Of a DNA stretch of 54,173 nucleotides, positions 1 through 54,173 are shown one piece after another. The notes beneath the pieces were generated by a model. The model saw only the letters and a list, made by a program, of their open reading frames with translations. It did no database searches and was not told the DNA's origin. The position numbers and the translations under genes were made by a program. This stretch comes from a virus. Taxonomy: Duplodnaviria > Caudoviricetes. The DNA lies in IMG/VR virus record IMGVR_UViG_3300013101_000011, positions 1 through 54,173 of that record. One strand, 5' to 3'. Within the stretch, counting starts at the first letter, position 1. Every line of letters begins with the position of its first letter.

Positions 1-593
1 CCTGTTATTACTACTCGGTAATCACCAATCCCTGGTGCGACTGCTAAGGTGATTGTTACGTTATTAGCATCGTCAATTTCAACGCTGGTAGGAATCTGTA
101 ATGTTGCTGGGGTAGTTGTTAAATCATATACTTGTACAATGACGTCTGTTGTTCCGAGTGAATGAGTAAATTGTTCTGCTGCGACGGCTGTTGTGTTGTC
201 TTGTGCAAATTTTGTTACTGTGCTACTGCTTGGCCCTGACAGATCTACTGTTACACCATTTAACCGTGCATTGAACGCGCCTGCTGCTGTTACCCAAACA
301 TCACCATCGTTCGGAACTGTTGGCGCTACGCCTTCTGCAATGTTTAATCCTGCAGTTGCTGGCGCACTAACCGCGATAGTTAATAATGTAGTCAATACGT
401 TGTCAGTTACGCTTTCGCCATCAAGCGGAGCTTTTAATATTGCCTTAGCTTGTAAGTCTTCGATTTCGGACACAGCAAAGGTAAAGTTTGTACTCGTATT
501 ACCAAAATTGTCTCTGAATCCTTGACTGTCGTTATCAATATCCGCGACAGGATAATCACCGTCGATATTGCTTGGATTTATATTGCTTGCCAT
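1..593 (-). CDS. Putative virion tail/baseplate-associated protein, runs off the left edge
   Basis: ATG at 593 with AGGAG upstream. N-terminus MASNINPSNIDGDYPVADIDNDSQGFRDNF resembles a motif recalled from jumbo-phage structural proteins. Adjacent to baseplate-like genes. Confidence 0.65.
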   Translation of the reverse strand, partial: MASNINPSNIDGDYPVADIDNDSQGFRDNFGNTSTNFTFAVSEIEDLQAKAILKAPLDGESVTDNVLTTLLTIAVSAPATAGLNIAEGVAPTVPNDGDVWVTAAGAFNARLNGVTVDLSGPSSSTVTKFAQDNTTAVAAEQFTHSLGTTDVIVQVYDLTTTPATLQIPTSVEIDDANNVTITLAVAPGIGDYRVVIT

Positions 594-648
594 TATTATG
601 TTAAACTCCTTTCTATTTGTTATATTTATCTAAGTCTATTTATTTTAA

Positions 649-2922
649 TTATGAGAAAATATTAGTCTTAGGGAATTTAAGGAGTTCTTCAGTTATTACG
701 ACTTGACCTAAGGTAGAGCCGAATGTTGTTTCGTCGTTGTCGAGTGTCATCATGTCGTTGTCGAATGTTGTTGCAGGAGCATCGTCTAAATCTGACAGGC
801 TATTATCCCATACATACCGATCAACTTCAAAACCAAGTGTCTTAATATCCCACCCGTAATCGATTATGTTGAATAATATTTGTTGTGCTGTGCCGGGCTT
901 GCAATAAACAAGAGGCACCGCTGTAATAAATCCTAATGTTCTACCATCGGGTTGTGGACTAGTCATCCATTTTGGTAATAGATTGTCGCTAACACTTGTC
1001 TGTCCTATTTGATCTAAGATCCTTAAACGCATATTAGTCAAACTAGCCGGGTACCCAATTAATTGCCCATCACTGTTGTATGTTGGAATGCCTCCTTGTG
1101 CGATAACTTCTGCTGCGGACACATTATTTAATACTAGTTCTTGCCCAATAGATACATCACCTTCTTCTAGGAAGTCAGTCACGTCAGAATAAATTACTTC
1201 ATAAATCAAGTCACCATTTGCATCAAGTGCTTCTGCAATACGCAATTCGTCAAATCCAAATTTTCGTGTATAATGATTTTGCGTCATTGCGGCAGCGTAC
1301 GAAGTTCTACTAGATGGATTCAATCCGTTTACTAATTTAAATCGAACGTCGGCCGCTATTCCGAAATTCTCATCATCTAATCTATATACGTCTTCCCTCG
1401 GCACAAGAGCTGGTTGATCGGTTAACTGATTAAAGTAAATTCTGTCTTGCACTGGAAGATATGATACTAAGGTTAGGGATTCGTAAGGTTCGTTGTTTAC
1501 AGGAGCTACAATAATAGTGAATTCCATTTCGGTATCAATTACGGCAGTTACGTCAACTACCCTAACATCGAAAATAAAAGTGTTATCAAAGGAACCGCCT
1601 AAGTTACTGCAACTTGTATCTGGGCCGGGGCCTCCGTCGATTGTAGTAGCACCACCATCCAATTTAAAGTAATCAAATCTTGGTCGGCCAATAATTAAAC
1701 CCTCGGGTGTTAATGTTAATCCAGGAGGAAGTCGTCCGCCTACTAATGTGTAAGTCATTGCAGTTTCGAAAGTTGGAACAGCTTCAATAAACAATTCACT
1801 AACAGATCCATTGTCTAAACACATAATGGTTGGGTTAGTGAAAGTTAGGGCAGTGCTCAAGTCACCAGTTATTGTCATTGTGAATGTAGAGACGTTACTA
1901 GAGATAGTCGGATCTATAATTTTATATGTGATTATATCAAACGTAAATACTTCTTCCGCATCTACAATTACATCGAGGAATCCATGTATGTATCCGGATT
2001 CTGCATCTAATGCCAAGCTCGGAGGAAGTCCACCACCGGGGTTGCTGAACTCGATTGCATTTGATTCAAAATCATATCCTTCGAATTGGAATGCAAAATA
2101 ATTGTCGTGTAAATATGTACCTAAGTCGCCCTCTGGTGTAGTGACGATCGGATTAATTCCTGTTGATCTGTCTGCTGTGATAGTTGTGTCATCAGCTGTG
2201 ATATCTGTATTGTCTGCAGATAAATTGTATGTGCTTTTTAAGAATATTGAGAATGTTTTTGCATCATATCCAATACCGTCTGTGGTAGATATTGTAAACT
2301 GGTAATTTTTATCAAGTGTGCCTAGTCCGTAGTCGAAACCAAATTCACCAATGTCCTCATCAAACTTCGAACCGTCAAATCCTAAGTCAGTGCCTGCAGG
2401 CAGTGCGCTGACCGGGAAAGGATAACCACGTATGTAAGCTATTCTATCGTTGTCTGGATCTTGTACTAGGAATAATCCCTCGGGCAATACTGCGCCAGAT
2501 ACCGACCATGTTAATACGTTGGCGTCATCTTCGTCAATTGCGTCTAGTTGTATATCAACATACTCGCCGTAATAGAATTCATCTAGTTGGCCCGATGGAG
2601 TTATGATGTGCGGAATTCTTTGACCAGACACTTGCAAAGAAAATGTTACGTCCGATACTTCGTTCGTTGTTGTTGTTGCGCGAATAGTAAATAAGGATGA
2701 CGTATCAACGTCTACCTCTGCAGGCGTACCAACAATTTTAATTGGAAAGCCTGCAATTTGTGTTCCTGAGATATAAATGCCTTCTGGTAAGTCGCCCGCG
2801 ATGTGAGAATATGTTACCACATCCAAATCGGTATCGATCGCTTTAAGCTCGTACTCAAAGAAAATATTTTCCGCAATCGTACCTAAGTTCGAATTACGTA
2901 CCTGCCAGATTGGCTGTCCCAT
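649..2922 (-). CDS. Putative baseplate wedge / Ig-like repeat virion protein
   Basis: 757 aa, acidic, repeated LP(E/P)GL Ig-like modules, C-terminal LPKWMTSPQ...PLVYCKPG segment. Confidence 0.65.
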   Translation of the reverse strand: MGQPIWQVRNSNLGTIAENIFFEYELKAIDTDLDVVTYSHIAGDLPEGIYISGTQIAGFPIKIVGTPAEVDVDTSSLFTIRATTTTNEVSDVTFSLQVSGQRIPHIITPSGQLDEFYYGEYVDIQLDAIDEDDANVLTWSVSGAVLPEGLFLVQDPDNDRIAYIRGYPFPVSALPAGTDLGFDGSKFDEDIGEFGFDYGLGTLDKNYQFTISTTDGIGYDAKTFSIFLKSTYNLSADNTDITADDTTITADRSTGINPIVTTPEGDLGTYLHDNYFAFQFEGYDFESNAIEFSNPGGGLPPSLALDAESGYIHGFLDVIVDAEEVFTFDIITYKIIDPTISSNVSTFTMTITGDLSTALTFTNPTIMCLDNGSVSELFIEAVPTFETAMTYTLVGGRLPPGLTLTPEGLIIGRPRFDYFKLDGGATTIDGGPGPDTSCSNLGGSFDNTFIFDVRVVDVTAVIDTEMEFTIIVAPVNNEPYESLTLVSYLPVQDRIYFNQLTDQPALVPREDVYRLDDENFGIAADVRFKLVNGLNPSSRTSYAAAMTQNHYTRKFGFDELRIAEALDANGDLIYEVIYSDVTDFLEEGDVSIGQELVLNNVSAAEVIAQGGIPTYNSDGQLIGYPASLTNMRLRILDQIGQTSVSDNLLPKWMTSPQPDGRTLGFITAVPLVYCKPGTAQQILFNIIDYGWDIKTLGFEVDRYVWDNSLSDLDDAPATTFDNDMMTLDNDETTFGSTLGQVVITEELLKFPKTNIFS

Positions 2923-2925
2923 GTT

Positions 2926-3318
2926 TTATACATGATCCACTATTGCGGACTTCTTCCAGATCGGACTAGTTGCACCATCGTAGTCTGCAATACAGACATA
3001 CATGAATCCCGTATCCCAGGCTATATCACCTGCGGTGTCGCCTATCGCGCCAACGCCTGTTGCAGGGGTTCTAGTTGTGCTAATATTAATCGTGTCGGTA
3101 TCGAACACAATTATGCCGTTACCGTTTGCTGTTAGGGTTATATCTTCATCTAGAACAGATGGAGTGATATCATTAAGATTGAAAACTAGAGTGCTTGTTC
3201 CAATGCCGGTGATGTATATTTCGTCGAAGTTGTCATTAACTTTATCGAACGCGTCGCGGATAGGATCGCCGGTGTTGTCATTGGCGACCGTTCCTATATT
3301 TATTGTTTGCTGTGCCAT
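2926..3318 (-). CDS. Baseplate/tail protein with T4 gp9/gp10-like N-terminus
   Basis: N-terminal INIGTVANDNTGDPIRDAFDKVNDNF motif; GATAAATA upstream. Confidence 0.7.
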   Translation of the reverse strand: MAQQTINIGTVANDNTGDPIRDAFDKVNDNFDEIYITGIGTSTLVFNLNDITPSVLDEDITLTANGNGIIVFDTDTINISTTRTPATGVGAIGDTAGDIAWDTGFMYVCIADYDGATSPIWKKSAIVDHV

Positions 3319-3362
3319 TAGTTGTAATTACCTCTATAATTACAACTATTTATCGAGAATAT

Positions 3363-3692
3363 TTAAATAATAAACCGCTTGATTGTTACAGTTGGTGTGC
3401 CACCTTGTCCCCATAATCCAATTGGACGATCGGTAGCAATAGTACAAATGAATTCATCTGACCCACCAACTAGAAAACTTGTTGCGTCGGCCGCTGCTCC
3501 AATGTTGACTCTAAAAGGCCCAGTGCCAGTAATGTGTAAAACCACATATGTAGCGCCCGCCCTAGTGTTCGCAGCTCCTGGAATTCCTGCTGCTATATCA
3601 ACTGTTGTGTTTGCCCCAGATGTAATTGAAGCCTCTGTTAGTTCTAAGTATGTTGCCTTTATTGCGCCGGCGTACGCTCCGAAAATTGCCAT
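3363..3692 (-). CDS. Hypothetical protein, possibly virion
   Basis: 109-aa ORF coupled to the upstream gene by TAATG overlap. Confidence 0.6.
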   Translation of the reverse strand: MAIFGAYAGAIKATYLELTEASITSGANTTVDIAAGIPGAANTRAGATYVVLHITGTGPFRVNIGAAADATSFLVGGSDEFICTIATDRPIGLWGQGGTPTVTIKRFII

Positions 3693-4084
3693 TAGTAATT
3701 CCCCCTAGGGCCGCTTCGGCCAGGTGATGGGCGGCTAGGCTCTGGGTCTTGTCCTTCGTAGTCGGACATGTCAAATTCATCACTAAGCTCTTCAATTGTG
3801 TCTTGGACTGTAGTATTTCCGCCGCCCATCCACATGTGGTCATTGTCCAATGCCATCATAATATGAGGATACCAATATGCTTTTGCGCGGTTCTTTGCGT
3901 CACCATTTGGAATAACGTCATACAGTTGCTCAACAAGATCTTTAATCTCTTCTTTAAGCCTTGTCATTTCCTCAGCATCTTCGCCGTACCGTTCTTCGCT
4001 AAGTACAGTTTCGGTAATTTTACGTGAAGGAGAGTTGTCCATCATCTCCATTAGGGTTTTCATTTCGTCGTGCTTGTTAGTCAT
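3692..4084 (-). CDS. Hypothetical protein
   Basis: 130-aa ORF after GATAAATA motif and AGGA SD. Confidence 0.65.
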   Translation of the reverse strand: MTNKHDEMKTLMEMMDNSPSRKITETVLSEERYGEDAEEMTRLKEEIKDLVEQLYDVIPNGDAKNRAKAYWYPHIMMALDNDHMWMGGGNTTVQDTIEELSDEFDMSDYEGQDPEPSRPSPGRSGPRGNY

Positions 4085-4114
4085 AAGTTAAATCCTATTA
4101 TTTAACTTATTTAT

Positions 4115-4459
4115 CTATTTGCAGTTCTCAAGTTCATAATCGTAAATCCTCATCCAATCATATTCCCGTGCAGTAGTGACCACTCCGTCGCTATTGGTAG
4201 AACTGGTGATAGCAATACGAACAGCCACTTTCTCTTTGTGCCTGTTTGACTCGATGACCTGAACCCGGTCTCCTGTAATTACCATACATGCAACATCACC
4301 TTCTTTAAATTCGTGAGTGAATGTTGCCTGCTCTACATTAGCAAGTGCAATGAAAAAGGCCAGGACTAAGCCCCATACTAAAATCTTACCCCAGTGGTCA
4401 CAAAAGAATATGACGAATTCATAAAAGATCTCGTTAAGGTTCCTAAAAAACTTTTTCAT
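4115..4459 (-). CDS. Hypothetical membrane-anchored protein
   Basis: N-terminal hydrophobic helix; ATGA overlap with upstream gene. Confidence 0.6.
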   Translation of the reverse strand: MKKFFRNLNEIFYEFVIFFCDHWGKILVWGLVLAFFIALANVEQATFTHEFKEGDVACMVITGDRVQVIESNRHKEKVAVRIAITSSTNSDGVVTTAREYDWMRIYDYELENCK

Positions 4460-4692
4460 TCTTTATCTCCCGATAGTGTTAACTTCTTCAGCGCAACTTC
4501 TTCAGTAATCCACACAGATTGCTGTGGATCATTCACGCATCGAAAAGTCGTCTGGGCGTTGGCCCATTCCTTGATTCCTGCAAGTCCGCCTTTGTCAGCA
4601 CAATACAGATTGCCAAGTTCGATATCTTTATAATCGACTTTTTGATAACAGCCGGCCAAAGTTAAAAGTGCTGCTATAAATAAAATTCTCAT
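4456..4692 (-). CDS. Putative lipoprotein
   Basis: MRILFIAALLTLAGC lipobox; start reassigned to 4692. Confidence 0.6.
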   Translation of the reverse strand: MRILFIAALLTLAGCYQKVDYKDIELGNLYCADKGGLAGIKEWANAQTTFRCVNDPQQSVWITEEVALKKLTLSGDKE

Positions 4693-4982
4693 TTGTTCTG
4701 TCTCCGTATGATGGCATCTAAACATGCCTGCATGTTATCGCGCCCTGCTGGGTTCGCGGTGTGAAAATTAATTTCTGGAAGTGGGATCATGTTATCGTAC
4801 ACTGCCATTTCGATCCAACACATAATATCGTATCCTGTGGGCTCCCCAACATCGCCCAAATCATGGTCGAGCGACAAATGGGTTATCTTGCCCTCCTTGA
4901 GGACCTTTAATGTTTCTCGCGCATTCCAAGTCTGTTCCCAGCCCTCGGGCGCAATTCTAATGTCGTCTACGTAAAGTTTCAT
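4689..4982 (-). CDS. Cyclic-phosphate-processing receiver-like (cREC) domain protein
   Basis: MKLYVDDIR...SLDHDLG...TGYD...HTANPAG motifs; start reassigned to 4982. Confidence 0.75.
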   Translation of the reverse strand: MKLYVDDIRIAPEGWEQTWNARETLKVLKEGKITHLSLDHDLGDVGEPTGYDIMCWIEMAVYDNMIPLPEINFHTANPAGRDNMQACLDAIIRRQNK

Positions 4983-5622
4983 CTTATATAGAGTGCTATC
5001 AATAGTGGTGAAAAGGATATCCCAACATACATAAAAACTCCAAATAAGAAAGCTATAATGCATGCCGGCGCGCAGGCTTTGCCATTATATGCGAACCAAA
5101 CAAACGATTTTACAATTTCAACCATCATGTCAGTCTCGTTATTGTTTGGTAATCTGTGTCGATGCTTTGACCAACTTCCAATTTGAGCACGTGGTCTTCC
5201 CAAAACCAACGTCCGTCCATTGTAGATCCTTTAACAGTTTTTACACTCGTTAACCAATCTGGCGCAGTGCTTTCGTCAAACCATACCGGTTTCCTGTTGG
5301 GGATAAATCTTGGAATTCTCTCAAACGTTTTCACATCAATCCATTTGTATCCATTAAGTAAAACACCCACCAAACTACAGCGAGTAATCCTGAACAAAAA
5401 ACTGCAAAATTAAAGTCGTCAGTCTCGTCGCGATCTGCTGCTTCGACTATTGCTATCCATAATATGCTTGTCATCCTAATATCTCACGGATGGCCAGTCC
5501 GTACAAACATAGGACAAGCCCCAGGAGGCTCGCCGTTAATAACCAAAGCGGAGCCGCTGCAGAAACATGACGCCAATCTATTCGATTGTATAATTCGAAA
5601 ACCACATTAGACAAAATCATTT

Positions 5623-6081
5623 TCACTTGCTGCGGATATTGTCGAGGTAATGGTAAGCTTCGAGATATTTAACTGTGCGTGTCTTGTCCTTTTCCCGTAT
5701 GCCTTTCATCCTAGTAGGATCCATGTTGTGTTTAAGGTCGCACATTTTGATAATAATGCACATTGGACATTCTGTAATACGTTCGATATAATCCTGATAG
5801 GATTCTCCGGGCTGGTGTGTCATTCTAACAACACCTGCAATCACTTCTTCACAGAAGCCTGCGTTCCGCAATCGTTCCTTAGTCCATTCTGGAATGTCCT
5901 CAAGCAAATCATGCATCACTGCAATTTGCATGGCTATTGAATTCTTTTGGGTGATCTTTCCAACCCGTTCCATTACCGTCAGGCAATGCAGAATGTACGG
6001 AAAGCCACCTTTATCAAGTTTGGCAACAAAGGCAGTTGCTGTTATTTGAATTGCTGTCGCTAGCTCTTTGCCATCTTTCAA
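5623..6081 (-). CDS. HD-domain protein, small (p)ppGpp hydrolase / Mesh1-like
   Basis: DKGGFPYILH, MHDLLED, IKMCDLKHN motifs. Confidence 0.8.
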   Translation of the reverse strand: MKDGKELATAIQITATAFVAKLDKGGFPYILHCLTVMERVGKITQKNSIAMQIAVMHDLLEDIPEWTKERLRNAGFCEEVIAGVVRMTHQPGESYQDYIERITECPMCIIIKMCDLKHNMDPTRMKGIREKDKTRTVKYLEAYHYLDNIRSK

Positions 6082-6096
6082 ATTATTATCCTCTTT

Positions 6097-6366
6097 TTAT
6101 ACTGCCACTTTTACGTATTCAGTTACTGAGATGCACTTCGGACAGATGCCATCGAAATTGGGAGGTCCGTCGACCAATTCATGGTAACTGCAAAGCCCAC
6201 TTCTCGCTTGAGTTAAGTGTTTGCATTTGCCTCGGTATTTGAATCCGGCACAAGTACAAGAATCCGGATCATCGCCGATGGAAACATGTTGAACATAATC
6301 GCCGTGGTGTGTTTGTCTGCTATGGCGATTGCATTGCTGCATGATTTGGATTGTGAAATCCGGCAT
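6097..6366 (-). CDS. SWIM zinc-finger protein
   Basis: CTC-x-GFKYRGKCKH motif. Confidence 0.7.
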   Translation of the reverse strand: MPDFTIQIMQQCNRHSRQTHHGDYVQHVSIGDDPDSCTCAGFKYRGKCKHLTQARSGLCSYHELVDGPPNFDGICPKCISVTEYVKVAV

Positions 6367-6792
6367 TAGTATTCGCCTTCACATTCATAGAAAATGCCAA
6401 TGCCGGAACCGTTTGCGCTAGTCCAACCGGGCTGATGAATTTTGTCGAGATCGATTTCTTCGTACTCTGCAATGCAGCTCTCAGCGCCCCATTTAATTGT
6501 GGCCCGACCGTACCCCAGCTGGTCAATAACACCGTAAGAGAGAGGATGCATCGCACCCCATTCGCCCACAACCTTTGTTCCGATAGTTGGAGTAATCATT
6601 ACGTATTCGCCTTTATGTAGTCTTCAACAAGTGGCATGAGATCTGATCGAAACATCACCCTGTTTGCAATGTCGTCCTGCAGAAACAAATAAGTACAAAT
6701 TTCCTTCTTGTTCCAGCGGTCAACATTTGACGGAGCTCGCAACATATGAAAGTTGATTCGATCGATAATTTCTGCTTTGTAGCATTCTTCGA

Positions 6793-7074
6793 TCATAGCG
6801 AAGCCGTAAATTCAATTGTAAAATCCTGTTTCCGCGCTACACTGCCAGCATCAATTGTTGTGATTGTGATTGTGTGGCGACCGAATTGACCATCGCGCTT
6901 TGCTCGGCGATGATAATAAGTAACGATATCTTTGAAGGACTTCTTCATGAAATGATCGCATCCGCCAAGTAAAGTGCCGTCTGCGAATTTAATTGTGGTG
7001 TCGACTGTGCAGCCGATGCTGTCTGGCTGGTAGTTGATCGCGTAATTTGTGTATAAATCAGTAACAAATTTCAT
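6793..7074 (-). CDS. Hypothetical early protein
   Basis: First ORF after the early promoter at 7100-7139. Confidence 0.6.
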   Translation of the reverse strand: MKFVTDLYTNYAINYQPDSIGCTVDTTIKFADGTLLGGCDHFMKKSFKDIVTYYHRRAKRDGQFGRHTITITTIDAGSVARKQDFTIEFTASL

Positions 7075-7099
7075 ATTTTGGAGACCTGGTTTGTTTAAC

Positions 7100-7139
7100 T
7101 AATACGTGTATTATACAGGTTTGGACAGGTATGTCTACC
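7100..7139 (-). promoter_or_regulatory. Phage early promoter, sigma70-like
   Basis: GGTAGACA...TGTATAATACACGTATTA; the motif recurs across the window. Confidence 0.7.
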
Positions 7140-7160
7140 AATTGATTATGTAGCAAAAGG

Positions 7161-7628
7161 TTAACGTCTGTGGATATTAAGACGACCTTTGAGTTTTTCA
7201 GCATTGAACATTTCCTTATCAATTACCAAATTGAAGTGTGTATCAATATCTTTAAACGTTGCGGCATATGCCGGACTGTTATCAAATATCATATCAATGT
7301 AATGTGCTTCGCAGATTCTTGCTTTGACGCCATCCCAGGATGCGTCCGGCCAAAATTTACCTTCGGGACGTTCCTCGTAGGTTTCGTCGCCCGATTCTAA
7401 CAGGTATGTTTCAACTGAGAAATAATAATGATACCATTCGGTTAGAGTGTGCTCGTTAAGCAAAGCTCTCATTTCTTCGTCTAACGGTTGGCCGGAAATA
7501 ATGTATATTTCATATCCGAAATTATGCATGAAACGCATCATCGCACGATACTCTTCGTGCGTGTCTAAGACTCCGTGTACATCGAATGCTACTTTCATTC
7601 TTCCTCTATCCGTAAATGTGTTTCGCAA
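7161..7628 (-). CDS. HAD-superfamily phosphatase
   Basis: AFDVHGVL, ISG and IFDN motifs; true start probably the MKVAFD Met. Confidence 0.65.
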   Translation of the reverse strand: MRNTFTDRGRMKVAFDVHGVLDTHEEYRAMMRFMHNFGYEIYIISGQPLDEEMRALLNEHTLTEWYHYYFSVETYLLESGDETYEERPEGKFWPDASWDGVKARICEAHYIDMIFDNSPAYAATFKDIDTHFNLVIDKEMFNAEKLKGRLNIHRR

Positions 7629-8019
7629 TATTAAATGCTAACTTTCCATCGTACAGTCCTGCGTGGTTAGCCTTCAGGTATTGCATGGCTTCACCGAAAT
7701 TCTTGGCATCGGTTTTGGGAAGCAATTCGTATAAATCTGCTTCAGTTAATTGTGTTGGAATAAAAGTTTCCAGCAACACGTTTTCGGCCCTAAGGTTAGG
7801 GCAGCCAATTCCGAGATCATCGCTTGCTTCGATTACTTCATCGTTACCAGCAATGAATTTCTTACATGCTGCAATAACAATTGCATCTGTAATCTCATCG
7901 CCTGTGCGTTTTGCGGCACTCTCTAGCTCGCCCAGCAATGTAGTCAGCAAAGTCTTTCCGACGACATCTCTCGCCTTCATTGCTGCCATTCTGTCTTTTC
8001 GTATTTTTTCTATTAACAT
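7606..8019 (-). CDS. GatB/YqeY domain protein
   Basis: DRMAAMKARD...LLGEL...ETFIPTQLTE...YDGK pattern typical of YqeY. Confidence 0.8.
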   Translation of the reverse strand: MLIEKIRKDRMAAMKARDVVGKTLLTTLLGELESAAKRTGDEITDAIVIAACKKFIAGNDEVIEASDDLGIGCPNLRAENVLLETFIPTQLTEADLYELLPKTDAKNFGEAMQYLKANHAGLYDGKLAFNIAKHIYG

Positions 8020-8074
8020 TTTCTTTTCCTTTTAACCAGACACAAGGGGCCCGCAAGCCCCCTGCGACTAAGGC

Positions 8075-8635
8075 TTATTTAACTTGATTCAAAGCGTTAT
8101 TTGAGATCTTGGAGTAGAAGTTGATCAAGTATGTCTTAACCAATTGCACTACCATGTCGTAAATATCGCCCAGGACATTTTCAATGACACTAAACGGCCA
8201 AATCAAAATCCATTGTACAAGACGCGTAATGTTTTCGCCGGGATCAACTCGATCCTTCAGTCTGTCGAAATCCCTCGCCATTTCGCGTTCCATACGCTCA
8301 CGTTCGCCGGGGTCGGTGAAGTTGTTTTGCGCATACACCAATGTCTTTTGTTCGTTGTGTTCTTCAACCAGGTCTGCGCAGAAACGCTTCCAACGATAAA
8401 ACGACCAGCAAATGCCAATTGGAATCCATGCCGCCATACTGATCAGTAAGGTCATCAGATCGATCGTAAATACATTGTAGGTGATAAAGGCTAATACGAA
8501 TAACCAGGCAATTGCCCATGCTTCGCTTTCTTCGTGAACTAGCCATAATACGAATAAGGCTACAATGCCCATTCCCCAAAAACTAAAAAACACGGCAAGG
8601 CCCATGAGCCAGCCAGCTTCAAAAAATGCCATCAT
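8075..8635 (-). CDS. Hypothetical multi-pass membrane protein
   Basis: Several hydrophobic helices; start reassigned to MMAFF with GAGG SD. Confidence 0.65.
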   Translation of the reverse strand: MMAFFEAGWLMGLAVFFSFWGMGIVALFVLWLVHEESEAWAIAWLFVLAFITYNVFTIDLMTLLISMAAWIPIGICWSFYRWKRFCADLVEEHNEQKTLVYAQNNFTDPGERERMEREMARDFDRLKDRVDPGENITRLVQWILIWPFSVIENVLGDIYDMVVQLVKTYLINFYSKISNNALNQVK

Positions 8636-8707
8636 CGTTCTGTCCTCTATTAAGTAATGTGAATATGTATTGTAACATAGTGCCTGGGCCGGCACTACGT
8701 TTTTGGT

Positions 8708-8784
8708 TGGAGCCCTCGAGGAGATTTGAACTCCTACTTGGTCGGTTAGGAACCGACCGCACTATCCATTTATGCTACAAGGGC
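8708..8784 (-). tRNA. tRNA-Arg(CCU)
   Basis: Cloverleaf; anticodon arm GTCGG-TTCCTAA-CCGAC; encoded CCA. Confidence 0.9.
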
Positions 8785-8792
8785 ATTTTGTT

Positions 8793-8867
8793 TGGAGCTC
8801 TCTGTGAGAATTGAACTCACGTCACATCCTTACCAAGGACGTATAATTGCCATTATACTAAGAGAGC
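8793..8867 (-). tRNA. tRNA-Thr(GGU)
   Basis: Anticodon arm CGTCC-TTGGTAA-GGATG; encoded CCA. Confidence 0.9.
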
Positions 8868-8868
8868 G

Positions 8869-9240
8869 TTATTTAAATCCGTATTCTTGTTTGGTGTTGA
8901 TTAAAACTTGATGGCCGATCCTGCTCACTAACCATAATGTTTGCAGATCGTGTTCTTGCAAGGAAACTGTGTTCCCCATTGACAGCTTCATTCCGCCTGG
9001 GTAATATTTTCTGTCGTAGTGACTTTCTTGGCCGATCTTTCCATAAAGCGTTCCGCCACGGACATCTTTTGTTAGTTCGATAACTATTCGTTTTAGCCTA
9101 GGCTTAATAACTATATCGCCATGCCAGGGATTGTTTATTTCCTCGGGAGTCATTTTAAGGATAGCAATCAATATGTCTTGTTCGAGAACTTGATCCTCGA
9201 ATTCATGTATTTTGCCATCTTCCCATTTAATAATTGACAT
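8869..9240 (-). CDS. Hypothetical protein within tRNA operon 1
   Basis: 123-aa ORF after a TAAATA motif. Confidence 0.6.
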   Translation of the reverse strand: MSIIKWEDGKIHEFEDQVLEQDILIAILKMTPEEINNPWHGDIVIKPRLKRIVIELTKDVRGGTLYGKIGQESHYDRKYYPGGMKLSMGNTVSLQEHDLQTLWLVSRIGHQVLINTKQEYGFK

Positions 9241-9445
9241 ACAAGTATTTATCTTTCATAATTGGTACCACTGCCTTTAAAGCTGCCAATTGTTCTCGTT
9301 GTTTCTTCCTACGATTCCGTTTACTTTTTATGTTTCGTCCTTTCCATGTAGGTGTAATACTATGACAATTAGGGCAGAGAATTCTTAAATTTTCTCGGCG
9401 ATGATCTTCATAATCGAACCTCGTCGTTGTTATGATATTTATCAA
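9227..9445 (-). pseudogene. HNH endonuclease remnant, C-terminal part only
   Basis: ENLRILCPNCHSITPTWKGRN present; N-terminal CxxC and HNH start missing; no good start codon. Confidence 0.6.
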
Positions 9446-9470
9446 GGTTCGAATAGAGGATGATTTTAAT

Positions 9471-9561
9471 TGGTACTAGGCGGAGGAATCGAACCTGCAC
9501 CAGGGGGTTATCTGCCCAATCCGTCTATAAAACGGCCCACTCGCCACGAGTTACGCCTAGC
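9471..9561 (-). tRNA. tRNA-Ile(UAU), atypical, long variable arm
   Basis: Acceptor GCTAGGC/GCCTAGT; loop TT-TAT-AG; ~20-nt variable region; TTCGATT; ACCA. Confidence 0.7.
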
Positions 9562-9569
9562 ATTATTAT

Positions 9570-9668
9570 TGAGCCCTCCGGGGGTATCGAACCCTCTAGA
9601 ATATTCCTTCTCCCAATTCAACTATGCCGGCTGTTGAACGTGGCGCATTACCTTTATGCTAGAAGGGC
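9570..9668 (-). ncRNA. tRNA-like RNA with extended non-canonical anticodon arm
   Basis: Acceptor, D arm and TTCGATA T loop present; centre is a TTCAAC-N10-GTTGAA hairpin; no CCA. Confidence 0.5.
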
Positions 9669-9675
9669 ATTAATT

Positions 9676-9751
9676 TGGTGGGCCCCCGGAGACTTGAACT
9701 CCGCCCTAGCGATTATGAGTCGCTTGCTCTCGCCCGGTGAGCTATGGGCCC
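9676..9751 (-). tRNA. tRNA-Ile2-type (CAU)
   Basis: Anticodon arm AGCGA-CTCATAA-TCGCT, like the bacterial lysidine tRNA-Ile2; CCA. Confidence 0.85.
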
Positions 9752-9760
9752 AAATATAAC

Positions 9761-9818
9761 AGGATAGAATTTTATTTGATTAAAAGTCAAGTTGGTTTTG
9801 AGTTGCTGTTACTATCCT
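9761..9818 (-). ncRNA. Small RNA carrying a tRNA-Lys(UUU)-like anticodon stem-loop
   Basis: AGGATAG...CTATCCT closing stem, ACAGCAA segment, TTGA-CTTTTAA-TCAA hairpin. Confidence 0.5.
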
Positions 9819-9823
9819 AAAAC

Positions 9824-9898
9824 TGGTAGTGACGGTTGGAATTGAACCAACGACATGCTCCTTATGAAGGAGGGGCTTAACCATTCAGCTTCGTCACC
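9824..9898 (-). tRNA. tRNA-Met(CAU)
   Basis: Loop TTCATAA within CTCC/GGAG stem; CCA. Confidence 0.85.
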
Positions 9899-10119
9899 AT
9901 AATTCTGGCTCGTTTTTATAGAGGTGAACACTCCTCCTATTTCTTGCCATCGTCGTATAACTTTTTAATAGCTAGCCACGATGTTAAATCTCTCCTTGTC
10001 GTTTTAATAACAATTGGGTTTTTAGCAGTTTTTAAGATCTCTCTATACAGTTTGATCTTTGAAACTATCTCATAATAATCTACACTAATTGCTCATTCAT
10101 AATACACTCTCCTTTAAAA

Positions 10120-10275
10120 ATTGTATTCGTGCGCGGCCCGGGTCACAACCCCCGGTCTGTCTCTCAGTTAATGTTGGTGGCCACCAACATAAATCGATGC
10201 TAGGTGTACAGTGTCGTCAACCGTGTACTAAGGTCAGTTCATACCGTTATCTCAGCTTGCCGCGCCGAATACAAT
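10120..10275 (-). ncRNA. Structured ncRNA, copy A of the AGCTGAGA/palindrome family
   Basis: ATTGTATTCG/CGAATACAAT terminal stem; 20-nt palindrome at 10171-10190; GGTTGTGA-loop hairpin; covaries with copy B. Confidence 0.65.
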
Positions 10276-10283
10276 CTTATAAA

Positions 10284-10437
10284 ATTGTATTGATCCTGCG
10301 CCTCAGTCACAACCCTGAGATCTCGCAGTCTATGTCGGCGGCCGCCGACATAAGTGGTAGCTATGTGCGTGGAATGATCATTAACGGCCTTTTCAACAAT
10401 CAGCGCCACTTTCTCAGCTTACGCAGGTCAATACAAT
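10284..10437 (-). ncRNA. Structured ncRNA, copy B
   Basis: ATTGTATTGA/TCAATACAAT terminal stem; 22-nt palindrome at 10331-10352; CTCAG-GGTTGTGA-CTGAG hairpin. Confidence 0.65.
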
Positions 10438-10618
10438 CTTAATAACTTATTCTACAAAATTCACTTTCGTTTACTTGTTGCCAATATACTGTTCCTACTT
10501 CCGCATTTATCATATAAACCGTGCTGTCTATTTGAGTAACAATGTCTCCTAATAGACTGATAAAATACATGAATTGATCTACTGTTATACATTCAATCAT
10601 TTCCTTTTCCTCTAAATT

Positions 10619-10706
10619 TGGAGCCAACGGTCAGATTCGAACTGACGATGCCCTTTCGGATGAGGCTTACAAAGCCCCTGCATTCGACCGCTAATGCTAC
10701 GTTGGC
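10619..10706 (-). tRNA. tRNA-Thr(UGU), long variable arm
   Basis: GGGGC-TTTGTAA-GCCTC; variable arm with GAAA loop; CCA. Confidence 0.8.
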
Positions 10707-10710
10707 AAAA

Positions 10711-10856
10711 TTTATAGTGGCCTATTCTTCCTAGTCAATCCGTTTAAATATCTCTCCGCGATTCTCACCACCTGTATACGGGCCTGAGCTGGCACTTTGA
10801 GACCGACCTACGAGCTTTTGGTCATCCGCCGTGATCATCTTTCGATGCACTATAAA
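10711..10856 (-). ncRNA. Putative structured ncRNA
   Basis: TTTATAGTG/CACTATAAA terminal stem; internal CATC-GAAA-GATG hairpin; lies between tRNAs. Confidence 0.45.
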
Positions 10857-10858
10857 AT

Positions 10859-10934
10859 TGGCATCCCTAGAGAGATTCGAACTCCCATCTTTCGGCTTAG
10901 AAGGCCTAATGTTATCCAGTTGACTTATAGGGAC
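10859..10934 (-). tRNA. tRNA-Arg(UCU)
   Basis: Loop CTTCTAA; acceptor GTCCCTA/TAGGGAT; GCCA end. Confidence 0.85.
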
Positions 10935-10940
10935 ATAATT

Positions 10941-11016
10941 TGGTGCCGCAAGGAAGAGTCGAACTCCCGACCTGATGCTTACAAGGCAACTGCTCTACCA
11001 ACTGAGCTATTGCGGC
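10941..11016 (-). tRNA. tRNA-Thr(UGU)
   Basis: Canonical D arm; loop CTTGTAA; ACCA. Confidence 0.9.
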
Positions 11017-11017
11017 G

Positions 11018-11257
11018 TTATTCTATTATGACAGTTATGACTCCCGAGTTGCCCAATTTAATATTTGGATTCAGACTGTAGTCATATAGCAGTTGAATTA
11101 ATTCGTCTCGGATTACTCCGTGTCCAACGATAAATTCAGCTGTCTCTGTCTTTCCTGCTGTACGCACATCGCCTATAATTACTTCGGTTTGTCGTAAAGC
11201 ATCTTCTAGTTTGTTTCCATGGAAGTCGCGCTTTATCATACTTCTATTTATACTCAC
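11018..11257 (-). CDS. Stand-alone Smr-domain protein
   Basis: DFHG...A...FIVGHG...GNSGVITV matches Smr motifs. Confidence 0.7.
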   Translation of the reverse strand: MSINRSMIKRDFHGNKLEDALRQTEVIIGDVRTAGKTETAEFIVGHGVIRDELIQLLYDYSLNPNIKLGNSGVITVIIE

Positions 11258-11264
11258 TAATGTT

Positions 11265-11341
11265 TGGCTCCATTCAAAGGACTCGAACCTTTCGCGTGGT
11301 GATTAACAGTCACCCCCCATCACCAGGATGGGCCGAATGGA
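11265..11341 (-). tRNA. tRNA-Asn(GUU)
   Basis: GGTGA-CTGTTAA-TCACC; U1-A72, G73; CCA. Confidence 0.9.
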
Positions 11342-11540
11342 ATAAATTTGGTAGCTGCAATTCGGGATTCCAATTACGGTTAGGCAACCGACTAGCGGCG
11401 CTTTATAACCCTCGTATACTTTCCCCTAGCAACTTTCCAGGGTACGTATTATAAGCCGGTATTTGTTAGACGCTCATCAACGTCACCTTCTGTCTTCCCA
11501 AACAGTTAGGGAGGTTTCCCGGACCTCGGGAAATGTATTT

Positions 11541-11626
11541 TGGCTCCAGCGGTAGGGATCGAACCTACGCTCCCGGGGGAGTCTGCGCATTAACAGTGCG
11601 AAACATTACCTCTCTGCCACACTGGA
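11541..11626 (-). tRNA. tRNA-Asn(GUU), long variable arm
   Basis: CGCA-CTGTTAA-TGCG; CTCC/GGAG variable stem; flanked by a GTATTTTGG/CCAAAATAC inverted repeat. Confidence 0.8.
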
Positions 11627-11646
11627 CCAAAATACACTTACATCTA

Positions 11647-11760
11647 ATTTTATGACCTTGCCTATTTCTCCCTACAAATGTTACACAGGTCCTGCGACTC
11701 GAACGCTAAGGGCAGTAAACGACCACCCTGTCCACCTTGGAAAACCCGCATCATAAAAAT
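11647..11760 (-). ncRNA. Putative ncRNA with T-loop-like hairpin
   Basis: TTTTATGA/TCATAAAA terminal stem; GCG-TTCGAGT-CGC. Confidence 0.45.
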
Positions 11761-11893
11761 TAAATTTGGCGTCCCCGTTTATTTTTGTAGGGCAGGAACA
11801 AATACTCCCTAAATGGTTTTGGTATATGGGTAACAGAGGTGATCAACCTTAGCTTACATATACCGTTCGTCGCGACACTGTCCATCACAGTAT

Positions 11894-12008
11894 TAAATCA
11901 TCTTATTAACTACACTTTCCGGAATTGAACCGGCTTCTGCAGGTGCCCCACTTATCGTTCACGTCCTGGTAGCTACAACAGGATCAATGCAGTTAATAAG
12001 ATGATTTA
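11894..12008 (-). ncRNA. Long-stem RNA with T-loop hairpin overlapping the end of the ArfA-like ORF
   Basis: 18-bp perfect terminal inverted repeat, extendable with G-U pairs; CCGG-TTCAATT-CCGG. Confidence 0.55.
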
Positions 12009-12124
12009 GCCTTCTTGTCGTGTTTCCACTTACTCTTACCCTTACGGGAATAGTCCTTTTTACGATCTCGCATCGTAACAGATTTGTTATACTTGCGAGC
12101 ATGTTTTGCTACTAAGTTATTCAT
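11993..12124 (-). CDS. Small basic protein resembling ArfA-type ribosome rescue factors
   Basis: 43 aa MNNLVAKHARKYNKSVTMRDRKKDYSRKGKSKWKHDKKAKSSY; AAGGAG SD; below the ORF-track cutoff. Confidence 0.55.
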   Translation of the reverse strand: MNNLVAKHARKYNKSVTMRDRKKDYSRKGKSKWKHDKKAKSSY

Positions 12125-12321
12125 AACATTTCTCCTTTTAAAAAATTGTGCCGATGTATAGAGCCTCCCGTTTAAGAGCTTGACGCCCGTTCCCGAAGGG
12201 TATTCGAATGTACCACGGCTCGTACCTCGTTCAATTATCGCGTGGTTTTATTAGATCGCCAACTGTGCGACCACTTCCCGTTTCCCCAATTGGGTAAGGC
12301 GCTTACCACGTGCGCAGGGAT

Positions 12322-12397
12322 TGGTAGTTCCGGAAGGAATCTAACCCTCATTTCCCGGTAATCGGCCGGGCGTCTTAGACGTTAGACAGACGGAACT
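12322..12397 (-). tRNA. tRNA-Ile(GAU), atypical (C33, U37, T loop TTAGATT)
   Basis: Acceptor AGTTCCG/CGGAACT; CCCGG-CCGATTA-CCGGG; ACCA. Confidence 0.65.
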
Positions 12398-12405
12398 ATA
12401 AAATT

Positions 12406-12479
12406 TGGTTGCTGATAGTGGAATCGAACCACTGTCGGTAAGTTATCAGCTTACTGCTCTACCATTGAGCTAATCGGCA
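12406..12479 (-). tRNA. tRNA-Ile(GAU)
   Basis: GTAAG-CTGATAA-CTTAC; ACCA. Confidence 0.9.
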
Positions 12480-12556
12480 ATTGTGCTGGACTTGCTTTGG
12501 TCAGGATAGACCGTAGCCTTGTGTTGCCAGCATACACCTTTTTCTACATAATCAAT

Positions 12557-12568
12557 TGTTAAAGAACG
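12557..12568 (-). promoter_or_regulatory. boxA-like antitermination element
   Basis: CGTTCTTTAACA versus rrn boxA TGCTCTTTAACA; lies between the terminator and the first tRNA. Confidence 0.6.
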
Positions 12569-12596
12569 TTACACTTGTTTAGCAAGTGTGAGCCAT

Positions 12597-12631
12597 AAAA
12601 AAAGCCCGGGTTGCTTGCGCTTGCCGGGCTT
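12597..12631 (-). terminator. Attenuator-type intrinsic terminator of tRNA operon 1
   Basis: AAGCCCGGCAAGCGCAAGCAACCCGGGC-T7, 22 nt after the leader stop. Confidence 0.8.
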
Positions 12632-12653
12632 CTAGTATTTTATCTGTTAAGAC

Positions 12654-12740
12654 TTAAACTATCATACCCTCACGCGCACCAATAATATTTTTCATATTAT
12701 TAATTGTGGTCGTTCTTGTTATAATTGTTTCTGTGCTCAT
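12654..12740 (-). CDS. Leader peptide 1 (ANN-codon sensor), MSTETIITRTTTINNMKNIIGAREGMIV
   Basis: 19 of the first 20 codons start with A; ATG is 5 nt after GATAAATA; followed by a terminator and NNU-anticodon tRNAs. Confidence 0.8.
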   Translation of the reverse strand: MSTETIITRTTTINNMKNIIGAREGMIV

Positions 12741-12935
12741 GTGTTTATTTATCGCCTTTGTTAAATTTCGTTAAATTTCTTATCCTAAAACTTCGAGTGC
12801 CAGCTTATTCAAACGAGGACAATATATACCTCTTCGCTCTAATGCTATTTGTTCAGCTCGCAAATGATCGGTTCGCAATCAATAAGCTAGCACTCGATCT
12901 ATGTAGTATATATCCTTTGCGGATTATGTCTACCT

Positions 12936-13130
12936 TTATTTCTCCCAAACAGTAAAATCGTGTTCGACTTCGCTCGCGCCTGTTGTATGATGGATGCCGG
13001 GCAATTTCTGTTTTACCAGTTCCCGCGCCGCTTCTCCGGATTCAGCAATTACGATTGCTGTACCACGTTCGGTCTGCGACCATTGGTAACTAACAGCCCA
13101 TTTTCGAATTCTAGAATCTCGGGTATTCAC
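12936..13130 (-). CDS. Hypothetical protein
   Basis: 64-aa ORF in the gene tiling. Confidence 0.5.
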   Translation of the reverse strand: MNTRDSRIRKWAVSYQWSQTERGTAIVIAESGEAARELVKQKLPGIHHTTGASEVEHDFTVWEK

Positions 13131-13650
13131 GTCTGTCTACTTGCTCCCAACTTTTCTCATTAAATATTTGATCGAGTTCGCGCTTCGTTTGCACGTTGCT
13201 CACGTGGTGGATTCCAATTCCTTTCTTTGCCCTAAATGGTATAATGGATTTCTCCAACCTGTCGTCAATTAGGATAATGTCAGGATACGCAAATCTTTCT
13301 TTACTCTTAGAATCCGGTACAAGAAGAACTTCCTTAATCTCCGGAAAGTGTTCTTTATACCATTGAATTTTCTGTTTGCCGATCGCTTCCTCGTTGCTGA
13401 AACCCGTTGCTGTTAAAACTTTCACGTCAGCATCAAATCCCATTGCGTATGCTACTAAATCTTTGGCGCCCGGTAACATGGGGAGGTCGATGAAGAATGT
13501 CGGGGAGGCAAATACTTGGTTTTTTAATCCTGTGTCGGAAAATGCGTCAGGACCAGCCATGCTTAAATCGATTCCGGTAACTGCTAATACACCTGCTTCA
13601 AAATCGGCCAGGACCCCGTCGGAGTCGAAATATATAATTGGCCTGTTCAT
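13111..13650 (-). CDS. 5'(3')-deoxyribonucleotidase-like HAD phosphatase
   Basis: YFDSDGVLADF, VLTA, LIDD motifs. Confidence 0.8.
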   Translation of the reverse strand: MNRPIIYFDSDGVLADFEAGVLAVTGIDLSMAGPDAFSDTGLKNQVFASPTFFIDLPMLPGAKDLVAYAMGFDADVKVLTATGFSNEEAIGKQKIQWYKEHFPEIKEVLLVPDSKSKERFAYPDIILIDDRLEKSIIPFRAKKGIGIHHVSNVQTKRELDQIFNEKSWEQVDRREYPRF

Positions 13651-13662
13651 GCATGTATTTAC

Positions 13663-14364
13663 CTAGTCTTTATTTTTGCCTACGTTTTCGAGATTGACCA
13701 GAAGATCCGATCCCTCTTCCATCAACTTCTCGCATTTTGTTTCGAGAATTTCCCGGTTAGTTGATCCTGCCGGCTCAGCGTCGATTTCCTTTTGAAGCTC
13801 ATCGATTTTTTCGTTAATCTGTTCGATCCGCTGCATTGTTTCTATCACTTTGGTGAACTCGATCGCACCGCTGTTTACCGCTGCGTCAAGATCATTTATG
13901 ATCCGCGCAGCCATGTTTACTGCGGCATTATCAATATTGACAATAATTTTCATTTTCCGCACGGTAAAGAATTGCACAATTTCTGATAATGCGAATATAG
14001 CAGCCACAACATAAAATCCGTGTGTTATAAGGATGGGTGTCGCGATCACTGTACAGAATGCGGCAATTCCTCTTACTGTTGAGCGGGTTGGAGAGGTATA
14101 AACTTCCTTGCTCTTCTCAGTCAAGTCTCGTTTCGCTACCGTCTTCAGCGGCAGTATTAAAATTATACTACCCGCGATAAGAGCTATTAAACAAAAACCA
14201 GCAATTATGTATAGCAACCATTCGGCATATTCGTTGTCGTTAAAAGAAGCATATACCACAGTCATTAAAATTACTAGTCGGAAGCCAATGCCTGTGATGA
14301 AAATGTTTATCTTCTTTTGATTCGCTTTTGCTGTAATTTCTTGCTCAGTAGGTTCATTTTCCAT
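13663..14364 (-). CDS. Hypothetical membrane protein with C-terminal coiled coil
   Basis: About 4 hydrophobic helices; start reassigned to MENEP after an early promoter. Confidence 0.65.
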   Translation of the reverse strand: MENEPTEQEITAKANQKKINIFITGIGFRLVILMTVVYASFNDNEYAEWLLYIIAGFCLIALIAGSIILILPLKTVAKRDLTEKSKEVYTSPTRSTVRGIAAFCTVIATPILITHGFYVVAAIFALSEIVQFFTVRKMKIIVNIDNAAVNMAARIINDLDAAVNSGAIEFTKVIETMQRIEQINEKIDELQKEIDAEPAGSTNREILETKCEKLMEEGSDLLVNLENVGKNKD

Positions 14365-14489
14365 CTGTATTGTCTCGGTTTTGTTTAAATATACGTATAT
14401 TATACAGGTTTTTAGGTTTATGGTAAACCATAAAAAAACCTTGCAAATCAACGACTTACAAGGTTTTAAACTTCTTTAAAATCAATGCC

Positions 14490-14939
14490 TTATGCAGGAT
14501 CGCCTGACAGCTTATCAATCATACTTAGCTTGGAAGCCATGTCAATTTTGGATACGTACCTGGGCCATGCTACATTGCCAAGTCCATATGTGAAAAGAAT
14601 GCCTGCGTACCAATACATATCTGCCGCCACCAGGAAATAAGATGTGCCGCAACAGATCAAACCAAATGCATAAATTGCAATCGCTTGTGGCTTCCACATG
14701 TTAAATTCCAAAACTGCAATATCAGTCTTGATTGCATATTCTGCTGGAATTAATGTTGTGCAAAGTAACAGCATAACCGTATGTGCTACAATGAGGATAA
14801 TTACAAAAGCTGAAACGCCTTTGTCATCGTAGCCTGCCAACATGTAAAGTATCGGGCCGATGATCGCCATTCGAAGTGCAAAACCCAATGCGGTTTTTGC
14901 TGTGAATTTTAAAAACTTTCCTTTGTGATCTTCTGTCAT
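14490..14939 (-). CDS. Hypothetical membrane protein
   Basis: About 4 hydrophobic helices. Confidence 0.65.
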   Translation of the reverse strand: MTEDHKGKFLKFTAKTALGFALRMAIIGPILYMLAGYDDKGVSAFVIILIVAHTVMLLLCTTLIPAEYAIKTDIAVLEFNMWKPQAIAIYAFGLICCGTSYFLVAADMYWYAGILFTYGLGNVAWPRYVSKIDMASKLSMIDKLSGDPA

Positions 14940-15020
14940 TTCTATGTCCTAGTAATTTAAATTAATTGTTAAAGTAAGTATAAGGAATTCTGGGTTATTA
15001 GTAAATGTTTTTGGTAAGAT

Positions 15021-15042
15021 AAAAGGGGCCGAAACCCCTTTT
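15021..15042 (-). terminator. Intrinsic terminator
   Basis: AAAAGGGG-CCGAAA-CCCCTTTT hairpin after the YadA-like gene. Confidence 0.65.
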
Positions 15043-15058
15043 ATCCTAAGTTTCCTAC

Positions 15059-16192
15059 TTAGAAGCGGAAGGTAAAACCTGCGCTACCACCCGTTTCATC
15101 GCCGCCACCGTCTGTGAAGACATTAGCGTTAACAAACCAACGGTCGGAAAGTGCGCCACCTACACCAAGTGCAAGAGCTTCCTGTCCGTCAAAGTAACCA
15201 ACACCAGCACCTGCTTGAACACCAACGTAATCAGTGTCATAGTGGATAGCTGTCATTGCTGCAACACCAGCGATACCTTTACGTAATGTACTGATATCGT
15301 TATCCAATCCATTTAAACGATCTTCGTGATCATCTAAGCGAACATCTTGTGCTTCGTTTTGCTCATACAAGTCGTTAATCTGACCGTCTTGGCGATCGTC
15401 AGTAATACCACGAGAGTTGATTGCTGCTGTATTAATTCCGATGTTCTCAGAGTTAGTAGCAATTTCACCGTCTTGGCGATCCTGGTCAGTCCAGAGGGCT
15501 GTATCTTCTGCTTCACGTGCATCGCGTTCTGCTTGGATATCTGCGATACGTTGCTGTGCTTCTGCAAGATCAGCGTCATAACGCGCAGTCGCTTCATCAA
15601 CGTCAGCTTGGATACGAGCTAATGATTCGGCTTCAGTCCGTGCAATGGCGCGAGAATCAACAACTCGATCATTGGTGATACGCGTCTGCTCTTCGCTTAA
15701 TATATCGGCTTGCAAACCTGCGTCAGCATTCGCGCGAGATAGTGCTTCGGCTTCAGTCCGTGCAATGGCGCGAGAATCAACAACTCGATCATTGGTGATA
15801 CGCGTCTGCTCTTCAGAATCTAAATTCTGTTGCAATGCTGCATCACCTGCTTGACGATCGCCGACCTCATCGGCTAATTCACCGTCTTGGCGAGCTTGGT
15901 CGAGAATAGCTGCATCAATTACAAGTTGAGCATCATTGCGCATTGCTGCTTCACGTGCATCTGTGTAGGCGTCATTGGCTGCATCACCGTCGGCGATATC
16001 AGTAACGGCTACGCCTGAATCAACAGGAAATGCACACTCAGAAATCACGTGAGTTTCGCCGTTATATTCAAACGATGTCTCCACGCATTCTGCGAGCTGT
16101 CCTGTTGGGTTACGTTCTAAAGCAAATGCCGAAATAGGCGCAGATGCAATAGATGCGGCAAAAATTACCGCGGTTAAGTTTTTCATTTTCAT
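15059..16192 (-). CDS. Trimeric autotransporter adhesin-like protein with YadA C-terminal anchor
   Basis: Signal peptide; coiled-coil stalk; GIAGVAAM...GVGYFDGQEALALG anchor with terminal Phe. Confidence 0.85.
   Translation of the reverse strand: MKMKNLTAVIFAASIASAPISAFALERNPTGQLAECVETSFEYNGETHVISECAFPVDSGVAVTDIADGDAANDAYTDAREAAMRNDAQLVIDAAILDQARQDGELADEVGDRQAGDAALQQNLDSEEQTRITNDRVVDSRAIARTEAEALSRANADAGLQADILSEEQTRITNDRVVDSRAIARTEAESLARIQADVDEATARYDADLAEAQQRIADIQAERDAREAEDTALWTDQDRQDGEIATNSENIGINTAAINSRGITDDRQDGQINDLYEQNEAQDVRLDDHEDRLNGLDNDISTLRKGIAGVAAMTAIHYDTDYVGVQAGAGVGYFDGQEALALGVGGALSDRWFVNANVFTDGGGDETGGSAGFTFRF
15626..15814. repeat. 69-bp exact direct repeat with 120-nt period in the YadA-like stalk
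   Basis: 15626-15694 equals 15746-15814; encodes EEQTRITNDRVVDSRAIARTEAE twice. Confidence 0.9.
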
Positions 16193-16297
16193 TTTTTGTT
16201 TCCTGGCCGATGGCCGTTGGGTTAGTTGCTTCTTCACTCAAAACTATAAGCTATTTTGAATAATTTTCAAACATATTTGGATTGGACAGAGTGTGTT

Positions 16298-17269
16298 CTA
16301 CCGCACAGAATTGATAATATCCATATGCTTATTGTAGATCCAATTGTCCCAATATTCCTTATCGCTAGTCTCAGGGAGGCTGGATGCTGCGGCAAGTCTA
16401 GTAACCTCTGCAACCAATTCCTCAATAGCTGGTTGAACGACATCCTTGTAACCACATTTGCCAAGCTTGACATCCATGATAAAGTCTGTCTCCGGCAGAG
16501 GGTAATTGAACCCGCCAATCTCGTAAATGTATTTTGCTTGGTAGCCTGCGCGAAGTGCGTGACTAACTGCTTTCCAGTCAACGCCCATATTGCTTTCAGC
16601 TTTCTTTGCGCGATGACCATAGCCATCATAAATCTTTTGCATGTTATCTAAGATATACGGAAGCTTGTTTTTGAAGTCGAACTTACGTTGGCAAATTTCG
16701 TAGAAGTGTTGCTTCTCACCTTTAACTTCGGTTTCGACAATGTATGCATGTTCGCCAATTGGAATGTCGTCGATAACTTCTCCCAATTTCCATTCGTGAC
16801 CATCCTCACCATAGGTACCAAATTGTCTAAGGTAATCCATTGCCTCTGTTAATGCTGCAAGGCGCGAACCTTTAACACCATACTTCGCGGCTTGGCCTTG
16901 TACATAATCAACATATGAGGACATGTCTTTTGTGTAGAACAGGTGCCTCTTTTCCTGCAACTCTGCCCAAATTGGAGATGGGATTAAGACCTGCGCGTCC
17001 GATGCGTGAAGCATATCTATTGCAGTATTCTTTCCAGCCATTGCCATTTTTACAAACTTCTGCAAGCTCATAATTTCGTTGTCGACATCGTCTGCGGTGT
17101 TCTTGCTCACGTCATCGCCAGTGGATTGCTTGCGGCTGAAGTCTGCCTCTTGCATGATAATTTCTTTTGCAGTTGGCAACACAATAGCCGCGTAATCAAT
17201 ATCGCTTCCTTCGTGGTTCAACCCATACAGGTGAGAACCATATTCCATTTTTACTACAATTTCGTTCAT
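16298..17269 (-). CDS. Pol-beta superfamily nucleotidyltransferase, T4 NrdC.11/RlaP-like
   Basis: YGSHLYG...SDID; QAAKYGVKGSR; DWKAVSHA motifs. Confidence 0.8.
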   Translation of the reverse strand: MNEIVVKMEYGSHLYGLNHEGSDIDYAAIVLPTAKEIIMQEADFSRKQSTGDDVSKNTADDVDNEIMSLQKFVKMAMAGKNTAIDMLHASDAQVLIPSPIWAELQEKRHLFYTKDMSSYVDYVQGQAAKYGVKGSRLAALTEAMDYLRQFGTYGEDGHEWKLGEVIDDIPIGEHAYIVETEVKGEKQHFYEICQRKFDFKNKLPYILDNMQKIYDGYGHRAKKAESNMGVDWKAVSHALRAGYQAKYIYEIGGFNYPLPETDFIMDVKLGKCGYKDVVQPAIEELVAEVTRLAAASSLPETSDKEYWDNWIYNKHMDIINSVR

Positions 17270-17908
17270 TATTATTTCCTAATTTTTCAATACTGCGTCT
17301 GCCTTCTCACGAATGTCTGCAGAGATGGGATAAGTCCTTGCCCACGTGGCAAAGTCTTTTAATTTAGTCTGCTCCGCTAGGAGCCTTGTTCTAAGATCGT
17401 ACGTATCGCGCTCGTACTTTAATTGTAGAGCACTAAACGTATCGCGCAGTTCCCTGAGCTTAGTTTTTATTGGACTTGCGTTTATCATTCATCGCGCAAA
17501 GCCTTCCTGGCAATTGTGTAGAGTGCATTCGCATCCCATGATACCGCAGCATCGCCTGCTTTGGCATCTTCGGTGAGTTGCACAATCAGCTCGAGGGCGG
17601 CGCGGTGACGTTCTGCATTAATTAATGCAATGATTTCAGTCCCCATAGGGAGGTCGCCTACATAATCTATCACTGGTTTATCTCTACTCATTTTCCCTTT
17701 CTCCTGCGCAGTTCATCCGCGCAATAATTAATTTCATCTGCATAATATCCTACCTTATGCCCCGAGGGGTTTGCCTTTATTGCTGCAAAGGCGTCATGTG
17801 CAATATAATGTAGGATATCCTCGCTTTTATGTTTTAAGCTTTTGGGATATTCAATGTGATCAATATGCGATTCCATGTAAACACTATACAACCATTGTGG
17901 AATGATTC

Positions 17909-18175
17909 CTACCTGTATGCAGAAAGACCTGAAAGTAAATCGCCCTGGGCAACCATTTCCAAACCCTGGTCGTTCCAGTGATCTTCTAAGTAGAGCGCGA
18001 GTTGCTCTGCAATATATTTTGCCACTGCAGGCTTTGCGATAATTTCCGCGACAGTTAGGTTGTCCCAATCATCGTCTTCGAGATCGTATTCGTGCCGTTC
18101 GTTAAGACAATCGCAAATACATTGCAATTGGTTCTCACTAAAATTAACAGGAATGTTCAATACCCAAATAGCCAT
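17909..18175 (-). CDS. Hypothetical protein
   Basis: Coupled ORF in the early-gene tiling. Confidence 0.55.
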   Translation of the reverse strand: MAIWVLNIPVNFSENQLQCICDCLNERHEYDLEDDDWDNLTVAEIIAKPAVAKYIAEQLALYLEDHWNDQGLEMVAQGDLLSGLSAYR

Positions 18176-18480
18176 TAGTCTTCTCCAGTATCAAAAAGGA
18201 TTTTTGAAATCTCTCGCCGTTCGTCAGCAAGTTCGATAATTCTGTAGTTAAGGTTTACAATTTGCTCCCTTAGGTTCTTTTCAAATCTCAAAACCCACTT
18301 AGTGGCGGCGCCGGAGTCCATTTCCATACCAGTAAAGTTCTTCCATGCTACTGAATAGCCGCCCTTAACCAAATACCAACGTCCAAGACTTTCTACGAGG
18401 TAAACTTGGTACGTGTCTAGTTCTTGGTGAACTGTGCACCAGGGCGAAACACCCTCCATAATAAATTTTTCGTATTTCAT
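18175..18480 (-). CDS. Hypothetical protein
   Basis: Coupled ORF. Confidence 0.55.
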   Translation of the reverse strand: MKYEKFIMEGVSPWCTVHQELDTYQVYLVESLGRWYLVKGGYSVAWKNFTGMEMDSGAATKWVLRFEKNLREQIVNLNYRIIELADERREISKILFDTGED

Positions 18481-18749
18481 TTTATTCCCTCGCGCTCTCT
18501 GCGGATGTTAACAAGGTTCCAGAACTTAGTTGCATCGCCCTTAGATTTGATATGCAGGTCGGTTAAAACTTTCGCACCGTCTACAGTCTGCGACCAGGTT
18601 GCGCCGGGCAACACATTGCAGGAACCATCTGTGACAACAAATCCTTCTCTGACAATCTGCCCCTCGATGTGAAATCCATAACGCCCAAAATCCAATTTGG
18701 GTTTGATCGTAAAACCTCTGTATTTAGTATCCATTACTACCTCGGGCAT
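18477..18749 (-). CDS. Hypothetical protein
   Basis: Coupled ORF. Confidence 0.55.
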   Translation of the reverse strand: MPEVVMDTKYRGFTIKPKLDFGRYGFHIEGQIVREGFVVTDGSCNVLPGATWSQTVDGAKVLTDLHIKSKGDATKFWNLVNIRREREGIK

Positions 18750-19081
18750 TCATTGCATTGGTTTAAAGGGTTGCCATTGTCATCAAAGCAGACGCAAGCA
18801 TTCGGATCTAAGTCCAGGGGAGGATCAATGGCAGGATCGTTTTCCAGTGCTGTTGCATAATCTGCCAAGTTGGGTTCAATTTTATCGTTCACAAGCGGCC
18901 CTCCTATTAGGAACCATTTAACGGCTTCGTAGTCATCTTCAAAATTCATGCTAGTATGATCTCTGCACCAAGCACCGATTGCTTCGTACATTGGATCAAC
19001 AAGCTTTTTCCGTTTCCAATAAAGCTTGTGCGCGATCTTGCGGCGTTCACCGTATCGTTGCGCTGGACTAAGGTTACTCAC
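18737..19081 (-). CDS. Hypothetical protein
   Basis: Coupled ORF with C-terminal Cys cluster. Confidence 0.55.
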   Translation of the reverse strand: MSNLSPAQRYGERRKIAHKLYWKRKKLVDPMYEAIGAWCRDHTSMNFEDDYEAVKWFLIGGPLVNDKIEPNLADYATALENDPAIDPPLDLDPNACVCFDDNGNPLNQCNECPR

Positions 19082-19745
19082 AGTGCTCTAAATCCTTCGT
19101 AAATACGAAACCATTTTATAGCTTCTTCGTCGTCTGCGAACTTGATTTTCTTCCCGGCTGTTTTTTTGGCTAGTGCAACCATTTCTTCCCGGGGCTTGCC
19201 TCCACCGTCGACATATTTGTGTTTACCAAGTTTGTAAATAGGAGGCATGCAATCTGCGCAATGTGCCCGGCCGCCCCAGACATGTTCTGCCTTTTCGGCA
19301 CAGCCGATGCATTCGCATTTCATGTTAACTTCGACTCCGTTTAGATAAACTGGCATGTAAAAATTCTCCTTCTTTACCGTTAACTTCAATATACACATTA
19401 TAGACTATTTCTTGGAGCTTGTCAATCTGTTTTTGCATGTGGCGAAATCTGGATGCAACCCATTCCGGCTCGTTTTCGATCATTTGCTCCAATGTGCAGG
19501 GCTTCTCGTCTTGATCGAAATACTGCATTTCCAGGTACTTGTCCATTAGTAACAAATGTCGAGTGTAATGTGTTCAGATCCCGGTGGCATGTTCCAGTCT
19601 TCCGGATAAAGGTCATCCTCTTCAACTACCTCATGGTGAATCCCTTCTACCCCAGACATGGTGCCGTCTACGTTTACAAGCAATTCAACCTCGCCATGTC
19701 CTTGTTCAAGAAGTTCGTCGATTTTTACTTTTGCTTCATTTACAT

Positions 19746-20372
19746 TCATTCTCCTGTTACCTCTACGTTTAAAATTGCTGTTGGGCTGATTGTTACGTAT
19801 GCACGAAGTTGATCATCGTAGGGCTCGCAATTGAACAATACGGTTACAGAGCCATCCGCGTTTTCGCCACCATCAAAATCTACGTCAAGATCCCAATTGC
19901 CGATTTCCATTGCAGGCTTCATATCTTCTGGAGGCTCGAACTCGTTACTTACCTTGTCTTCGTGCGCTGTTACGTATGCGACAATACTTGCTTTCGCTTC
20001 ATCTTCTGTCACCTCGTCTTCTTCATCTGGATTCGCGCACAAGTGTTCAATTAACTCGGCAGCAAATACTTCCCACACATTGAGGGTTCCATTTTGGATA
20101 CCCTCAAACTGTTCTTGTTGATTTGGGGTTAATTCGAAATGTGTCTCATCATCAAAGAGACGTTCGGAACCGGCCCGCAAAGTATGCATAAAGGTTCCCT
20201 CTACCCACGTCAAATCAATTACATGATAGACAGGATCTACATTAGGATCGTAAACGTAATTGTCCCAAATATCAAACTGTTCGGCCAATTTTGTATACCA
20301 CTTTGTGAAGGTGCCCCGACCTTCGATATTTGCGATCAACTCTTCTTGAAATATGCTTAATTTAATATTCAT
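19746..20372 (-). CDS. Hypothetical acidic protein
   Basis: Start reassigned to MNIKL, giving an ATGA overlap. Confidence 0.6.
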   Translation of the reverse strand: MNIKLSIFQEELIANIEGRGTFTKWYTKLAEQFDIWDNYVYDPNVDPVYHVIDLTWVEGTFMHTLRAGSERLFDDETHFELTPNQQEQFEGIQNGTLNVWEVFAAELIEHLCANPDEEDEVTEDEAKASIVAYVTAHEDKVSNEFEPPEDMKPAMEIGNWDLDVDFDGGENADGSVTVLFNCEPYDDQLRAYVTISPTAILNVEVTGE

Positions 20373-20623
20373 TCTCTCTCTCTGGTTACAATCTCCGCCG
20401 GAATCCAATCCGGCAAGGTATCTGGTTTATAATAGCGAACCATTGCAAGCTTGAAAGCATCAATCCTGTTTCCGGCATGCTTAGTAATCAAGCCTTGTGT
20501 TTCGCTAAAAGGAGTTGTAACAATATCATCGCAGTGCAAAAAGGTTTCTACATCTGTTACCAGATGCCCCCAATGATTGCCGTCTGCTGCAATAAATACA
20601 TCTCCTACTTTGATGTCATACAT
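20369..20623 (-). CDS. Hypothetical protein
   Basis: Start reassigned to MYDIK, downstream of the tRNA-like element. Confidence 0.55.
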   Translation of the reverse strand: MYDIKVGDVFIAADGNHWGHLVTDVETFLHCDDIVTTPFSETQGLITKHAGNRIDAFKLAMVRYYKPDTLPDWIPAEIVTRERE

Positions 20624-20640
20624 TCTCTTTCTCTGTTGTT

Positions 20641-20718
20641 TGGCGGACCGGGCGGGAATCGAACCCCCCTCTAAGTTATGGCAGTAAGCTGTTCTCGGGT
20701 AGCCGTTGTATCCGGTGT
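20641..20718 (-). pseudogene. Degenerate tRNA-like element with an Asp-like 3' half
   Basis: GGGGGTTCGATTCCCGCCCGGTCCGCCA 3' end; the 5' half pairs only partly. Confidence 0.45.
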
Positions 20719-20803
20719 GACTACACTGCAACTCATTATCCTAACAGTATCAACATAAATGTATCAACTGCAAGGAGTGCTCCTGGATAGTATAGGAAAT
20801 CAT

Positions 20804-21190
20804 TTACGACATTTGATAACCGTTTTCACGTAGCAGGTCCATAAGTAGGTACTTCTTATAAGCGGCCTTGACCCTAGGATCCTTTTTCAAGGTATCCCAA
20901 TTTGAATCAAGCATTAAATCGCTCATAGTCATTTTTCTTAGAAAGTATTTCGCACGTTCTTTTTTCACTACGTTGCGTCTTTCCGCTTTTTGCAATCCGA
21001 TAATTGCATTGTTAGCGTCTTTCAATCCAAAGAACGCAATTCCTTCTTCCTGCGGAACTTTATCGGGACGCAGGCTGGATAGGGAAGTTCTGAGAATACC
21101 TCCGGAGAAGTTCTTCTTGTTAATTCCAGTTTCCGGACCATCACCGATCTGTGCGATAATTTTGTAAGGAGTGTTTTCTGGCTTAGCCAT
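20804..21190 (-). CDS. Hypothetical protein
   Basis: 128-aa coupled ORF. Confidence 0.6.
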   Translation of the reverse strand: MAKPENTPYKIIAQIGDGPETGINKKNFSGGILRTSLSSLRPDKVPQEEGIAFFGLKDANNAIIGLQKAERRNVVKKERAKYFLRKMTMSDLMLDSNWDTLKKDPRVKAAYKKYLLMDLLRENGYQMS

Positions 21191-21747
21191 TATGTATTCC
21201 TCAGGTTAGTTTTAGTCATCTTCATTAATTTGTTAAAATTAAATGCATCTGCAACTTGGTCGGCAAGGCTTGCTGTGCAAGTGTCGACAAACAAGATTCC
21301 GCGCAATGCGATTTTGTATTGGCCGAAGTCGGATCCTTCTACGTACCTGGCATAATCGGCGACCAACAGCCCGGCCAGTTCTCGCTTGCTTGGTAAATCT
21401 TCTTCGGGTTTAACAGCCTCAGTTACCGAGATTTTGACAATTATAAAATGCGTAGACCTTTCCAACTCGGCCTTAAGGTATTCAGTGTAGGCCGGTTCGT
21501 AGGCGTTATGGTCAATGTGGTTGCGAGCTCTCGCATCCTCGTTCTCCAGGATCCGCAAATTGATCTTGTCCTGATAACGTTGCAGTTTCGTTGCCGCGCC
21601 TTCGAAGCTGGAGGCCATTCCGGATGCCTTCGGAACAGTAGTATGGCGCAGTTCTGTCCAGTTGACAACATAAACAAATTTTTCGTCGGCTACGTCATAT
21701 AATGCGTAAACCGTTTCGCCCATTTCCAACTTAATTGCCTTTGCCAT
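21190..21747 (-). CDS. Hypothetical early protein
   Basis: Start reassigned to MAKAI after the early promoter and AAGGAA SD. Confidence 0.6.
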   Translation of the reverse strand: MAKAIKLEMGETVYALYDVADEKFVYVVNWTELRHTTVPKASGMASSFEGAATKLQRYQDKINLRILENEDARARNHIDHNAYEPAYTEYLKAELERSTHFIIVKISVTEAVKPEEDLPSKRELAGLLVADYARYVEGSDFGQYKIALRGILFVDTCTASLADQVADAFNFNKLMKMTKTNLRNT

Positions 21748-21767
21748 CTGTTGGTTCCTTAATGTTT

Positions 21768-21809
21768 TAATACGTGTATTATACATCCTATGCAAAGCCT
21801 TTGCAAACC
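21768..21809 (-). promoter_or_regulatory. Phage early promoter
   Basis: GGTTTGCAAA...TGTATAATACACGTATTA. Confidence 0.7.
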
Positions 21810-21817
21810 ATTTGTCC

Positions 21818-21845
21818 AAAAAAATAGGCCCCCGAAGGAGCCTAT
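21818..21845 (-). terminator. Intrinsic terminator
   Basis: ATAGGC...CCTTCGGG...GCCTAT followed by a T-run. Confidence 0.7.
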
Positions 21846-21869
21846 AAACCGGAGAATGCCAATGCCCGT

Positions 21870-22178
21870 TTATCTGTTAGCCCAATAGTCGTCGGGCCAT
21901 CCATCCGTTGGATCTGTTGTTTGGTCATGGAATGCTTTCTGCACGTCGATGTCTGCATCGCACAAGTGCCTCCATTCAGTCACTGTATAACTTTCGAGTT
22001 TTGTGTCCCATTCAATTGTCCCGTTCTCATTAATCTCGCCAGGATCACGGGCAGGACCTTCTGCGTCAAACTTTGTAATGGTGCCATCGCTTTGGTGGCC
22101 TGACAGACGCTCGCGGATCAACTCTACGCGAGCCTCATCGTTTATCACTTTTGTCCTTTTAAAGTTCCACCAAGCCAT
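21870..22178 (-). CDS. Hypothetical protein
   Basis: 102-aa ORF. Confidence 0.55.
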   Translation of the reverse strand: MAWWNFKRTKVINDEARVELIRERLSGHQSDGTITKFDAEGPARDPGEINENGTIEWDTKLESYTVTEWRHLCDADIDVQKAFHDQTTDPTDGWPDDYWANR

Positions 22179-22445
22179 TATATTGCATTATTCCATTCTT
22201 CAATGAATTCGTTAAGGTTAGAAGATATGACCACCTCGCAACCAGTAAGAGCATGTTCACTGCCAGCTGCATCTGCAATGCGAACAACTTCTTCGTAAAG
22301 CGACTCGTTCATTACACCTGCAACTTTAATTGTATTCTTAAGGCATCGTGCTTTCAACATAGTGTTGTTCCATATCTTTATTTAATATAACGTATTTTAC
22401 AGGAAAAAAGGTTCTGGACAACCTGATTTGTGACAGTTCTTAACC

Positions 22446-22470
22446 AAAAAAGGGGCCCGGAGGCCCCTTT
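22446..22470 (-). terminator. Intrinsic terminator
   Basis: AAAGGGGCC-TCCG-GGCCCCTTTTTT. Confidence 0.75.
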
Positions 22471-22490
22471 AATAAAACCCTGTACTAGGA

Positions 22491-23018
22491 TTAGTGCAAC
22501 TTCTTAACTGGCCTTGTTACGTCATTTGCATGACCTTGGTGCCTAACCATCCAGTCCGCGCAGTAAGATGCCGCGAATGCTTCAGGCTTTGGCTTTGCAG
22601 TTAGACCAGTCATACCAATAACATAACCACATGCTTGGTTAATGACGATGCTAGAGTTGTGCTCCTTGTCTGGGTTAATGTCCAAGTGGATTTCAACTTC
22701 GAAGTCCTCTAGTTCATTAGCCATGGCATGGTAGCATTCACATACCTTGTATGCTTCGTTCATCAAACGCATACGAGGCTTCGCCTTGTCTGGGTCGTAA
22801 TCGATTTCACGTTCAGTGTAACCGAACACCTTACAGCCTTTGCTAGACTCAATGTGAACTACCAAAACAGTAGTGTACCTTGCGTACCAAGTCTTACCTT
22901 TCTTGTATTTAATAGAGTCACAGCCCAGGTAAACTTTTGATGTCGCAGGAGTATTCGCCAAGTATTCTTTGACTTCTTCGATCTGATCTTGTGTAAACAT
23001 TTTCTTTTCTCCTTTCAA
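22491..23018 (-). CDS. RNase H-like YkuK (DUF458) family protein
   Basis: VYLGCDS, RLMNE, EIHLDIN, KP.AFAAS.CAD motifs. Confidence 0.75.
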   Translation of the reverse strand: MKGEKKMFTQDQIEEVKEYLANTPATSKVYLGCDSIKYKKGKTWYARYTTVLVVHIESSKGCKVFGYTEREIDYDPDKAKPRMRLMNEAYKVCECYHAMANELEDFEVEIHLDINPDKEHNSSIVINQACGYVIGMTGLTAKPKPEAFAASYCADWMVRHQGHANDVTRPVKKLH

Positions 23019-23075
23019 TAGTGTGCTGTAACCACTTTGTATCTCAAAGTAATTGCGGTATGAATTATTAGGGAT

Positions 23076-23393
23076 CTAAATACTAAATGATTCGCCGCAA
23101 CCACATGAGGTCGCTTGCGGGTTTTTAAATTCCATTCCAGAATTAAAACCGTTAGTGACGAAATCAACTTCGAGTCCGTCGAGTAATAATAGTGATTTGG
23201 GGTCGACTACGATTGTTACTTCATTTTGAATAAATTCTACATCGTCAGGATTTTTTGTATCTGCAAATTCAACAACATAAGAATATCCGCCACACCCTGC
23301 GCCTGTAACACCGAACCGAATTCCAAGTCCTTTCCCGCGCTGGGTTATTTGTGATAGTATATGCTCTTCTGCTTTCTCTGTCAATGTAATCAT
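23076..23393 (-). CDS. iscA: A-type Fe-S cluster carrier protein (IscA/HesB)
   Basis: MITLTEKA...GCGGYSY...NP..CGCGESF; start reassigned to 23393. Confidence 0.9.
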   Translation of the reverse strand: MITLTEKAEEHILSQITQRGKGLGIRFGVTGAGCGGYSYVVEFADTKNPDDVEFIQNEVTIVVDPKSLLLLDGLEVDFVTNGFNSGMEFKNPQATSCGCGESFSI

Positions 23394-23421
23394 AATATTA
23401 TTTATGATAAATATTGTAGCA

Positions 23422-24150
23422 ATGAAGATTAAAAACCTAACCGAAAAACTAACTCGTGTCAATGCTGATGTTGATATGATCTACAATCGTTGGTTTAAAG
23501 ATTCTTTCGATCATTTTAGAAAAACTGGCGAAGCAGATTTAAGTTTGTTTGGCAAGGGTGTGATGTCAACAGACAATTTAAAATCTGTCGTTGCAAAAAA
23601 AGCAGATGCTATACGATCTGCAACAATTCAAGCTAACACGAGAAATAAATCAGGGAACTCTTACGAACCTTTTTCTAGCGTTATAACACTGTCTTATCAT
23701 GTTGAAGCTTGGGAACTAGTTCAGACCAATGGCTGGGAGAAAGCATTAGGTATGGTTCCTGATCACCAGCTGGGTAGCTTTAGGGCTGAGTTCAGGCCGG
23801 AAATTATTAAAGGATCTATACACCACGAACTAAATCATTGGATCGATGATGTATTGCATAATAGACATATTAATAAACACGTAAAAAAAGCTAGCGAGCA
23901 GGGAGTTAGTCCTCAAGATAATGAAGGTCCGATGGAACGGCATAGCCAAATTCATAACATCGTACAATTAAAAAGAGTACATAAAGATAAATGGGATTCG
24001 ATATCATTTAATGATATGATTAGGTTAAGTCCTAGCTTCATTGTTATCACACAAAACATGTCTCCTGCAGGATTTAAAATGTGGCGAAGACTTTTAATGC
24101 TTAGGATGCATCGTGAAGGCTTGCTTGGCAAAATGATGGCACGAACTTAA
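23422..24150 (+). CDS. Hypothetical protein with HExxH motif, possibly zincin-like
   Basis: IHHELNHW; GATAAATA just upstream on the + strand. Confidence 0.6.
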   Translation: MKIKNLTEKLTRVNADVDMIYNRWFKDSFDHFRKTGEADLSLFGKGVMSTDNLKSVVAKKADAIRSATIQANTRNKSGNSYEPFSSVITLSYHVEAWELVQTNGWEKALGMVPDHQLGSFRAEFRPEIIKGSIHHELNHWIDDVLHNRHINKHVKKASEQGVSPQDNEGPMERHSQIHNIVQLKRVHKDKWDSISFNDMIRLSPSFIVITQNMSPAGFKMWRRLLMLRMHREGLLGKMMART

Positions 24151-24153
24151 AAA

Positions 24154-25083
24154 TTATCTATCTTTTATCCGGCCATGATATCTTGTTCCTTGTTTATCCA
24201 AACAGCTATGATCGATATAACCTCCATTGCGACCGTACATGGAAGCTCCTGCAGGATCTCTATTAAGTTGTTTCGGATTAAAAATTAAAGGCGAAAGAGA
24301 AAGTGATTCAATCCCAAGCTTAATAATTAATTTATGCATGAGTAGTCCGGGCTTTCTAAAATTAATCTTGTTCCAATGTCCAAGCAAGGTATGATAATGA
24401 TTTATCTCACTTAACGCATTTTGATAAAAATCTTTTTTAATAATTTCAACAGCTGATCGATTTAAGATGTATGCGTGAGACGGCATAAAAGTCGAACACG
24501 GATAGTATGGTTCCTATGGAGAGAATCCAAGCCCAAAGTCAGCTAAGAAAGGAATTTTGTGATCAGTATTATCTCTATCAAATATTTTTCGGTTCTTTGC
24601 GCTCAGTTCGTTCATCACTCCGGCCGTGTCTATGTTGAGATGGAATAAAGTGTCGGTTTGTCGCAAGCATATATAATCGTAATCTAAAATATCTGGATGG
24701 CTTAGTAAATGATCTATGTGCCACCAGCTAGCTAACACCTTCGCCATGCCACAATAAGGATTTCTCCAGTCGTCGTCGATCAGTTTCTCAAATTCATCTG
24801 CAGACGGATATTTTAATGAGTTTGTCAAAAGGTCAGTTAAGCAAGGCGCAGCATAATAACAAGTCTTATGCAGCATTTCTCCATATGATAATTTAGTAAC
24901 AGGCAAATTAAGAACATTGTCAAAATCATCGTGGTACGGATTCATACCTGTAGTGTTATCCCATGTTACCATTTCCTGTCCGGTCACTAGCTGTGACAAA
25001 TCGTTTGGTAAGTCTAAACATGTCCGATCAGGATGTAGAAGGATACGTCGGACTTGTCCATAAAAGCAATTCTTCATTTTCAT
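24154..25083 (-). pseudogene. Third paralog of the tandem family, interrupted by an in-frame TAG at 24514-24516
   Basis: ORFs 24514-25083 and 24154-24486 are in the same frame and together align to the neighbouring paralogs. Confidence 0.7.
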
Positions 25084-25991
25084 TTCTTAATCCTGTCTAA
25101 CCGAGCATAGTCGTGTTGTAAGGCCGGCGTTCCCCTAACGTTAATTGGATCGTCTACAATTGCCTTCATCTTAATAATTTCTATATCGTGTTTGATCGCT
25201 ATCTTCAACATAATAACTCCGGGTAAACCCATTGTAAAATTATCCTGTCCTATTGTTTTATAATAGTGATCACATTCAATCAACGCCGATTTATAAAAAT
25301 CGTCTTTAAGTAATTCAACTGCGGCACGATTAAGTAAATAGGCATAGGACGGAATGTACGAGCTTGCCGCAACTGCTGATTGAGGTTTTTGCCCTATAGT
25401 CGTTCTATGTTCTCCACTCATTTCATACATTAACGGAATATGAGACTTTGGTTGTTTTTGATTAAATAATTGCTTCGTTGTGCTTGTAATTTTGTCTATT
25501 ATTATTTTTTTAGTAATATGAGGACGGATTAGTGTATCAAATTGTCGTAACAAAATGTAATCATAATCTAATATGTCAGGGCTAGATAGTAATTTACTTT
25601 TAAGCCACCACATCGATAATCTTTTACAGGCAGCCGTGTATTGATTTTTGAAATCTCGCCTAATTAATTTTTCGTAACGCAATGGATCAAATGGCCCTTC
25701 GGATAATTCAGTAACGCATATTCCTCCTAGGGCGTATGATTCAACTAGCATGTCTCCATAGGAAAATTTATTACATAATACCCCAGGCGAAAGTTGGGAC
25801 GGAAGATCGTGCAAAGGATTCATCCCTGTTGCATTATCCCACGTTGCAATTTCTTGTTTAAGAATCATGCATTCTAAATCGTTTGGTAGGTCTGTACAAA
25901 TAGCATCTTCGTATCCTTTATAATGAGTCTCGTTAAGGTGGAGAGGTCTTACCTGTCCATATAAGCAATCTTTTATTCGTATGTGTCTCAT
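25080..25991 (-). CDS. Tandem paralog, possibly glycosyltransferase-like
   Basis: Shared CLYGQVR, TWDNATGMNP, YDYxxLRQxDT motifs. Confidence 0.65.
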   Translation of the reverse strand: MRHIRIKDCLYGQVRPLHLNETHYKGYEDAICTDLPNDLECMILKQEIATWDNATGMNPLHDLPSQLSPGVLCNKFSYGDMLVESYALGGICVTELSEGPFDPLRYEKLIRRDFKNQYTAACKRLSMWWLKSKLLSSPDILDYDYILLRQFDTLIRPHITKKIIIDKITSTTKQLFNQKQPKSHIPLMYEMSGEHRTTIGQKPQSAVAASSYIPSYAYLLNRAAVELLKDDFYKSALIECDHYYKTIGQDNFTMGLPGVIMLKIAIKHDIEIIKMKAIVDDPINVRGTPALQHDYARLDRIKK

Positions 25992-26860
25992 ATTCCTGTT
26001 CTATCTAGACGGGCATAATCGTTTTCCGGATAGTTTACCATTTCTTTACTAGTCGTTCCGCGGGACTGAGTTGGCGCTTGTATCGGCCTGTTTAATGCAA
26101 TCACATCTATGTCCTTTTTAATTGCAATGCTTAACATAATACCCCCTGGAAATCCTAATGTAAAGTTTTCCGAACCTATACGTTCGAAATATTTATTAAC
26201 TTCAAACACTGCATGTTGATAAAACGTATCTTTAATTGTGGAAACGGCAGCTCGATTAAGTATAAAGGCATACGGCCAGGTCATCATTGAACTTGCATGC
26301 CATTTACCCATTCCATGAGACATATCATACATTATTGGAATGTCTGCAAGATGAGCGTCTGCTTTAAACACTTCTATATTCCGTTGTGTCATTTCACCTA
26401 ATAGGCATTCTTGGTCTACATGATTCTCAAATATTGTATCAATTTGCCGTAGCACAACATAATCATATTCTAATATGTCTGGTCGATTTAGTAAATAATT
26501 GCAAGTCCACCATTGAGCTAGTCGTTTGCAACTAGCAGAATATTCATTCCTGTAATCTCTCCTAATTAATTTTTCGTATTCGGCAGATGTAAGTTTATTG
26601 CGGGTCAATGACGTAATACAAACGAAACCCATGTCATATGTTTCGGCCAGCATTTCTCCATAGGATAATTTGGCAACAGTTATGGGGCCAGCATCAAAAT
26701 AGTTGTGTAACGGATTCATCCCTGTTGCATTGTCCCATGTTGCAATTTCTTGTTTAGTTATTAGTGACGCTAAGTCTCGCGGCAGATCGGTACATAATTG
26801 ATTTTCATATTTGCCACCAAGTTTTCGCACCTGGCCGAACAGGCAATCTTTAATTTTCAT
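25988..26860 (-). CDS. Tandem paralog, possibly glycosyltransferase-like
   Basis: Same motifs; start reassigned to MKIKDC. Confidence 0.65.
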   Translation of the reverse strand: MKIKDCLFGQVRKLGGKYENQLCTDLPRDLASLITKQEIATWDNATGMNPLHNYFDAGPITVAKLSYGEMLAETYDMGFVCITSLTRNKLTSAEYEKLIRRDYRNEYSASCKRLAQWWTCNYLLNRPDILEYDYVVLRQIDTIFENHVDQECLLGEMTQRNIEVFKADAHLADIPIMYDMSHGMGKWHASSMMTWPYAFILNRAAVSTIKDTFYQHAVFEVNKYFERIGSENFTLGFPGGIMLSIAIKKDIDVIALNRPIQAPTQSRGTTSKEMVNYPENDYARLDRTGI

Positions 26861-26887
26861 GCATGTATTTATTGTATAAATATTGGT

Positions 26888-27880
26888 ATGGAAAAAATCA
26901 AAAAGGCTGTAATTGAAGTTTGCGGGTCCTGCAATTACTCTTGTCAAATGTGTCCGCAATCTGCGACACTAGGTGGAAGAGAAAAGGAATTCAAAAAGAA
27001 TATGCCACTCGCTACATTCAAAACAATACTAGACGAATTAAAGGCCGACCATGACCTACAGGAAATTTATTTAGAAGGTTCCGGTGAGCCTACAATGAAT
27101 AAGAAGCTACCGGATTATATTGCGTACGGAACTGAGCTAGGATTTAAAATGTCTTTCATTACCAACGGCACCGGCTTTACTGGACAGAAAATGAAAGACA
27201 TAATTGATGCTGGAATGCATTATGCCCGCATCAGCGTTATTGGTAGCACTCCGGAATTATATGCAGAGTGGATGCCGAATGCAGCTGGCAAGGATGAAGA
27301 TACACTTGAGGATATAATTGCCAACACTAATGAAACACTTGAATATATTAAATCCTCGGGAAGCAATGCGATCTTAGGATCGTATCATTTAATAACCGAC
27401 AATATGTTAGAGAAGGAACAGGTCCAACAATATAAAATGCATTGGGTTGATAGAGTCCCGGGTATCGCAGCTAACATCTGGCGTATGCATAATTGGTCAG
27501 GACAGTTGACTGGTGTTACATGGAGAGAAGGACACAAAATGAGAAGTTGCGGCCGACCAAATAGTCCTGACATTGTTATTAGAGCAGGCGGCATAGATGG
27601 CAAACACGCTGCGGTAGTTCCATGCTGCATGGTACTAGGACGAGACAGCGAAGCGGTCATGGGTCACCTTAGTGAAGATACAATTGCAGAAGTTTACAAC
27701 GGCGATGCTTATAATCACCTTCGCAAAATGCACGACGAACATAGATTCGATGAAATTAGTTATTGCAAGGATTGTGATATGTTATACGATGCTCCGGAGG
27801 CATTGGTGTGGAGTAACGCGGGCGCTGATTACAATACACTAACTGGTGGAATATTTGATATGAAAGAGTATAGGAAATAA
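26888..27880 (+). CDS. Radical SAM protein with SPASM/twitch domain
   Basis: CNYSCQMC, GEP, C-terminal PCC...CKDC; TATAAATA at 26875-26882. Confidence 0.9.
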   Translation: MEKIKKAVIEVCGSCNYSCQMCPQSATLGGREKEFKKNMPLATFKTILDELKADHDLQEIYLEGSGEPTMNKKLPDYIAYGTELGFKMSFITNGTGFTGQKMKDIIDAGMHYARISVIGSTPELYAEWMPNAAGKDEDTLEDIIANTNETLEYIKSSGSNAILGSYHLITDNMLEKEQVQQYKMHWVDRVPGIAANIWRMHNWSGQLTGVTWREGHKMRSCGRPNSPDIVIRAGGIDGKHAAVVPCCMVLGRDSEAVMGHLSEDTIAEVYNGDAYNHLRKMHDEHRFDEISYCKDCDMLYDAPEALVWSNAGADYNTLTGGIFDMKEYRK

Positions 27881-27908
27881 TGCACAAGCAGAAAACAAAG
27901 GAACAAAG

Positions 27909-28187
27909 TTATTCATCGTCTAGTGTAAATTCAAGATCAATTACAACAGAATGACCTTTGTGATCAATTCCTTGCACGGTCCAAGTATCTTTGATTGTGT
28001 TGTGGTGAACTACTGCTGACAATGAATACAGGTTGCCGTCATCGTATTCCGCAACCATACTGCATTTATGATTATGTTCCTTTTCAAATCCATGAAGAAC
28101 AACCTCAGTCGCTGTCGGAGGATTCTTCGTCGGAGCTCTCCTCTTGTACCATGTCACTGCGTAATCTGGTCGTATCGTAAAGTTCAT
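27909..28187 (-). CDS. Hypothetical protein
   Basis: 92-aa ORF. Confidence 0.5.
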   Translation of the reverse strand: MNFTIRPDYAVTWYKRRAPTKNPPTATEVVLHGFEKEHNHKCSMVAEYDDGNLYSLSAVVHHNTIKDTWTVQGIDHKGHSVVIDLEFTLDDE

Positions 28188-28844
28188 TGTAGTCTAATTC
28201 TTTCCAAGTTTTATAAAATGTTTGGGGAATTGGTATAGTGTGGTATGTTCCCCACATTGTATCCAATCCGTGATGTTCTAATAACTGCCTCATTGCGCCC
28301 GAACTAGTAGTCCACGTCTTAGACCAGGTCTTACCGTTAGCTGTGGATTTATAAGTCTTCTTAAATCCTCCCTTCTTTGTTACTCCTCCCTTTTCAAATA
28401 CACCAATCCAACCGAGGGCAAATGTGCTATCTTGCCCTCGGTATAGGATCTGTGTTACAAAACGTCCTTCCTTAATTTTCATTTAGTATTGAATCGTAGT
28501 ACGAACCAAATTGCGTCAGACTCTTTTTCAAACCACCATCTAGTATTGGAATAATGGTAATAATATTTTCCAGCTGACTCTTGTTGGTTGCACCACTCTT
28601 TAGCCTGTTGCATTTCTTCACGCTGTGGAGCAGAAACAGCGCACCAATCTTCTCGGCGGTCCTGCTTCTCTTTATTCGACCACTTCATTGGCCAATGTTA
28701 GCTAGCGAAACTACCATGATGACTGCACCTACAGTAATCATCAATAATGCTGCCAATACCATTCCGAAACGATTTTCATATCTCTATTCCTATTGTTTAA
28801 AGTACAATTATATTAGGCGAGCGCCTAAAGGTACAACGATTTGG

Positions 28845-29594
28845 TTAATCCATTTTCCAGATAATACCTTTACTTCGATCAAGTATTATGAATTCTCGTA
28901 TACCGGTAATAGGTGTTGCATTTGACGTCCCGGAATTAACAATTGTCTTAGCATGCCATGTGTGTCCATTCTCGTCTGTCTTTATAGTTTCAGTTACCAC
29001 TTCCCATGGGTAGCTAATAATTACACCGTATACTCGTAATTGATCACCGTCACAATAAACGGCCGGCCCTCCGCTCATGCCAGGGATTGCAAGTGCATTT
29101 GATCGAATTTTTCTCTGCTCGGTCAAGCGCAATACCATACCTCCATACGAATGCAGATGCGGTCTGTTATATTCCGGAAAGCCTATGTTCCACATTGGCG
29201 TGTGTTGGTATAATAGGCCTTGTGCCATTTTCATTGGGATCCAATCTTCGGGAGATTCTGCTGTTACAATTGCAATATCGCGGTGTTTGTTCCATCCAGT
29301 TATTTCCGATGGGACGATTTCTCCATCAACAAATAATTCTACTTTAGCAACATCAGCATCCCATATACTATGAGCTGCGGTGGCCCATTTGTTCCTTGCA
29401 ACGAGGAAAGCCGTGCTGAGTCCTGTAATTACTCCTTTTTCGTTTAGAGTCTTTATCATTACAATTGGAAGTTCGTTGAAGTCCGCCACACAGGAAGGTG
29501 GAACGATTACGTTTATTGCTGTAGCATTGGCGTTGGTTGTAAATAACAGCAATAAGATAATTAGATATCTTGCTATCACAATAGTATTTATCAA
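28845..29594 (-). CDS. Trypsin-like serine protease with signal peptide
   Basis: TAAH, DIA and GMSGGP catalytic motifs. Confidence 0.85.
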   Translation of the reverse strand: MINTIVIARYLIILLLLFTTNANATAINVIVPPSCVADFNELPIVMIKTLNEKGVITGLSTAFLVARNKWATAAHSIWDADVAKVELFVDGEIVPSEITGWNKHRDIAIVTAESPEDWIPMKMAQGLLYQHTPMWNIGFPEYNRPHLHSYGGMVLRLTEQRKIRSNALAIPGMSGGPAVYCDGDQLRVYGVIISYPWEVVTETIKTDENGHTWHAKTIVNSGTSNATPITGIREFIILDRSKGIIWKMD

Positions 29595-29867
29595 TTAGTC
29601 GTTAGTACAGATTTCTAGTATCCGCTTTGCACTGACGATTGTGCATTTATCTTGTATTTCTTTTATCCTACGCTTTGGAATATCGTAGTGTTTGTGGGTT
29701 GCGCGGGAATGATACCAGCACGGATGTATCCCTAAATCCTGCGCCATCTTGTGTAAATTTTCTACACTGTACGGGAGGCATACTAGATGCCTATTTTGGT
29801 CACAATAGTATTTTAAGTTTAAGGAAATAGTCATAAATAATAGCAGTAGTTTAATAAATGATATCAA
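29595..29867 (-). CDS. DUF4031-like small protein
   Basis: LHKMAQDLGI..W...HYDI motif; start uncertain. Confidence 0.6.
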   Translation of the reverse strand: MISFIKLLLLFMTISLNLKYYCDQNRHLVCLPYSVENLHKMAQDLGIHPCWYHSRATHKHYDIPKRRIKEIQDKCTIVSAKRILEICTND

Positions 29868-29999
29868 AAGGAACTATCAATCAGTTTAGCCCACAGTCTA
29901 TGGGTCTGGTGGAAAACGCTTGTGTTTTAAAGTAATAAATCTAAGATTTATTATGTTTATGTTCAAACACTGTTAGTCGTTTTTTTTACTCTTCTAATT

Positions 30000-30085
30000 T
30001 GGTGGGCCACGAGGGACTCGAACCCTCACTCCTTTCGAAACTGGTACCTAAAACCAGCGCGTCTGCCAAATTCCGCCAGCAGCCC
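30000..30085 (-). tRNA. tRNA-Leu(UAG)
   Basis: CTGGT-TTTAGGT-ACCAG; long variable arm; ACCA. Confidence 0.9.
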
Positions 30086-30091
30086 GTTATT

Positions 30092-30601
30092 CTATTTATT
30101 TACTTTATGTCTAAGCCTATAATATCTGCCCTGACAGGCACTACAGCTTATTCCTAATTTTTTTGCCGCCTCACGTTTTCCTATTCTATCGCAAAGCTCT
30201 ATTAATTCTTTTGGATCCATTGCTGGCTTCCGGCCTCCGTTTTTTGCCTTCGCCCTATAAATTGGATCAGTAGCATATTTCGCGTTTAACGACTTAGACA
30301 AATTCTTTCGATGTTTGTCTGATTTTCCTTGTCCTATTCCACCCTTGCCGCCTACTTTCATATTATAACATTGTTGATCTTTTACCAGCTCTTCAGTTAC
30401 GATTTCGGCCTCTCTACTAAATGCTTCGTCTGCTGTCTCGAATCTTTCGAGTACTTCTCTTTTAAATTTTTTAGTTCCGTACTTTTTAATGGCTTGTAAC
30501 AGAGCTGTCCCGGAACCTTTGTAACACGAATTAGTTAATCCATGGACTCCGATATAATATTTCCCATTAATAAGATTGGTAGTTTTATATAAAATATGCA
30601 C
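30092..30601 (-). mobile_element. Free-standing GIY-YIG (Seg-like) homing endonuclease gene in tRNA operon 2
   Basis: LYKTTNLINGKYYIG, YKGSG, YN...GG motifs; C-terminal HTH. Confidence 0.8.
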
Positions 30602-30650
30602 ATATTTATTTATATGCCATTTACCAATCTTGTATCTTTACTATCAAATT

Positions 30651-30727
30651 TGGTACGCCCCAAGGGATTTGAACCCTCATCAGTCCGGGTAAAAGCCGGA
30701 GGTAATTGCCATTTATACGAAGGACGC
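30651..30727 (-). tRNA. tRNA-Lys(UUU), C38 variant
   Basis: TCCGG-CTTTTAC-CCGGA; ACCA. Confidence 0.85.
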
Positions 30728-30737
30728 ATTAAAAATT

Positions 30738-30813
30738 TGGTGGGTCCGGTCGGGATCGAACCGACGACCAGGAGGTTAAAAGCCAACTGCTCTACCAACT
30801 GAGCTACAGACCC
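30738..30813 (-). tRNA. tRNA-Lys(UUU), mismatched anticodon stem
   Basis: Host-like body; GTTGG-CTTTTAA-CCTCC. Confidence 0.85.
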
Positions 30814-30823
30814 AAATCTAATT

Positions 30824-30914
30824 TGGTGGGACGGGCAGGGTTCGAACCTGCAACGGTGTTATTCACACTCCGGATTAAAAGTCCGGTACCTTCAGCCACT
30901 TCGGTCACCGACCC
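30824..30914 (-). tRNA. tRNA-Lys(UUU), long variable arm
   Basis: CCGGA-CTTTTAA-TCCGG; GTGT/ACAC variable stem; ACCA. Confidence 0.8.
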
Positions 30915-30988
30915 ACATTCTGTGCAAAACGATTATTCGTTGTGCAAAACGTTTTTATTCTTCGGTAAACGTTACAAACCGATTAACT

Positions 30989-31065
30989 TGGTGGGACGCC
31001 CGGGATTTGAACCCGGATCAGCCTGGGTAAGAACCAGGGGTAATTGCCATTTATACGAACGACCC
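30989..31065 (-). tRNA. tRNA-Lys(CUU)
   Basis: CCTGG-TTCTTAC-CCAGG; ACCA. Confidence 0.85.
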
Positions 31066-31142
31066 AAATTTGGGGCAGTTTATTTTAACGGATTCACTAT
31101 CTCCGCCTAGGTCAAGTCTGCCAACAACCTAGCTTGCAAGTT

Positions 31143-31217
31143 TGGTGCTCCGACGGAGAATCGAACTCCGATCGCCGGGTTGAAAGCCCAGTGTTCTAAC
31201 CATTAAACTACCAGAGC
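31143..31217 (-). tRNA. tRNA-Glu(UUC)
   Basis: CTGGG-CTTTCAA-CCCGG; ACCA. Confidence 0.85.
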
Positions 31218-31223
31218 GTAGTT

Positions 31224-31376
31224 TGGTACCCAGGGCAGGAGTCGAACCTGCAAAACAATACGACTATTTCCAGAAACATTGTTACGGCCTTTCTGGTCAT
31301 ATCCGCTCACCCTCTGCTTATTCTTCAGAGGTCACCCCCTTCAGGGAGGGCCGCTTTGCCATTTGCGTACCCGGGC
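31224..31376 (-). ncRNA. Giant 153-nt tRNA-like RNA with Leu-like body and ambiguous anticodon
   Basis: Acceptor GCCCGGG/CCTGGGT, D arm, GCAGG-TTCGACT-CCTGC, ACCA; about 80-nt structured insert. Confidence 0.65.
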
Positions 31377-31383
31377 ATAAATT

Positions 31384-31466
31384 TGGTATGCGGAGAGGGA
31401 GTCGAACCCTCAAGGGCCTTGTTTCTAAAACAAGTAGGTGTACCAATTTCCATTAGCCACCCGCGC
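31384..31466 (-). tRNA. tRNA-Leu(UAG), short variable arm and enlarged D region
   Basis: CTTGT-TTTAGAA-ACAAG; ACCA. Confidence 0.75.
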
Positions 31467-31477
31467 ATAAATAAAAC

Positions 31478-31680
31478 GTTGTAACCGATAGCCAGGATTC
31501 TGTCTTGGACAGTCATTCATCTATTGGCCGTTACCCGAGCATCATAGGATGGAACTTACCTAGCTCTGTTTACGTTGCAAACCCCTTTCGTATATCGCAG
31601 TACCAACGACCGAAGTCTCCTGCACGTTCCGGGCCTGTCCTGAGCTTCCTCACCTTACGGTGCGACTGCCTGGTTACAAC
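31478..31680 (-). ncRNA. rnpB: Minimal RNase P RNA-like gene, about 200 nt
   Basis: P1 GTTGTAACC/GGTTACAAC; CAGTCGC; GAGGAAGCTCAGGA pairs with TCCTGGCT (P4 with bulged U); TAGATGAATGACTGTCCAAGACAGAA 3' conserved block. Confidence 0.85.
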
Positions 31681-31771
31681 TAACTCTAAATCTTATACGG
31701 TTCCTATATCACCCATCGTCACCGTCAACCATTGAGGTAATGAGTAGGTTAGTACCCACGACCTGTTTGCC

Positions 31772-31851
31772 TGGTGTTACTGACGGGGATCGAACCCGCA
31801 TTTTCCTGGGTGAAAACCAAGCTGCCTAGTCCAAGTTTAGCAGACAGTAAC
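31772..31851 (-). tRNA. tRNA-Glu(UUC)
   Basis: CTTGG-TTTTCAC-CCAGG; ACCA. Confidence 0.85.
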
Positions 31852-31870
31852 ATAATTCTTTTGTACAATT

Positions 31871-31944
31871 TGGTGTGTCCCACGAGAATCAAACTCGTTC
31901 CTAAAGGGCCACAACCTCTAATGCTATCACTACACCAAGGACAC
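31871..31944 (-). tRNA. tRNA-His(GUG), atypical (A73, no G-1)
   Basis: AGAGG-TTGTGGC-CCTTT; ACCA. Confidence 0.7.
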
Positions 31945-31968
31945 TTTAAATTGTACTATAATTTACTT

Positions 31969-32044
31969 TGGGGTGACGTACGGGGTTCGAACCCGTTCCG
32001 ACTGAATCACAATCAGCCATGCTTCCAAGTACACCTACGTCACC
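31969..32044 (-). tRNA. tRNA-His(GUG)
   Basis: G-1/C73; GCTGA-TTGTGAT-TCAGT; CCA. Confidence 0.9.
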
Positions 32045-32071
32045 CCAAAATAAACTATTTCTTCTACTCAT

Positions 32072-32103
32072 AAAAAAACCCGACTTGCTTTCGCTGCCGG
32101 GTT
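32072..32103 (-). terminator. Attenuator-type intrinsic terminator of tRNA operon 2
   Basis: AACCCGGCAGCGAAAGCAAGTCGGG-T7; its 5' arm can alternatively pair with leader segment 32158-32169. Confidence 0.8.
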
Positions 32104-32134
32104 CAGTGTAAATCTTTTGTTAGAAGGAAACTAT

Positions 32135-32221
32135 CTAAATAGTCGTTCCTTCCGCCAACACGGAACCCGTACATGATTTCTCATGTAATAAATGTTCGAG
32201 TTTTAGTGTCAGTGTGTTCAT
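32135..32221 (-). CDS. Leader peptide 2 (Leu/Lys/Glu/His sensor), MNTLTLKLEHLLHEKSCTGSVLAEGTTI
   Basis: Codons 6-15 are all L/K/E/H; ATG is 5 nt after GATAAATA; same length as leader 1. Confidence 0.8.
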   Translation of the reverse strand: MNTLTLKLEHLLHEKSCTGSVLAEGTTI

Positions 32222-32336
32222 ATGTTTATTTATCTCTTTTTTAATATTTCGTTAATTTTCTTGTTCAAAAATAAAAAGTTCTCTGTTGGACTGAGCTCCA
32301 ACATTTAATCCGGTCGCAACGTTACGGAAAGAAAAA

Positions 32337-32410
32337 TGGTACTCGGACCAGGTTGAGGGTCTGGATATTAGGAACAAAGTCCCTGCTCTACTCACTTGAG
32401 CTATCCGAGT
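32337..32410 (-). ncRNA. tRNA-like RNA with non-canonical anticodon and T loops
   Basis: Perfect acceptor ACTCGGA/TCCGAGT plus ACCA and a D arm; short anticodon loop; T loop lacks TTC. Confidence 0.6.
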
Positions 32411-32420
32411 ATAAACTGTT

Positions 32421-32627
32421 AAAAGTGCTTTCGGTGGACGGCTAACCTGGGTCTAGGATCAGAAGTAAAAACATATATATTGTAATCACTTTCCAATCTG
32501 TACGACTTGCAGTTAACTCGCAAGCAAGGCTGTCCTAACATGTAAACAAGTCCGTCGACTCTGCTGCTAGTCCCTACACGTTGCATGGATCGGCTACGCC
32601 GTTTCTCCATCTCCCGAAAGAACTCTT
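32421..32627 (-). ncRNA. Putative ~205-nt ncRNA
   Basis: Paired ends (CTTTCGG/CCGAAAG); preceded by a TTGCAA-17-TATACT promoter at ~32646-32674. Confidence 0.45.
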
Positions 32628-32833
32628 CGGCATTTAATTGTTGTAAGTATATATCCTATGCAAATTAATTGCAACAGTTATTTACTCTAAATTTGTGGGG
32701 CTCTTGCCTCCCCTCGACAGTCGTCACCTATGGGATCTTAGTGCCCGGCAGACGAATAAGTCGCTTAGTTCAGGTCACATCATGCATAATGTTTCCACGC
32801 TTGTAGTTTACAGTCTTTGCAGTTTATGTCTAC

Positions 32834-33712
32834 TTATTTGATTATGACATTTGCAATATTATTGCATTTTGCTATTTTATTTAAGACATTCTGTTTATTA
32901 AATGGATCCGGTGTGAAATCCAATTGAGCTATTTTTATCTTGCCCGCTGTTAATCGCACGTCACCTACTTCATATCCAAATTCAGACAGGAGCGTTGCGT
33001 TGGTTCGTTTGTATTCTTCTTCTGCGTTTAATTGGGCAATGCCATCTGAATCGCAAAACCTAATAATAAAGTCCGCGCTATAATGTAGGTATGGAACAAT
33101 GGCATGATGGTCTGTATCATTTGCGACAGCCAATTCCTGTATGGGTTTACCCACATCAGTGTAATGCACATAGACCCCGCCAAAGTCCATTGAGGTAGTA
33201 AACAAGTCGTAATCCTCTGGCGCATACAATTCTGTTTTAGGCAAATCAAAATACACTACTCGTATCTTTCTGCTCTGCGGATCGCCAGAAGATTCGCAAC
33301 GATGTATGGTTTGATTTATGTAACTAAGGCTTTCCCTCAATGCGGGATTATTCAGTAGCAATTGATCTTCTTTCCAAGAATCTAATGTGCCGTGTGTTAT
33401 TTCAAACACCGCATGTAAATAATTTAATGTTTGCTGATCGGTCACGTCTGTTAAGTGTCTGTTAAACAGGCCGGGTTTAATCTCGTTGCATATATCGATT
33501 TTTTGATTCATGAAGGAAACCAACCAATCGTTACTCCACTCGTTATTTAGATTGTAAAACGCCCATGGCTCACTAATAGGATCCTTGCGTTCTTTTGCAG
33601 CATAGAATCTAGCCAGCCACTTGTCTTTGAAATGTGTCTCTTCAAAGGTGCAAGGTAATTCGTAAATCAACGTCGGTGCGGAGGTATGGTTTAATTGGAT
33701 TACTAATTTCAT
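32834..33712 (-). CDS. Hypothetical protein
   Basis: 292 aa, coupled to the TauD-like gene. Confidence 0.7.
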   Translation of the reverse strand: MKLVIQLNHTSAPTLIYELPCTFEETHFKDKWLARFYAAKERKDPISEPWAFYNLNNEWSNDWLVSFMNQKIDICNEIKPGLFNRHLTDVTDQQTLNYLHAVFEITHGTLDSWKEDQLLLNNPALRESLSYINQTIHRCESSGDPQSRKIRVVYFDLPKTELYAPEDYDLFTTSMDFGGVYVHYTDVGKPIQELAVANDTDHHAIVPYLHYSADFIIRFCDSDGIAQLNAEEEYKRTNATLLSEFGYEVGDVRLTAGKIKIAQLDFTPDPFNKQNVLNKIAKCNNIANVIIK

Positions 33713-34620
33713 ACAGGTCGATCACCTTTTATCATTATGCGGCGCATTTCTCTAACATAACCATAATGATCATTATGGGGAGCATGTATGGTGCATCGAT
33801 TATCCCAAATTGCTAAGGTATCTTTTTCCCATTTTAATCGACAGGTGAAGTCTGGAAAGGTTGAATGTTCGATCAGCTTTCGTAAAGTTGGCAGACTTTG
33901 TTCTTGACTTTGGCCGACAAAATGAGCAGTGAAGCTGGAACATACAATCAATGCTTTTCGCCTAGTTACTGGATGAGTCCATACAACAGGATGAACCGAT
34001 TCCTTTTCCCACTCCTTAGAATCCGCAGACTTGTATACACCTGACTTCTTGGTTCCTGGTTTAGGAATTCCAGTGTAAGAAAGCGAATTGGAATAGACTG
34101 CTTTCTTGTATTCCACCTCATCGCGAAGCCATGTAGGCAATGTATCCCAAGCGAGATACTGGTTCGAAAAAGTTGTATCTCCACCAACCGGCGGGGATAT
34201 TATGGAATTTAGAATAGTGAATTTTGGCGGACATTCTTGCGCCAAAGAATCGCCATGCCAACTGCTGCCGAAATTGTATACCGTGTCAGCCTCTGCGCGA
34301 AAGTTAGAGATCTCCGGATACTCCGACATGCCAAAAGAAGTCGGCGCGCAAATCGGCTCGCCAAAACGTCTTGCAAAATCTCGAAATGATTTTGGGCTAA
34401 GGGATTGCTTCCTAGCAAAAAGCATTAGATGATCAGTTAGCGCAGCCTTAAGTTCTGTTTCTGCATTGTCTGTTATATTGGCTAAATCTAGGCCGACAAC
34501 TTCTGCGCCCATCGCCCCAGACATCGGCACAACAGAGAAGTTCTCGTATTCTTTAGGATTCTGTTGTGGCTCGTGTGCGACTGCTGGAAGGTAGTAATAA
34601 GTAGATTGGTATTTGTTCAT
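33709..34620 (-). CDS. TauD/TfdA family Fe(II)/2-oxoglutarate dioxygenase
   Basis: WHGD, GGDT, HPVV..HP, WDNR...H, R motifs. Confidence 0.9.
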   Translation of the reverse strand: MNKYQSTYYYLPAVAHEPQQNPKEYENFSVVPMSGAMGAEVVGLDLANITDNAETELKAALTDHLMLFARKQSLSPKSFRDFARRFGEPICAPTSFGMSEYPEISNFRAEADTVYNFGSSWHGDSLAQECPPKFTILNSIISPPVGGDTTFSNQYLAWDTLPTWLRDEVEYKKAVYSNSLSYTGIPKPGTKKSGVYKSADSKEWEKESVHPVVWTHPVTRRKALIVCSSFTAHFVGQSQEQSLPTLRKLIEHSTFPDFTCRLKWEKDTLAIWDNRCTIHAPHNDHYGYVREMRRIMIKGDRPV

Positions 34621-34725
34621 AGTCTGTTCCTATTTTTACGTACAGTAAAAAAGAAATGATCGTTATCAATTTCTCCAGCATCATCTGCGCCGAATACGAA
34701 TTCAAACATTGCAATGAAGAGAGTT

Positions 34726-35067
34726 TTAATCAATTGTTTCACGCTTTTGTTCAAATACAACAGAGTGATTCCGCTGTCTGTATCCTTTAGTAAAGCCGTG
34801 TTCCGCAGCCCAAAGTGCCAAGTCAACAGCCGCCTTAACAGAGACTGGGTATTCAGCTAATTCAACTTTGACTACGACTTTAGTTGCGCGGTAGTTTTGC
34901 CATACCTTTTTGCAAACATAGGTTTCGCCGGCCATCTCTGCCAGTTCATCCATTGCGTGGACTTGGGTGCTGACCGTTTGCGACCGGTACATATCGTTTT
35001 GTTCTGCAGCATCATCTTTGCAATGAAACGCAGGTTGTTTTGATCTATTTTCTTCGTCAACTTCCAT
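34726..35067 (-). CDS. Hypothetical protein
   Basis: GAGG SD; 113 aa. Confidence 0.55.
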   Translation of the reverse strand: MEVDEENRSKQPAFHCKDDAAEQNDMYRSQTVSTQVHAMDELAEMAGETYVCKKVWQNYRATKVVVKVELAEYPVSVKAAVDLALWAAEHGFTKGYRQRNHSVVFEQKRETID

Positions 35068-35541
35068 AATTAGTTATTCCTCGATGTATCCACGTTTTAC
35101 CAGGTAACCTCGAATCCACCAACCAATGCCGGCACCGATTGCTACGAATACAATTAATATTCCGATTGCCCATAATAGTTCATACATCATGTTTCTCCGT
35201 TTGTGTGGTTTGTGCGGGCAGATCATCTCCACAAAATGAGACGCATGGTTCAGGTACTGCCACGAATACTAGGGCGAGTATTACCATAAGTGTAAACATC
35301 TTAGTTCCTGTTCAAGTTAAAAATATGCAGGGACAGCGCCGAAGTCCATTCTGTGTCCCTTGCATGTTCCAAATTCTTCATATTATCTATAATACTAGAA
35401 TTCAGCTAATGGGTATTTTAGTTCCGTTTCATATTTATATCATCTCTTGGTATCTAATTTAATTAGGTGCCGCTATATTTTCGACATCGCATATCAGCCT
35501 CCTTGGTCGGCGTTAGGTTTAATACATATTACTACATCCAT

Positions 35542-35575
35542 AAAAAAAGAGCAACCCTTTTGGAGTTGCTCTTTT
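35542..35575 (-). terminator. Intrinsic terminator after the PTH2-like gene
   Basis: AAGAGCAAC...GTTGCTCTTTTTTT. Confidence 0.75.
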
Positions 35576-35580
35576 AATTA

Positions 35581-35943
35581 CTACGCAGATATTAACTTTT
35601 CTGCATCCTCGTCCGGCAGATACAGATTGTACTTGCGCATTACTTCTCGCTTCGCTCCATAAAGCGGCTCGGTGGCAATTGCAGTATAACCCGGCAAGTC
35701 CGGCTCGTAAAACATGCAATGATCGACTCCATGGATTCCGATCCTTTCGGACGCTTTAAGTAACTCAGCTTCATTCTCAACACCAAAAAGGATAAGGTGA
35801 AGAGGATGTTCCGGCTTTTCAAATTTCCAACCTGCTTCGTAAGTTGCATGAGCCGCTTGCACGATTTGCTGTGCAGCGGTCAAGTCAGTTCTTATAAAGA
35901 CATAGGTATACGGAATGTGGTCAGTGTTTTCTCTGAATTCCAT
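35581..35943 (-). CDS. Peptidyl-tRNA hydrolase 2 (PTH2)-like protein
   Basis: YVFIRTDL...QIVQAAHA...FYEPDL...TAIA pattern. Confidence 0.7.
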   Translation of the reverse strand: MEFRENTDHIPYTYVFIRTDLTAAQQIVQAAHATYEAGWKFEKPEHPLHLILFGVENEAELLKASERIGIHGVDHCMFYEPDLPGYTAIATEPLYGAKREVMRKYNLYLPDEDAEKLISA

Positions 35944-36320
35944 TACTTTTCTCCTTTTGCCTTAATCTCATCCAATTCACTGCGGATTCTTTCAAGCATC
36001 TCTTGCGAAATTGTTTCGCCAAAGGGTGCAAGTAAATAATCTTTTGTGTGAGGGGATTTGATGCTGTAAAACGCTCGAGCTAACTTGTACTGGTGTTCAG
36101 TAAGCTTGCCGCTATTCTCCGGAGTAGTCCAACCTTTGGTCCAGTCTCGGTTGCGTAAAATTGCATACAATAAAAAGTGCTGGGAGTCTAAAGGCTTCCG
36201 CGCCTTAGCCCATGCTTTGAATGCTGCTGTGAATTCCAGGTAATGTTCCTTTGATGTGAACATGTCGCCGGTTTGTGTTTCTTCGATTTGTGTCTCTTTT
36301 GCTTCTAAAAATGATAACAT
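35943..36320 (-). CDS. Hypothetical protein coupled to the PTH2-like gene
   Basis: GAGGA SD; TAATG overlap. Confidence 0.7.
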   Translation of the reverse strand: MLSFLEAKETQIEETQTGDMFTSKEHYLEFTAAFKAWAKARKPLDSQHFLLYAILRNRDWTKGWTTPENSGKLTEHQYKLARAFYSIKSPHTKDYLLAPFGETISQEMLERIRSELDEIKAKGEK

Positions 36321-36413
36321 GATTTATTCCTCAATAATTAATATGTTTCTGCAGAACCTTGCTGCAGGTAGCAGGATTATTCCTGCGATTAGTTTAGTCG
36401 TAATTCATATTAA

Positions 36414-36464
36414 CTACGGCGGATCATGTAGTGAAGGGACTTAGTTATCTGTAACTTTAATCAT
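36414..36464 (-). promoter_or_regulatory. Leader uORF MIKVTDN-(TAA)-VPSLHDPP-(TAG)
   Basis: GATAAATA then GAGGA SD; in-frame ochre at 36441-36443; Pro-Pro-stop; three hairpins before the next gene. Confidence 0.6.
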
Positions 36465-36540
36465 TTCAAATTCCTCTTGTTGTAAGTTATTTATCATCGT
36501 AAAATATAGTATACAGGTTTTCTATTCATTGTACACTATT

Positions 36541-36722
36541 TTGGTAAAATTTGGTAACGTGGGATGGATTCGAACCACCGTCCTCCGGGGCATTAACCTC
36601 GGGCTATTCCAACGCACAGCCGCAATCGATTCCTCGGGTCGCCTGATCGAGCTCGATACTCTACAGTGCAATCTTTGGTATTGGCCAGTACTCTCAGCTA
36701 CCACGTTACCAAATTTTACCAA
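36541..36722 (-). ncRNA. Large tRNA-like RNA (copy C) within a 22-bp inverted repeat
   Basis: TTGGTAAAATTTGGTAACGTGG inverted repeat; TAGCTGAGA; 12-nt palindrome at 36646-36657; GGTGG-TTCGAAT-CCATC; ACCA. Confidence 0.7.
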
Positions 36723-37057
36723 GTCGCGTACTTTTCAACGCGAGTTGGATACAAAGTGTTGCCACCGTTTGCCGCAGAAATGGCATCTTCAATCCAACGC
36801 ATACCATATGCCAATCTTGGCACAGCAAACTTTCCAATGTCATCGTCATGAACTGCAAAAAATAAATCAATGCGTCCACCAGGGCCGGAATCGTCGGGGT
36901 TGGTAGTTATTTGTTCCAGGTACTGCCCACGTGCTCCGAGATCCTCTAAGAGAAACTGTTCAAAGTCTTGTTCCTGACCTTCTTCAAGTGTTGTTCCGGG
37001 CCAAACACAAACCTGCGTATGCCCATCTGCCAATTGTACATTTTCAGTCTTGTTCAT
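36716..37057 (-). CDS. Hypothetical protein
   Basis: AGGAG SD; 113 aa. Confidence 0.65.
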   Translation of the reverse strand: MNKTENVQLADGHTQVCVWPGTTLEEGQEQDFEQFLLEDLGARGQYLEQITTNPDDSGPGGRIDLFFAVHDDDIGKFAVPRLAYGMRWIEDAISAANGGNTLYPTRVEKYATW

Positions 37058-37074
37058 TTCTTTCTCCTAGTAGT

Positions 37075-37150
37075 TGGGGGAATGGCCGGGACTCGAACCC
37101 GGGACCGGCGGAGTTAAAAGCCGCTGCTCTGCCAACTGAGCTACCAAACC
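37075..37150 (-). tRNA. tRNA with UUA anticodon (ochre-suppressor-like), mismatched acceptor stem
   Basis: 76 nt; canonical numbering gives GCGGC-TT[TTA]AC-TCCGC; U-U at 3:70 and 4:69; C73; CCA. Confidence 0.65.
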
Positions 37151-38292
37151 ATTCATTCTTCAAACTCGTGTTCGAATTCAATCTGTTCAAAAAGGTCATT
37201 GCGGTATTGATTTGGATCAAAGCAATGACGTCCTTTCAGATCTGTCGCTATCCACTTTTGACCATGATACTCTGACCGCTGTATGTTAAGAACGTGAACG
37301 TCTTTGTGAAACACTTCGTACCGTTCGTTCAATACATCGCCGGGAGGATCGTAGTGTACGATTGTTAGATCGCCACGCAGTTTAATAGTTAGATCAGTCA
37401 TCTCTTACAAACCTCGGTGTTATTTGGATGCATTTTGAACAACCAATAAAACCGTCGTCCCTAAGTTCGAGAGTGCCTGCATCTTCGTATGTTGGGCACT
37501 CGGTGCAATACATACCTAAATTATCAAATAGCGGGATGGCATGCTTTTCCCAAAAACTTGTGCCGCAATGTCCTTGGAGTTTTCCGTAAATGTCAACGTA
37601 ATGCTGAAAGCCGTGACTTAATCCAGGTTGCGGATTCTGCAATGTTTCGCCGTCAACAGGAGTGACCGGTATGTTGGAAACTCCTATTAAATAGTATTTA
37701 GTCATACCGTTTCCAAGTCTTTCTTGCAAGTAATTAAATGAGCAAAATACTTAGTGTCTTCATTGGCACTGTGTCCAAGTGGAAGATAATGATATCCGAA
37801 AGTATTCACTCCGCCGATATGTCCTGTATATTTATGTGGCGTTTCAGAATGGTAAATGTTACCAACATGAACGTCTACGAGGCGTACCTCGACCACTGTT
37901 TCGTAAGTAACCATATTCTCGTTACTCATTATCCTACTCCGAAGAATCGATCAGCTTCGTCTTGATCCATGGCCGATACTGCTTCAACAACATATCGGTT
38001 TAGACGATCAATCTCTCGTTGCTGGTCGCCCATAACAATTGAAATTGCTTCTTCTTTTGTGGCTCCCTGTGATTTCAGGAAGAGGATTTTCTTTTTCGCT
38101 TGCGCTTTTGCTGGGCTGTTGCTCATTTCGATTCCTTTTTGTCGAAGTCTTTAAAGACTTTCATCATTGCTTCTGCATACGCCACGGATATTTCCGCGCC
38201 AGGCTTTTCCATTAGTGCTTCGAATTCAACAACGAAGGCTGCCTTCATCTCTTTCAATTCGGGAAATCTTTTTTCTGTTTGCTCTGGGGTCA

Positions 38293-38625
38293 TTACACTG
38301 TCTCCCAAAGTTCAATGTAGATGCCGCCACCGCCTGCATAAACGCTATGGACTTCGAGGTCGAACTGTTTCATGCGTTGGGCAAGTGAGCGCCGAAGTGT
38401 TGATACTTCTGCGTCGGTTGGCTGGTAAGTAACGGCATTTGCAGGTTGGTCCCAATACGAACGACCTTTGGTATCATAAAAACAAGATTTGAATTTAAGG
38501 TCACGTTTGTTGGGCATTGTTTTGCGGCCAGTATAATCGTTGTAGGCTGTTCCATTCTCAGGAAACTTGTTGCCGAATGCAACTTTAATCGCTTTACGTG
38601 CTTCGCCTAACATTGACTTTTTCAT
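38293..38625 (-). CDS. Hypothetical protein
   Basis: ORF in the early-gene tiling. Confidence 0.55.
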   Translation of the reverse strand: MKKSMLGEARKAIKVAFGNKFPENGTAYNDYTGRKTMPNKRDLKFKSCFYDTKGRSYWDQPANAVTYQPTDAEVSTLRRSLAQRMKQFDLEVHSVYAGGGGIYIELWETV

Positions 38626-38906
38626 AACTTAGTGACCCGCGTTTGAGTTGAGTTCACATTCGATAGCGGCAGCCGCATCTTCTAACAAGTAAACAGCACT
38701 GGTTAAATTCAATGCAACGCCGCTAGCCTCGATCATTGCGAGTGCTGTCCTGATGTTGGCTGCTTGTTCAATCAGCTTCTGCCGCGAGCGTTGGATTGAT
38801 GCTGCGGCATTGTTGATTGCTTCTAAGTCTGTTAATACGTTCATGTATTGGTTGTCCTAACTGTTAATATACATACATTATACACGAGCCTACAATTTTG
38901 GGCAAC

Positions 38907-39362
38907 CTAATAATACTGCTTGGTTTCCTCATGATTCCACATACCAGTCCAATCGATTTCGTGGCTTGCCCATTCAGCATCCGCATGGCGAATAAACTCC
39001 GAAAAGAACAACGGTATAAATTTGCTGTAGTCTGGACGCGGATCCTCTAAAGGAAAACCGATCTCCTCATCTAAGAAGGAAGTTAGGTCTTGCGTGGCAT
39101 CATGGATGATGTTGTACATCATGGAATGATTTGTGTTGTGAACGCGAGGGGCACGTTCAATATCGAGGATACCAACTTTGCTAGCGACATACATGTACGA
39201 CAGCCTCAAGTGATGGTCTGCCTTCATTGCAGAGTTTTCACTCTTGTATGTGTTGGCCCTTAGGTATTGGAGAATGTCGCGTTCCATTAACATGAACAGC
39301 AACCATTCGGCCCTTTCTGCAGGGGTTAAATCAGCTTCGCGTATTAGTGTATTCATATGCAC
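38907..39362 (-). CDS. Hypothetical protein
   Basis: 151-aa ORF. Confidence 0.6.
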   Translation of the reverse strand: MHMNTLIREADLTPAERAEWLLFMLMERDILQYLRANTYKSENSAMKADHHLRLSYMYVASKVGILDIERAPRVHNTNHSMMYNIIHDATQDLTSFLDEEIGFPLEDPRPDYSKFIPLFFSEFIRHADAEWASHEIDWTGMWNHEETKQYY

Positions 39363-39394
39363 ATTTTACGCGAAGCTGAGGTTTAGAGCAACCT

Positions 39395-40132
39395 CTAATT
39401 AGATGTAACTTCGCTGTTGTCGACAGTATTAATTGTGACAGTGCCAGAGCTAGATTTGATAATGTTGTCTCCGACTATGTCTGGATTGTTTACAACAATA
39501 TCCTTTAAAGTATCAATACCTTCATTCAAATCAACCTTGTTGCCGGCCCGGTATGCTGTTGTGCTGCAAGTGAAGTTCGAATACGAATCTGCAAGTCCTG
39601 CAACATTGTTAGAGACCTTGAAACTGTTGTTCACATTCATGCCGTAGTCACGTGCATAACGCTTCGCATCAATTCCTGCACCTGCGAAAATAAATTCCCA
39701 ATCCTTCTTCTTACTCTTAACAAGCTTTTGAACATCTCTCTGGGTATATTCGCTGCTGTAGTTTTCATCGCCGTCTGTGTGGATAAGAACAATAGCTCGC
39801 TTCTTACTTTTTAGACGATCAATTGTTGAACCAATCGCATCATACATAGCTGTCATGCCACGTGTGAAATATTGGCGATGAGTTAACTTCTTCACCCTTT
39901 GTAAATTGACTTGATCATAAATTACTTCATACTCGCTGTCAAATTTTACTAGGGTAAGTTTTGCCTTGCCCGGAAGTTCTTGCTGCTCCTTAAGGAACTT
40001 GTTAAAATTACTGATAACATGTTCTTCTTGTCCGCCCATGGATGTTGAACAATCCAAAATGCAGATGATGTGTGTTGTCTTTGCTTTCTTTTCTTTTACT
40101 ATTACTTCTACTTCAATTTTATTGCTAGCCAT
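39395..40132 (-). CDS. von Willebrand factor A domain protein
   Basis: MIDAS residues ILDCSTSM, GMTAMYDA, TDG.EN. Confidence 0.85.
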   Translation of the reverse strand: MASNKIEVEVIVKEKKAKTTHIICILDCSTSMGGQEEHVISNFNKFLKEQQELPGKAKLTLVKFDSEYEVIYDQVNLQRVKKLTHRQYFTRGMTAMYDAIGSTIDRLKSKKRAIVLIHTDGDENYSSEYTQRDVQKLVKSKKKDWEFIFAGAGIDAKRYARDYGMNVNNSFKVSNNVAGLADSYSNFTCSTTAYRAGNKVDLNEGIDTLKDIVVNNPDIVGDNIIKSSSGTVTINTVDNSEVTSN

Positions 40133-40137
40133 TTTTG

Positions 40138-40524
40138 CTAATCCTCGAATTTAATCTTGCGGCCGAGTTCCCAACCCTCAGGTATATCATCAGTTATTCT
40201 TATTTTCTTACTCTTCTTTTCTGCGTTCGAAAAGATCCACCTTGTTCCGAATTGTGAATTTCCTTCGCCTGCTTGATATACTGAGTTGAGTGCTCCGACC
40301 ATTGCTCTTGTCTCCGCGAGCGTTTCGCTGCCCGCGACTGCATTAAACGTTGCCGTCGAGAGATAATTTTGAATCGTTGAATCAGTTGTAATCATAGTAG
40401 GATATAATTCCTCTATGTTATTATAATCTGCTAACGCTTCACCGTTTGCAACAGGCGCATCGGATACCAGGTACCGATCGTCGCCAACCTTGTTTTCAAT
40501 TTTATATAAAGTTATTTTGTGCAT
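40138..40524 (-). CDS. Degenerate Seg/GIY-YIG-related protein
   Basis: LYKIEN N-terminus and GEGNSQFGTRWI...EGWELGR tail; no intact YIG. Confidence 0.4.
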   Translation of the reverse strand: MHKITLYKIENKVGDDRYLVSDAPVANGEALADYNNIEELYPTMITTDSTIQNYLSTATFNAVAGSETLAETRAMVGALNSVYQAGEGNSQFGTRWIFSNAEKKSKKIRITDDIPEGWELGRKIKFED

Positions 40525-40602
40525 ATAGTTATTTATGACAAGTTCGATATAGTCGAACTTTTTTCTATCAAGTCGTACCCTCGAACCGACTGTATTTTCC
40601 TA

Positions 40603-41487
40603 TTACAGATTATCATTTTTCAATTTGCCTTGTTGGCCTAACCTTTCAATTTCCTCAAACTGGGCATCTCTTTGAGCGCGGAGGCCGAACATGCTTTCTA
40701 GGGAGTCCGAACGAATATATCCCCTTGCTAATAAATCGTCGTCGTTGAATGTCCTCGACGAAGTTAAATGTTCAACAATTATCGAAGACTCGATGTTTTG
40801 GCTAATGTATCCGAAGTGTGTTTTGCCAGGAGTTCGAAATACAGATGGCGGTTTTATAATGTAATTTCTAAATTCTTCCACGCCCGAATTCGGAAGCCAA
40901 TATGTTGCATCAGCATCATTCCTTGTAGTTAATATTTCTACTGCTCCTAAATTACGGTACATGTTAATGCTGTTACCAAATAAAAAGTCTATATCCTTTC
41001 GTTCTGTTAAGGCAGACTTAATTTCTGCAAAACAAGAATAAGGAACTATCTCATATTTTTCGTGTCCGAAAGATTTTAGTACATTTTCTAATTCGATAAT
41101 ACGCATTTGCAGATCGTCTACACCAACCCGCAATATTTTATCAGGATCGTAATTTGTTAGTTTTTCTAGTGTTCCGCCTGTTGTAGATACAAAACTGTCG
41201 AAGCCATGGTACAGCCAATTTGGAACATGTTTCCCGGGCAATGCTGTAGTCCAGTCTGGCCAACCGAGCGAGCTTGACCTTTGTTGCATTCTACGTCCTA
41301 CGTCCATTTGTCGCTCTGCTTCCCAGCCTGTGTAAACAAGAATGGTTTCATTGTAATTCATGAAGGTGTACGCAGTATCAAAACTGTCCATGTATTTTAT
41401 GTTGGCGTCTTTAATTGCGTCTTTTAATAAGTTTGCAATCAATTCAGACCTGCCCCCAGGCCGGCCTGCAACTAAAATGCTCGTCAT
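40603..41487 (-). CDS. Hypothetical protein
   Basis: 294-aa coupled ORF. Confidence 0.65.
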   Translation of the reverse strand: MTSILVAGRPGGRSELIANLLKDAIKDANIKYMDSFDTAYTFMNYNETILVYTGWEAERQMDVGRRMQQRSSSLGWPDWTTALPGKHVPNWLYHGFDSFVSTTGGTLEKLTNYDPDKILRVGVDDLQMRIIELENVLKSFGHEKYEIVPYSCFAEIKSALTERKDIDFLFGNSINMYRNLGAVEILTTRNDADATYWLPNSGVEEFRNYIIKPPSVFRTPGKTHFGYISQNIESSIIVEHLTSSRTFNDDDLLARGYIRSDSLESMFGLRAQRDAQFEEIERLGQQGKLKNDNL

Positions 41488-41783
41488 TATGTTCGGTGAA
41501 AATCTCGCGCTAATATTTCTATTAGAGCTGCGTCTTCGAGTAATTCGATGTTTGCGCGGATTCTAAGTATGATGTCGGGATCTACAGTAATGCCGATCAT
41601 TGCATTTGCAAGTTTATCCCTGAGGAATTCTATGTCGTCACTAGTTGGAACAACTCCTGACGCTCTAAGAGCAAGGATACCTTCTTCAATTTCTTCATCT
41701 GTTAATTTTATTGTCATGTGTGTTCCTAATTTATACCTCACCTTTAAACTGTGGTATACGGTTTAGGTGAGGTATAGGTCTTA

Positions 41784-42005
41784 CTAAGCTACCAATCTGC
41801 GGGATACCGCGTATGAAGTGGTGCCTACTGTATTTTTACGAGTGCGAACCCGAAATCCTTCTTCACGCAATTCTGACATACGTGCCGAAAGGTTTAAAAT
41901 ACCATATGTTGCTTCGGCTTGGGCTGGAGTCATCTCGCGGCCGGTGCCACGCAGATGCTTCACTAAGAATTCATTCTGCGGTACTGTTAAGTTTGTAAAT
42001 GACAT
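41784..42005 (-). CDS. Small winged helix-turn-helix protein
   Basis: MTPAQA...NLSARMSELREEG pattern; AGGAG SD. Confidence 0.7.
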   Translation of the reverse strand: MSFTNLTVPQNEFLVKHLRGTGREMTPAQAEATYGILNLSARMSELREEGFRVRTRKNTVGTTSYAVSRRLVA

Positions 42006-42871
42006 ATTATTGTCTCCTATATTTTTATTATTTTACGTACTACTGGCAAATATTTATACTTGTACCATTGTACTGAAGATATTTTTAACCTTCTTAGCTT
42101 GAGAAGCACTTTCTTTTTCGTTTCATATTTCCAACTAAGTTTACCGGTATGACATTCTAAACAATAAAAGAGCTGATAAGCCCGGGGCCAATCGGAACCC
42201 TTTCCAATGTTAGATCTAAACATCTCACGTGACGGCAGTTTTGATTTTTTATATGCGGCGTTGGTGAGCCTTATAAGGTCGTCTTTGTCTTTGCTGAGCT
42301 GGATCCAGATTATTTTGTTTAGCGGATCCCAGGCAGCCAATTCCCAATAACAAATATGAACTTTAAGGCCAGTTAAAAGCCAGATCCATAATGCCACTGC
42401 TTGGCGGGCTCGTCTATATGTAGTTCTAATCCACATCTGCAGATCCAATATGTCCGTATGGCAATAACTTCGCCGGTGATAAGCGATTTAAGAGTATATG
42501 AAGTTCCTTCAATGTTGTGCCTGTGCCAATGTATGTTTATTTTCGTAATACGGAGAACTACCGTAGCGAAAAGATCAAATACTGTTTCTTTGAATTTGCT
42601 TTCTATTTCTTTGTCCAGTAATTTATACATTATGATAATAATAACGTGGAGTTATTGCAATTTATTTGGTGAATCTCTCTACCCTGTGGTTTCGACCACC
42701 GACCAAACTGCGAACTGATTTAATTGCTTCTTTGTCGCTTTGTCCTACATCGTACAATGTTTTAGTTTTAGGAAATTTGTCCCAATTTACATCGTAGGTT
42801 ACAAGAATTCTTGAATCTTTATTCCTTTCGGGCTTGGGTTCTGGGATGGCAAATTCGGTTAACCTCATTAA

Positions 42872-43588
42872 TTATGTTAGACTCATTTCCCTATCTGCAG
42901 CATCAGTTTGAGCGTCAATCAATCCTTGTAGTTTGCCCATATTTCTTAGAACCTTGTATGCCAAGTTTTCAGTGTCGTATTCTCCACCTCGTTCCAGACC
43001 AGCTTCCCTCATCTTCGAGATTTTCTTTCTAAGTCTGGTGTAAGCTTCTTCATCCCTTAGCTCACCATTTACCAAATTGTCAATTTCTCGCTCTAAGAAT
43101 CTAACTTTACGATTAATCGCTTCGTTGTCGTAAGTTGGGTCGTCATGTGTCGGCTTAGTAATCCATTTGTCATCCTTAACACTGTATCGACCTAGGCTGC
43201 GATTTGTTAAGTCACTATGTTCTACGTAAACTTCAACATCAACTCCGCGGATGGCAACATCGTGCTTATTGTTCCAAACATTTTTAGTAGCTTTGAAATA
43301 CCTTGACGCCATTTCAGGATCTTTGAATAGGTCAATATTGGTTGTTAGGTGTAGGTCGGCATCGCTGTACGGAGTGTAATTATAATTGGCACTTGAACCA
43401 ACTAGCATTATGTCGTCGATGTCTAATCCTGGGACTCGGATGTCATCGAGGAAATTATTTGCAATGTTCATTAACGCATTGCGGACTTCTGGACGCATCT
43501 GTCCAGACTCATCAAATAGTTTTGGGTTTAGGGTGTCGTTATAGGCTATGTTCTTAGCCGCTAGATCGTCAAGTTCAAATAATAGCAT
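42872..43588 (-). CDS. Pol-beta superfamily nucleotidyltransferase
   Basis: GSSANYNYTPYSDADLH and VEVYV motifs. Confidence 0.8.
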   Translation of the reverse strand: MLLFELDDLAAKNIAYNDTLNPKLFDESGQMRPEVRNALMNIANNFLDDIRVPGLDIDDIMLVGSSANYNYTPYSDADLHLTTNIDLFKDPEMASRYFKATKNVWNNKHDVAIRGVDVEVYVEHSDLTNRSLGRYSVKDDKWITKPTHDDPTYDNEAINRKVRFLEREIDNLVNGELRDEEAYTRLRKKISKMREAGLERGGEYDTENLAYKVLRNMGKLQGLIDAQTDAADREMSLT

Positions 43589-43636
43589 ACTGTATTTATG
43601 CTATGTGGGTCGAACTGTGTCACTCATCTTTAAACA

Positions 43637-43945
43637 TTAGTCACACTCCTTTAATTCAAATTGAGAATGCAATATAGTTTCGTCGGCCTCGTTTCGTGTG
43701 TGATAACGGAAATTGTAATATCGGTCTTTTATCATCACTTTCCGATCAGTTAATATAAGACAAACAATATCGCCAGAAGACCACAGGTATTGAGATACCA
43801 GTTCCGCCCTTTCGCGCCTTTTTTCTTCTTTCATATCAGACAGGATGTTTACGATAAAAATTAACGTAATCACTATTGCAATCACTATCGCAATTTGACG
43901 AAGGTTACCTCCAACAATTCCTCCAAGCCTTTTAAGTCTGCCCAT
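43637..43945 (-). CDS. Hypothetical membrane-anchored protein
   Basis: TM helix then GD.VC...T...V and FEL..C, similar to 4115-4459. Confidence 0.55.
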   Translation of the reverse strand: MGRLKRLGGIVGGNLRQIAIVIAIVITLIFIVNILSDMKEEKRRERAELVSQYLWSSGDIVCLILTDRKVMIKDRYYNFRYHTRNEADETILHSQFELKECD

Positions 43946-45181
43946 TATTTCTTCTCCACGTGCTCTTTAGTTTCTAGCACAGATTTAATGAGCGCCACGT
44001 ATTCGTCGTGCTCATCATAATATTCATCCCCCGGTTGAAATGCCGGAAACGTCCGCCTAGATTTATACAGTGCAAGCAAACGCTGGGCAGTCAACTTCTC
44101 CAATTGTTCTTTAGTTAAGAAATTCATTTTAATCCCTTTTTGATTTTGATCATATCAGTTATAAACAAGAAACCATCGTACATAGCTTCGCCATACGGAT
44201 CGTCTTCATATTCGAGTATGTTGTTTTGGTCGTACCATTCCTCAGCCTCTTTGACCATTGCTAGGATTCTTTGTTCTTGTACTTCGGTCATTGGCGACCA
44301 CCTGGTGGAATAGAGTGGCACATATAAATGGTATCGTCGATCATAAAGCTTACCTTATCATCGCAAAATCCGGTTACTCTATCAAGTGCGTCATCAACTC
44401 CCCGTGCGTAAGAAAATAAGATACAAACACATAGCACGCCTGCACATATTATGCCAAAAACATGCGGGCGGGCCGATTTAAATAATTTCATAAGCTATGG
44501 CCTTTGTTATGTTTCGGGAGTGCATAATCCGAATCAGCTTCGTGTTTCTTTGTGGTAATGCATTCTCTCCAAACGTAACCTTCGCTGTCAGGCTCTCCGA
44601 GTATGACACAGGTTGTGGGTTTGTGGAAATCGTCCCAGGTAGTGATTTTGTTGTATTCTTGTATTCCCACCAAGATCAGCGCAATGACAGCGAAGCCATA
44701 AAATATCTTATACTTCATCTCCATCTTTCCGTACTTACTCACCCTTGCCACCTTTATCGTTTGCAATGTCTGCGCACAAGGCCTGGATGTCGTCGACTAA
44801 GAACTGTTTAGTTTCTTCTAGGCGTTCATGGTTGATAGGAACTGTTTTGTGAGCTTCCATGTAGTCGCAAAGGTGTTTAAGTTCGTCTGTCTTCTCTTCA
44901 ATGACATGGACCTTGTTTATTAAGTCGGCAACATTATGATACATGTCAATCCCCTTGTTTTTCACTGTTGGCAGTAGCAACACCAAATACCATCATGCTA
45001 GCTTCAAACCTGGTGTTGCGGTATTCCACATCGTCAATAATACGGATACGGTTTTGTTCCAGTCTCGCCATTAATCCTGCAGCAAGGTTCGGACGTTGCG
45101 ATGCCGCTAATGCCGTTGTTTGTATATCCAACGACAGTAGGGCAGCGATCTTGTCCGATTCGTTTGTTCCGATTGTAGCCA

Positions 45182-45469
45182 TTACCGAGTGTACAGGTAA
45201 TCAGGACGCTTGGTGATTTCTTTCAGTGCGTTAGGGGCCTTCTTTTTGTGCGCGGTACGCAGTTGCTTGGCCATTTTCGGATTGGTTCCGATCTTGCGCA
45301 GGTGTCCAGCTTTAAGGGCAATGCCAAATGTATCTGCATTGCCTGCAGCATAATAAACGCCTTCGCATGGAGAATGATCAAACTCTCCAAAAATAACATA
45401 AACACGCGGCGCCTGAGATTCATCGGCTTCCACTACGTCTCCAAATTGGTAAGGGTTATTGTAATCCAT
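45182..45469 (-). CDS. Hypothetical protein
   Basis: GAGGA SD; 95 aa. Confidence 0.55.
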   Translation of the reverse strand: MDYNNPYQFGDVVEADESQAPRVYVIFGEFDHSPCEGVYYAAGNADTFGIALKAGHLRKIGTNPKMAKQLRTAHKKKAPNALKEITKRPDYLYTR

Positions 45470-46329
45470 CGTTATTTCCTCTTCTATTAAAATTAATTTA
45501 TGGGCGCGTTATTGCGCTGATACAACCAACGATCAGGTAGGCAACAGCCCATGCTCCGCCCATCCAGGATAATGCTTTAACACTTGCTACAATTGCTGTC
45601 GGCCAGTCCATCGTTATTTCCTCTTTCTGTTTATAAAATAAAAATAAGTTAACCATCCGAACCACCCAAACAATGCTAGTGGTCCGAGTATAAAACACAT
45701 TAGGATTATTGTTTCAAATGCCATGTTTGCGATCGCAATCGCAGCGTCTGGCCAAGTTGATCCCGGTTCAGATATCATCATTATGTCCGGCGCAGTAAAG
45801 GGATCAACGTAAGACATTTATGCTCTCCAATTGAATCCAATTTCAAACCAGGGGGTAATATGAATAGCATACACTTTCGCGTCGGGTTTCTTGTTTGAAA
45901 TAGTCGATACGCTAACAAATAACAATAGTGGAATTATTTGAAAGATATTAGTTTGTAGATTCCCTTTGAATGTTTGCATTATACTTTCTCTCCTACTATA
46001 AACTGCCATCTGGCCAATCTGGATAGGCTGTGTTGTGGTTGTCGCAATACGCTTTCATCGCTTCCCAGGGGACCATTCCGCTCATTTTCATTATGCGAAG
46101 ATGTTCCTGCTCGTCTTCGGGTGTAGCGTCAATCATAAAACGTGTATGAATTGCTTCGAGTTGATCGAGTTGTGATTGTTCGAATTCGGTCATTATGCTA
46201 CTTCTCCGAAAATTCCTTCATAATCCTCAACTGCCTGGTTCGCTGCGAGCAAGGACCCGAGATTCTCGCGCCCCGCGGCCACCGCCGCCATGTATGCAGC
46301 CAACCAAATTTGTCTTTTGTTTATAGTCA

Positions 46330-47772
46330 TTATACTTTCTCGCCTGCTTCAAAACCTCTAAACCTTCTAAAGCGCGGGAACCTCAGTGACCAAACATCGC
46401 TACCTTCGCTCAGCGTCGGCTTGTCTGCGCGGACTTCAACAATCATTCCAATTTGGGAATCACCTGCGTCCCAAAAGTCCTGGCGTTCCTTAGCTTTAAA
46501 TCCGCCGCCGCAGTTAACTTCAATTTTGATCGTAGCGCCTGCAGGCATATCAATTGCCAGTGCAAGCTTTTCAGTAAGTACCAATTCACCTACACAAGTA
46601 AATCCGCCCAGGATAAATTCGTTCTTTGTTTCCGGCTTGCCGTTGTACAAAGCTTTAATGGCCAAGTCAACTTCAATGTAGGGCTTCATCTTCATCCAAT
46701 CCGGAGTACGCTTTAACCGGTACTTGGAGTTGATGTCCTTAAGCATGATGCCTTCTTTCTTAGCTGCAAGTGCCAAGTCGTTAATTTCCATCAACCTAGC
46801 TTGACCTTCGTCAGTGTCCAGATCAATAATTTCGTATGCAATAACAGCAAGGTTAGGAAATTCATCTTCAAACGAATCGCCCCAATGCTCTGCAATGTAA
46901 GCGTCCAGGAATTCCCTGCGCTCAAGTAAGGTCTGCGTAGATTCGCCCTTAATAAATTCCTTCAGGGGAAGCATGTCAAAAATGTTTAAGATGGCATCGT
47001 CAGTTTGGACGTTGCGCTTTCTGCGTACTTGGCGCATAAGGTCTTGGAATTCACCAGACATTATTTCTGCGTCAACAAGCATGTCTTCTGTGAAATGCAC
47101 TTTGAAACGTTCCAGCTGTTCAACAACCTGCGGGAAGTTTTCCATATCGCGACCGTTGCGCGAAGTTTGGCGAACTGCCTTTGCAATGTGAGTGTGTGAA
47201 AGTACGCGGACGCCGTCTAATTTAATGTCGACCATTTTCAGACCGTTCATATCTTGCGGACGTTTTTCGCAATCAACTGCAAGCTGGCAAGTCTCAACCG
47301 GAATGCTGTACGACAAGAAACCGTATTGTTCTGGCTCCGGCTTTTTGATGCCATCGTTTACTTGCAAGATGTGTTTTTCTGCTTGCTCAACACCTTTGTT
47401 AACTGTAGACTCCGAAAAGCCCGCTTTCATGTCTTGCATCAAAATGCGACGAAACCAATCGTCCCATTGTGCTTGTCCACTTGCCAACATTGTGTCATGG
47501 ATCGCATCACGTGCGGCATGACCTGTTAAATTACGTTGCTGGAGTTCATCGCAAAGGAAAACAAAGTCTTCCCATTCCAGCAATTGTTCATCGCTAATAG
47601 CGACAGTTGATTGCGGGATTTGCTTTACGCCGAAAGTGATTAAAGGATGCAGACCGAGGGTCAATCCTTCGAAAAATTGATCATTGCCTGCAAGAGCTTC
47701 GCGCTTCATAATAGCGACTTTGAAATTCTTGCTGTTGTCTGTGCTGATTTCTTGAATAAGTTTAGCTGACAT
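46330..47772 (-). CDS. ATP-dependent DNA ligase
   Basis: KLDGVR, DAEI, FD, EGIMLK, WMKMK and SLRFPRF motifs. Confidence 0.95.
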   Translation of the reverse strand: MSAKLIQEISTDNSKNFKVAIMKREALAGNDQFFEGLTLGLHPLITFGVKQIPQSTVAISDEQLLEWEDFVFLCDELQQRNLTGHAARDAIHDTMLASGQAQWDDWFRRILMQDMKAGFSESTVNKGVEQAEKHILQVNDGIKKPEPEQYGFLSYSIPVETCQLAVDCEKRPQDMNGLKMVDIKLDGVRVLSHTHIAKAVRQTSRNGRDMENFPQVVEQLERFKVHFTEDMLVDAEIMSGEFQDLMRQVRRKRNVQTDDAILNIFDMLPLKEFIKGESTQTLLERREFLDAYIAEHWGDSFEDEFPNLAVIAYEIIDLDTDEGQARLMEINDLALAAKKEGIMLKDINSKYRLKRTPDWMKMKPYIEVDLAIKALYNGKPETKNEFILGGFTCVGELVLTEKLALAIDMPAGATIKIEVNCGGGFKAKERQDFWDAGDSQIGMIVEVRADKPTLSEGSDVWSLRFPRFRRFRGFEAGEKV

Positions 47773-47790
47773 GTGGTGTTCCTAATTAAT

Positions 47791-47831
47791 TAATACGTGT
47801 ATTATACACGAATCTGTAGTCTGATCCTACC
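47791..47831 (-). promoter_or_regulatory. Phage early promoter
   Basis: GGTAGGAT...TGTATAATACACGTATTA. Confidence 0.7.
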
Positions 47832-48374
47832 TTAAAATGTTCCGCCTGCAGTAAGAAAATCGGCCCATTCGTCGCGCACAACTTTGACGATCTTGGGAGG
47901 ATTAACAAAGCCTGCGTTAAGGTCGACTAAATCCTGTTTGGTGATTCGAGTATCTTCTGCAGGTACTGTTGCCTTCTTTCCAACAATTACGTAGGGCTTG
48001 TTCCACTGCCCAATGTTGATGTCGCTGTACCAACCAACGTGATGATAATCGCTCATCAGGTCAGACTTGTTAAAGTTGCCGTCGTTCATAACGTCCAGGA
48101 TTTCCTGCAAGCAATCCAATGCCTTCCCAGTGTAATGATCGCCAACCCAATAAACGTTAACGTTTTGGTGATCACTCTTTTCTAAGCGGTGGCCGGCTTT
48201 GGTAGATGCAAGATCGTTAAAGTTGCCGATGAAGTCAATTGGGCTAGTGCGAATGTTAACGACAAGCGTTGAATGATGACGAACAGCAATTGAAGCTTTC
48301 AGGCCGTACTTCTTAAATATTGCGCGAAGTTTAGGGGCCTTCTCTTTCTTGTTTTCCTGACTCATATACGCCAT
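47832..48374 (-). CDS. Conserved phage early protein, LPD29-like
   Basis: MAYMSQE...SDLMSDYHHVGWY pattern, recalled resemblance only. Confidence 0.55.
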   Translation of the reverse strand: MAYMSQENKKEKAPKLRAIFKKYGLKASIAVRHHSTLVVNIRTSPIDFIGNFNDLASTKAGHRLEKSDHQNVNVYWVGDHYTGKALDCLQEILDVMNDGNFNKSDLMSDYHHVGWYSDINIGQWNKPYVIVGKKATVPAEDTRITKQDLVDLNAGFVNPPKIVKVVRDEWADFLTAGGTF

Positions 48375-48396
48375 GTGCTGTTCCTATTTAATTATT

Positions 48397-48437
48397 TAAT
48401 ACGTGTATTTTACAACCATTTTGGACAAACGTCTACC
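48397..48437 (-). promoter_or_regulatory. Phage early promoter
   Basis: GGTAGACG...TGTAAAATACACGTATTA; nearly identical to 51907-51947. Confidence 0.7.
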
Positions 48438-48647
48438 TCTATTTCCTAAGGATCACCAACGAATTTCCTAGAATTTTTCCAGTACCAGCACCTGTGCCAT
48501 GGCACATTGCGTTTATGCTGCCACGTCCACTTCCATCCGAAAATATACCTCTTTTTGCCTTCCGGGCTGGCGGCAGTAGTCACTGTATACATTCCAAACA
48601 GAATGTGATGAGTAAGGAAATCTATCAGGGCTGCTTTGTAATCAATC

Positions 48648-49034
48648 CTAATCATCTTTTTTGTTAAGGCACTTTTCTTTAAGAATCTCGTCGAAATCCA
48701 ACCATCCAAATTCCGCAAACATTGCAAACACATTGCGAGGCTCTTCCCACTCAGTTGCAAAATGGTACTTCTTGCCTTCTTTGGTAAAAATGGTTCCTTC
48801 GAGTGTTATGACATTTGTAGCATCGTTGAATGTATCTGTAAACGCAGATTCATAACCATCAGTTGGTTCTTTGGTCTTCTCCCAATCAATCCCAGCGCGG
48901 CTAATGTCTCGCAATGCCTTAAGGGTTTTGGAATCTGTATCGCCATAGTCTCCGAAGTGTCCGCCATAATAAGACCACTTCGCAGTTGTGCCATGCTTAA
49001 TCAAATAAGCCCACGCTAATTTTTTAACCTTCAT
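48648..49034 (-). CDS. Hypothetical protein
   Basis: 128-aa coupled ORF. Confidence 0.6.
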   Translation of the reverse strand: MKVKKLAWAYLIKHGTTAKWSYYGGHFGDYGDTDSKTLKALRDISRAGIDWEKTKEPTDGYESAFTDTFNDATNVITLEGTIFTKEGKKYHFATEWEEPRNVFAMFAEFGWLDFDEILKEKCLNKKDD

Positions 49035-49458
49035 GTATTACTTCTCCGTTGGGCAGGAGTAAATAAGTTTCCTTGCTAAGTTTGGTTGCGTAACGGTAAG
49101 TCGCCCATGTTCCGCTACGTTGCTGTTCTTTGTTTGTTACAGGGCAAACAATAACGATATCGGATGCATCCACAATATCATGGTTCCTAACCAAATAATC
49201 TTTTGGAACGTACATCTCATCTGCACCTACACACCATGCGCGTTTGGTATCGATTATTGGCGGATGGATATGGATGTTGATTTGGTAGTTTGGATTCTCA
49301 TCGTTCAACCAACATACCATTGCATGGAGGCGATCATCCGCGCCTACGCAATCTCCGTGGTGCACCTCATGCGGGCGGAGAATCGTAAGCAATCCTAACA
49401 GACGATCGAATTGCTTTGCGTTGATATCTGTTTGTGTTCCTGTAAATCCTATGTTCAT
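49024..49458 (-). CDS. SLOG-superfamily (YspA/DprA-like) protein
   Basis: IGFTG, HGDCVGAD, RN..IV, SGTWAT motifs. Confidence 0.75.
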   Translation of the reverse strand: MNIGFTGTQTDINAKQFDRLLGLLTILRPHEVHHGDCVGADDRLHAMVCWLNDENPNYQINIHIHPPIIDTKRAWCVGADEMYVPKDYLVRNHDIVDASDIVIVCPVTNKEQQRSGTWATYRYATKLSKETYLLLPNGEVIHEG

Positions 49459-49781
49459 AATACCATTCCTTTAATAAAGAATTCAAATTCCTCTTCTGTG
49501 TACCTTGTTCCATTAACATGATACGATTGATCTATTATTGTTTCCCTAAACTTCAGGCAATCGGCAGGACCGTCTAGTCTGTGCAAATATCCATCCCGCA
49601 AATACCGAGTTTTAATTATAGCAGGATCCCTAGTTGCCAAGTTAGTAAGTTGGGCGACAGTATATCTTTTACCATCCATCTCCCATGAAACACTTCGAGT
49701 GTCTTCGTCTTCGTCCCAGGCCTCACGTTCTAGCATGGCGCGGACTATCCGCACCATGCACCGCTGTCTACCTATTGTCAT
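49455..49781 (-). CDS. HRLDGPA-motif protein
   Basis: YLHRLDGPA; C-terminus similar to 50697-51041. Confidence 0.6.
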   Translation of the reverse strand: MTIGRQRCMVRIVRAMLEREAWDEDEDTRSVSWEMDGKRYTVAQLTNLATRDPAIIKTRYLRDGYLHRLDGPADCLKFRETIIDQSYHVNGTRYTEEEFEFFIKGMVL

Positions 49782-50020
49782 TATTCTGGGCCGAACAAGG
49801 TTTCGGTTCGGTCTTCGAACTCTTCTCGTCTTTCGCGCTCTCTACGATCAACCAATGTTTCGTCCCGATCCTCTAGCGCATTATAAATCTTATAAAAATC
49901 TGTGCCTCTGCGCTCAGGCGCGCGAACTTTGACGTTAATGTTACGGGTAACCGCCCACACAAGAAAAAGCATAGATACAATAAGTCCTAATTTAAAAAGT
50001 AAAGTCTCCATCCTAATCTC

Positions 50021-50362
50021 TTATGGTCCGTTTTTGATTACGTCATCTACGTGTTTGCATTGTGAGCGGAATTTCCAACCTGGGCAAGTGCAACGACATT
50101 CTCCATCTTCAACTATAACATAATGTGTCTTACCATTGCTACCATCAAATGGAATTTTCATAATTGTTTCTTCGTGCGCTTCCGCATAGGTTCCAACTTC
50201 CTCGAACTTGCGCCTGCCTCTGTTGAAGCCTTTCATTGGTTCCTTAAATTCTTTGTACGGAGTGTTGGGCCCTTGGTATCCTACAAGTTGGTCATGATCG
50301 TTAACATGATAGATGCCGTTTGTGAATTTCCAATCTGTAATCTCTTTCAAAATAGTAATCAT
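50021..50362 (-). CDS. SWIM zinc-finger protein
   Basis: CTCPGWKFRSQCKH. Confidence 0.7.
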   Translation of the reverse strand: MITILKEITDWKFTNGIYHVNDHDQLVGYQGPNTPYKEFKEPMKGFNRGRRKFEEVGTYAEAHEETIMKIPFDGSNGKTHYVIVEDGECRCTCPGWKFRSQCKHVDDVIKNGP

Positions 50363-50696
50363 TGCATTACCTATTTTCTAATTGTTCTGCGAATTTCCAG
50401 CAGTTGTCGGACCAACGGTTTATTAACACCTCTGCTTGCCTTTCGCTTAATAGTACATAACAAAAAGCATCGGGATAAAAAGTAATCCGCCCATGGTAAG
50501 CATATAAACCTCTGCTTTGAATCTGAGAGAAAACACTACCAAGTACCATTCCAAAGTGCGCTGTCGCAAATGATAAGACTTGCTGCATCTTCGATTGTGC
50601 GTTCGGTCTGCGCATCTTCCATCATATCGAGGCAAATGTCCTCATCAAATGTTTTGCGGACTTCTGCGAGTACTTCTGCTTCTGTGAAATTTATTT

Positions 50697-51041
50697 TCAT
50701 GATATCATTCCTAATACAAAAAAGTTAAATTCGTTTTCCTGGTATTCGTGGCCTGCGCAATGAAAACGTTGGCAATCAGTTTTTCCTTCGAAATAAAATG
50801 CAGGACCATCTAATCGGTGCAATTGCTCGTTCCTGTAAAACCAAGTCTTTCTCGGAGCCAGTGTAGTAGTGCCGAATTGCTGGATGTAATAATTGTGGCC
50901 GTTAAAATCATAATGAATCTGTCTTACAAAATCAGATTCGGAATCATGGCGCCATTCCCATTCTTGCTCCTGCAACATCAAGAAATATTTCTTAGTGAGA
51001 CAGACTTCCTCGATTATAAAATTGATTGCATTCTCAGACAT
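50697..51041 (-). CDS. HRLDGPA-motif protein
   Basis: Start reassigned to MSENA with AGGAG SD; QLHRLDGPA. Confidence 0.6.
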   Translation of the reverse strand: MSENAINFIIEEVCLTKKYFLMLQEQEWEWRHDSESDFVRQIHYDFNGHNYYIQQFGTTTLAPRKTWFYRNEQLHRLDGPAFYFEGKTDCQRFHCAGHEYQENEFNFFVLGMIS

Positions 51042-51048
51042 TATATTA

Positions 51049-51360
51049 CTATTTCTCCTGTTCCCAATTTCCTTCAGCTGCAAAGTTGGCAACCATGCCT
51101 TCGATTTCCTCTTTAGTAGTAGAAAAGAAATCAAAGATTTCCAAAATGCGGTAAGTAACAGTTTTGTTAGGGTTGGTAGTTGCGGTAACAGTGCATCGCT
51201 CGCCGCCGAAAAATCGGACAGTCCAAACGTGGCCGGTGTCGGTGTTGTTGTTTGCAACAAAGGTACAAGTATTAGGGATTTCAAATTCCATAGTTCCTAC
51301 CCAGGGTGTTGTCTGTAAGTTAAATTGGAGTTTAGCAATAAGTGATTCGACTAACTTCAT
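51049..51360 (-). CDS. Hypothetical protein
   Basis: Coupled ORF. Confidence 0.55.
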   Translation of the reverse strand: MKLVESLIAKLQFNLQTTPWVGTMEFEIPNTCTFVANNNTDTGHVWTVRFFGGERCTVTATTNPNKTVTYRILEIFDFFSTTKEEIEGMVANFAAEGNWEQEK

Positions 51361-51570
51361 GCTTCAGCGTCGATGCCGTCTTGTATTTTTTGCAGGCTTT
51401 CGTCGCTGCAAGAAATGTGATGTGCGCGTAAGTATTTAATTTGTTCTATGCAGGCTTCAATGTTCTGCGCCAGATATTCCTCACTCCACTCCTTGGGAGG
51501 ATTCTTCCTCCATTTGCGGATAACGTTGAGGCGGTGGTCAATTGCAGTTTTGTATGGCTTCAGTCTCATT

Positions 51571-51885
51571 TTAGTATCCTATCGCCTTAAGGTCAGCATT
51601 CGCGCATCGCATACGAATTGTAAGGTAGGTCGACACGTAAGTTTTGCCGTTAACGTCTGTTTTGATTTCAACATCATCAAATACAGCACCTTCTTCAATT
51701 GCAAGTTGCAAGCGGTAAGCAAGGGTGCGATTGTTGCCGCAACTATAACTGCCGCAAACAGGACGGTCGACGTCAGCCCAAACAGGAGTGACTACGTAAC
51801 GGTCAGTGCCGTCACCTACAATGTCAACTTTCAGAAGTCTTGCGCTAGGTCGTTGCTTTATTTCGGGTGCCATTTGAGTAGCCAT
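51571..51885 (-). CDS. Hypothetical early protein
   Basis: First ORF after an early promoter. Confidence 0.6.
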   Translation of the reverse strand: MATQMAPEIKQRPSARLLKVDIVGDGTDRYVVTPVWADVDRPVCGSYSCGNNRTLAYRLQLAIEEGAVFDDVEIKTDVNGKTYVSTYLTIRMRCANADLKAIGY

Positions 51886-51906
51886 TTGCTGTTCCGTTTA
51901 ATTATT

Positions 51907-51947
51907 TAATACGTGTATTATACAACCATTTTGGACAGACTGCTACC
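51907..51947 (-). promoter_or_regulatory. Phage early promoter
   Basis: GGTAGCAG...TGTATAATACACGTATTA. Confidence 0.7.
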
Positions 51948-51948
51948 T

Positions 51949-52293
51949 CTAATTTTCGAGAGGACCGTACCCTTTATCGTCTTCGTACCAATAAATGTAC
52001 TGTTTAACTTCGCCCTTATAGCCGGACCCTTTTAGTCCTTTAAGGTGGCCGGTTTTCGGGCATTCTGAGTGATACCATATTACATCATTGCCGAATTGCT
52101 TCTTCAACATCCATTGGCGATGTGCTTTTAGTTTACCGAGATGCAGCAACAATTTGGTTTTTCGCTTTTTATTGAAACCGATGAATCCATTTAGCCGGAT
52201 GTGCGCATCTTGGATTGAGCAGTTTATATCCAAAAGCCGCGGCCATTGTGTTTCGTAAAACATTTTATGAATTACAAGATTTTGAATTTTCAT
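51949..52293 (-). CDS. Hypothetical protein
   Basis: Coupled ORF. Confidence 0.55.
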   Translation of the reverse strand: MKIQNLVIHKMFYETQWPRLLDINCSIQDAHIRLNGFIGFNKKRKTKLLLHLGKLKAHRQWMLKKQFGNDVIWYHSECPKTGHLKGLKGSGYKGEVKQYIYWYEDDKGYGPLEN

Positions 52294-52928
52294 TACTTCC
52301 TCTTGCCGTCCTCATGGCGTGGTTCAGTTACTTCGCACTTGCTCATTATCTTAACAAGGTCCCAAATATTCCACGGATAGTAATCGTTAGTGTCGACTCC
52401 GATGTCTCGTCCTCGGCCTGCTGCTACTTGCGGAACGGATCCATGTGTATGTCCGTAAAAATGGAATGCTCCGTGGTGCATACGATTCCACGTATACAAA
52501 GGATAATGCAATAAGATGATCGGAGCAGGACCGGGTTGCGGCAGCTTCAATTCGTGGTAGTCCTTCATCCAAACAAACTGATCTAAGATCAACTTCATCT
52601 TAGTCTTACGCAGTTGCCTGTCGTGATTACCAAAAATGAAATGCTTGTTACCATTCATTCGTACCAGGATCTCTGAGATTTCCGTTTCGTTCGCAAACGC
52701 AAAGTCGCCTAAGAAGTATACGTCATCACTGTACTTTACGACAGAGTTATGACGCTCGATCATTTCCTCACGCATATGAGTCGTGTCGGTAAATGGGCGA
52801 TCGCAAAAACGGATAATGTTCTTGTGCCCAAAGTGGTGATCAGATGTCACCCAAATGTTCTTTCTTTCGTTCATTCTGTTTCTTCTGTTTCTTCCTCTTT
52901 CTTCGGCACCAACGATACCACTGGGCAT
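52293..52928 (-). CDS. Calcineurin-like metallophosphoesterase
   Basis: SDHHFGH, LGD, GNHD, HYP and GHTH motifs; true start probably 52874. Confidence 0.9.
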   Translation of the reverse strand: MPSGIVGAEERGRNRRNRMNERKNIWVTSDHHFGHKNIIRFCDRPFTDTTHMREEMIERHNSVVKYSDDVYFLGDFAFANETEISEILVRMNGNKHFIFGNHDRQLRKTKMKLILDQFVWMKDYHELKLPQPGPAPIILLHYPLYTWNRMHHGAFHFYGHTHGSVPQVAAGRGRDIGVDTNDYYPWNIWDLVKIMSKCEVTEPRHEDGKRK

Positions 52929-53209
52929 TTCTTGTTACTAGTTACTTCTACTCCAAATGTAGATGCTACATGACTATGAAGCATTTTATGGAAATCTGTC
53001 GACAGCTCGGATCGACTGTGAGAAAATGCACCGGTGTCTAAATCAATGTCGAATGTTTTCCGATCGAATTCGATTTTTTTCGTCTTCGGAAATTCCCACC
53101 ACTCAACGTTAAAATGTAAAGTATATACATCATACGCATTAAATCCTTTAGCGGCACGAGTTGTAATTTCGTAAGCTTCAACCTTCTTTAGTAGTTGTTT
53201 ACTTATCAT
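52871..53209 (-). CDS. Hypothetical protein
   Basis: Coupled ORF. Confidence 0.55.
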   Translation of the reverse strand: MISKQLLKKVEAYEITTRAAKGFNAYDVYTLHFNVEWWEFPKTKKIEFDRKTFDIDLDTGAFSHSRSELSTDFHKMLHSHVASTFGVEVTSNKKCPVVSLVPKKEEETEETE

Positions 53210-53425
53210 AAAAATACTTTCCGTTGCGAATATCTTTCATCCGTGCTCGGCCATCAAAGGAGTAGGTCAGATCATCCAACCTATTCCAATCGTGCGCTTC
53301 GTACTCGGCCTGCTGTAAAAGCATAGCTTTCATTTTAGACTCAAGCTTGGCAATTTGCTCCTTAACGATTTCAAAATGTTCATCATCGCGCTCTAAGATA
53401 ATTGCCAGCCTTTCAATATTGCTAA

Positions 53426-54173
53426 TCATGTTAGAACCTCGCGGTCGAAAAAGTCTCGCAAATATGCAAAACGTTCCTGCTCAGTCAACACCATAAATGC
53501 ATCCTTGTTCTCTGCTAAATGATCCAACACGATATAATACTCTTCGTCTAGAATCTGTTTTGCAGCTCGCGTATCATCTAAGATTTCGTTCAACCGCTTT
53601 TCAGTCTTGCGTCCTAAAAATTTAGTAGCTAGGTAATATGGAGACTTGATTTTAATTTCGTTTCCAAAGTCGTCCCATACTACAAATCCTTCATGCTTCA
53701 CTGTGCGAGCTTCCTCTTTCAATTTAGCATAAGTATCGTAACGGTGCCAGTTTGGACGTCTGCATCCTAATTTATCTGCCTCTGCATCTAGTTCTGTTTC
53801 AGTCAATGCATGTTGATCGGCGTCCCAAGTCTTATAGCGAGCACCTAACAAATATGCTCCATATACTTCTGGCACGATGTGCGGATCGGTGGGATCGCAT
53901 ATTTCAAATGTGTAAGACAAGTCCGGATTCATCTTAAACCATGCCAACATCATAATATGATGTTCCGCAAGGTCTGCAAAATCAGACGCAATTGATCCTG
54001 TTGTAGATACGAACAATTCATTCTTATGTATTGTTGCGCAACCCATAAATCCGTTAATCTTTTCTGAGGCTGTGCAGGGCTTAGTCACTAACAAGCGCGG
54101 TGCCTTCTTTTCGTGTGCATTGAAAATCTTAGTAGGCGGGCGTTGGATGATGTTGTAATCATCGTCAACAACA
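53426..54173 (-). CDS. RNA ligase, T4 Rnl1-like, 5' end outside the window
   Basis: KIFN, EKINGF, FEI, EGFV and KIK motifs; frame open to the window edge. Confidence 0.85.
   Translation of the reverse strand, partial: VVDDDYNIIQRPPTKIFNAHEKKAPRLLVTKPCTASEKINGFMGCATIHKNELFVSTTGSIASDFADLAEHHIMMLAWFKMNPDLSYTFEICDPTDPHIVPEVYGAYLLGARYKTWDADQHALTETELDAEADKLGCRRPNWHRYDTYAKLKEEARTVKHEGFVVWDDFGNEIKIKSPYYLATKFLGRKTEKRLNEILDDTRAAKQILDEEYYIVLDHLAENKDAFMVLTEQERFAYLRDFFDREVLT

Follow-up and report, generated by a model that had tools for sequence, protein, structure and literature searches.

What controls two phage tRNA arrays that are each preceded by the same small unit, made up of a promoter-like region, a short open reading frame (ORF) and a terminator? 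We addressed this question for the window, that is, the whole stretch of 54,173 nucleotides that was analyzed, an incomplete contig of 54 kb with DNA from sediment metagenomes. The answer we favor, and consider likely, is that each unit is a ribosome-mediated transcription attenuator ahead of the tRNA genes.

Sorted tRNA arrays and their shared upstream units

An earlier note on this DNA had described two tRNA operons with one architecture (motifs, 5 nt, ATG, a 28-codon ORF and a T7 terminator). We recovered this architecture at the same sites, both units being located entirely on the minus strand. Array 1 (8708..12479, minus strand) encodes Ile(gat) x2, Asn(gtt) x2, Thr(tgt) x2, Arg(tct), Met(cat) x2, Ile(tat), Thr(ggt) and Arg(cct), and array 2 (30000..32043, minus strand) encodes His(gtg) x2, Glu(ttc) x2, Lys(ctt), Lys(ttt) x3 and Leu(tag). 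ARAGORN called 10 and 9 tRNAs in arrays 1 and 2, respectively, and Rfam added two in array 1, a Met(cat) at 9827-9898 and the second Ile(gat) at 12325-12397. The sorting of the tRNAs between the operons, also claimed before, was confirmed: array 1 covers Ile, Asn, Thr, Arg and Met, array 2 His, Glu, Lys and Leu, with no amino acid in common. Array 1 further contains a 123-aa ORF (9240-8869, minus strand) and array 2 a GIY-YIG-type homing endonuclease ORF (30601-30092, minus strand).

The order in both units was TAACGAAAT, 11 nt, GATAAATA, 5 nt, ATG. GATAAATA occurred 10 times in the window, nine of them on the minus strand, against an expectation of 3.6 ± 2.0, and none of 100 shuffles reached 10; nine recurrences were on the coding strand upstream of genes. 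TAACGAAAT had two exact copies in the window (12773-12765 and 32254-32246), and with one mismatch it was not above chance there (27 found, 22.9 expected). The promoter-like region of leader 1 (12746..12776, minus strand) has TTTAAC, 17 nt including TAACGAAAT, and ATAAAT inside GATAAATA (12753-12746). That of leader 2 (32227..32257, minus strand) has ATTAAC, 17 nt including TAACGAAAT, and ATAAAT inside GATAAATA (32234-32227). A simple sigma-70 consensus scan picked up neither, and we infer the leader promoters from the recurrence of the motif.

Shine-Dalgarno sequences were absent from both leaders, which, like the negative promoter scan, counts against the attenuator. Together with the position of the ATG, 5 nt past GATAAATA, their absence indicates that the leader-1 mRNA is probably leaderless. 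Leaderless starts are plausible in these phages. The 123-aa ORF inside array 1 starts from its own GATAAATA-N5-ATG, and a homolog, likewise of 123 aa, is 63% identical to it over 100% of the length. Also counted toward such starts were GATAAATAAACGTATG at locus L082, which opens an ORF of at least 96 aa, and TTGACA-17-TACAAT-6-ATG at locus L289.

Both leaders have an intrinsic terminator of the form CCCGGC..GC-GNAA-GC..CGGG, then T7. In leader 1 it is GCCCGG..GC-GCAA-GC..CCGGGC plus T7 (12597..12630, minus strand; -15.5 kcal/mol; T run 12603-12597), and in leader 2 it spans 32072..32103 (minus strand; -13.5 kcal/mol; T run 32078-32072). The RNA 3' ends predicted earlier, at 12597 and 32072, coincide with these T runs. 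Between the terminator and the first tRNA of unit 1 there is a 7-bp hairpin (12589-12571) followed by the boxA-like CGTTCTTTAACAA (12568-12556), together 12556..12589 on the minus strand. As a boxA-like element would act only in a transcript, its position past the terminator counts for the attenuator. In unit 2 the gap from the T run to tRNA-His is just 28 nt, too short for a promoter. No same-strand promoter-like site was found between terminator and first tRNA in units 1 and 2 of the window, and none in two loci of other phages, L227 and L218; the gaps were 22-30 nt in three.

These gaps bear on the possibility that the units are independent small genes for a peptide or an RNA of ~145-150 nt, with the tRNAs transcribed from other promoters or by incidental read-through. 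Each unit is complete from putative promoter to terminator, GATAAATA motifs are also found within array 1, at 9443 and 9253, and locus L240 has a separate sigma-70 promoter and a boxA-like element between terminator and array. Nevertheless, we consider independent small genes very improbable, given the promoter-free gaps in the window, L227 and L218, the conservation of the codon set and not of the peptide sequence, which varies among leaders, and the co-variation of the ORF 3' end with the terminator arm. Moreover, nothing else accounts for a peptide composition that mirrors the adjacent tRNA genes.

Codon content of the leaders

The leader-1 ORF (MSTETIITRTTTINNMKNIIGAREGMIV; 12654..12740, minus strand) has 28 codons plus TAA, and array-1 tRNAs read each of its codons 5-16 (12/12, simulated P<5e-6). 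It was the sole 12/12 scorer among the 415 small ORFs in the window, the runner-up reaching 9. Over the whole leader, 18/27 codons belonged to its own array versus 3/27 to the other.

The leader-2 ORF (MNTLTLKLEHLLHEKSCTGSVLAEGTTI; 32135..32221, minus strand) has 28 codons plus TAG, codons 4-15 being L T L K L E H L L H E K. Its best stretch matched array 2 at 8/12 by codon (P=0.0019) and 11/12 by amino acid (P=2e-5) in simulation, with only a marginal preference for its own array over array 1 (9/27 versus 7/27). Two TTA codons and a CTC are outside the reach of the array's Leu(tag) under standard wobble. The leader codons represent 7/8 anticodon species in leader 1 and 4/5 in leader 2; the unrepresented species are of the C34 type, whose codons are also read by U34 species.

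The earlier claim that each leader matches its own array thus stood in full for leader 1 and in a weaker form for leader 2. From the interpretation given with it, we keep a leader ORF and terminator that would report the decoding of the array's own codons. Induction of only the matching set was not supported, since leader 2 also has array-1 and unserved codons, and neither was the assignment to a jumbo phage, in view of the incomplete 54-kb contig.

In a pairwise alignment the window's two units had a mean column identity of 79%, with promoter and terminator conserved. As judged from this alignment, leaders 1 and 2 are paralogs whose middle codons diverged, each toward its own array.

Alternative pairing and recurrence in other phages

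Compared with shuffles, the truncated leaders were far more structured (z -3.5 and -5.4). In leader 2, the strand CGGGUUC.GUGU (codons 18-21; 32158..32169, minus strand) is predicted to pair with ACAC.GAACCCG (32109-32098), which overlaps the terminator 5' arm. This candidate antiterminator had -18.6 kcal/mol and was the best in row and column (P=0.016), 4% of shuffles being as good. In leader 1, the candidate strand (codons 21-25; 12666..12679, minus strand) pairs weakly with the terminator 5' arm and loop (-11.0 kcal/mol, P=0.13; 26% of shuffles pair the arm equally well). An alternative antiterminator pairing exists in both leaders, though it is weak in leader 1 and only that of leader 2 reaches significance. 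When the ORF 3' ends of six leaders were each paired with own and foreign terminators (6x6), five of the six paired best with their own terminator 5' side (-17.3 to -20.4 kcal/mol versus -5.9 to -14.6 for foreign ones; shuffle P 0 to 0.016), leader 1 of the window being the weak case.

Leader 1 also has a hairpin within the ORF (H1, codons 13-21, GAAAA loop; 12678..12704, minus strand), a candidate pause hairpin. A hairpin at the H1 position, with differing sequence, could be read in leader 2 (UACAUGA-GAAA-UCAUGUA; 32170..32187, minus strand) and in a group of related leaders from other phages, family 2. Another hairpin, around the stop codon of leader 2 (32122..32153, minus strand), falls within the antiterminator loop, where a ribosome terminating translation would melt it. 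The antiterminator strand of leader 2 has its end 21 nt ahead of the stop codon and, unlike in the trp model, would stay uncovered by such a ribosome; discrimination would have to rest on this stop-codon hairpin.

The same design, with codon sets that track the content of the array, is found in other, uncultured phage lineages. L169 (MKMTTQQKHMQKHICIRWFSEGGSC) precedes a Trp Ile Lys Gln Cys Met Arg His Phe array (11/12, P=9.5e-5), the L227 leader likewise matched at 11/12 codons (P=5.5e-5), and L218 has TGT TGG CCA CCA (Cys-Trp-Pro-Pro) before a Trp-Pro-Cys array (P=8.4e-5). The last sensor codons of L169 and L218 are only 3-10 nt ahead of the antiterminator strand, which a ribosome stalled there may mask. 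Family 2 comprises six leader variants in which every indel is in frame. A Tyr codon was present in 3/3 leaders with tRNA-Tyr in the array and in 0/3 without, and a Lys codon in 5/5 leaders with tRNA-Lys and missing in the one without; as the variants are related, each association may be a single event. The family-2 antiterminator helix was 88% paired with two compensatory pairs, and the terminator 93% with three, while slid controls reached 30-63%.

With the window's two, significant matches span five leaders from three or more lineages. This breadth, the simulated P values and the in-frame indels leave practically no credence for chance ORFs within duplicated promoter-terminator cassettes, even though the paralogous window units could have inherited a shared ORF length and short AT-rich ORFs are common, with 415 in the window.

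The ORF conservation and codon concordance that the earlier note expected of homologues were found in four of six leader types. The other two, L289 and L240, have the architecture with non-significant concordance (P=0.87 and 0.16): the 44 codons of L289 cover 18/20 amino acids ahead of an array that covers most amino acids, and L240 has a 39-codon leader and an array cut by the contig end. L305 and L301 retain His/Arg (and Ile/Gln) codons though their visible arrays lack those tRNAs. Leaders such as L289 and L240, which look like broad samplers, would suit attenuators that respond to translation capacity in general, or to the supply of amino acids, and not to single tRNAs, coupling transcription of the tRNA genes to ribosome activity as in growth-rate or stringent-type control; ribosomes, too, sense charged tRNA and not tRNA itself. 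However, the window leaders, L169, L227 and L218 are specifically enriched for the codons of their own array, which outscores the other array clearly in leader 1 and marginally in leader 2. The Tyr and Lys co-occurrence in family 2 and the fact that tRNA production is no relief for amino-acid starvation also make such general control improbable.

The proposed mechanism and comparison with known systems

In the attenuator that we favor, transcription would start from the GATAAATA promoter, with the A of the ATG as the probable first nucleotide, yielding a leaderless mRNA. A ribosome would translate the 28-codon leader, the middle codons of which are those decoded by the tRNAs encoded downstream. 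With fast decoding, it would cover the 3' part of the ORF or have left it behind, and this part could then not pair with the terminator 5' arm; the terminator hairpin would form and RNA polymerase would halt at T7 before the tRNA genes. With scarce cognate charged tRNA, any sensor codon would be decoded slowly and the ribosome would stall upstream, so that the ORF 3' segment and the terminator 5' arm form the antiterminator and the polymerase continues into the array, in unit 1 crossing the boxA-like element on the way. The predicted outcome is that tRNA supply feeds back negatively on the transcription of tRNA genes, separately for the two sorted tRNA sets.

The best-known relatives are the leader-peptide attenuators of the enterobacterial amino-acid operons trp, his, thr, leu, ilv and pheA, the multivalent thr and ilv leaders being closest. 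Shared features are a short ORF rich in regulatory codons, several amino acids per leader, an intrinsic terminator ahead of the genes under control, an antiterminator located in or beside the ORF 3' end and using one strand of the terminator, and an in-ORF hairpin that could pause the polymerase. Thr_leader and Trp_leader were the best sub-threshold Rfam cis-regulatory matches (~17 bits each; gathering scores 55 and 41). Unlike in these operons, the regulated genes are tRNAs and not biosynthetic enzymes, so the sensed product would be the decoder itself. The phage leaders also sample up to nine or more amino acids, mostly with 1-4 codons each, lack a clear region-1:2 anti-antiterminator, are phage-encoded, and appear leaderless in two lineages.

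In the pheST attenuator and in T-box riboswitches, aminoacyl-tRNA synthetases are under the control of tRNA charging; as proposed for the phage units, the state of a specific tRNA regulates the translation apparatus via transcription termination or antitermination. However, pheST senses one amino acid with a synthetase as output, in place of tRNA genes, and T-boxes bind uncharged tRNA directly, with no ribosome involved; Rfam found no T-box in the window at the gathering threshold. The hairpin plus CGTTCTTTAACAA resembles the Nus-dependent boxB/boxA antitermination leader of rrn operons, taking TGCTCTTTAACAA to be the E. coli rrn boxA and thus the consensus for this likeness. Its position, between promoter and stable-RNA genes, was shared by the window and six related loci (L169, L227, L225, L233, L234 and L240). 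In contrast to rrn operons, the window's element, of putative function, is combined with, and follows, a leader-peptide attenuator.

T5 and the T5-like Vibrio phage pVp-1 also have many tRNA genes, homing endonucleases and small ORFs in one region, the small ORFs being interleaved with the tRNA genes, and the window's tRNA-His is 77% identical to that of pVp-1. Unlike the window, neither phage has a terminator in the 450 nt before any of its tRNAs, and in neither are the tRNAs sorted by amino acid; the best 12-codon match in T5 was ≤6. The leader unit was absent from T5, pVp-1 and 14 other tRNA-bearing loci examined. A literature search found no description of phage tRNA-array attenuation of this kind, in agreement with the earlier note.

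By an identical mechanism, the units could act as counter-defence sensors: host anticodon nucleases would deplete particular tRNAs, ribosomes would stall at the leader codons that need them, and only the array that replaces them would be switched on. The window encodes a T4 Rnl1-type RNA ligase (PF09511, 35.4 bits) and an RlaP RNA-repair-type nucleotidyltransferase (PF10127, 37.1 bits), with a sub-threshold metallophosphatase match, all circumstantial, and in family 2 an RNA ligase adjoins the attenuated array. Lys(ttt), with three genes, and Glu(ttc), with two, are prominent in array 2, and tRNA-Lys(ttt) is reported as the target of PrrC (PMC10264068) and of PARIS (PMC11464382). Against this, the sequence names no cause of tRNA shortage, the sediment metagenomes identify no host, the sensor sets include many tRNAs not known as nuclease targets, and a plain supply-and-demand feedback on codon demand predicts the same anatomy equally well. 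We regard the counter-defence role as possible, though doubtful. If our preferred reading, attenuation by the translating ribosome, is true, these phages would make more tRNA only when ribosomes run short of the matching tRNA.

Two leader units and the tRNA arrays behind them

The window is a single contig of 54,173 nt with almost all genes on the minus strand. Each of its two tRNA arrays directly follows a leader unit. Leader 1 (ORF at 12740-12654, minus strand) precedes array 1 (8708-12479), and leader 2 (ORF at 32221-32135, minus strand) precedes array 2 (30000-32043). All elements listed in the earlier note were present on the minus strand. The motif TAACGAAAT had two exact copies in the window, one per unit. 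The shorter motif GATAAATA had 10 copies, 9 of them on the coding strand, with 3.6 expected; 10 copies were reached in 0/100 shuffles. Six of the nine minus-strand copies were found 23-57 nt before the next ATG, and for four of these the ATG opened an ORF of at least 130 aa and had a purine-rich stretch ahead of it. Because of this position, GATAAATA likely acts as a promoter -10 element. In the remaining three copies the ATG came after exactly 5 nt: leader 1, leader 2 and a 123-aa ORF inside array 1 (9253-8869 with its motif, minus strand), for which a 123-aa homolog was found.

No Shine-Dalgarno sequence (SD) was found in the window leaders. They are predicted to start leaderless, on the analogy of the 123-aa ORF with its homolog and of two loci of other phages. 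In the first locus (L082:7220-7508) a protein-coding ORF also starts 5 nt after GATAAATA, and in the second (L289:2372-2413) the start is TACAAT-N6-ATG. This suggests that leaderless mRNAs are used regularly by phages of this group.

Both leader ORFs had 28 codons, and their terminators shared an unusual shape, with a GC stem, A-rich internal loops, a 2-bp stem capped by GNAA, and then T7. The terminators (-15.5 kcal/mol in unit 1, -13.5 kcal/mol in unit 2) started 24 and 33 nt past the stop codon, respectively, and accounted for two of the six minus-strand sites in the window combining a hairpin with T6 or longer. From the T run to the first tRNA there were 117 nt in unit 1, and 28 nt, to tRNA-His, in unit 2. 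No promoter-like site was found on the minus strand within the 117-nt spacer. The units are paralogs, with 79% mean column identity in an alignment that spanned the -35 region through the T run. Promoter, start, spacer and terminator were conserved, the differences falling mainly in codons 4-22. Units of equal length and frame whose middle parts have each shifted to codons of the own array fit selection on codon identity, not on peptide or RNA sequence. Neither the gaps within the arrays nor the vicinity of tRNA(tta) held other leader-like ORFs.

The tRNAs were sorted between the operons, as had been claimed, with Ile/Asn/Thr/Arg/Met in array 1 and His/Glu/Lys/Leu in array 2. Array 1 encoded Ile(gat) x2, Asn x2, Thr(tgt) x2, Arg(tct), Met x2, Ile(tat), Thr(ggt) and Arg(cct), two of these genes being detected only by Rfam or relaxed ARAGORN. 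Array 2 encoded His x2, Glu x2, Lys(ctt), Lys(ttt) x3 and Leu(tag).

Codons were assigned to tRNAs by standard wobble rules throughout. The earlier note held that each leader matches its own array. This was clear for leader 1, where 18/27 codons belonged to the set of the own array and 3/27 to that of the other, and codons 5-16 were own-array without exception (12/12, simulated P<5e-6). Among the 415 window ORFs of 20-80 codons only leader 1 reached 12, the next best having 9. For leader 2 the match was weaker, with 9/27 codons for the own array vs 7/27 for the other; its best 12-codon stretch scored 8/12 by codon (P=0.0019) and 11/12 by amino acid (P=2e-5). Its two TTA codons and its CTC are Leu codons not expected to be read by the Leu(tag) of array 2. 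The leaders represented 7/8 (leader 1) and 4/5 (leader 2) of the anticodon species, counts that alone were not significant (P=0.075 and 0.39).

Several other features were noted in the tRNA regions. Four long tRNAs of 86-91 nt (9471-9561, 10619-10706, 11541-11626 and 30824-30914, minus strand) had class-II-like variable arms, unusual for their identities, Ile(tat), Thr(tgt), Asn(gtt) and Lys(ttt). For the last three, a normal-length tRNA with the same anticodon was present in the same array, and Ile(tat) occurred only once. A tRNA with the ochre-suppressor type anticodon UUA (37075-37150, minus strand) had two U.U mismatches in the acceptor stem. Recoding of TAA by this tRNA was ruled out, TAA still being the commonest stop and ending 30/59 long minus-strand ORFs. 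Homing-endonuclease genes were inserted within tRNA arrays, in the window a GIY-YIG type (30601-30092, minus strand) and in the contig L169 of another phage a 266-284-aa ORF (8366-9220, minus strand); T4 and T5 likewise have such genes in their tRNA arrays. The ~530 nt between leader 2 and the gene of a 292-aa protein (32300-32830, minus strand) had local hairpins, no ORF of at least 100 aa on either strand and no significant Rfam match. Similar ORF-poor gaps were found inside the arrays (9898-10619, 11626-12325 and 31217-31772). By analogy with T5, these gaps may encode unrecognised stable RNAs.

Alternative pairings in the leader RNAs

Cut just before the 3' arm of the terminator, both leader RNAs were much more stable than dinucleotide shuffles (z = -3.5 for leader 1, -5.4 for leader 2). 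Both ORFs contained, in the same place and with different sequence, a hairpin with a GAAA(A) loop. Codons 18-21 of leader 2 (CGGGUUC.GUGU) paired with ACAC.GAACCCG, overlapping the 5' arm of the terminator, and this antiterminator pairing was the minimum-energy fold of the full leader. Only 4% of the shuffles equalled the arm pairing, and the duplex had -18.6 kcal/mol (P=0.016). The counterpart in leader 1, UGCGCGUGAGGGU with GCCC..GCGCA, was weak: 26% of the shuffles were as good, and the duplex had -11.0 kcal/mol (P=0.13).

We then compared the 3' end of each ORF with the 5' side of each terminator in a 6x6 matrix of the two window leaders and the leaders of L169, L227, L289 and L240, all from other phages. 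The own pairing was the best in its row and column for all leaders (leader 2 included) except leader 1. In these five the own energies were -17.3 to -20.4 kcal/mol, vs -5.9 to -14.6 kcal/mol for the foreign pairings. A mutually exclusive antiterminator involving the 3' part of the ORF was predicted in 4/4 of the non-window leaders.

In L169 and its relatives (family 2), pairing reached 88% in the antiterminator helix, with two compensatory pairs, and 93% in the terminator, with three; in slid controls it was 30-63%. The compensatory pairs, from six related sequences, lend modest support to the predicted antiterminator. Between the antiterminator strand and the stop there were 1-6 codons in family 2, L240 and L289; in leader 2 of the window the strand ended 21 nt ahead of the stop. 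In the trp model the terminating ribosome covers the antiterminator strand, and the same would hold for family 2, L240 and L289.

Leader units in other phages

Near-identical DNA was found only in three sediment-metagenome DNA runs, one of them possibly the source, and the GenBank, viral-contig, neighbour-protein and metagenome searches retrieved no close relatives of this phage. Against GenBank phages, blastn of the leader-1 region gave no match, and that of the leader-2 region gave only tRNA-His, in four Vibrio phage records, with 77% identity to the counterpart in the T5-like Vibrio phage pVp-1. Two neighbour proteins and one promoter pattern had no match in viral contigs. From the metagenome scan came a single 7.5-kb contig (L082), ending before any leader. 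In contigs from the sediment runs neither leader varied in sequence, except for a 1-nt deletion at 32252, seen at low depth. The 292-aa neighbour protein, when aligned, gave 80 loci, in which the gene was not syntenic with tRNA arrays; only one of these loci (L067) had an array, without a leader. The gene of this protein (32834-33712, minus strand) adjoins that of a TauD-family dioxygenase (33709-34620, minus strand), and the two are probably an auxiliary metabolic pair. The 292-aa protein had at least 172 homologs (E <=0.001) among metagenomic proteins, several of them marine (Tara) and some on contigs of 280-330 kb.

Pattern scans with GATAAATAAACRYATG and ATAAATA-N5-ATGARCACA-N3-ACA gave mostly unrelated phages, among which L169, L121, L191 and L218 turned up by chance. 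In a generic scan of all retrieved loci, we scored 72 small ORFs within 300 nt upstream of tRNAs. Leader 1 came first, directly followed by the ORF of L169/L121, and leader 2 was among the top six; the L169/L121 ORF and two ORFs of the loci L001 and L067 scored at least as high as leader 2.

The concordance of leader codons and array, extended to other phages, held in L169 and L218 and was not significant in L289 and L240. The L169 unit had TTGACA-17-TATAAT, a 5' UTR with AAGAG, MKMTTQQKHMQKHICIRWFSEGGSC, a canonical terminator and then the tRNAs (Trp Ile Lys Gln Cys Met Arg His Phe). All nine amino acids occurred in the leader, which scored 11/12 by codon (P=9.5e-5). The L218 unit had TTGACA-17-TATAGT, an SD, MIKTNTAYITCWPPSGGMS and a terminator in front of a Trp-Pro-Cys array, with four consecutive cognate codons in the leader (P=8.4e-5). 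In both, GATAAATAA was found inside the spacer of the canonical TTGACA..TATAAT promoter, and the two promoter types may overlap there. L289 had TTGACA-17-TACAAT-6-ATG, a 44-codon ORF whose mRNA, from its sequence, appears leaderless, a perfect 8 bp antiterminator, a terminator and then 17 tRNAs. Its codon match was not significant (P=0.87), because the 17-tRNA array covers most amino acids. In L240 the array, cut by the contig end, came after a 39-codon ORF, an antiterminator of 11 perfect bp and a terminator, and the codon match was not significant (P=0.16). A separate promoter and a boxA-like motif were found between its terminator and tRNA-Gln.

The family 2 relatives were gathered via the adjacent RNA ligase, whose gene abuts the attenuated array, and a 20-nt conserved stretch, giving six leader variants. 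Their sensor parts differed only by in-frame changes, almost only among array amino acids (Q/H, K/Q, H/Y/I). A Tyr codon was found in three variants, the same three that had tRNA-Tyr(gta) in the array, and the other three lacked both. One of these genes, in L303, was divergent and recognised by eye in an 87-nt gap. The sole variant without a Lys codon (L301) also lacked tRNA-Lys. The variants being related, the Tyr and Lys associations may each represent one event. There were also counter-examples: L305 kept His and Arg codons without those tRNAs, and in L301 the 1.7 kb visible encoded no tRNAs for the Ile, Gln, Arg and His codons that its leader kept.

Within 450 nt upstream of tRNAs, no terminator was found in T5 (23 tRNAs found), in pVp-1 (22 tRNAs found) or in 13 of the retrieved loci (L067, L087, L092, L130, L177, L186, L187, L223, L225, L228, L233, L234 and L243). 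Phage tRNA regions thus do not share the design in general. S-CREM1, the nearest cultured relative by RNA ligase (54% identity), had no tRNAs in the 41 kb examined. The ATP-dependent DNA ligase of the window had at most 28% identity to any GenBank phage, and 38% to that of L169. Judged by these comparisons, the design is a property of one set of uncultured phages, and the window is a distant relative of that set.

The spacer of unit 1 had a 7-bp hairpin (12589-12571) followed by CGTTCTTTAACAA. The motif [CT]TCTTTAA[ACT]AA occurred once in the window (12566-12556, minus strand), the whole boxA-like site spanning 12589-12556. A hairpin with (A)CGTTCTTTAA(C/A)AA was found after promoters and before tRNA arrays also in L169 (2900-2935), L227 (~5290-5330), L225 (~4650-4690), L233 (~920-965), L234 (~2090-2135) and L240 (~9540-9570 and ~10060-10090). 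The hairpin and motif of unit 1 resemble what we take to be the boxB/boxA antitermination leader of rRNA operons (E. coli consensus). A boxA-type element works only as RNA, and its position after the terminator thus suggests that transcripts crossing the terminator matter. By the same analogy, these phages may recruit host Nus factors for their long tRNA arrays.

Possible mechanism and meaning

The leader units are a real feature that recurs across several phage lineages, and most likely represent a known mechanism in a new role. They would work like the multivalent leader-peptide attenuators of amino-acid operons. The Rfam families of such leaders scored below their gathering thresholds (Thr_leader, RF00506, 17.1 bits vs 55; Trp_leader, RF00513, 17.1-17.5 bits vs 41; E-values 0.6-1.1), so the units are not members of these families. 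They also differ from T-box riboswitches: Rfam at the gathering threshold over the whole window gave tRNA matches only, and E-value scans of both leaders gave no T-box. We found no description of leader-peptide attenuation of phage or other tRNA genes in the literature covered; a prior description is possible in the older papers on the T5 tRNA region and in supplements, which were outside its scope.

In the proposed mechanism a ribosome would translate the leader. With fast decoding it would come to lie over or past the antiterminator strand, the terminator would form and the array would not be transcribed. Slow decoding of any sensor codon would hold the ribosome upstream, so that the antiterminator could form and the polymerase enter the tRNA genes. 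The array output would then relieve the signal, so that tRNA supply would be under negative feedback. The sequences show the anatomy, the codon statistics, the alternative pairings, and the recurrence and co-variation in other phages; that the promoters are used, that the leaders are translated, and in which direction and how strongly the arrays respond is what we infer here. Four points do not fit neatly: the weak antiterminator of leader 1, the position of the antiterminator strand in leader 2, the sensor codons of L169 and L218, very close to the antiterminator strand, and the unserved Leu codons of leader 2.

As for the trigger, the earlier note proposed the loss of specific host tRNAs to anticodon nucleases, inducing only the matching replacement array. 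The window encoded a T4 Rnl1-type RNA ligase (PF09511; 53426-54094, minus strand), an RlaP RNA-repair-type nucleotidyltransferase (PF10127; 16298-17269, minus strand) and a sub-threshold metallophosphatase (52293-52928, minus strand), which could form a tRNA-repair set. Such repair-type genes, together with the RNA ligase gene beside the array in family 2, are circumstantial hints that tRNA damage may matter to these phages. The full reading would be that widespread, undescribed phage cis-regulators read decoding capacity codon by codon and switch on exactly the tRNA genes that are lacking, that their codon sets co-evolve with the arrays, and that in infection they sense tRNA loss to host anticodon nucleases, beside the phage's own tRNA-repair enzymes. 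Taken as a whole we consider it rather unlikely, and put it forward tentatively.

It has long been asked why phages carry tRNA genes, the main answers being codon compensation and the replacement of tRNAs destroyed by host defences. To our knowledge, the regulation of phage tRNA genes has hardly been addressed so far. Metagenomes allow the match of leader codon set and array, with its co-variation among relatives, to be tested on a large scale. If true, leader-peptide attenuation would have been put to a new use, with tRNA genes as output, and the units would be compact natural parts reporting the availability of chosen tRNAs. The phage would measure decoding capacity and adjust its tRNA supply by feedback, separately for the sorted tRNA sets, and its leaders would report directly, and in a testable way, on the tRNAs that become limiting in infection.

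Follow-up and report, generated by a model that had tools for sequence, protein, structure and literature searches.

A probable leader-peptide attenuator in front of a phage tRNA array, written in the codons that the array reads

In the attenuators of amino-acid operons (trpL, hisL, thrL, ilvL, leuL and pheL), a short open reading frame that contains regulatory codons is followed by an intrinsic terminator and a mutually exclusive antiterminator, and the stalled ribosome is the signal. The phage locus described here, termed leader 1, appears to share this design, and as in thrL and ilvL several amino acids are read together. It differs from these systems in that it is phage-borne and would regulate tRNAs, not biosynthetic enzymes. 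Because the regulated genes are tRNAs, its codon block mirrors the downstream anticodons, down to AGA, ATA and ATG. Two further differences are a stop codon within the predicted antiterminator loop and a boxA-like signal after the terminator. In pheM-pheST of E. coli, a leader peptide with cognate codons controls the synthetase of the same codon family, for one amino acid; the phage leaders, in contrast, precede and would govern arrays whose tRNAs serve four to seven amino acids.

T-box riboswitches also respond to the state of one particular tRNA, with a choice between terminator and antiterminator ahead of translation-related genes. Unlike leader 1, however, they recognise uncharged tRNA by direct binding, by way of a specifier codon, and require neither a ribosome nor an open reading frame. 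A search of positions 12480–12960 gave no T-box match in Rfam, either at the gathering score or at E ≤ 10. The Rfam leader models stay below threshold as well, i.e. Thr_leader (RF00506) gives 17.1 bits against a gathering score of 55 and Trp_leader (RF00513) 17.1 against 41; over the whole window (the complete stretch of 54,173 nucleotides analysed) only tRNA reaches its gathering score. In the E. coli rrnB P2 leader a hairpin is followed by GCTCTTTAACAATTT (PMC10803263). At the sequence level leader 1 resembles such rrn-type boxB/boxA sites, with a hairpin and then GTTCTTTAACAATT after its terminator, but its signal lies downstream of the attenuator and ahead of phage tRNA genes. Leaderless polycysteine short open reading frames are reported to act as attenuators in mycobacteria, where cysteine is sensed for downstream protein genes (bioRxiv 10.1101/834739). 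Leader 1 may be comparable to them as a short sensing open reading frame that lacks a conventional 5′ leader or Shine-Dalgarno sequence.

The window displays on its minus strand an array of 12 tRNA genes with small open reading frames between them (array 1, positions 8708..12479; ARAGORN and Rfam). In order these are Ile-GAU, an aberrant GAU copy, two Asn, Thr-UGU, Arg-UCU, Thr-UGU, two with anticodon CAU, Ile-UAU, Thr-GGU and Arg-CCU. ARAGORN calls ten of them and Rfam adds those at 9827–9898 (anticodon CAU) and 12325–12397; the genes at 9471–9561 and 11265–11341 are found by ARAGORN but not by Rfam. All 12 tRNAs have U36 and 11 have A37. The exception is the copy at 12325–12397, which has an atypical anticodon loop (CCGAUUA, with C33 and U37) and an odd T-loop. 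Thus the original prediction of 12 tRNAs with U36 stands for every gene, but what it counted as two Ile-GAU genes is one normal gene and one aberrant one.

Leader ORF 1 (positions 12740..12654, minus strand) lies upstream of this array and consists of 28 codons and a TAA stop, with the translated product MSTETIITRTTTINNMKNIIGAREGMIV. Its codons are ATG AGC ACA GAA ACA ATT ATA ACA AGA ACG ACC ACA ATT AAT AAT ATG AAA AAT ATT ATT GGT GCG CGT GAG GGT ATG ATA GTT TAA. Codons 2–20 (12681..12737, minus strand) are taken as the regulatory block. ANN codons occupy 18 of these 19 positions and codons 5–20 form an unbroken run of 16. The array 1 tRNAs decode 16 of the 19 (p = 2.6e-8; expectation 22.8%), i.e. 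six to seven Thr codons, five Ile (ATA among them), three Asn, AGA and ATG; AGC, GAA and AAA have no reader in the array. A second tRNA array of the same phage (array 2, described below) is cognate to only 2/19. The Arg codon in the structural part of the open reading frame is CGT, as against AGA in the regulatory block.

The ANN excess is significant against the phage's own codon usage (p = 9e-9; 57 long open reading frames, ANN = 30.8%). When the same 57 bases were shuffled 100,000 times, 18 ANN codons were never obtained, a run of 16 occurred at a frequency of 1e-5, and 16 array-cognate codons at 2e-5. The two alternative frames of the stretch have ANN at 5/17 and 8/17 codons. These shuffles and the other two frames show that local base composition is not the cause of the bias. 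The run of 16 consecutive ANN codons ahead of an operon whose 12 tRNAs all have U36, as originally reported, is therefore real, and the shuffle check proposed with it leaves base composition accounting for at most 2 cases per 100,000. In two metagenomes (X1 and X2) the contigs show no difference from the window across leader 1, and because of this identity they provide no natural variants for comparison; two others (X3 and X4) contain fragments only. No RNA run is among the sequencing runs listed for the locus.

Several signals are found upstream. A consensus scan identified a sigma-70-like promoter, TAGACA-16 nt-TATACT (12905..12932, minus strand; 10 of 12 matches), and a comparable GTAGACATAA..ACTACA stretch can be read directly upstream of leader 2, the paralogue of leader 1. 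The interval between promoter and leader (12793..12897, minus strand) is predicted to form a structured RNA with a 17-bp closing stem and three inner hairpins; the fold of 12905–12780 has -39.9 kcal/mol (z = -4.4), and none of 200 shuffles was equally stable. An alignment of leaders 1 and 2 shows a common block, AAGAAAWTTAACGAAAT..GATAAATAAACAY (12741..12781 in leader 1, minus strand), which in leader 1 places ATAAATA exactly 5 nt ahead of the ATG. No Shine-Dalgarno sequence is present at normal spacing before this ATG. There are 8 occurrences of ATAAATA-N5-ATG, where 0.33 would be expected, and every copy opens an open reading frame; leader 1 has this context in common with six longer ones. 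Judged by this context, leader ORF 1 is presumably translated, and the spacing suggests that it may be leaderless. Array 1 itself contains ATAAATA motifs, at 11251 and 9252, from which transcription might start internally and so escape the attenuator; this counts against the attenuator reading.

Downstream of the codon block are sequences that are predicted to form alternative structures. The predicted 5′ strand of an antiterminator, UGCGCGUGAGGGU (region 2; 12666..12678, minus strand; folds and duplex test), ends 9 nt ahead of the stop codon. Its partner GCCCGGCAAGCGCA (region 3; 12616..12629, minus strand) can alternatively serve as the 5′ arm of a terminator with region 4. The predicted antiterminator duplex (12678–12666 with 12629–12616) has -16.9 kcal/mol, compared with -9.9 ± 2.7 in shuffled sequences (p = 0.017). 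The pairing originally proposed, GGGT..TAGT with ACTA..GCCC, is part of this duplex, which extends further, and it is only slightly weaker than that of leader 2 (-18.6 kcal/mol; complementarity p = 0.012), to which it had been described as inferior. Because the canonical GGGTTC strand is replaced in leader 1, its antiterminator is a predicted structure throughout. The intrinsic terminator (12597..12632, minus strand) has the stem GAAGCCCGG / CCGGGCUU followed by a U-run, folds with -18.7 kcal/mol on its own, lies 117 nt ahead of tRNA-Ile and is homologous to the leader 2 terminator by alignment. Folds of the whole transcripts give z = -4.4 for leader 1 and -6.3 for leader 2. A further predicted hairpin, involving codons 10–16 and ..AUAUUAUUGGUGCGCGU (12672..12713, minus strand; minimum free energy (MFE) folds), is a candidate region 1:2 pairing that would sequester the antiterminator strand in its 5′ half; the duplex test is not significant in leader 1 (p = 0.18) and gives p = 0.02 in leader 2.

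Ribosome positions were modelled by masking. With the ribosome over the regulatory codons (codons 9–17 in leader 1), the antiterminator folds at a point where the terminator still lacks its 3′ arm; when the ribosome is placed at the stop codon, the antiterminator is not formed in silico. For leader 1, a ribosome in that position hides the 3′ part of region 2, and the predicted fold is the terminator. The terminator is followed by a hairpin (12589–12571) and then by TAACGTTCTTTAACAAT, together at 12555..12589 on the minus strand, the latter of which we take to be boxA-like. By its sequence this element is a candidate for a signal of Nus-type antitermination, serving an array that is not translated. 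A 17-mer of the boxA-like site is also found after the terminator of a related leader (L010, described below) and before tRNAs in four other contigs (L084, L087, L094 and L095).

Leader 1 is probably a ribosome-mediated transcription attenuator, one of two paralogues that each guard a tRNA array, induced by slow decoding. That a leader-peptide attenuator precedes the tRNA operon is supported by the open reading frame, its cognate codons, the terminator and the predicted antiterminator, and the cluster is most likely switched on by slow decoding because the leader is written almost wholly in codons that its tRNAs read. RNA polymerase from the upstream start would transcribe the 28-codon open reading frame and then the intrinsic terminator. 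If translation is smooth, the ribosome at the stop codon would cover or separate the antiterminator strands, the terminator would form and array 1 would be off. If the ribosome stalls on Thr, Ile, Asn, AGA or ATG codons, region 2 would be free to pair with the emerging 5′ arm of the terminator; with the antiterminator formed, polymerase would continue beyond the boxA-like signal and transcribe the 12 tRNA genes. Since the downstream tRNAs are the ones that decode the regulatory codons, the circuit would be a negative feedback on decoding capacity. The phage would make these tRNAs when the supply from host and phage together runs short for those codons, possibly through a mismatch in codon usage, loss of host tRNAs during infection or cleavage by a host nuclease.

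The paralogue, leader 2 (32072..32234, minus strand; alignment and folds), has the same layout: ATAAATA-N5-ATG, an open reading frame, regions R1–R4 and a U-run. Its open reading frame (32221-32135, minus strand) also has 28 codons, encoding MNTLTLKLEHLLHEKSCTGSVLAEGTTI. The strands, all on the minus strand, are R1 at 32212-32197, R2 (CGGGUUC) at 32169-32163, R3 (GAACCCG) at 32104-32098, and R4 with the U-run at 32084-32072; the boxA-like signal is missing from leader 2. Array 2 (30000..32043, minus strand) has two His, two Glu, Lys-CUU, three Lys-UUU and Leu-UAG. The aligned leaders are identical in 71% of columns and differ in the codon block. That of leader 2 is written in Leu/Lys/Glu/His codons, and the leader has two AAA codons. 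The tRNAs of array 2 read 8/14 codons of the block (p = 1e-3), those of array 1 3/14.

An orthologue of leader 2 was found in L010, a metagenomic phage whose nucleotidyltransferase marker is 49% identical to that of the window phage. The L010 leader, again of 28 codons (MTNLNLKLKHLELHEQCKGSLSEDVKPF), lies behind a TTGACA-17-TATAAT promoter and ahead of an array of His, Leu, Glu, Glu, Leu, Lys, Leu, Lys, Glu, Lys, Leu and His tRNAs, to which 11 of 16 codons are cognate (p = 3e-5). Within codons 4–15, L010 and leader 2 differ at 6 positions. At five of the six both residues are L, K, E or H, so the composition is conserved and the sequence is not. When nucleotidyltransferase-linked loci were scanned generically for an open reading frame, a terminator and an array, five outside the window had arrays of at least 7 tRNAs (L002, L010, L033, L023 and L039), and only L010 had a significant leader.

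A structural pattern derived from L010, GGGTTC-N45-70-GAACCC-N12-24-GGGTTTTTT, was used to look for the design in other phages. It matched 111 IMG/VR stretches, and in 49 of them at least 2 tRNAs start within 1.5 kb downstream. This contrasts with cellular genomes, where 3/119 matches have tRNA arrays downstream and 61/119 are a tRNA T-arm followed by a terminator. Among the non-redundant tRNA-linked copies, 40/41 have an open reading frame of 20–80 codons that stops in the R2–R3 loop. The match between leader codons and array reaches p < 0.01 in 11 of 36 distinct leaders, e.g. 21/25 in L191 (1e-7) and 20/25 in L197 (8e-8). The other 25, which count against the reading, do not reach this level; these are mostly leaders of about 50 codons whose arrays cover at least half of codon usage. 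For six leader families the pairing of each with its own array ranks best among 720 permutations. The arrays mirrored by the other leaders include Asn/Ile/Arg/Leu/Val/Cys/Thr, Ser/Cys/His, Gln/Asn and Phe/Lys/Trp. Covariation is seen at the base pair next to the fixed core (n = 38: AU 20, CG 9, GU 7, unpaired 2); the pairs within the three fixed strands cannot be counted as covariation because the collecting pattern fixes those strands.

The probability that R2 is paired before R3 emerges is 0.48–0.98 across 14 family members. Two features of the family count against the mechanism: in most members the stop codon is 15–25 nt past region 2, so that a terminating ribosome leaves region 2 uncovered, and in many the MFE fold without a ribosome already favours the antiterminator. 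Because of both, basal read-through could be high and the off state may depend on kinetics. Two other types of leader were set aside. The leaders of about 50 codons (..SDRTPE..GF.EG.GYA), which precede a protein gene and broad arrays, have no significant codon match and may be something else. In L003/L002 an open reading frame of 37 codons (19 kinds of amino acid) and a terminator precede 28 tRNAs; the part that was scored shows no significant match, and the arrangement has a different geometry.

Searches of phage records and of IMG/VR, and a second pattern (see below), gave no orthologue of leader 1. The exact leader motif has 0 matches in IMG/VR, and the flanking proteins (NT5C-like and a 292-aa open reading frame) have no relatives there. 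Both leaders and array 1 gave only isolated tRNA or chance matches against 50,697 phage records (megablast, blastn). A search for cultured relatives of the other leader families found none; the sole match of L191 is an uncultured 634-kb record (LR745206.1, 80%).

The run of ANN codons had led to the proposal that leader 1 senses a defect that the ANN decoders share as a class, such as loss of t6A37 or a nuclease that recognises U36/t6A37, and induces a replacement set. The 18/19 ANN codons, U36 in all 12 tRNAs and A37 in 11 agree with this, and random dealing of the 21 tRNAs of both arrays (16 of them ANN decoders) gives an all-ANN array 1 at a frequency of 0.006, or 0.05 if dealt by amino-acid families. 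We consider it improbable, however, since leader 2, L010 and the other families group by the identity of the array tRNAs and not by a modification class. All four Lys tRNAs, which are also ANN decoders, are in array 2 beside the non-ANN Glu, His and Leu tRNAs, and Lys and Ser-AGY codons occur only once each among the 18 ANN codons of leader 1. That 16 of these 18 are array-cognate, against 74% expected for ANN codons generally, does not discriminate. PHROG and Pfam scans of 30 open reading frames of the window found no tRNA-repair or t6A genes near the arrays. The part of the proposal that is supported is that several amino-acid or codon families are sensed at once rather than a single amino acid; the t6A37/U36 class as the unit is not supported, as the codons follow array identity (16/19). 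The t6A idea is unnecessary rather than refuted, because decoding of these codons would slow down after t6A loss or nuclease attack on ANN decoders too, and leader 1 could respond to it. There is likewise little to recommend a starvation sensor of the thr/ilv type, in which the charging of Thr, Ile and Asn tRNAs is read and the tRNA output is secondary. To a leader, uncharged and missing tRNAs are indistinguishable, the composition is like that of the Thr/Ile-rich thr leader, and the sub-threshold Thr_leader similarity covers exactly 12595–12742 (17.1 bits, E = 1.1). Against this, the operon contains no biosynthetic enzyme and extra tRNA gives no relief of an amino-acid shortage; AGA, ATA and ATG agree, codon for codon, with tRNAs of array 1 (Arg-UCU, Ile-UAU/CAU and Met), and other leaders follow odd tRNA sets, e.g. 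Phe/Lys/Trp.

The switch might also work in the opposite direction, completed translation of the leader being required for read-through, so that the arrays are on while translation works or form a bistable positive loop. The uncovered region 2 in most family members would fit this, as would L003, where the stop codon adjoins the first strand of a three-strand system and a terminating ribosome would favour the antiterminator. We give this little credence, because a ribosome that has reached the stop codon of leader 1 is predicted to leave the terminator, the stop codon is conserved in the middle of the R2–R3 loop, as fits a ribosome that separates both strands, and a positive loop leaves the close mirroring of leader and array unexplained. 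Finally, the open reading frame could be a chance one in an A-rich spacer, beside a terminator or insulator of the usual kind, duplicated together with its promoter. The lack of a normal ribosome-binding site and the identity of the copies in both metagenomes are compatible with an absence of regulation, which is nevertheless very improbable in view of the shuffle tests, the divergence of the paralogues exactly in the codon block (each toward its own array), the length and composition kept in L010, the 40/41 related copies that end the frame in the loop, and the own-array pairing as the best of 720. Attenuation that slow decoding relieves is the preferred reading.

The purpose of tRNA genes in phages, and the use that is made of them, are to our knowledge still debated, and a full-text search of the main texts of openly accessible papers yielded none describing leader-peptide attenuation of tRNA genes. 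A leader that copies its array codon by codon implies that the phage tRNAs would be made on demand, through feedback from decoding speed, and not constitutively. From sequence alone one could then tell for which codons a phage anticipates a short supply in its host. As natural reporters with codon specificity, the elements might be used to follow tRNA supply and to detect anticodon-nuclease activity or depletion of tRNAs. The same design occurs in dozens of contigs from uncultured phages, which suggests that a regulatory principle is widely shared and did not come to light in cultured model phages. It is doubtful, though conceivable, that the attenuators are counter-defence sensors, each array matching the tRNAs removed by a host anticodon nuclease or another tRNA-depleting defence. 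The leader would then fire only when the matched tRNAs are cut, giving a burst of replacement tRNAs; the all-U36/A37 array of leader 1 would mark a host activity against ANN decoders, and phage leader sequences would be a catalogue of host defences that target tRNAs.

The second pattern searched was GAGGGT..AGCCC..GGGCTTTTTT. It gave tRNAs downstream in 7 of 115 matches and 0 leader 1 orthologues, and three of the six distinct cases are not significant. Leaders found in this way include QVQQNNQNNQ before Gln, Asn and Asn tRNAs, SSSHSYCYSSH before four Ser, Cys and His, and KIWFKKFK before Phe, Lys and Trp.

Leader 1 is an open reading frame of ATG, 27 codons and TAA on the minus strand (12740–12654), with the translated product MSTETIITRTTTINNMKNIIGAREGMIV. 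Codons 5–20 are, as originally noted, 16 consecutive ANN codons, and codons 2–20 include 18 of this type. The ANN share in 57 long open reading frames of the phage is 30.8% (p = 9e-9 for the excess in leader 1). Shuffling of the same 57 bases reached 18 ANN codons in 0 of 100,000 trials, and the other two frames of the stretch display 5/17 and 8/17 ANN codons. Thus base composition does not account for the run, which is real and far beyond chance. A stem and U-run are found at positions 12632–12597, 3′ of the open reading frame; the first tRNA starts at 12479.

Array 1 (8708–12479) has 10 tRNAs detected by ARAGORN and two more by Rfam, and all 12 have U36, in agreement with the earlier count. 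Array-1 tRNAs (Ile-GAU, Asn-GUU, Thr-UGU, Thr-GGU, Arg-UCU, two with CAU, and Ile-UAU) read 16 of 19 leader 1 codons (expected 22.8%, p = 2.6e-8). The match is at the codon level; Arg is AGA in the block but CGT in the structural 3′ part. Leader 2 and array 2 provide a natural control in the same window. The leader 2 unit (32234–32072, minus strand) shows 71% column identity to leader 1 and likewise has 28 codons, a homologous terminator and the same start context, ATAAATA-N5-ATG. Its codon block is CTG ACA CTA AAA CTC GAA CAT TTA TTA CAT GAG AAA, and the tRNAs downstream are His (two), Glu (two), Lys (four) and Leu-UAG. Eight of 14 leader 2 codons are cognate to array 2 (p = 1e-3); cross-matches are at chance level (leader 1 with array 2, 2/19; leader 2 with array 1, 3/14).

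The ANN run had been read as a possible sensor of the t6A class of tRNAs. This interpretation is not needed, as the leader 1 codons track the downstream tRNAs and leader 2 tracks its own array. The best-supported interpretation is that leader 1 is a tRNA-supply attenuator from a family of such elements that is widespread in uncultured phages. The mechanism is of a known kind, leader-peptide attenuation. Leader 1 belongs to none of the Rfam leader families, scoring below the gathering thresholds (Thr_leader, 17.1 bits vs. 55; Trp_leader, 17.1 vs. 41). New with respect to known leader-peptide attenuators are the tRNA arrays as product, the copying of the array by the codon block, the phage setting and the boxA-like sequence that follows. 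Full-text searches of the openly accessible main literature yielded no account of tRNA genes controlled by a leader peptide.

Transcript folds surpass all 200 shuffles for both leaders (leader 1, z = −4.4; leader 2, z = −6.3). The predicted leader 1 antiterminator pairs UGCGCGUGAGGGU (12678–12666) with GCCCGGCAAGCGCA (12629–12616), the latter being the terminator 5′ arm and loop; it contains the GGGT/GCCC and TAGT/ACTA pairs proposed earlier and extends further. The duplex energy is −16.9 kcal/mol in leader 1 (shuffles −9.9 ± 2.7, p = 0.017) and −18.6 kcal/mol in leader 2 (p = 0.012). In partial-transcript folds of leader 1, before the terminator 3′ arm exists, the antiterminator forms when a ribosome masks codons 9–17 and is absent when the ribosome is at the stop codon. 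Stalled-ribosome masking yields the antiterminator in folds of all 14 family members; in these the stop codon is 15–25 nt after the first strand and 21–32 nt before the second, and the folds predict that the first strand pairs with the codon region while the second has yet to emerge (P = 0.48–0.98). The ribosome-free minimum free energy fold already prefers the antiterminator in many family members, and pairing of the leader 1 codon-block strand (region 1) with the antiterminator 5′ strand (region 2) is not significant (p = 0.18). By classical logic, a ribosome stalled on the leader codons would lead to read-through, and the off state would result from region 1:2 pairing together with a terminating ribosome that keeps the two antiterminator strands apart.

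A 105-nt RNA (12793–12897, minus strand) between a sigma-70-like promoter and leader 1 displays a closing stem of 17 bp and, inside it, three hairpins (z = −4.4), with no match in Rfam. The leader 1 stop codon is TAA, where in-frame read-through would take the ribosome across the terminator; a tRNA at 37075–37150 (minus strand) has the ochre-suppressor-like anticodon UUA, is similar to the Lys-UUU genes and carries two mismatches in the acceptor stem.

Metagenomic relatives of the nucleotidyltransferase encoded in the window show 58%–76% identity, and an alignment of 33 relatives was used to retrieve 80 metagenome loci. A motif-free scan (open reading frame, terminator and tRNA array) gave 55 candidates, with leader 1 ranked first and a locus in the metagenomic phage L010 second. 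The L010 nucleotidyltransferase is 49% identical to that of the window. The order of elements in L010 is a TTGACA-17-TATAAT promoter, the 28-codon open reading frame MTNLNLKLKHLELHEQCKGSLSEDVKPF, a GGGTTCG/CGAACCC pairing, a terminator, and tRNAs in the order His, Leu, Glu, Glu, Leu, Lys, Leu, Lys, Glu, Lys, Leu, His. Between L010 and leader 2, six of codons 4–15 differ, and in five of the six both residues are within L/K/E/H; direct reading also shows paired substitutions in the inner hairpin and terminator stem. Thus composition, length and structure are kept, and the peptide sequence is not.

Leader 2 and L010 share a three-strand pattern: GGGTTC, 45–70 nt, GAACCC, 12–24 nt, GGGTTTTTT. It matches 111 IMG/VR stretches, and in 49 of these at least two tRNA genes start no more than 1.5 kb downstream. 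With one genome per prokaryotic species there are at least 119 matches; among those listed, three have a downstream tRNA, and in 61 of the 119 listed the first strand is a tRNA-gene T-arm. In 40 of 41 non-redundant tRNA-linked copies, the loop that separates the first strand from the second contains the stop codon of a 20–80-codon open reading frame, and the helix of these two strands is extended by at least two pairs in 35 of the 41. In this family, gathered by a pattern that itself fixes the core helices, covariation is seen at the base pair next to the fixed core (n = 38: AU 20, CG 9, GU 7, unpaired 2), and pairing in the variable part of the terminator stem reaches 96%, with 47 double changes. 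The frame of GGGTTC differs between families, as expected if the signal is the RNA and not the peptide.

Among 36 distinct leaders with at least four downstream tRNAs, 11 match their own array at p < 0.01. For example, MRTNTTNMMNLTLNVVNITLCNIRPSEGS.. matches at 21/25 (p = 1e-7) a downstream array of Asn, Ile, Arg, Leu, Asn, Val, Ile, Cys, Thr, Leu, Leu; MKRIAYILVSSLTTTSRIGEGTFCSDFGRNN.. matches at 21/33 (p = 1e-3) an array that includes Thr, Cys, Asn, Phe, Ser, Arg, Gly and Ile; and ..LLNILAVVVAVDLLWADAEDML.. matches at 20/39 (p = 2e-3) an array of Asp, Glu, Val, Leu, Ala, Met, Trp. When six families are compared by one representative each, the mean own-array match is 0.66 vs. 0.36 off-diagonal, and own-array pairing is the best of all 720 permutations. 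The 25 leaders that do not reach p < 0.01 are mostly of ~50 codons, before a protein gene and arrays covering at least half of codon usage; the match test has little power here, and these leaders may be a different thing. The ~50-codon leaders (L188, L098, L106, L165 and about 20 more loci) display conserved ..SDRTPE.. and ..GF.EG.GYA ends. Downstream of these leaders are, in this order, the same three-strand terminator, a protein gene and broad tRNA arrays, with no significant codon match. They may represent a small protein that is conserved, or a sensor of translation in general.

Leader 1 also served as model for a second and looser pattern, which yielded no leader 1 orthologue; tRNAs are downstream in 7 of its 115 matches, and the codon match is significant in three of six distinct cases. 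Its matches include QVQQNNQNNQ before Gln, Asn, Asn, SSSHSYCYSSH before Ser (four), Cys, His, and KIWFKKFK before Phe, Lys, Trp. Locus L003 (1370–1555; record shared with L002), whose nucleotidyltransferase is 40% identical to that of the window, shows a strong promoter, a 37-codon open reading frame in which 19 different amino acids are used, and a terminator system of three strands, followed by 28 tRNAs and a tmRNA. Its stop codon abuts the first strand, thus its switch logic may differ.

Located 3′ of the leader 1 terminator are a hairpin (12589–12571) and then TAACGTTCTTTAACAAT (12571–12555, minus strand). The same 17-mer follows the L010 terminator (about 5213–5231) and lies between a sigma-70-like promoter and tRNA genes in four of 12 other IMG/VR matches (L084, L087, L094, L095). 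The hairpin with the 17-mer recurs in a number of phage contigs that are unrelated, where it separates a promoter or attenuator from tRNA genes, and is absent from leader 2 of the window. In the printed sequence of the E. coli rrnB P2 leader, GCTCTTTAACAATTT comes after a hairpin (PMC10803263). This printed stretch is nearly identical to that of leader 1. The rrnB P2 hairpin and GCTCTTTAACAATTT correspond to the boxB/boxA Nus antitermination signal. The boxA-like signal may make polymerases that pass the attenuator processive over the untranslated array.

Neither leader 1 nor leader 2 has a Shine-Dalgarno sequence at normal spacing. ATAAATA-N5-ATG is found eight times in the window (0.33 expected; eight reached in 0/100 shuffles): on the minus strand at 9238–9252, 11237–11251, 12738–12752, 23391–23405, 26858–26872, 32219–32233 and 40522–40536, and on the plus strand at 26876–26890. 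These are both leaders and six open reading frames of 73–330 codons; all sites start an open reading frame and lack a Shine-Dalgarno sequence. Two of the copies overlap in divergent orientation (26858–26890). The motif resembles a T4 late promoter, and with its 5-nt spacing the resulting mRNAs would have no leader or almost none. L010 carries ATAAATA 20 nt upstream, not 5 nt.

Several tRNAs are unusual. One array-1 member (12325–12397, minus strand) has the anticodon loop CCGAUUA with C33 and U37, and an aberrant T-loop. A tRNA-like element just upstream of leader 2 (32340–32415, minus strand) has an abnormal anticodon arm with a 3-nt anticodon loop; an element of this kind is upstream of the leader's promoter in L010 (about 4866–4950). 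Ile-UAU, Thr-UGU, Asn-GUU and Lys-UUU tRNAs of 86–91 nt (9471–9561, 10619–10706, 11541–11626 and 30824–30914, minus strand) display an extra variable-region stem-loop, unusual for these classes. The CCA end is genome-encoded in all tRNAs of the window.

The 54,173-base window is a complete virus record. Comparison with 50,697 phage records, cultured or deposited, yielded no close relative; its leader region is found with zero differences in contigs of two sediment metagenome runs. Nearly all genes are on the minus strand, and small open reading frames are numerous. Gene products include a T4 NrdC.11-type nucleotidyltransferase, an ATP-dependent DNA ligase and a weak SegE-like GIY-YIG match. 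A 43-codon open reading frame inside array 1 (11993–12124, minus strand) is very basic, has a strong AAGGAG site and matches Pfam DUF7230 (E = 2e-11). A 392-aa open reading frame (15059–16237, minus strand) has a YadA-like membrane-anchor domain at its end (E = 2e-8), and a radical-SAM/SPASM protein (26888–27880) is among the few plus-strand genes; both are unexpected for a region resembling early genes.

Follow-up and report, generated by a model that had tools for sequence, protein, structure and literature searches.

A predicted miniature RNase P RNA with a reduced specificity domain in the tRNA array of a phage-like contig

A stretch of 54,173 nucleotides of viral DNA (IMG/VR record IMGVR_UViG_3300013101_000011, hereafter the window) probably encodes a minimal but functional RNase P RNA that acts on the pre-tRNAs of its phage, a reading to which, from sequence alone, we assign a probability of roughly three in four. 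The candidate is a 203-nt RNA gene on the minus strand, running from 31680 to 31478; the window's 20 tRNA genes are all on that strand too. Its predicted structure is that of a bacterial type A catalytic domain in which a stem-hairpin of some 40 nt is all that is left of the specificity domain (S-domain), and which lacks P18. The ribozyme RNase P RNA is universal, and the portion of it required in vivo is a long-standing question; to our knowledge, no natural bacterial-type RNase P RNA without a specificity domain has been described.

Architecture of the RNA and its match to RNase P models

The gene extends from the 5' strand to the 3' strand of P1, which forms 9 bp in the window (31672-31680 with 31478-31486; this and all features below lie on the minus strand). 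P2 has 7 bp (31664-31670 with 31508-31514), P3 is a short hairpin of 4 bp closed by a tetraloop (31651-31662), and P4 pairs a 5' strand containing a bulged U (31639-31646) with its 3' strand (31490-31496) through 7 bp. These helices, together with a 3' block within the same 203 nt, had been read from the letters in an earlier note, and all of them could be mapped, the block at 31497-31528. The catalytic domain is completed by P5 (31631-31637 with 31578-31584), by P15 (31572-31574 with 31529-31531), by the P16/P17 stem-loop (31537-31566), and by the P6 pseudoknot, which joins 31626-31630 to 31551-31555 in the loop of P17. The joining regions of the core are retained as well: J3/4 (31647-31650), the three nucleotides of J5/15 (31575-31577), the L15 loop with its GGU motif (31532-31536), a J18/2-type block in which a linker replaces P18 (31515-31528), and J2/4 (31497-31507). 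The 3' end (31478-31496) consists of the 3' strand of P4, a 3-nt joiner and the 3' strand of P1. The earlier note had neither P5 and the P6 pseudoknot nor P15-P17 and their CCA-binding loop, and it did not mention that P18 is lost or that the element belongs to a large family.

What stands in place of the specificity domain is a remnant of some 40 nt (31585-31624), composed of a P7-like stem (31620-31624 with 31596-31600), a conserved joiner (31601-31607), an inner hairpin of 3 bp (31608-31617) and a J7/5 linker (31585-31595). P7-P14, with the modules that bind the T-loop, are absent, only a stem of 4-5 bp and the 3-bp hairpin being left. In the alignment to the Rfam model of bacterial type A RNase P RNA (RF00010), model positions ~59-235 are missing, and inserts outside the alignment, ~56 nt in total, take their place, in keeping with the earlier suggestion that most of the S-domain is missing, and the 23 model positions of P18 are reduced to one base. 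The remaining parts follow the model: J3/4 and P4 agree with its consensus, as does the segment holding the linker, the J18/2-type block, the 3' strand of P2 and J2/4 (31497-31528), whereas J5/15 and P15 are aligned with the J5/15-P15 positions and L15 with those of 'GGGUa'.

The miniature RNase P RNA that had been proposed within the tRNA array at 31478-31680 is thus supported by covariance models, on the minus strand. RF00010 aligns to 31473-31681 end to end (model positions 1-367), with 49.7 bits and an E-value of 5.2e-16 in a search of the record, and with 41.1 bits (E 7.2e-12) in a cmscan of a 226-base slice. The comparison with the Rfam RNase P models, which had been named as one way to check the proposal, therefore yields a match, albeit one under the gathering cut-off of 100 bits, owing to the lack of the specificity domain and of P18. 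Detection by RF00010 also depends on filtering, as the element is seen with the short slice or the record search only: at the gathering threshold the whole window gave only tRNAs, and an Rfam scan of 601 bases at E<=10 gave no RNase P match. The models for type B (RF00011), archaeal (RF00373) and type T (RF02357) RNAs do not match the element at E<=10, which leaves RF00010 as the only one of the four that does.

Models built from relatives of the element (described below) recover it with far higher scores. The family model R1 gives 168.8 bits. For the leave-out model R2, the window element was set aside and 55 relatives were used, all of them sharing less than 75% identity with it; this model matches 31477-31682 over its full length with 153 bits (E 6.3e-47) and without broken helices. 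When R2 was applied to four full-size RNase P RNAs, two of them scored 64.3 and 42.9 bits, and the other two gave nothing. RF00010, in turn, gives 82.7, 69.1 and 54.7 bits with other members of the family and no match at all with two, so that every member tested falls below the Rfam cut-off (41-83 bits where detected). BLAST is too weak a tool for this family: with the window element as query against 50,697 phage records, only short pieces were returned (tRNA-like stretches and the 3' block of bacterial rnpB), even though other family members used as queries did reach Stenotrophomonas phage DLP6, LR756502 and LR756511.

A family of relatives and the support for its fold

Pattern scans and the covariance model together gave 72 distinct relatives of 180-274 nt, spread over viral contigs, metagenomes and the genomes of three bacteria, with a G+C content from 38% to 66%. 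Because the patterns by which most members were found prescribe portions of P4, of the J18/2 block and of J2/4, the invariance seen at these places is largely imposed. Four of the 67 metagenome loci lie under the R1 threshold of E 1e-12. One unannotated copy sits within an annotation gap of the cultured phage DLP6 (KU682439.2, ~105773-106018). A few larger relatives, L028 among them, carry extra sequence at the place of P18. Ten of the 26 loci found with the first pattern were discarded as chance matches in coding-like sequence, none of the ten matching R1, and a pattern with a gap of 70-100 nt found no viral loci.

The fold appears to be under selection across the family, and the support for it is comparative, since the single-sequence folding of the element is no better than that of shuffled sequences (z -1.28). 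Over the 72 sequences, 92.3% of the cells pair, against 63.6% in shuffles (none of 500 as high), pairing drops to 33-42% of cells when the partners are slid, and compensatory changes occur in 42 of 48 pairs; the alignments behind these pair counts were fitted to the model for all helices but P4 and P6. In P1, each of the nine family pairs shows change in both of its strands, and 91% of cells pair. Covariation was further found in five of six modelled pairs of P2 (97% of cells pairing), two of three in P3 (99%), all five in P5, all three pairs of P15, and all eight modelled pairs of P16/P17, a looser helix in which 74% of cells pair. The remnant of the S-domain behaves in the same manner, as three of the four pairs of its stem and two of the three pairs of its inner hairpin covary, and 96% of cells pair in each.

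The two helices outside the covariance model were assessed separately. All seven pairs of P4 form in each of the 26 members examined, including the window element, and five of the seven covary; the bulged U is present in all 26 too, this base being fixed by the search expression. For P6, cognate duplexes average -8.9 kcal/mol and non-cognate ones -3.8 kcal/mol, a difference that none of 10,000 permutations equalled. The bases of J5/15, which no search pattern had fixed, do not vary in any of 23 rows.

These data bear on the idea that the window copy is a decaying, non-functional remnant of a captured rnpB, which would account for its sub-threshold Rfam score and has a parallel in at least one family match that looks truncated (L044, of 140 nt and without the 5' half). 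We regard this as very improbable: the window copy is full length and unbroken in its helices when compared with R2, all seven pairs of P4 form in it, as does P6, and relatives with 90%, 82% and 75% identity to it share the architecture.

The family is widespread in phages and other mobile elements and has apparently not been described. A search of open-access papers and bioRxiv found no paper on a phage-encoded RNase P RNA, a report elsewhere being possible. The term 'RNase P' does not occur in the main texts of PMC7162821, on huge phages, or PMC5349666, on DLP6, two publications whose supplementary tables might list one. Standard annotation overlooks these genes, as illustrated by their scores below the Rfam cut-off and by the unannotated copy of DLP6.

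Setting in tRNA arrays and association with RnpA

Members of the family are typically found among tRNA genes of the same orientation. In the stretches around the 72 elements, ARAGORN reports 696 tRNAs on the same strand and two on the opposite one; 63 of the 72 elements have tRNA genes in the surrounding stretch examined, and 43 have one on the same strand within 20 nt. In LR756502 and LR756511, the element has no tRNA gene closer than 3 kb. The earlier note had suggested that the reduced form may suit non-canonical tRNAs, a proposal that loses ground here, as the family widely stands beside tRNAs that ARAGORN recognises.

In the window, two tRNA-His genes and one tRNA-Glu gene lie upstream of the element (31772-32043), the last ending 89 nt before the R1 hit and 91 nt before P1, and the 90-nt spacer in between folds no better than its shuffles (z 0.08). 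Downstream, and starting 11 nt past P1, there is a tRNA-like gene (31387-31466) with the anticodon loop UAG and an encoded CCA, which scores 26.7 bits with RF00005 (cut-off 29, E 0.0011) and is not called by ARAGORN. Two relatives carry a tRNA-Leu gene on the downstream side, at a distance of 4 nt from the element in L120 and ~96 nt in L096. The L15 GGU of RNase P RNA pairs with the 3'-CCA of tRNA. This motif is present in the window element and in the family consensus, and its predicted partner is encoded by 20 of the 20 tRNA genes of the window.

The element had also been placed under the control of an attenuator. A terminator-like hairpin followed by seven U is indeed found upstream of the His-His-Glu sub-cluster in the centroid fold (~32070-32104), a hairpin that the scan with a terminator consensus did not report. 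That scan found no terminator on the minus strand between this hairpin and the RNA either, so co-transcription of the element with the upstream tRNAs is plausible. Of regulated attenuation itself there was no sign.

The gene content makes the contig phage-like, and its origin from a phage rests on that content: an NrdC.11-like nucleotidyltransferase, a T4 Rnl1-type RNA ligase, a Seg-like homing endonuclease and several families known only from PHROG. According to CheckV, the window covers ~16% of the genome, and the rest of that genome may hold a full-size RNase P RNA of the phage. Two of the products are RNA-repair enzymes (RlaP/NrdC.11-like and Rnl1), and RNA-repair genes also occur in the Achromobacter island that carries a family member (an RNA ligase and AlkB-like oxygenases). 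This island shares with three other loci (L021, L030 and L033) the presence of a tmRNA gene in the same array as the element.

Such neighbours could suggest that the RNA is an active ribozyme with another job, acting on precursors of tmRNA, unusual tRNA-like RNAs, the transcript of the operon itself or RNAs of the host, or serving as a defence-proof replacement that would stand in when infection brings an attack on the RNase P RNA of the host or on tRNA maturation. The tmRNA genes of these arrays fit such a role, the RNA-repair genes of window and island are consistent with an arms race over tRNA, and the window has tRNA-like genes that standard tools overlook; the module substituting for the S-domain is, in addition, conserved and covarying, hence selected. 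However, the L15 GGU and the CCA-encoding tRNA neighbours indicate ordinary pre-tRNAs as substrates, and this alternative, which we consider unlikely, overlaps with the processing of phage pre-tRNAs instead of excluding it.

In the viral records examined, the protein subunit of RNase P is rarely encoded alongside the RNA. No rnpA was found in the window, nor in 12 of 13 further viral records that were searched; at least three of those 12 are complete or nearly so (the records of L033 and L047, and the complete genome of DLP6). With rnpA mostly absent from these phages, the function of the miniature RNA would usually depend on the host protein and on its fit to this RNA. The exception is LR756502, a phage of 642 kb with an rnpA homologue above the cut-offs of both PF00825 (52 bits) and TIGR00188 (51.8 bits); its miniature RNA scores 85.8 bits with R1 and has no RF00010 match at all. 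The three bacterial genomes have a full-size RNase P RNA (202-210 bits) beside the miniature copy. The miniature RNA is, accordingly, accessory: its gene is borne by phages and by a conjugative element and is additional to the essential copy of the cell.

An RNA that depends on the host protein might act without cleaving, by binding host RnpA or the 3' ends of pre-tRNAs and so titrating or redirecting host RNase P. In line with such a decoy or regulator, the element retains the regions of the catalytic domain that contact RnpA, and most of the phages examined lack an rnpA of their own. A precedent of a kind exists in the RNase P-like RNA of camelpox and other orthopoxviruses, likewise virus-encoded and with some resemblance to RNase P RNA, which PMC3001073 reports as catalytically inactive. 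The structural similarity of the poxvirus RNA is loose, whereas in the phage RNAs the active-site core of bacteria is retained in full, backed by covariation. A decoy would have no need for an intact P4 with its bulged U, for J3/4, J2/4, J5/15, P6 and L15 across 72 diverged sequences; LR756502 has an rnpA of its own beside the miniature RNA and lacks any further RNase P RNA; and the titration of RNase P would starve the tRNA array of the phage itself. We thus judge this alternative quite improbable, less so than a decaying remnant and more so than a ribozyme with another job.

Proposed role and relation to known RNase P RNAs

The reading we favour is that of a minimal RNase P RNA acting on the pre-tRNAs of the phage. 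The RNA would be transcribed within the same-strand tRNA array and freed from the polycistronic transcript by the end-processing of its tRNA neighbours, its own 3' end possibly arising from the cut that RNase P makes at the next tRNA. Once folded, it would assemble with host RnpA or, in at least one huge phage, with a phage-encoded RnpA, and the resulting enzyme would cleave the 5' leaders off the CCA-encoding pre-tRNAs, reading the substrate mainly by its acceptor end and not by its T-loop. For the phage, the gain may be a maturation of tRNAs that is independent of host rnpB during infection. An RNA enzyme would in this way join the translation-related functions carried by large phages and mobile tRNA arrays. 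The proposal is directly testable, given that both DLP6 and the bacterium it infects are cultured and that Achromobacter anxifer LMG 26857 is an isolate.

A wider reading, which we advance tentatively and would not yet favour, is that phages and conjugative elements possess their own RNase P of ~200 nt, limited to the catalytic domain, as part of a mobile kit for tRNA supply, and that the loss of the S-domain was adaptive. The kit would consist of the RNase P RNA travelling with tRNA arrays, tmRNA and RNA-repair genes, and at least one phage, of 642 kb, would have a complete virus-encoded holoenzyme of RNA plus protein. The loss of the S-domain might then alter the choice of precursors, or might allow escape from host control or from defences that target tRNA maturation. 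The setting is that of the known tRNA arrays of phages, plasmids and integrative elements with tmRNA, which are dense, same-strand and sometimes accompanied by RNA-repair genes; in the literature on them, as covered by open-access papers and bioRxiv, we found no paper naming an RNase P RNA as a component.

The closest relative among known RNAs is the bacterial type A RNase P RNA (RF00010, the type of E. coli M1), with which the miniature family has the architecture of the catalytic domain and the joining regions in common. The type A RNA is ~350-400 nt long, compared with the ~200 nt of the miniature family, where the stem-hairpin of ~40 nt replaces the T-loop-reading modules P7-P14 and P18 is absent.

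A natural RNA of similar size is the archaeal type T RNA of Thermoproteaceae (RF02357), which, as described in PMC3579882, has ~200 nt and likewise keeps the catalytic domain without the greater part of its specificity domain. In type T, P2 has 3 bp, and P15 and the P5/P15 linker are shortened, whereas the window element has a P2 of 7 bp and a J5/15 of 3 nt. The core of the miniature RNA, unlike that of type T, is the bacterial type A one, with L15 and P6. The two also differ in their status, since type T is the only RNase P RNA of its organism and works with archaeal proteins, whereas the miniature RNA is an extra copy on mobile DNA.

The nearest laboratory counterpart is the engineered Eco CP RPR, which is, like the miniature RNA, a type A catalytic domain without S-domain. 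According to PMC5839562, the E. coli catalytic domain deprived of the S-domain still cleaves, at reduced efficiency, needs a 'P6-mimic', and gains nothing from P18. The miniature family keeps P6 and drops P18, and thus mirrors these laboratory results. Contrary to the engineered RNA, the miniature one is a natural, evolving family, known from its sequences, with a small conserved substitute for the S-domain. Nature would seem to have repeated the domain-deletion experiment many times, as the 72 distinct sequences attest, retaining P6 and losing P18.

Structure of the window element and its relation to known RNase P RNAs

On sequence grounds, the best-supported reading of the window element is a functional minimal RNase P RNA. 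The interval proposed by the earlier note, 31478-31680, holds as a unit: read from 31680 to 31478 on the minus strand, it is a 203-nt sequence closed at both ends by a 9-bp P1 (31672-31680 with 31478-31486). It lies in a viral IMG/VR record of 54,173 bases, of linear class and covering about 16% of its genome according to CheckV. On the same strand, P1 is accompanied by P2 (31664-31670 with 31508-31514), a P3 hairpin (31651-31662), J3/4 with the 5' strand of P4 and its bulged U (31639-31650; 3' strand of P4 at 31490-31496), P5 (31631-31637 with 31578-31584), and a P6 pseudoknot between 31626-31630 and the P17 loop (31551-31555). The remaining elements are a P7-like stem (31620-31624 with 31596-31600), which encloses a 3-bp hairpin (31608-31617) and a conserved joiner (31601-31607), J5/15 (31575-31577), P15 (31572-31574 with 31529-31531), P16/17 (31537-31566), L15 with its GGU (31532-31536), and a J18/2-type block with J2/4 (31497-31528). 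P18 is absent from this mapped structure.

Of the Rfam RNase P models, RF00010 (bacterial type A) aligns with the element, over model positions 1-367 (49.7 bits, E 5.2e-16 for the whole record; 41.1 bits, E 7.2e-12 in a cmscan of a 226-base slice), yet the score stays under its curated cut-off of 100 bits, and RF00010 was reported neither at the gathering threshold for the window nor in a scan of 601 bases at E<=10. The type B, archaeal, and type T models gave no match to the element at E<=10. The matched parts of RF00010 comprise P1, P2, P3, J3/4, and the 5' strand of P4 at the 5' end; J5/15, P15, P16/17, and the 'GGGUa' loop in the middle; and the J18/2 block, J2/4, and the 3' strands of P2, P4, and P1 at the 3' end. 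As had been suspected, the specificity domain (S-domain) is mostly missing, with RF00010 positions ~59-235 deleted, as are the 23 model positions of P18.

Judged by these alignments, the mini RNA is a descendant of bacterial type A RNase P RNA and would work like it. It lacks the S-domain and P18, both defining for that family, and scores below its cut-off. The loss of the S-domain is shared with archaeal type T RNAs, from which it differs by the absence of a model match, a longer P2, and a bacterial core, so that it is not a member of that group. According to PMC5839562, the catalytic domain (C-domain) of the E. coli RNA cleaves without the S-domain, less efficiently; on its own, this C-domain needs P6-type pairing and is not helped by P18. 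Most of the S-domain is naturally absent from archaeal type T RNAs (PMC3579882). Both the cleavage by the E. coli C-domain and the natural loss of the S-domain in type T make a mini-RNase P plausible. The retention of P6 and loss of P18 in the natural family fit the E. coli result.

A family of miniature RNAs and its covariation

The window element is one member of a family and not a singleton. A first pattern applied to viral sequences (P4 5' motif, a gap of 100-130 nt, and the J18/2 motif) returned 26 loci. A comparable miniature RNA is present at 16; the remaining 10 were chance matches in coding-like sequence, and none was matched by R1, a covariance model built from 11 trimmed members and a hand-derived structure. 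Widening the gap to 130-160 nt added 3 loci, shortening it to 70-100 nt none, and the 3' block used alone returned 40 viral loci (23 new). The same kind of pattern gave 3 loci in one genome per species (185,579 species) and 67 in metagenome contigs. At E<=1e-12, R1 had 89 matches, 63 of the 67 metagenome loci among them, and the family now counts 72 distinct sequences of 180-274 nt, in about 50 clusters at 80% identity, with a G+C content of 0.38-0.66.

Standard pairs occupy 92.3% of cells in the 72 sequences, against 63.6% in shuffled controls (0/500 as high) and 33-42% when the partners are shifted by 1-3 columns; two-sided changes occur at 42 of 48 pairs. A set of 24 sequences behaves similarly (91.7% paired, two-sided changes at 38/48). 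These counts are biased towards the modelled helices because the alignment was fitted to the model. P4 and P6 are independent tests, as both were deliberately kept out of the model for being pseudoknots. P4, located by its flanking motifs alone, is fully paired in 26/26 members (three of them from BLAST and not from the pattern), with compensatory changes at five of its seven pairs. For P6, cognate J5/7 and L17 segments pair with a mean of -8.9 kcal/mol, compared to -3.8 for non-cognate ones, and none of 10,000 permutations was as good. Part of the invariance seen in the P4, J18/2, and J2/4 motifs comes from the search patterns themselves, and the J18/2 block does vary among members found by BLAST; J5/15, the L15 GGU, and a short S-domain-remnant motif are conserved though the patterns did not impose them.

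A second covariance model, R2, was built from 55 members, each less than 75% identical to the window element, which was itself left out. R2 recovers 31477-31682 (-) with 153 bits (E 6.3e-47), and against four full-size RNase P RNAs it gives 64.3 and 42.9 bits for two and no match for the other two. A decaying relic is disfavoured as an explanation, given that the window copy is intact and fits over its full length, as do relatives at 75-90% identity.

tRNA setting, carriers, and proposed mode of action

Its gene content makes the window look like a segment of a large T4-related phage, and several of its protein families are known only from phages. It codes for an NrdC.11-like nucleotidyltransferase (PHROG 388, E 2e-86; Pfam RlaP; 44% identity to a phage RB16 protein, with 1531 phage records matched), a metallophosphoesterase, and a T4 Rnl1-type RNA ligase (16298-17269, 52293-52928, and 53426-54094 (-), respectively), as well as an ATP-dependent DNA ligase. 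The first three look like an RNA-repair gene set, which would fit a phage defending its own tRNA supply. All 20 tRNA genes (Rfam and ARAGORN) are on the minus strand in two clusters, one of them with a Seg/GIY-YIG-like homing endonuclease in the tRNA-Leu/tRNA-Lys gap (30092-30601, minus; PHROG 314, E 1e-35).

The tRNA setting described earlier is borne out: a tRNA-Glu ends 89 nt before the R1 match (91 nt before P1), and a tRNA-like gene, sub-threshold at 26.7 bits against a 29-bit cut-off, begins 11 nt past the element. Across the family, tRNA genes occur in the stretch examined around 63 of the 72 distinct elements (696 on the same strand, 2 on the opposite one), and a same-strand tRNA lies within 20 nt in 43/72 (27 upstream, 30 downstream, 14 both). 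The CCA end of tRNA is the partner of the L15 GGU, and it is encoded directly after the discriminator base in 20/20 window tRNA genes.

Two unusual tRNA genes were also observed. A tRNA whose UUA anticodon would decode the stop codon UAA is called by ARAGORN at 37075-37150 (-) in the window (53.3 bits with the Rfam tRNA model) and at 1065-1139 of contig L028; this could be an ochre suppressor, or it could point to recoding. At 31215-31375 (-), a tRNA-like gene was recognized by eye by its Ser-type UGA anticodon loop, good T arm, and encoded CCA, with ~80 extra bases between the anticodon and T arms; ARAGORN does not call it, and Rfam detects only the T arm (12.5 bits). In three viral contigs, tmRNA genes share the tRNA array with the mini RNA (L021 1020-1389, L030 6227-6635, L033 1822-2187).

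The mini RNA is also carried by three bacterial genomes, where it is an accessory copy: each has a full-size RNase P RNA as well (202-210 bits). The copy in Achromobacter anxifer LMG 26857 is part of an array of ~55 tRNA genes and a two-piece (permuted) tmRNA (L062 9460 to L063 6361, one contig), adjoining a TrwB/TraD-type coupling protein, an extra gyrB, two AlkB-like 2OG oxygenases, an RNA ligase, and thyA; the coupling protein indicates a conjugative element, not a phage. R1 matched one of 151 genomes sampled from the same bacterial family. The cultured Stenotrophomonas phage vB_SmaS-DLP_6 (DLP6) has a 246-nt member in an unannotated gap, 7 nt before a tRNA-Arg (R1 99.6 bits; RF00010 54.7 bits), and the uncultured phages LR756502 (642 kb) and LR756511 (595 kb) have members with no tRNA gene within 3 kb. 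Searches of the open-access literature and bioRxiv brought up no account of an RNase P RNA encoded by a phage, and RNase P goes unmentioned in the main texts of the huge-phage (PMC7162821) and DLP6 (PMC5349666) papers; the sole viral precedent met is a poxvirus RNase P-like RNA reported as inactive (PMC3001073).

The gene for the protein subunit RnpA (rnpA) was found in only one of 14 viral records examined. Pfam Ribonuclease_P had no match in the window, nor was rnpA matched in ten other viral records (two of them at least 90% complete), DLP6, or LR756511. LR756502 encodes a homologue in a 122-aa frame (L068 1435-1803, LR756502.1 ~525123-525491; PF00825 52 bits, TIGR00188 51.8 bits, both above cut-off), ~90 kb from its mini RNA. 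Since RF00010 finds no RNase P RNA in the entire LR756502 genome, the mini RNA is the sole candidate partner for this protein. A catalytically dead RNA acting as an RnpA decoy is disfavoured, as the entire active-site core is conserved and one phage carries its own rnpA. The data would also agree with an enzyme that has an altered range of substrates or acts in counter-defence, a reading that they do not distinguish from the functional minimal RNase P.

As a functional enzyme, the mini RNA would be co-transcribed with the tRNA array; no minus-strand terminator is predicted within the window tRNA cluster, and a terminator-like hairpin with seven U lies upstream of the element (~32070-32104). 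It would then be freed through the tRNA end-processing of its neighbours; in many members, RNase P would itself generate the 3' end by cutting at the following tRNA, 1-13 nt away. After adopting the type A catalytic domain fold, it would assemble with RnpA, mostly host-derived, and cut pre-tRNA leaders, recognizing the acceptor end and CCA instead of the T-loop.

Larger and differently reduced RNAs

RNase P-like RNAs form a size spectrum of mini, intermediate, and full-size forms. Full-size type A RNAs (358 nt, 168.3 bits, above the Rfam cut-off) lie near tRNA genes in viral contigs of 204,014 and 360,469 bases (L036 7348-7705 and L047 2738-3095), so some huge phages have an unreduced RNase P RNA; rnpA was not found in the latter record (360 kb, 91% complete). 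Intermediate forms of 246-293 nt occur in several viral contigs. A differently reduced RNA of ~200 nt (L016 10595-10798, in a 190,723-base viral contig, also L071; 46.9 bits with R1, 64.6 with R2) keeps, by eye, a P8-like hairpin and a J11/12-like stretch and misses the P15-P17 region, and may have arrived at its small size by a separate route. A 140-nt copy (L044 3559-3698) has lost its 5' half, including the 5' strand of P4, and is otherwise close to the member in L014; the gene has probably been truncated or disrupted. Finally, the 5' region of the member at L007 7789-8003 is unlike the family and shows no ordinary P3; by eye, the strand entering J3/4 pairs with bases directly before J2/4, and the 3' tail with bases directly after the J18/2 block, so its P1-P3 region may be rearranged.

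Follow-up and report, generated by a model that had tools for sequence, protein, structure and literature searches.

In the attenuators of amino-acid operons of enteric bacteria (trp, his, leu, thr, ilvGMEDA, and pheA), a short ORF carries regulatory codons, four RNA regions form the mutually exclusive pairings 1:2, 2:3, and 3:4, and an intrinsic terminator precedes the genes. Multivalent leaders, as in thr and ilv, sense several amino acids, and tandem arrangements exist. The pheST attenuator of Escherichia coli, with its leader pheM, controls phenylalanyl-tRNA synthetase and senses the supply of charged tRNA. T-box riboswitches use a specifier codon and the T-box sequence to bind uncharged tRNA directly, with no ribosome involved. 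Arrays of tRNA genes are widespread in phages, and current discussion sees them as a means of countering host defences that cleave tRNAs and the decay of host tRNAs. Two cellular systems come close in function. The trn operon of Anabaena sp. PCC 7120 is reported to be a supernumerary, horizontally mobile tRNA array that is silent until translation is impaired (PMC8421152). The toiL uORF upstream of topAI-yjhQ in E. coli is reported to be a broad sensor of translation stress acting via ribosome stalling (PMC12121999). The literature that we searched contained no description of a leader-peptide attenuator before tRNA arrays, nor of a leader sensing many or all amino acids. We also considered, and discarded, a Phe-rich leader before the E. 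coli tRNA-Phe genes pheV and pheU: in MG1655, the 105 nt before pheV consist of promoter-like sequence and hold no such ORF. In the annotation of the same strain, pheU lies about 106 nt from the next gene.

Here, we have analyzed a 54-kb fragment (54,173 nt, hereafter the window) of an uncultured virus, IMG/VR record IMGVR_UViG_3300013101_000011, with a CheckV completeness of 16%. Nearly all its long ORFs are on the minus strand, and so are its two tRNA arrays. The phage has no close cultured relatives; its DNA ligase is less than 30% identical to known phage ligases, and its nrdC.11-like nucleotidyltransferase is about 44% identical to the versions of T4-like phages. Queries of viral_contigs with the neighbouring 292-aa and 179-aa proteins gave no close relatives, and when the window region was compared by blastn with cultured phages, the tRNA-His alone matched (77%). 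A short leader precedes each array. We propose that the one before the second array, leader 2, is probably a ribosome-mediated (leader-peptide) transcription attenuator gating the phage tRNA array. Its elements are the following:

32135-32221, minus strand: leader 2 ORF of 28 codons, with ATG at 32221 and TAG at 32137-32135, encoding the peptide MNTLTLKLEHLLHEKSCTGSVLAEGTTI.
Codons 6-15 of this ORF, minus strand: sensor run of Leu, Lys, Glu, and His codons.
32197-32212, minus strand: region 1 (codons 4-9), predicted to pair with region 2 in nascent transcripts of 72-126 nt.
32170-32187, minus strand: hairpin 1, within the ORF, 7 bp with a GAAA loop, a candidate RNA polymerase pause hairpin.
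32155-32169, minus strand: region 2 (codons 18-22), the 5' strand of the predicted antiterminator, which covaries in the family described below.
32122-32153, minus strand: stop-codon hairpin, with the TAG (32137-32135) in its loop, enclosed by the antiterminator.
32098-32109, minus strand: region 3, the 3' strand of the antiterminator, overlapping the 5' arm of the terminator.
32072-32104, minus strand: intrinsic terminator, with its stem at 32104-32076, a GNRA-capped inner stem, and a U-run (7 U) at 32078-32072.
30000-32043, minus strand: tRNA array 2, consisting of His, His, Glu, an RNase P-like RNA, a sub-threshold Leu(tag), Glu, Lys(ctt), three Lys(ttt), a GIY-YIG homing endonuclease ORF, and Leu(tag).

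The sequence elements from which a preliminary description of this DNA had deduced a switch are in place. Codons 6-15 read exactly as quoted there; CGGGTTCCGTGT (32169-32158) pairs with ACACTGAACCCG (32109-32098) at 11 of 12 positions, with one C/T mismatch; the latter strand overlaps the 5' arm of the terminator, as claimed; and the hairpin GAAGGAA...TTCCTTC (32153-32122) indeed holds the TAG inside its 4-nt loop. The tRNAs that it had listed 3' of leader 2 were recovered for two His, two Glu, and four Lys (one ctt and three ttt). The count of two Leu has to be revised, with one Leu(tag) found at the normal threshold and the second present only as a sub-threshold Leu(tag)-like sequence at 31466-31387 (Rfam 26.7 bits versus a gathering score of 29). 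At the gathering score, Rfam matches in the whole window were to tRNAs only, and in the region 29500-32900 no leader family and no T-box matched at E<=1. The 160-nt RNA of leader 2 folds at -48.9 kcal/mol, compared with -29.2 +/- 3.4 for its shuffles (z = -5.7; 0/200 fold as well), and the terminator alone folds at -15.2 kcal/mol. The alternative frames of the ORF contain 3 and 1 stops. The leader showed no variation across four DNA sequencing runs.

How could translation of this ORF control termination? We simulated a ribosome by masking a footprint of 28 nt, moving its A-site codon by codon, and folded the remaining RNA at equilibrium. In the naked RNA the antiterminator is favoured (P(terminator)=0.20), and the two states have nearly equal energies, -46.9 kcal/mol for the antiterminator and -45.5 kcal/mol for the terminator with 1:2 formed. 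With the A-site at codons 1-3 and 11-14 the probability of the terminator stays at 0.16-0.21 (0.18-0.21 for codons 11-14 alone); it is 0.52-0.62 at codons 4-10, and from codon 15 to codon 25, as well as on the stop, it reaches 0.95-0.98. From this profile, stalling in most of the sensor run is expected to free the antiterminator. The earlier proposal that a stall in the run would do so agrees with masked-footprint folding for most of the run and fails at codon 15 itself. Folds of growing transcripts add an element that the preliminary description had not listed: region 1 pairs with region 2 before region 3 exists. Once region 3 is made, the 2:3 pairing is the minimum-energy fold. The 1:2 pairing in the nascent RNA gives leader 2 the full 1:2 / 2:3 / 3:4 layout, in which region 1 is predicted to act as an anti-antiterminator. 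The modelled logic is that of a classical attenuator, with a stall in the sensor giving read-through and completed translation giving termination.

The window contains a paralogue of leader 2 before its other tRNA array:

12597-12790, minus strand: leader 1 unit, comprising an upstream block, an ORF at 12740-12654, hairpin 1 at 12702-12680, and a terminator at 12633-12600 followed by a U-run to 12597.
8708-12479, minus strand: tRNA array 1, consisting of Ile(gat) twice, Asn twice, Thr(tgt), Arg(tct), Thr(tgt), Met(cat) twice, Ile(tat), Thr(ggt), and Arg(cct).

The leader 1 ORF also has exactly 28 codons, and its sensor is rich in Thr, Ile, Asn, Arg, and Met. Its terminator is of the same type as that of leader 2, with the unusual GNRA-capped inner stem, and its hairpin 1 is in the same place with a different sequence. 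With a covariance model of the family (see below), leader 1 scores 58.9 bits. Its 2:3 pairing is weak, colinear, and interrupted, and it appears only in transcripts lacking the 3' arm; under equilibrium masks the terminator wins at every ribosome position.

These two leaders belong to a wider family. We collected loci with a pattern derived from the terminator and scored them with a covariance model built from 13 sequences. In metagenome_contigs, 17 of 20 loci share the architecture and score 58.9-120.8 bits, compared with 26.1-38.8 bits for the three non-members. In viral_contigs, a first terminator pattern gave 48 loci, of which one was true (L040) and 47 were chance matches, and with a second pattern all six loci were members, some of them on the same contigs as the metagenome matches. 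In every member, region 2 belongs to the 3' part of the ORF, region 3 covers the 5' arm of the terminator, and the stop codon is in or beside a hairpin lying between these two regions; the terminator always stands between the leader ORF and the tRNA genes. Hairpins directly 5' of region 2 were seen in the folds of most members, outside any systematic analysis. A tRNA array on the same strand follows all 16 metagenome members with enough downstream sequence, starting 166-285 nt after the terminator in 15 of them and 1.9 kb after it in one, and these arrays have up to 20-21 tRNAs. An array also follows in 4/4 of the viral loci scanned. One locus, L051, has two complete units in tandem behind a single sigma-70-like promoter. 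Another, L040/L056, carries a unit that looks specialised; its antiterminator is 14 bp long, and the array that follows is Phe-Tyr-Ala-Cys-Asp-Pro-Met-Val. The leader peptides are not conserved between lineages, except for the part encoded by region 2.

Other candidates for membership were rejected. Six loci of bacterial MAGs, from a scan of genome_contigs, scored 30.7-43.7 bits with R1 and have no adjacent tRNA array; the best of them, L071 (43.7 bits), lies above the top non-member (38.8) and below the lowest member (58.9). Given these scores and the missing arrays, we regard them as similar terminators only. R1 did not match the tRNA region of the T5-like Vibrio phage VPT02, whose organisation is different: there, small ORFs directly adjoin the tRNAs and have no terminators. 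Neither the L063 leader nor the L051 leader had a real match among cultured phages by blastn.

The antiterminator helix is conserved across the family. The 2:3 helix has 87.6% of its cells paired; shuffles give 73.1%, and sliding the partner strand gives no more than 54.4%. Of its 13 pairs, 11 change on both sides, and 0/500 shuffles reach any of these measures. These values come from an alignment that was fitted to the structure by the covariance model, and so leans towards it, that still contains the three non-members, and whose rows fall into about eight sequence types with many close relatives. When footprint masks were applied to 11 distinct members, P(terminator) was at least 0.9 in all of them with the ribosome on region 2. 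This high-terminator stretch spans about a dozen codons. In six members it ends 2-5 codons short of the stop, and the probability drops again with the ribosome at the last few codons and the stop. With the ribosome in the sensor part, the antiterminator competes at equilibrium in 7/11 members, and in the remaining four (leader 1, L051_A, L055, and L069) no equilibrium switch was found under masking. Together, the covariation of the 2:3 helix and the tRNA array after every member with enough sequence support the functional reading. The attenuator switch proposed in the preliminary description is thereby supported in silico by folding, by the family-wide conservation and covariation of the 2:3 pairing, and by the arrays that follow. 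The best reading is that leader 2 is one member of a predicted attenuator family before phage tRNA arrays.

One could argue that leader 2 is a small gene of no special kind, or an ORF that arose by chance, followed by a constitutive terminator, that the arrays are transcribed independently, and that any resemblance between codons and tRNAs is fortuitous. Small ORFs are frequent in AT-rich DNA (346 in the window), and in the four members just named the terminator always wins at equilibrium. Some spacers between terminator and array also hold promoter-like matches: the L063 spacer has one 10/12 match, although such matches occur at chance level, and the 166-285-nt spacers of L052-type members could hold a second promoter. 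Yet the antiterminator helix covaries, a tRNA array comes after every member with enough sequence, the gap between the terminator of leader 2 and the start of tRNA-His is only 28 nt, and L051 places two tandem units behind one promoter. The leader 1 statistics given below also oppose chance. We consider this explanation very unlikely.

A different possibility is that the switch is real and the ORF untranslated, and that a protein, a small RNA, a tRNA (in a T-box-like manner), or a phage antitermination factor decides between the two folds. Upstream of both leader 1 and leader 2 there are structured RNAs that partly resemble tRNAs, and the ribosome-binding sequences of these two leaders are poor, their Shine-Dalgarno-like purines being 12-14 nt from the ATG. 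Yet the family contains 12 distinct leader ORFs, of 28-55 codons, and in all 12 the frame stays open from the ATG as far as a stop that lies between regions 2 and 3, despite the divergence of the peptides, while the other two frames contain 39 and 51 stops. Purine-rich Shine-Dalgarno-like sequences are found 6-12 nt before the ATG in 10 of the 12. Two further observations speak against an untranslated ORF: the Rfam search at E<=1 gave no T-box or other match to the leader, and the composition of leader 1 has no explanation at the level of RNA. We consider this alternative very improbable, and leader-peptide attenuation remains our preferred reading.

The start regions of leaders 1 and 2 deserve a separate comment. 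When the record was searched with leader 2, 32271-32213 and 12790-12732 were 81% identical, and the two upstream blocks share a motif (two matches observed versus zero expected):

32227-32271, minus strand: conserved block common to leaders 1 and 2, with the box GATAAATA at 32234-32227, 5 nt before the ATG.

A 7-mer of this box occurs 23 times on the minus strand versus 6 on the plus strand, and in 8 of the 23 an ATG opening an ORF follows after 4-5 nt. Six of these eight are ORFs of 73-290 aa, and the context of motif, 5 nt, and ATG is also that of leaders 1 and 2. The start-region pattern had no match in viral_contigs. T4-type late promoters, which work with a phage sigma-like factor, have an A/T-rich, -10-like box whose distance from the transcription start is fixed. 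The A/T-rich box before leaders 1 and 2, which we take to resemble this late-promoter box, is a candidate promoter. Its spacing would place the start of transcription on the A of the ATG, and from the sequence we infer that both leaders may be transcribed as leaderless mRNAs.

If the leaders sense decoding, do their codons correspond to the tRNAs that follow? For leader 1, 19 of 27 residues are of isotypes that array 1 supplies (Ile, Asn, Thr, Arg(AGR), and Met; background 0.265), a count equalled by none of 200,000 random protein windows. With its composition the leader could score no higher, and it ranks first among the 346 small ORFs of the comparison set (ATG ORFs of 20-60 codons in the window); only 6 of 15,504 isotype sets do as well. 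At the codon level the match is 18/27. For leader 2, 13 of 27 residues fall on the isotypes of array 2 (background 0.236, P=0.008), ranking fifth of the 346, with 91 of 4,845 isotype sets covering as much; in the structurally defined sensor, the count is 11 of 16. At the codon level, 9 of its 27 codons are read by array 2 tRNAs, which is marginal (P=0.053), and by standard wobble Leu(tag) reads neither its two TTA codons nor its CTC. Cross-scores are low, with 3/27 for leader 1 on array 2 and 7/27 for leader 2 on array 1. The match between leader and array is thus very strong for leader 1 and moderate for leader 2.

Beyond these two leaders, the correspondence takes another form. In most relatives the leader is a generalist that draws on a near-complete set of 18-20 different amino acids, and the array behind it has about 20 tRNAs. 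These leaders do not discriminate, because their arrays read about 70% of all codons. Across the family, the amino-acid diversity of the leaders is only moderately unusual, with P = 0.005-0.03 for the L052 group and P = 0.06-0.22 for L051_A, L051_B, L056, and L069. The third specialised leader, L056, is not enriched for its own array (14/40, P=0.68; at the codon level 9/40, P=0.59), nor is L069 for its own at the codon level (17/54, P=0.96).

These results bear on the possibility that the attenuator depends on translation and reports general translation activity or the stage of infection, through signals such as ribosome availability, host shut-off, or drug-like stress, without its codons being tuned to the array. 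The generalist leaders of most relatives, the lack of enrichment in L056 and L069, and the marginal codon-level match of leader 2 would all fit, and there are precedents in a uORF sensing general translation stress (PMC12121999) and in a tRNA array induced by impaired translation (PMC8421152). Yet the match of leader 1 is maximal and unequalled in random windows, and the two paralogous leaders have diverged in opposite directions, each towards its own array and with low cross-scores. Moreover, where the array covers about 20 isotypes, a generalist leader does match it. Hence, we regard a report of general activity alone as unlikely, and return to a leader that senses the decoding of its own codons.

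How would such a device work? A promoter just upstream would produce an RNA whose first feature is the 28-codon ORF of leader 2. When reading is fast, the ribosome would melt region 2 and park at the stop codon, within the hairpin that separates region 2 from region 3. With region 3 then free to pair with region 4, the terminator would form, and the RNA polymerase would stop 28 nt before tRNA-His. In the event of a stall at the Leu, Lys, Glu, or His codons, the ribosome would hold region 1 open and leave region 2 free, so that the 2:3 antiterminator could form and the polymerase read on into the His-Glu-Lys-Leu array. Since the tRNAs of the array would relieve such stalls, the result would be a negative feedback supplying phage tRNAs on demand, in a circuit that could respond to the loss or damage of host tRNAs or to a shortage of charged tRNA. 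Leader 1, with its Thr, Ile, Asn, Arg, and Met codons, would be the same device before array 1. In related uncultured phages the device would stand before arrays of about 20 tRNAs, with a leader sampling nearly all amino acids. Leader translation, termination, read-through, the sensed signal, and the feedback are what we infer from these models, which suggest that these viruses may activate their own tRNA genes in response to slower decoding in the cell.

A broader scenario can be put forward as a tentative possibility. Large uncultured phages may carry a sensor of the tRNA pool, in which the leader samples the codons served by the array, covering every amino acid in most members and subsets in this phage, and the tRNA genes are switched on only by a stall in decoding. 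Host anticodon nucleases or the late decay of host tRNAs could be the triggers. This would constitute an inducible and self-limiting counter-defence in which tRNA is the ligand, sensed via the ribosome, and which in this phage might act through leaderless late transcripts.

The predicted attenuator family before phage tRNA arrays is undescribed in the literature that we searched; it has no Rfam match and it shows the layout of known leader-peptide attenuators. As far as the literature that we searched goes, these would be the first tRNA genes controlled by ribosome stalling, and theirs the first leader sampling almost every amino acid. A leader-peptide attenuator before tRNA arrays would be a compact natural sensor of decoding capacity, and the two specialised leaders of this genome would provide a built-in specificity control.

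The nearest functional analogue that we found is the Anabaena trn operon. It is a cellular array for which no leader-peptide mechanism is described in the main text of the article, where the terms attenuat-, leader, and terminator are absent (PMC8421152). The toiL uORF controls a toxin-antitoxin transcript and, as described, has no link to tRNA genes and is not a phage element (PMC12121999). With T-box riboswitches, the phage leaders would share a decision between terminator and antiterminator that reports tRNA status and affects translation-related genes; they differ in having a conserved ORF and, for the leader 2 region 29500-32900, in the absence of a T-box match at E<=1. With pheST, the phage devices would share the use of leader-peptide attenuation for part of the translation apparatus, although pheST concerns a protein gene, one amino acid, and a cellular genome, whereas the phage devices would serve tRNA arrays and several or all codon families. 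The attenuators of amino-acid operons are alike in layout, with a short ORF, the 1:2/2:3/3:4 pairings, and a terminator, and have no sequence or Rfam relationship with the phage leaders. Their leaders contain a run of one amino acid, whereas most phage leaders sample 18-20. They regulate biosynthetic enzymes, whereas here the regulated genes would be viral tRNA genes, and, unlike in these operons, the product relieving the stall would be the tRNA itself.

The following features of the window and of two related contigs lie upstream of leaders or concern the leader units themselves:

Window about 12895-12790, minus strand: stretch of about 100 nt ahead of leader 1, bounded by a 16-bp long-range stem
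Window about 32410-32330, minus strand: degenerate sequence resembling a tRNA, ahead of leader 2
L051 5090-5628: tandem pair of complete leader/terminator units
L084 3149-8682: three radical-SAM-domain ORFs, directly upstream of a leader and tRNA array

The stem upstream of leader 1 (the short ORF preceding tRNA array 1) is complementary at 15 of its 16 positions when read by eye, and a promoter-like site, TAGACA-16-TATACT, precedes the stretch that it encloses. For leader 2, the paralogous ORF preceding array 2, the same samples (runs X1 and X2) yielded four short contigs that match only the conserved upstream block, 32223-32274, at about 85% identity, and diverge beyond it. These contigs may carry further paralogous leaders of the same phage population. 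The tRNA-like sequence has a D-arm and a 7-bp acceptor stem with a CCA end, and only a 3-nt loop at the position of the anticodon loop; neither ARAGORN nor Rfam gave a call for it.

The tandem units of L051 share a single upstream promoter, TTGACA-17-TAATAT, and each of their two leaders uses 18-19 different amino acids. In L084, a viral contig of 192 kb, the radical-SAM-domain ORFs may encode tRNA- or RNA-modifying enzymes.

A 7-nt A/T-rich box occurs 23 times on the minus strand of the window (for example at 43599, 40536, 26872, 23405, 11251 and 9252), and in some cases the ATG of an ORF of 73-290 aa lies 4-5 nt beyond it. Other genes of the window have instead an AGGA-type ribosome-binding site 7-9 nt upstream of the ATG. 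This pattern suggests a late-promoter-like box yielding leaderless mRNAs.

Further features concern the tRNAs and their arrays:

Window 37075-37150, minus strand: solitary tRNA with anticodon tta, outside both arrays
L056/L040 3136-3350, minus strand: tRNA-like sequences whose anticodon loops have 8 and 6 nt, and in addition a Ser(cga)-like call (ARAGORN, relaxed threshold)
Window 30092-30601, minus strand: GIY-YIG homing-endonuclease ORF within array 2 (PHROG 314, E=1e-35)
Window 31473-31681, minus strand: 209 nt that partly match the class A RNase P RNA of bacteria, scoring 49.7 and 41.1 bits

The anticodon of the solitary tRNA would read the UAA stop codon. The tRNA-like sequences of L056/L040 lie within an array that is preceded by a leader rich in Ser and Gln codons. 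This array is likewise interrupted, by two ORFs similar to the homing-endonuclease ORF of the window.

The RNase P-like match lies in array 2, in a gap without ORFs; it was looked for in five related loci and found in none of them. Its scores are below the gathering score (100), with E-values of about 1e-11 to 1e-13, and stretches of the conserved core are aligned. The phage may encode here a miniaturised RNase P RNA of its own.
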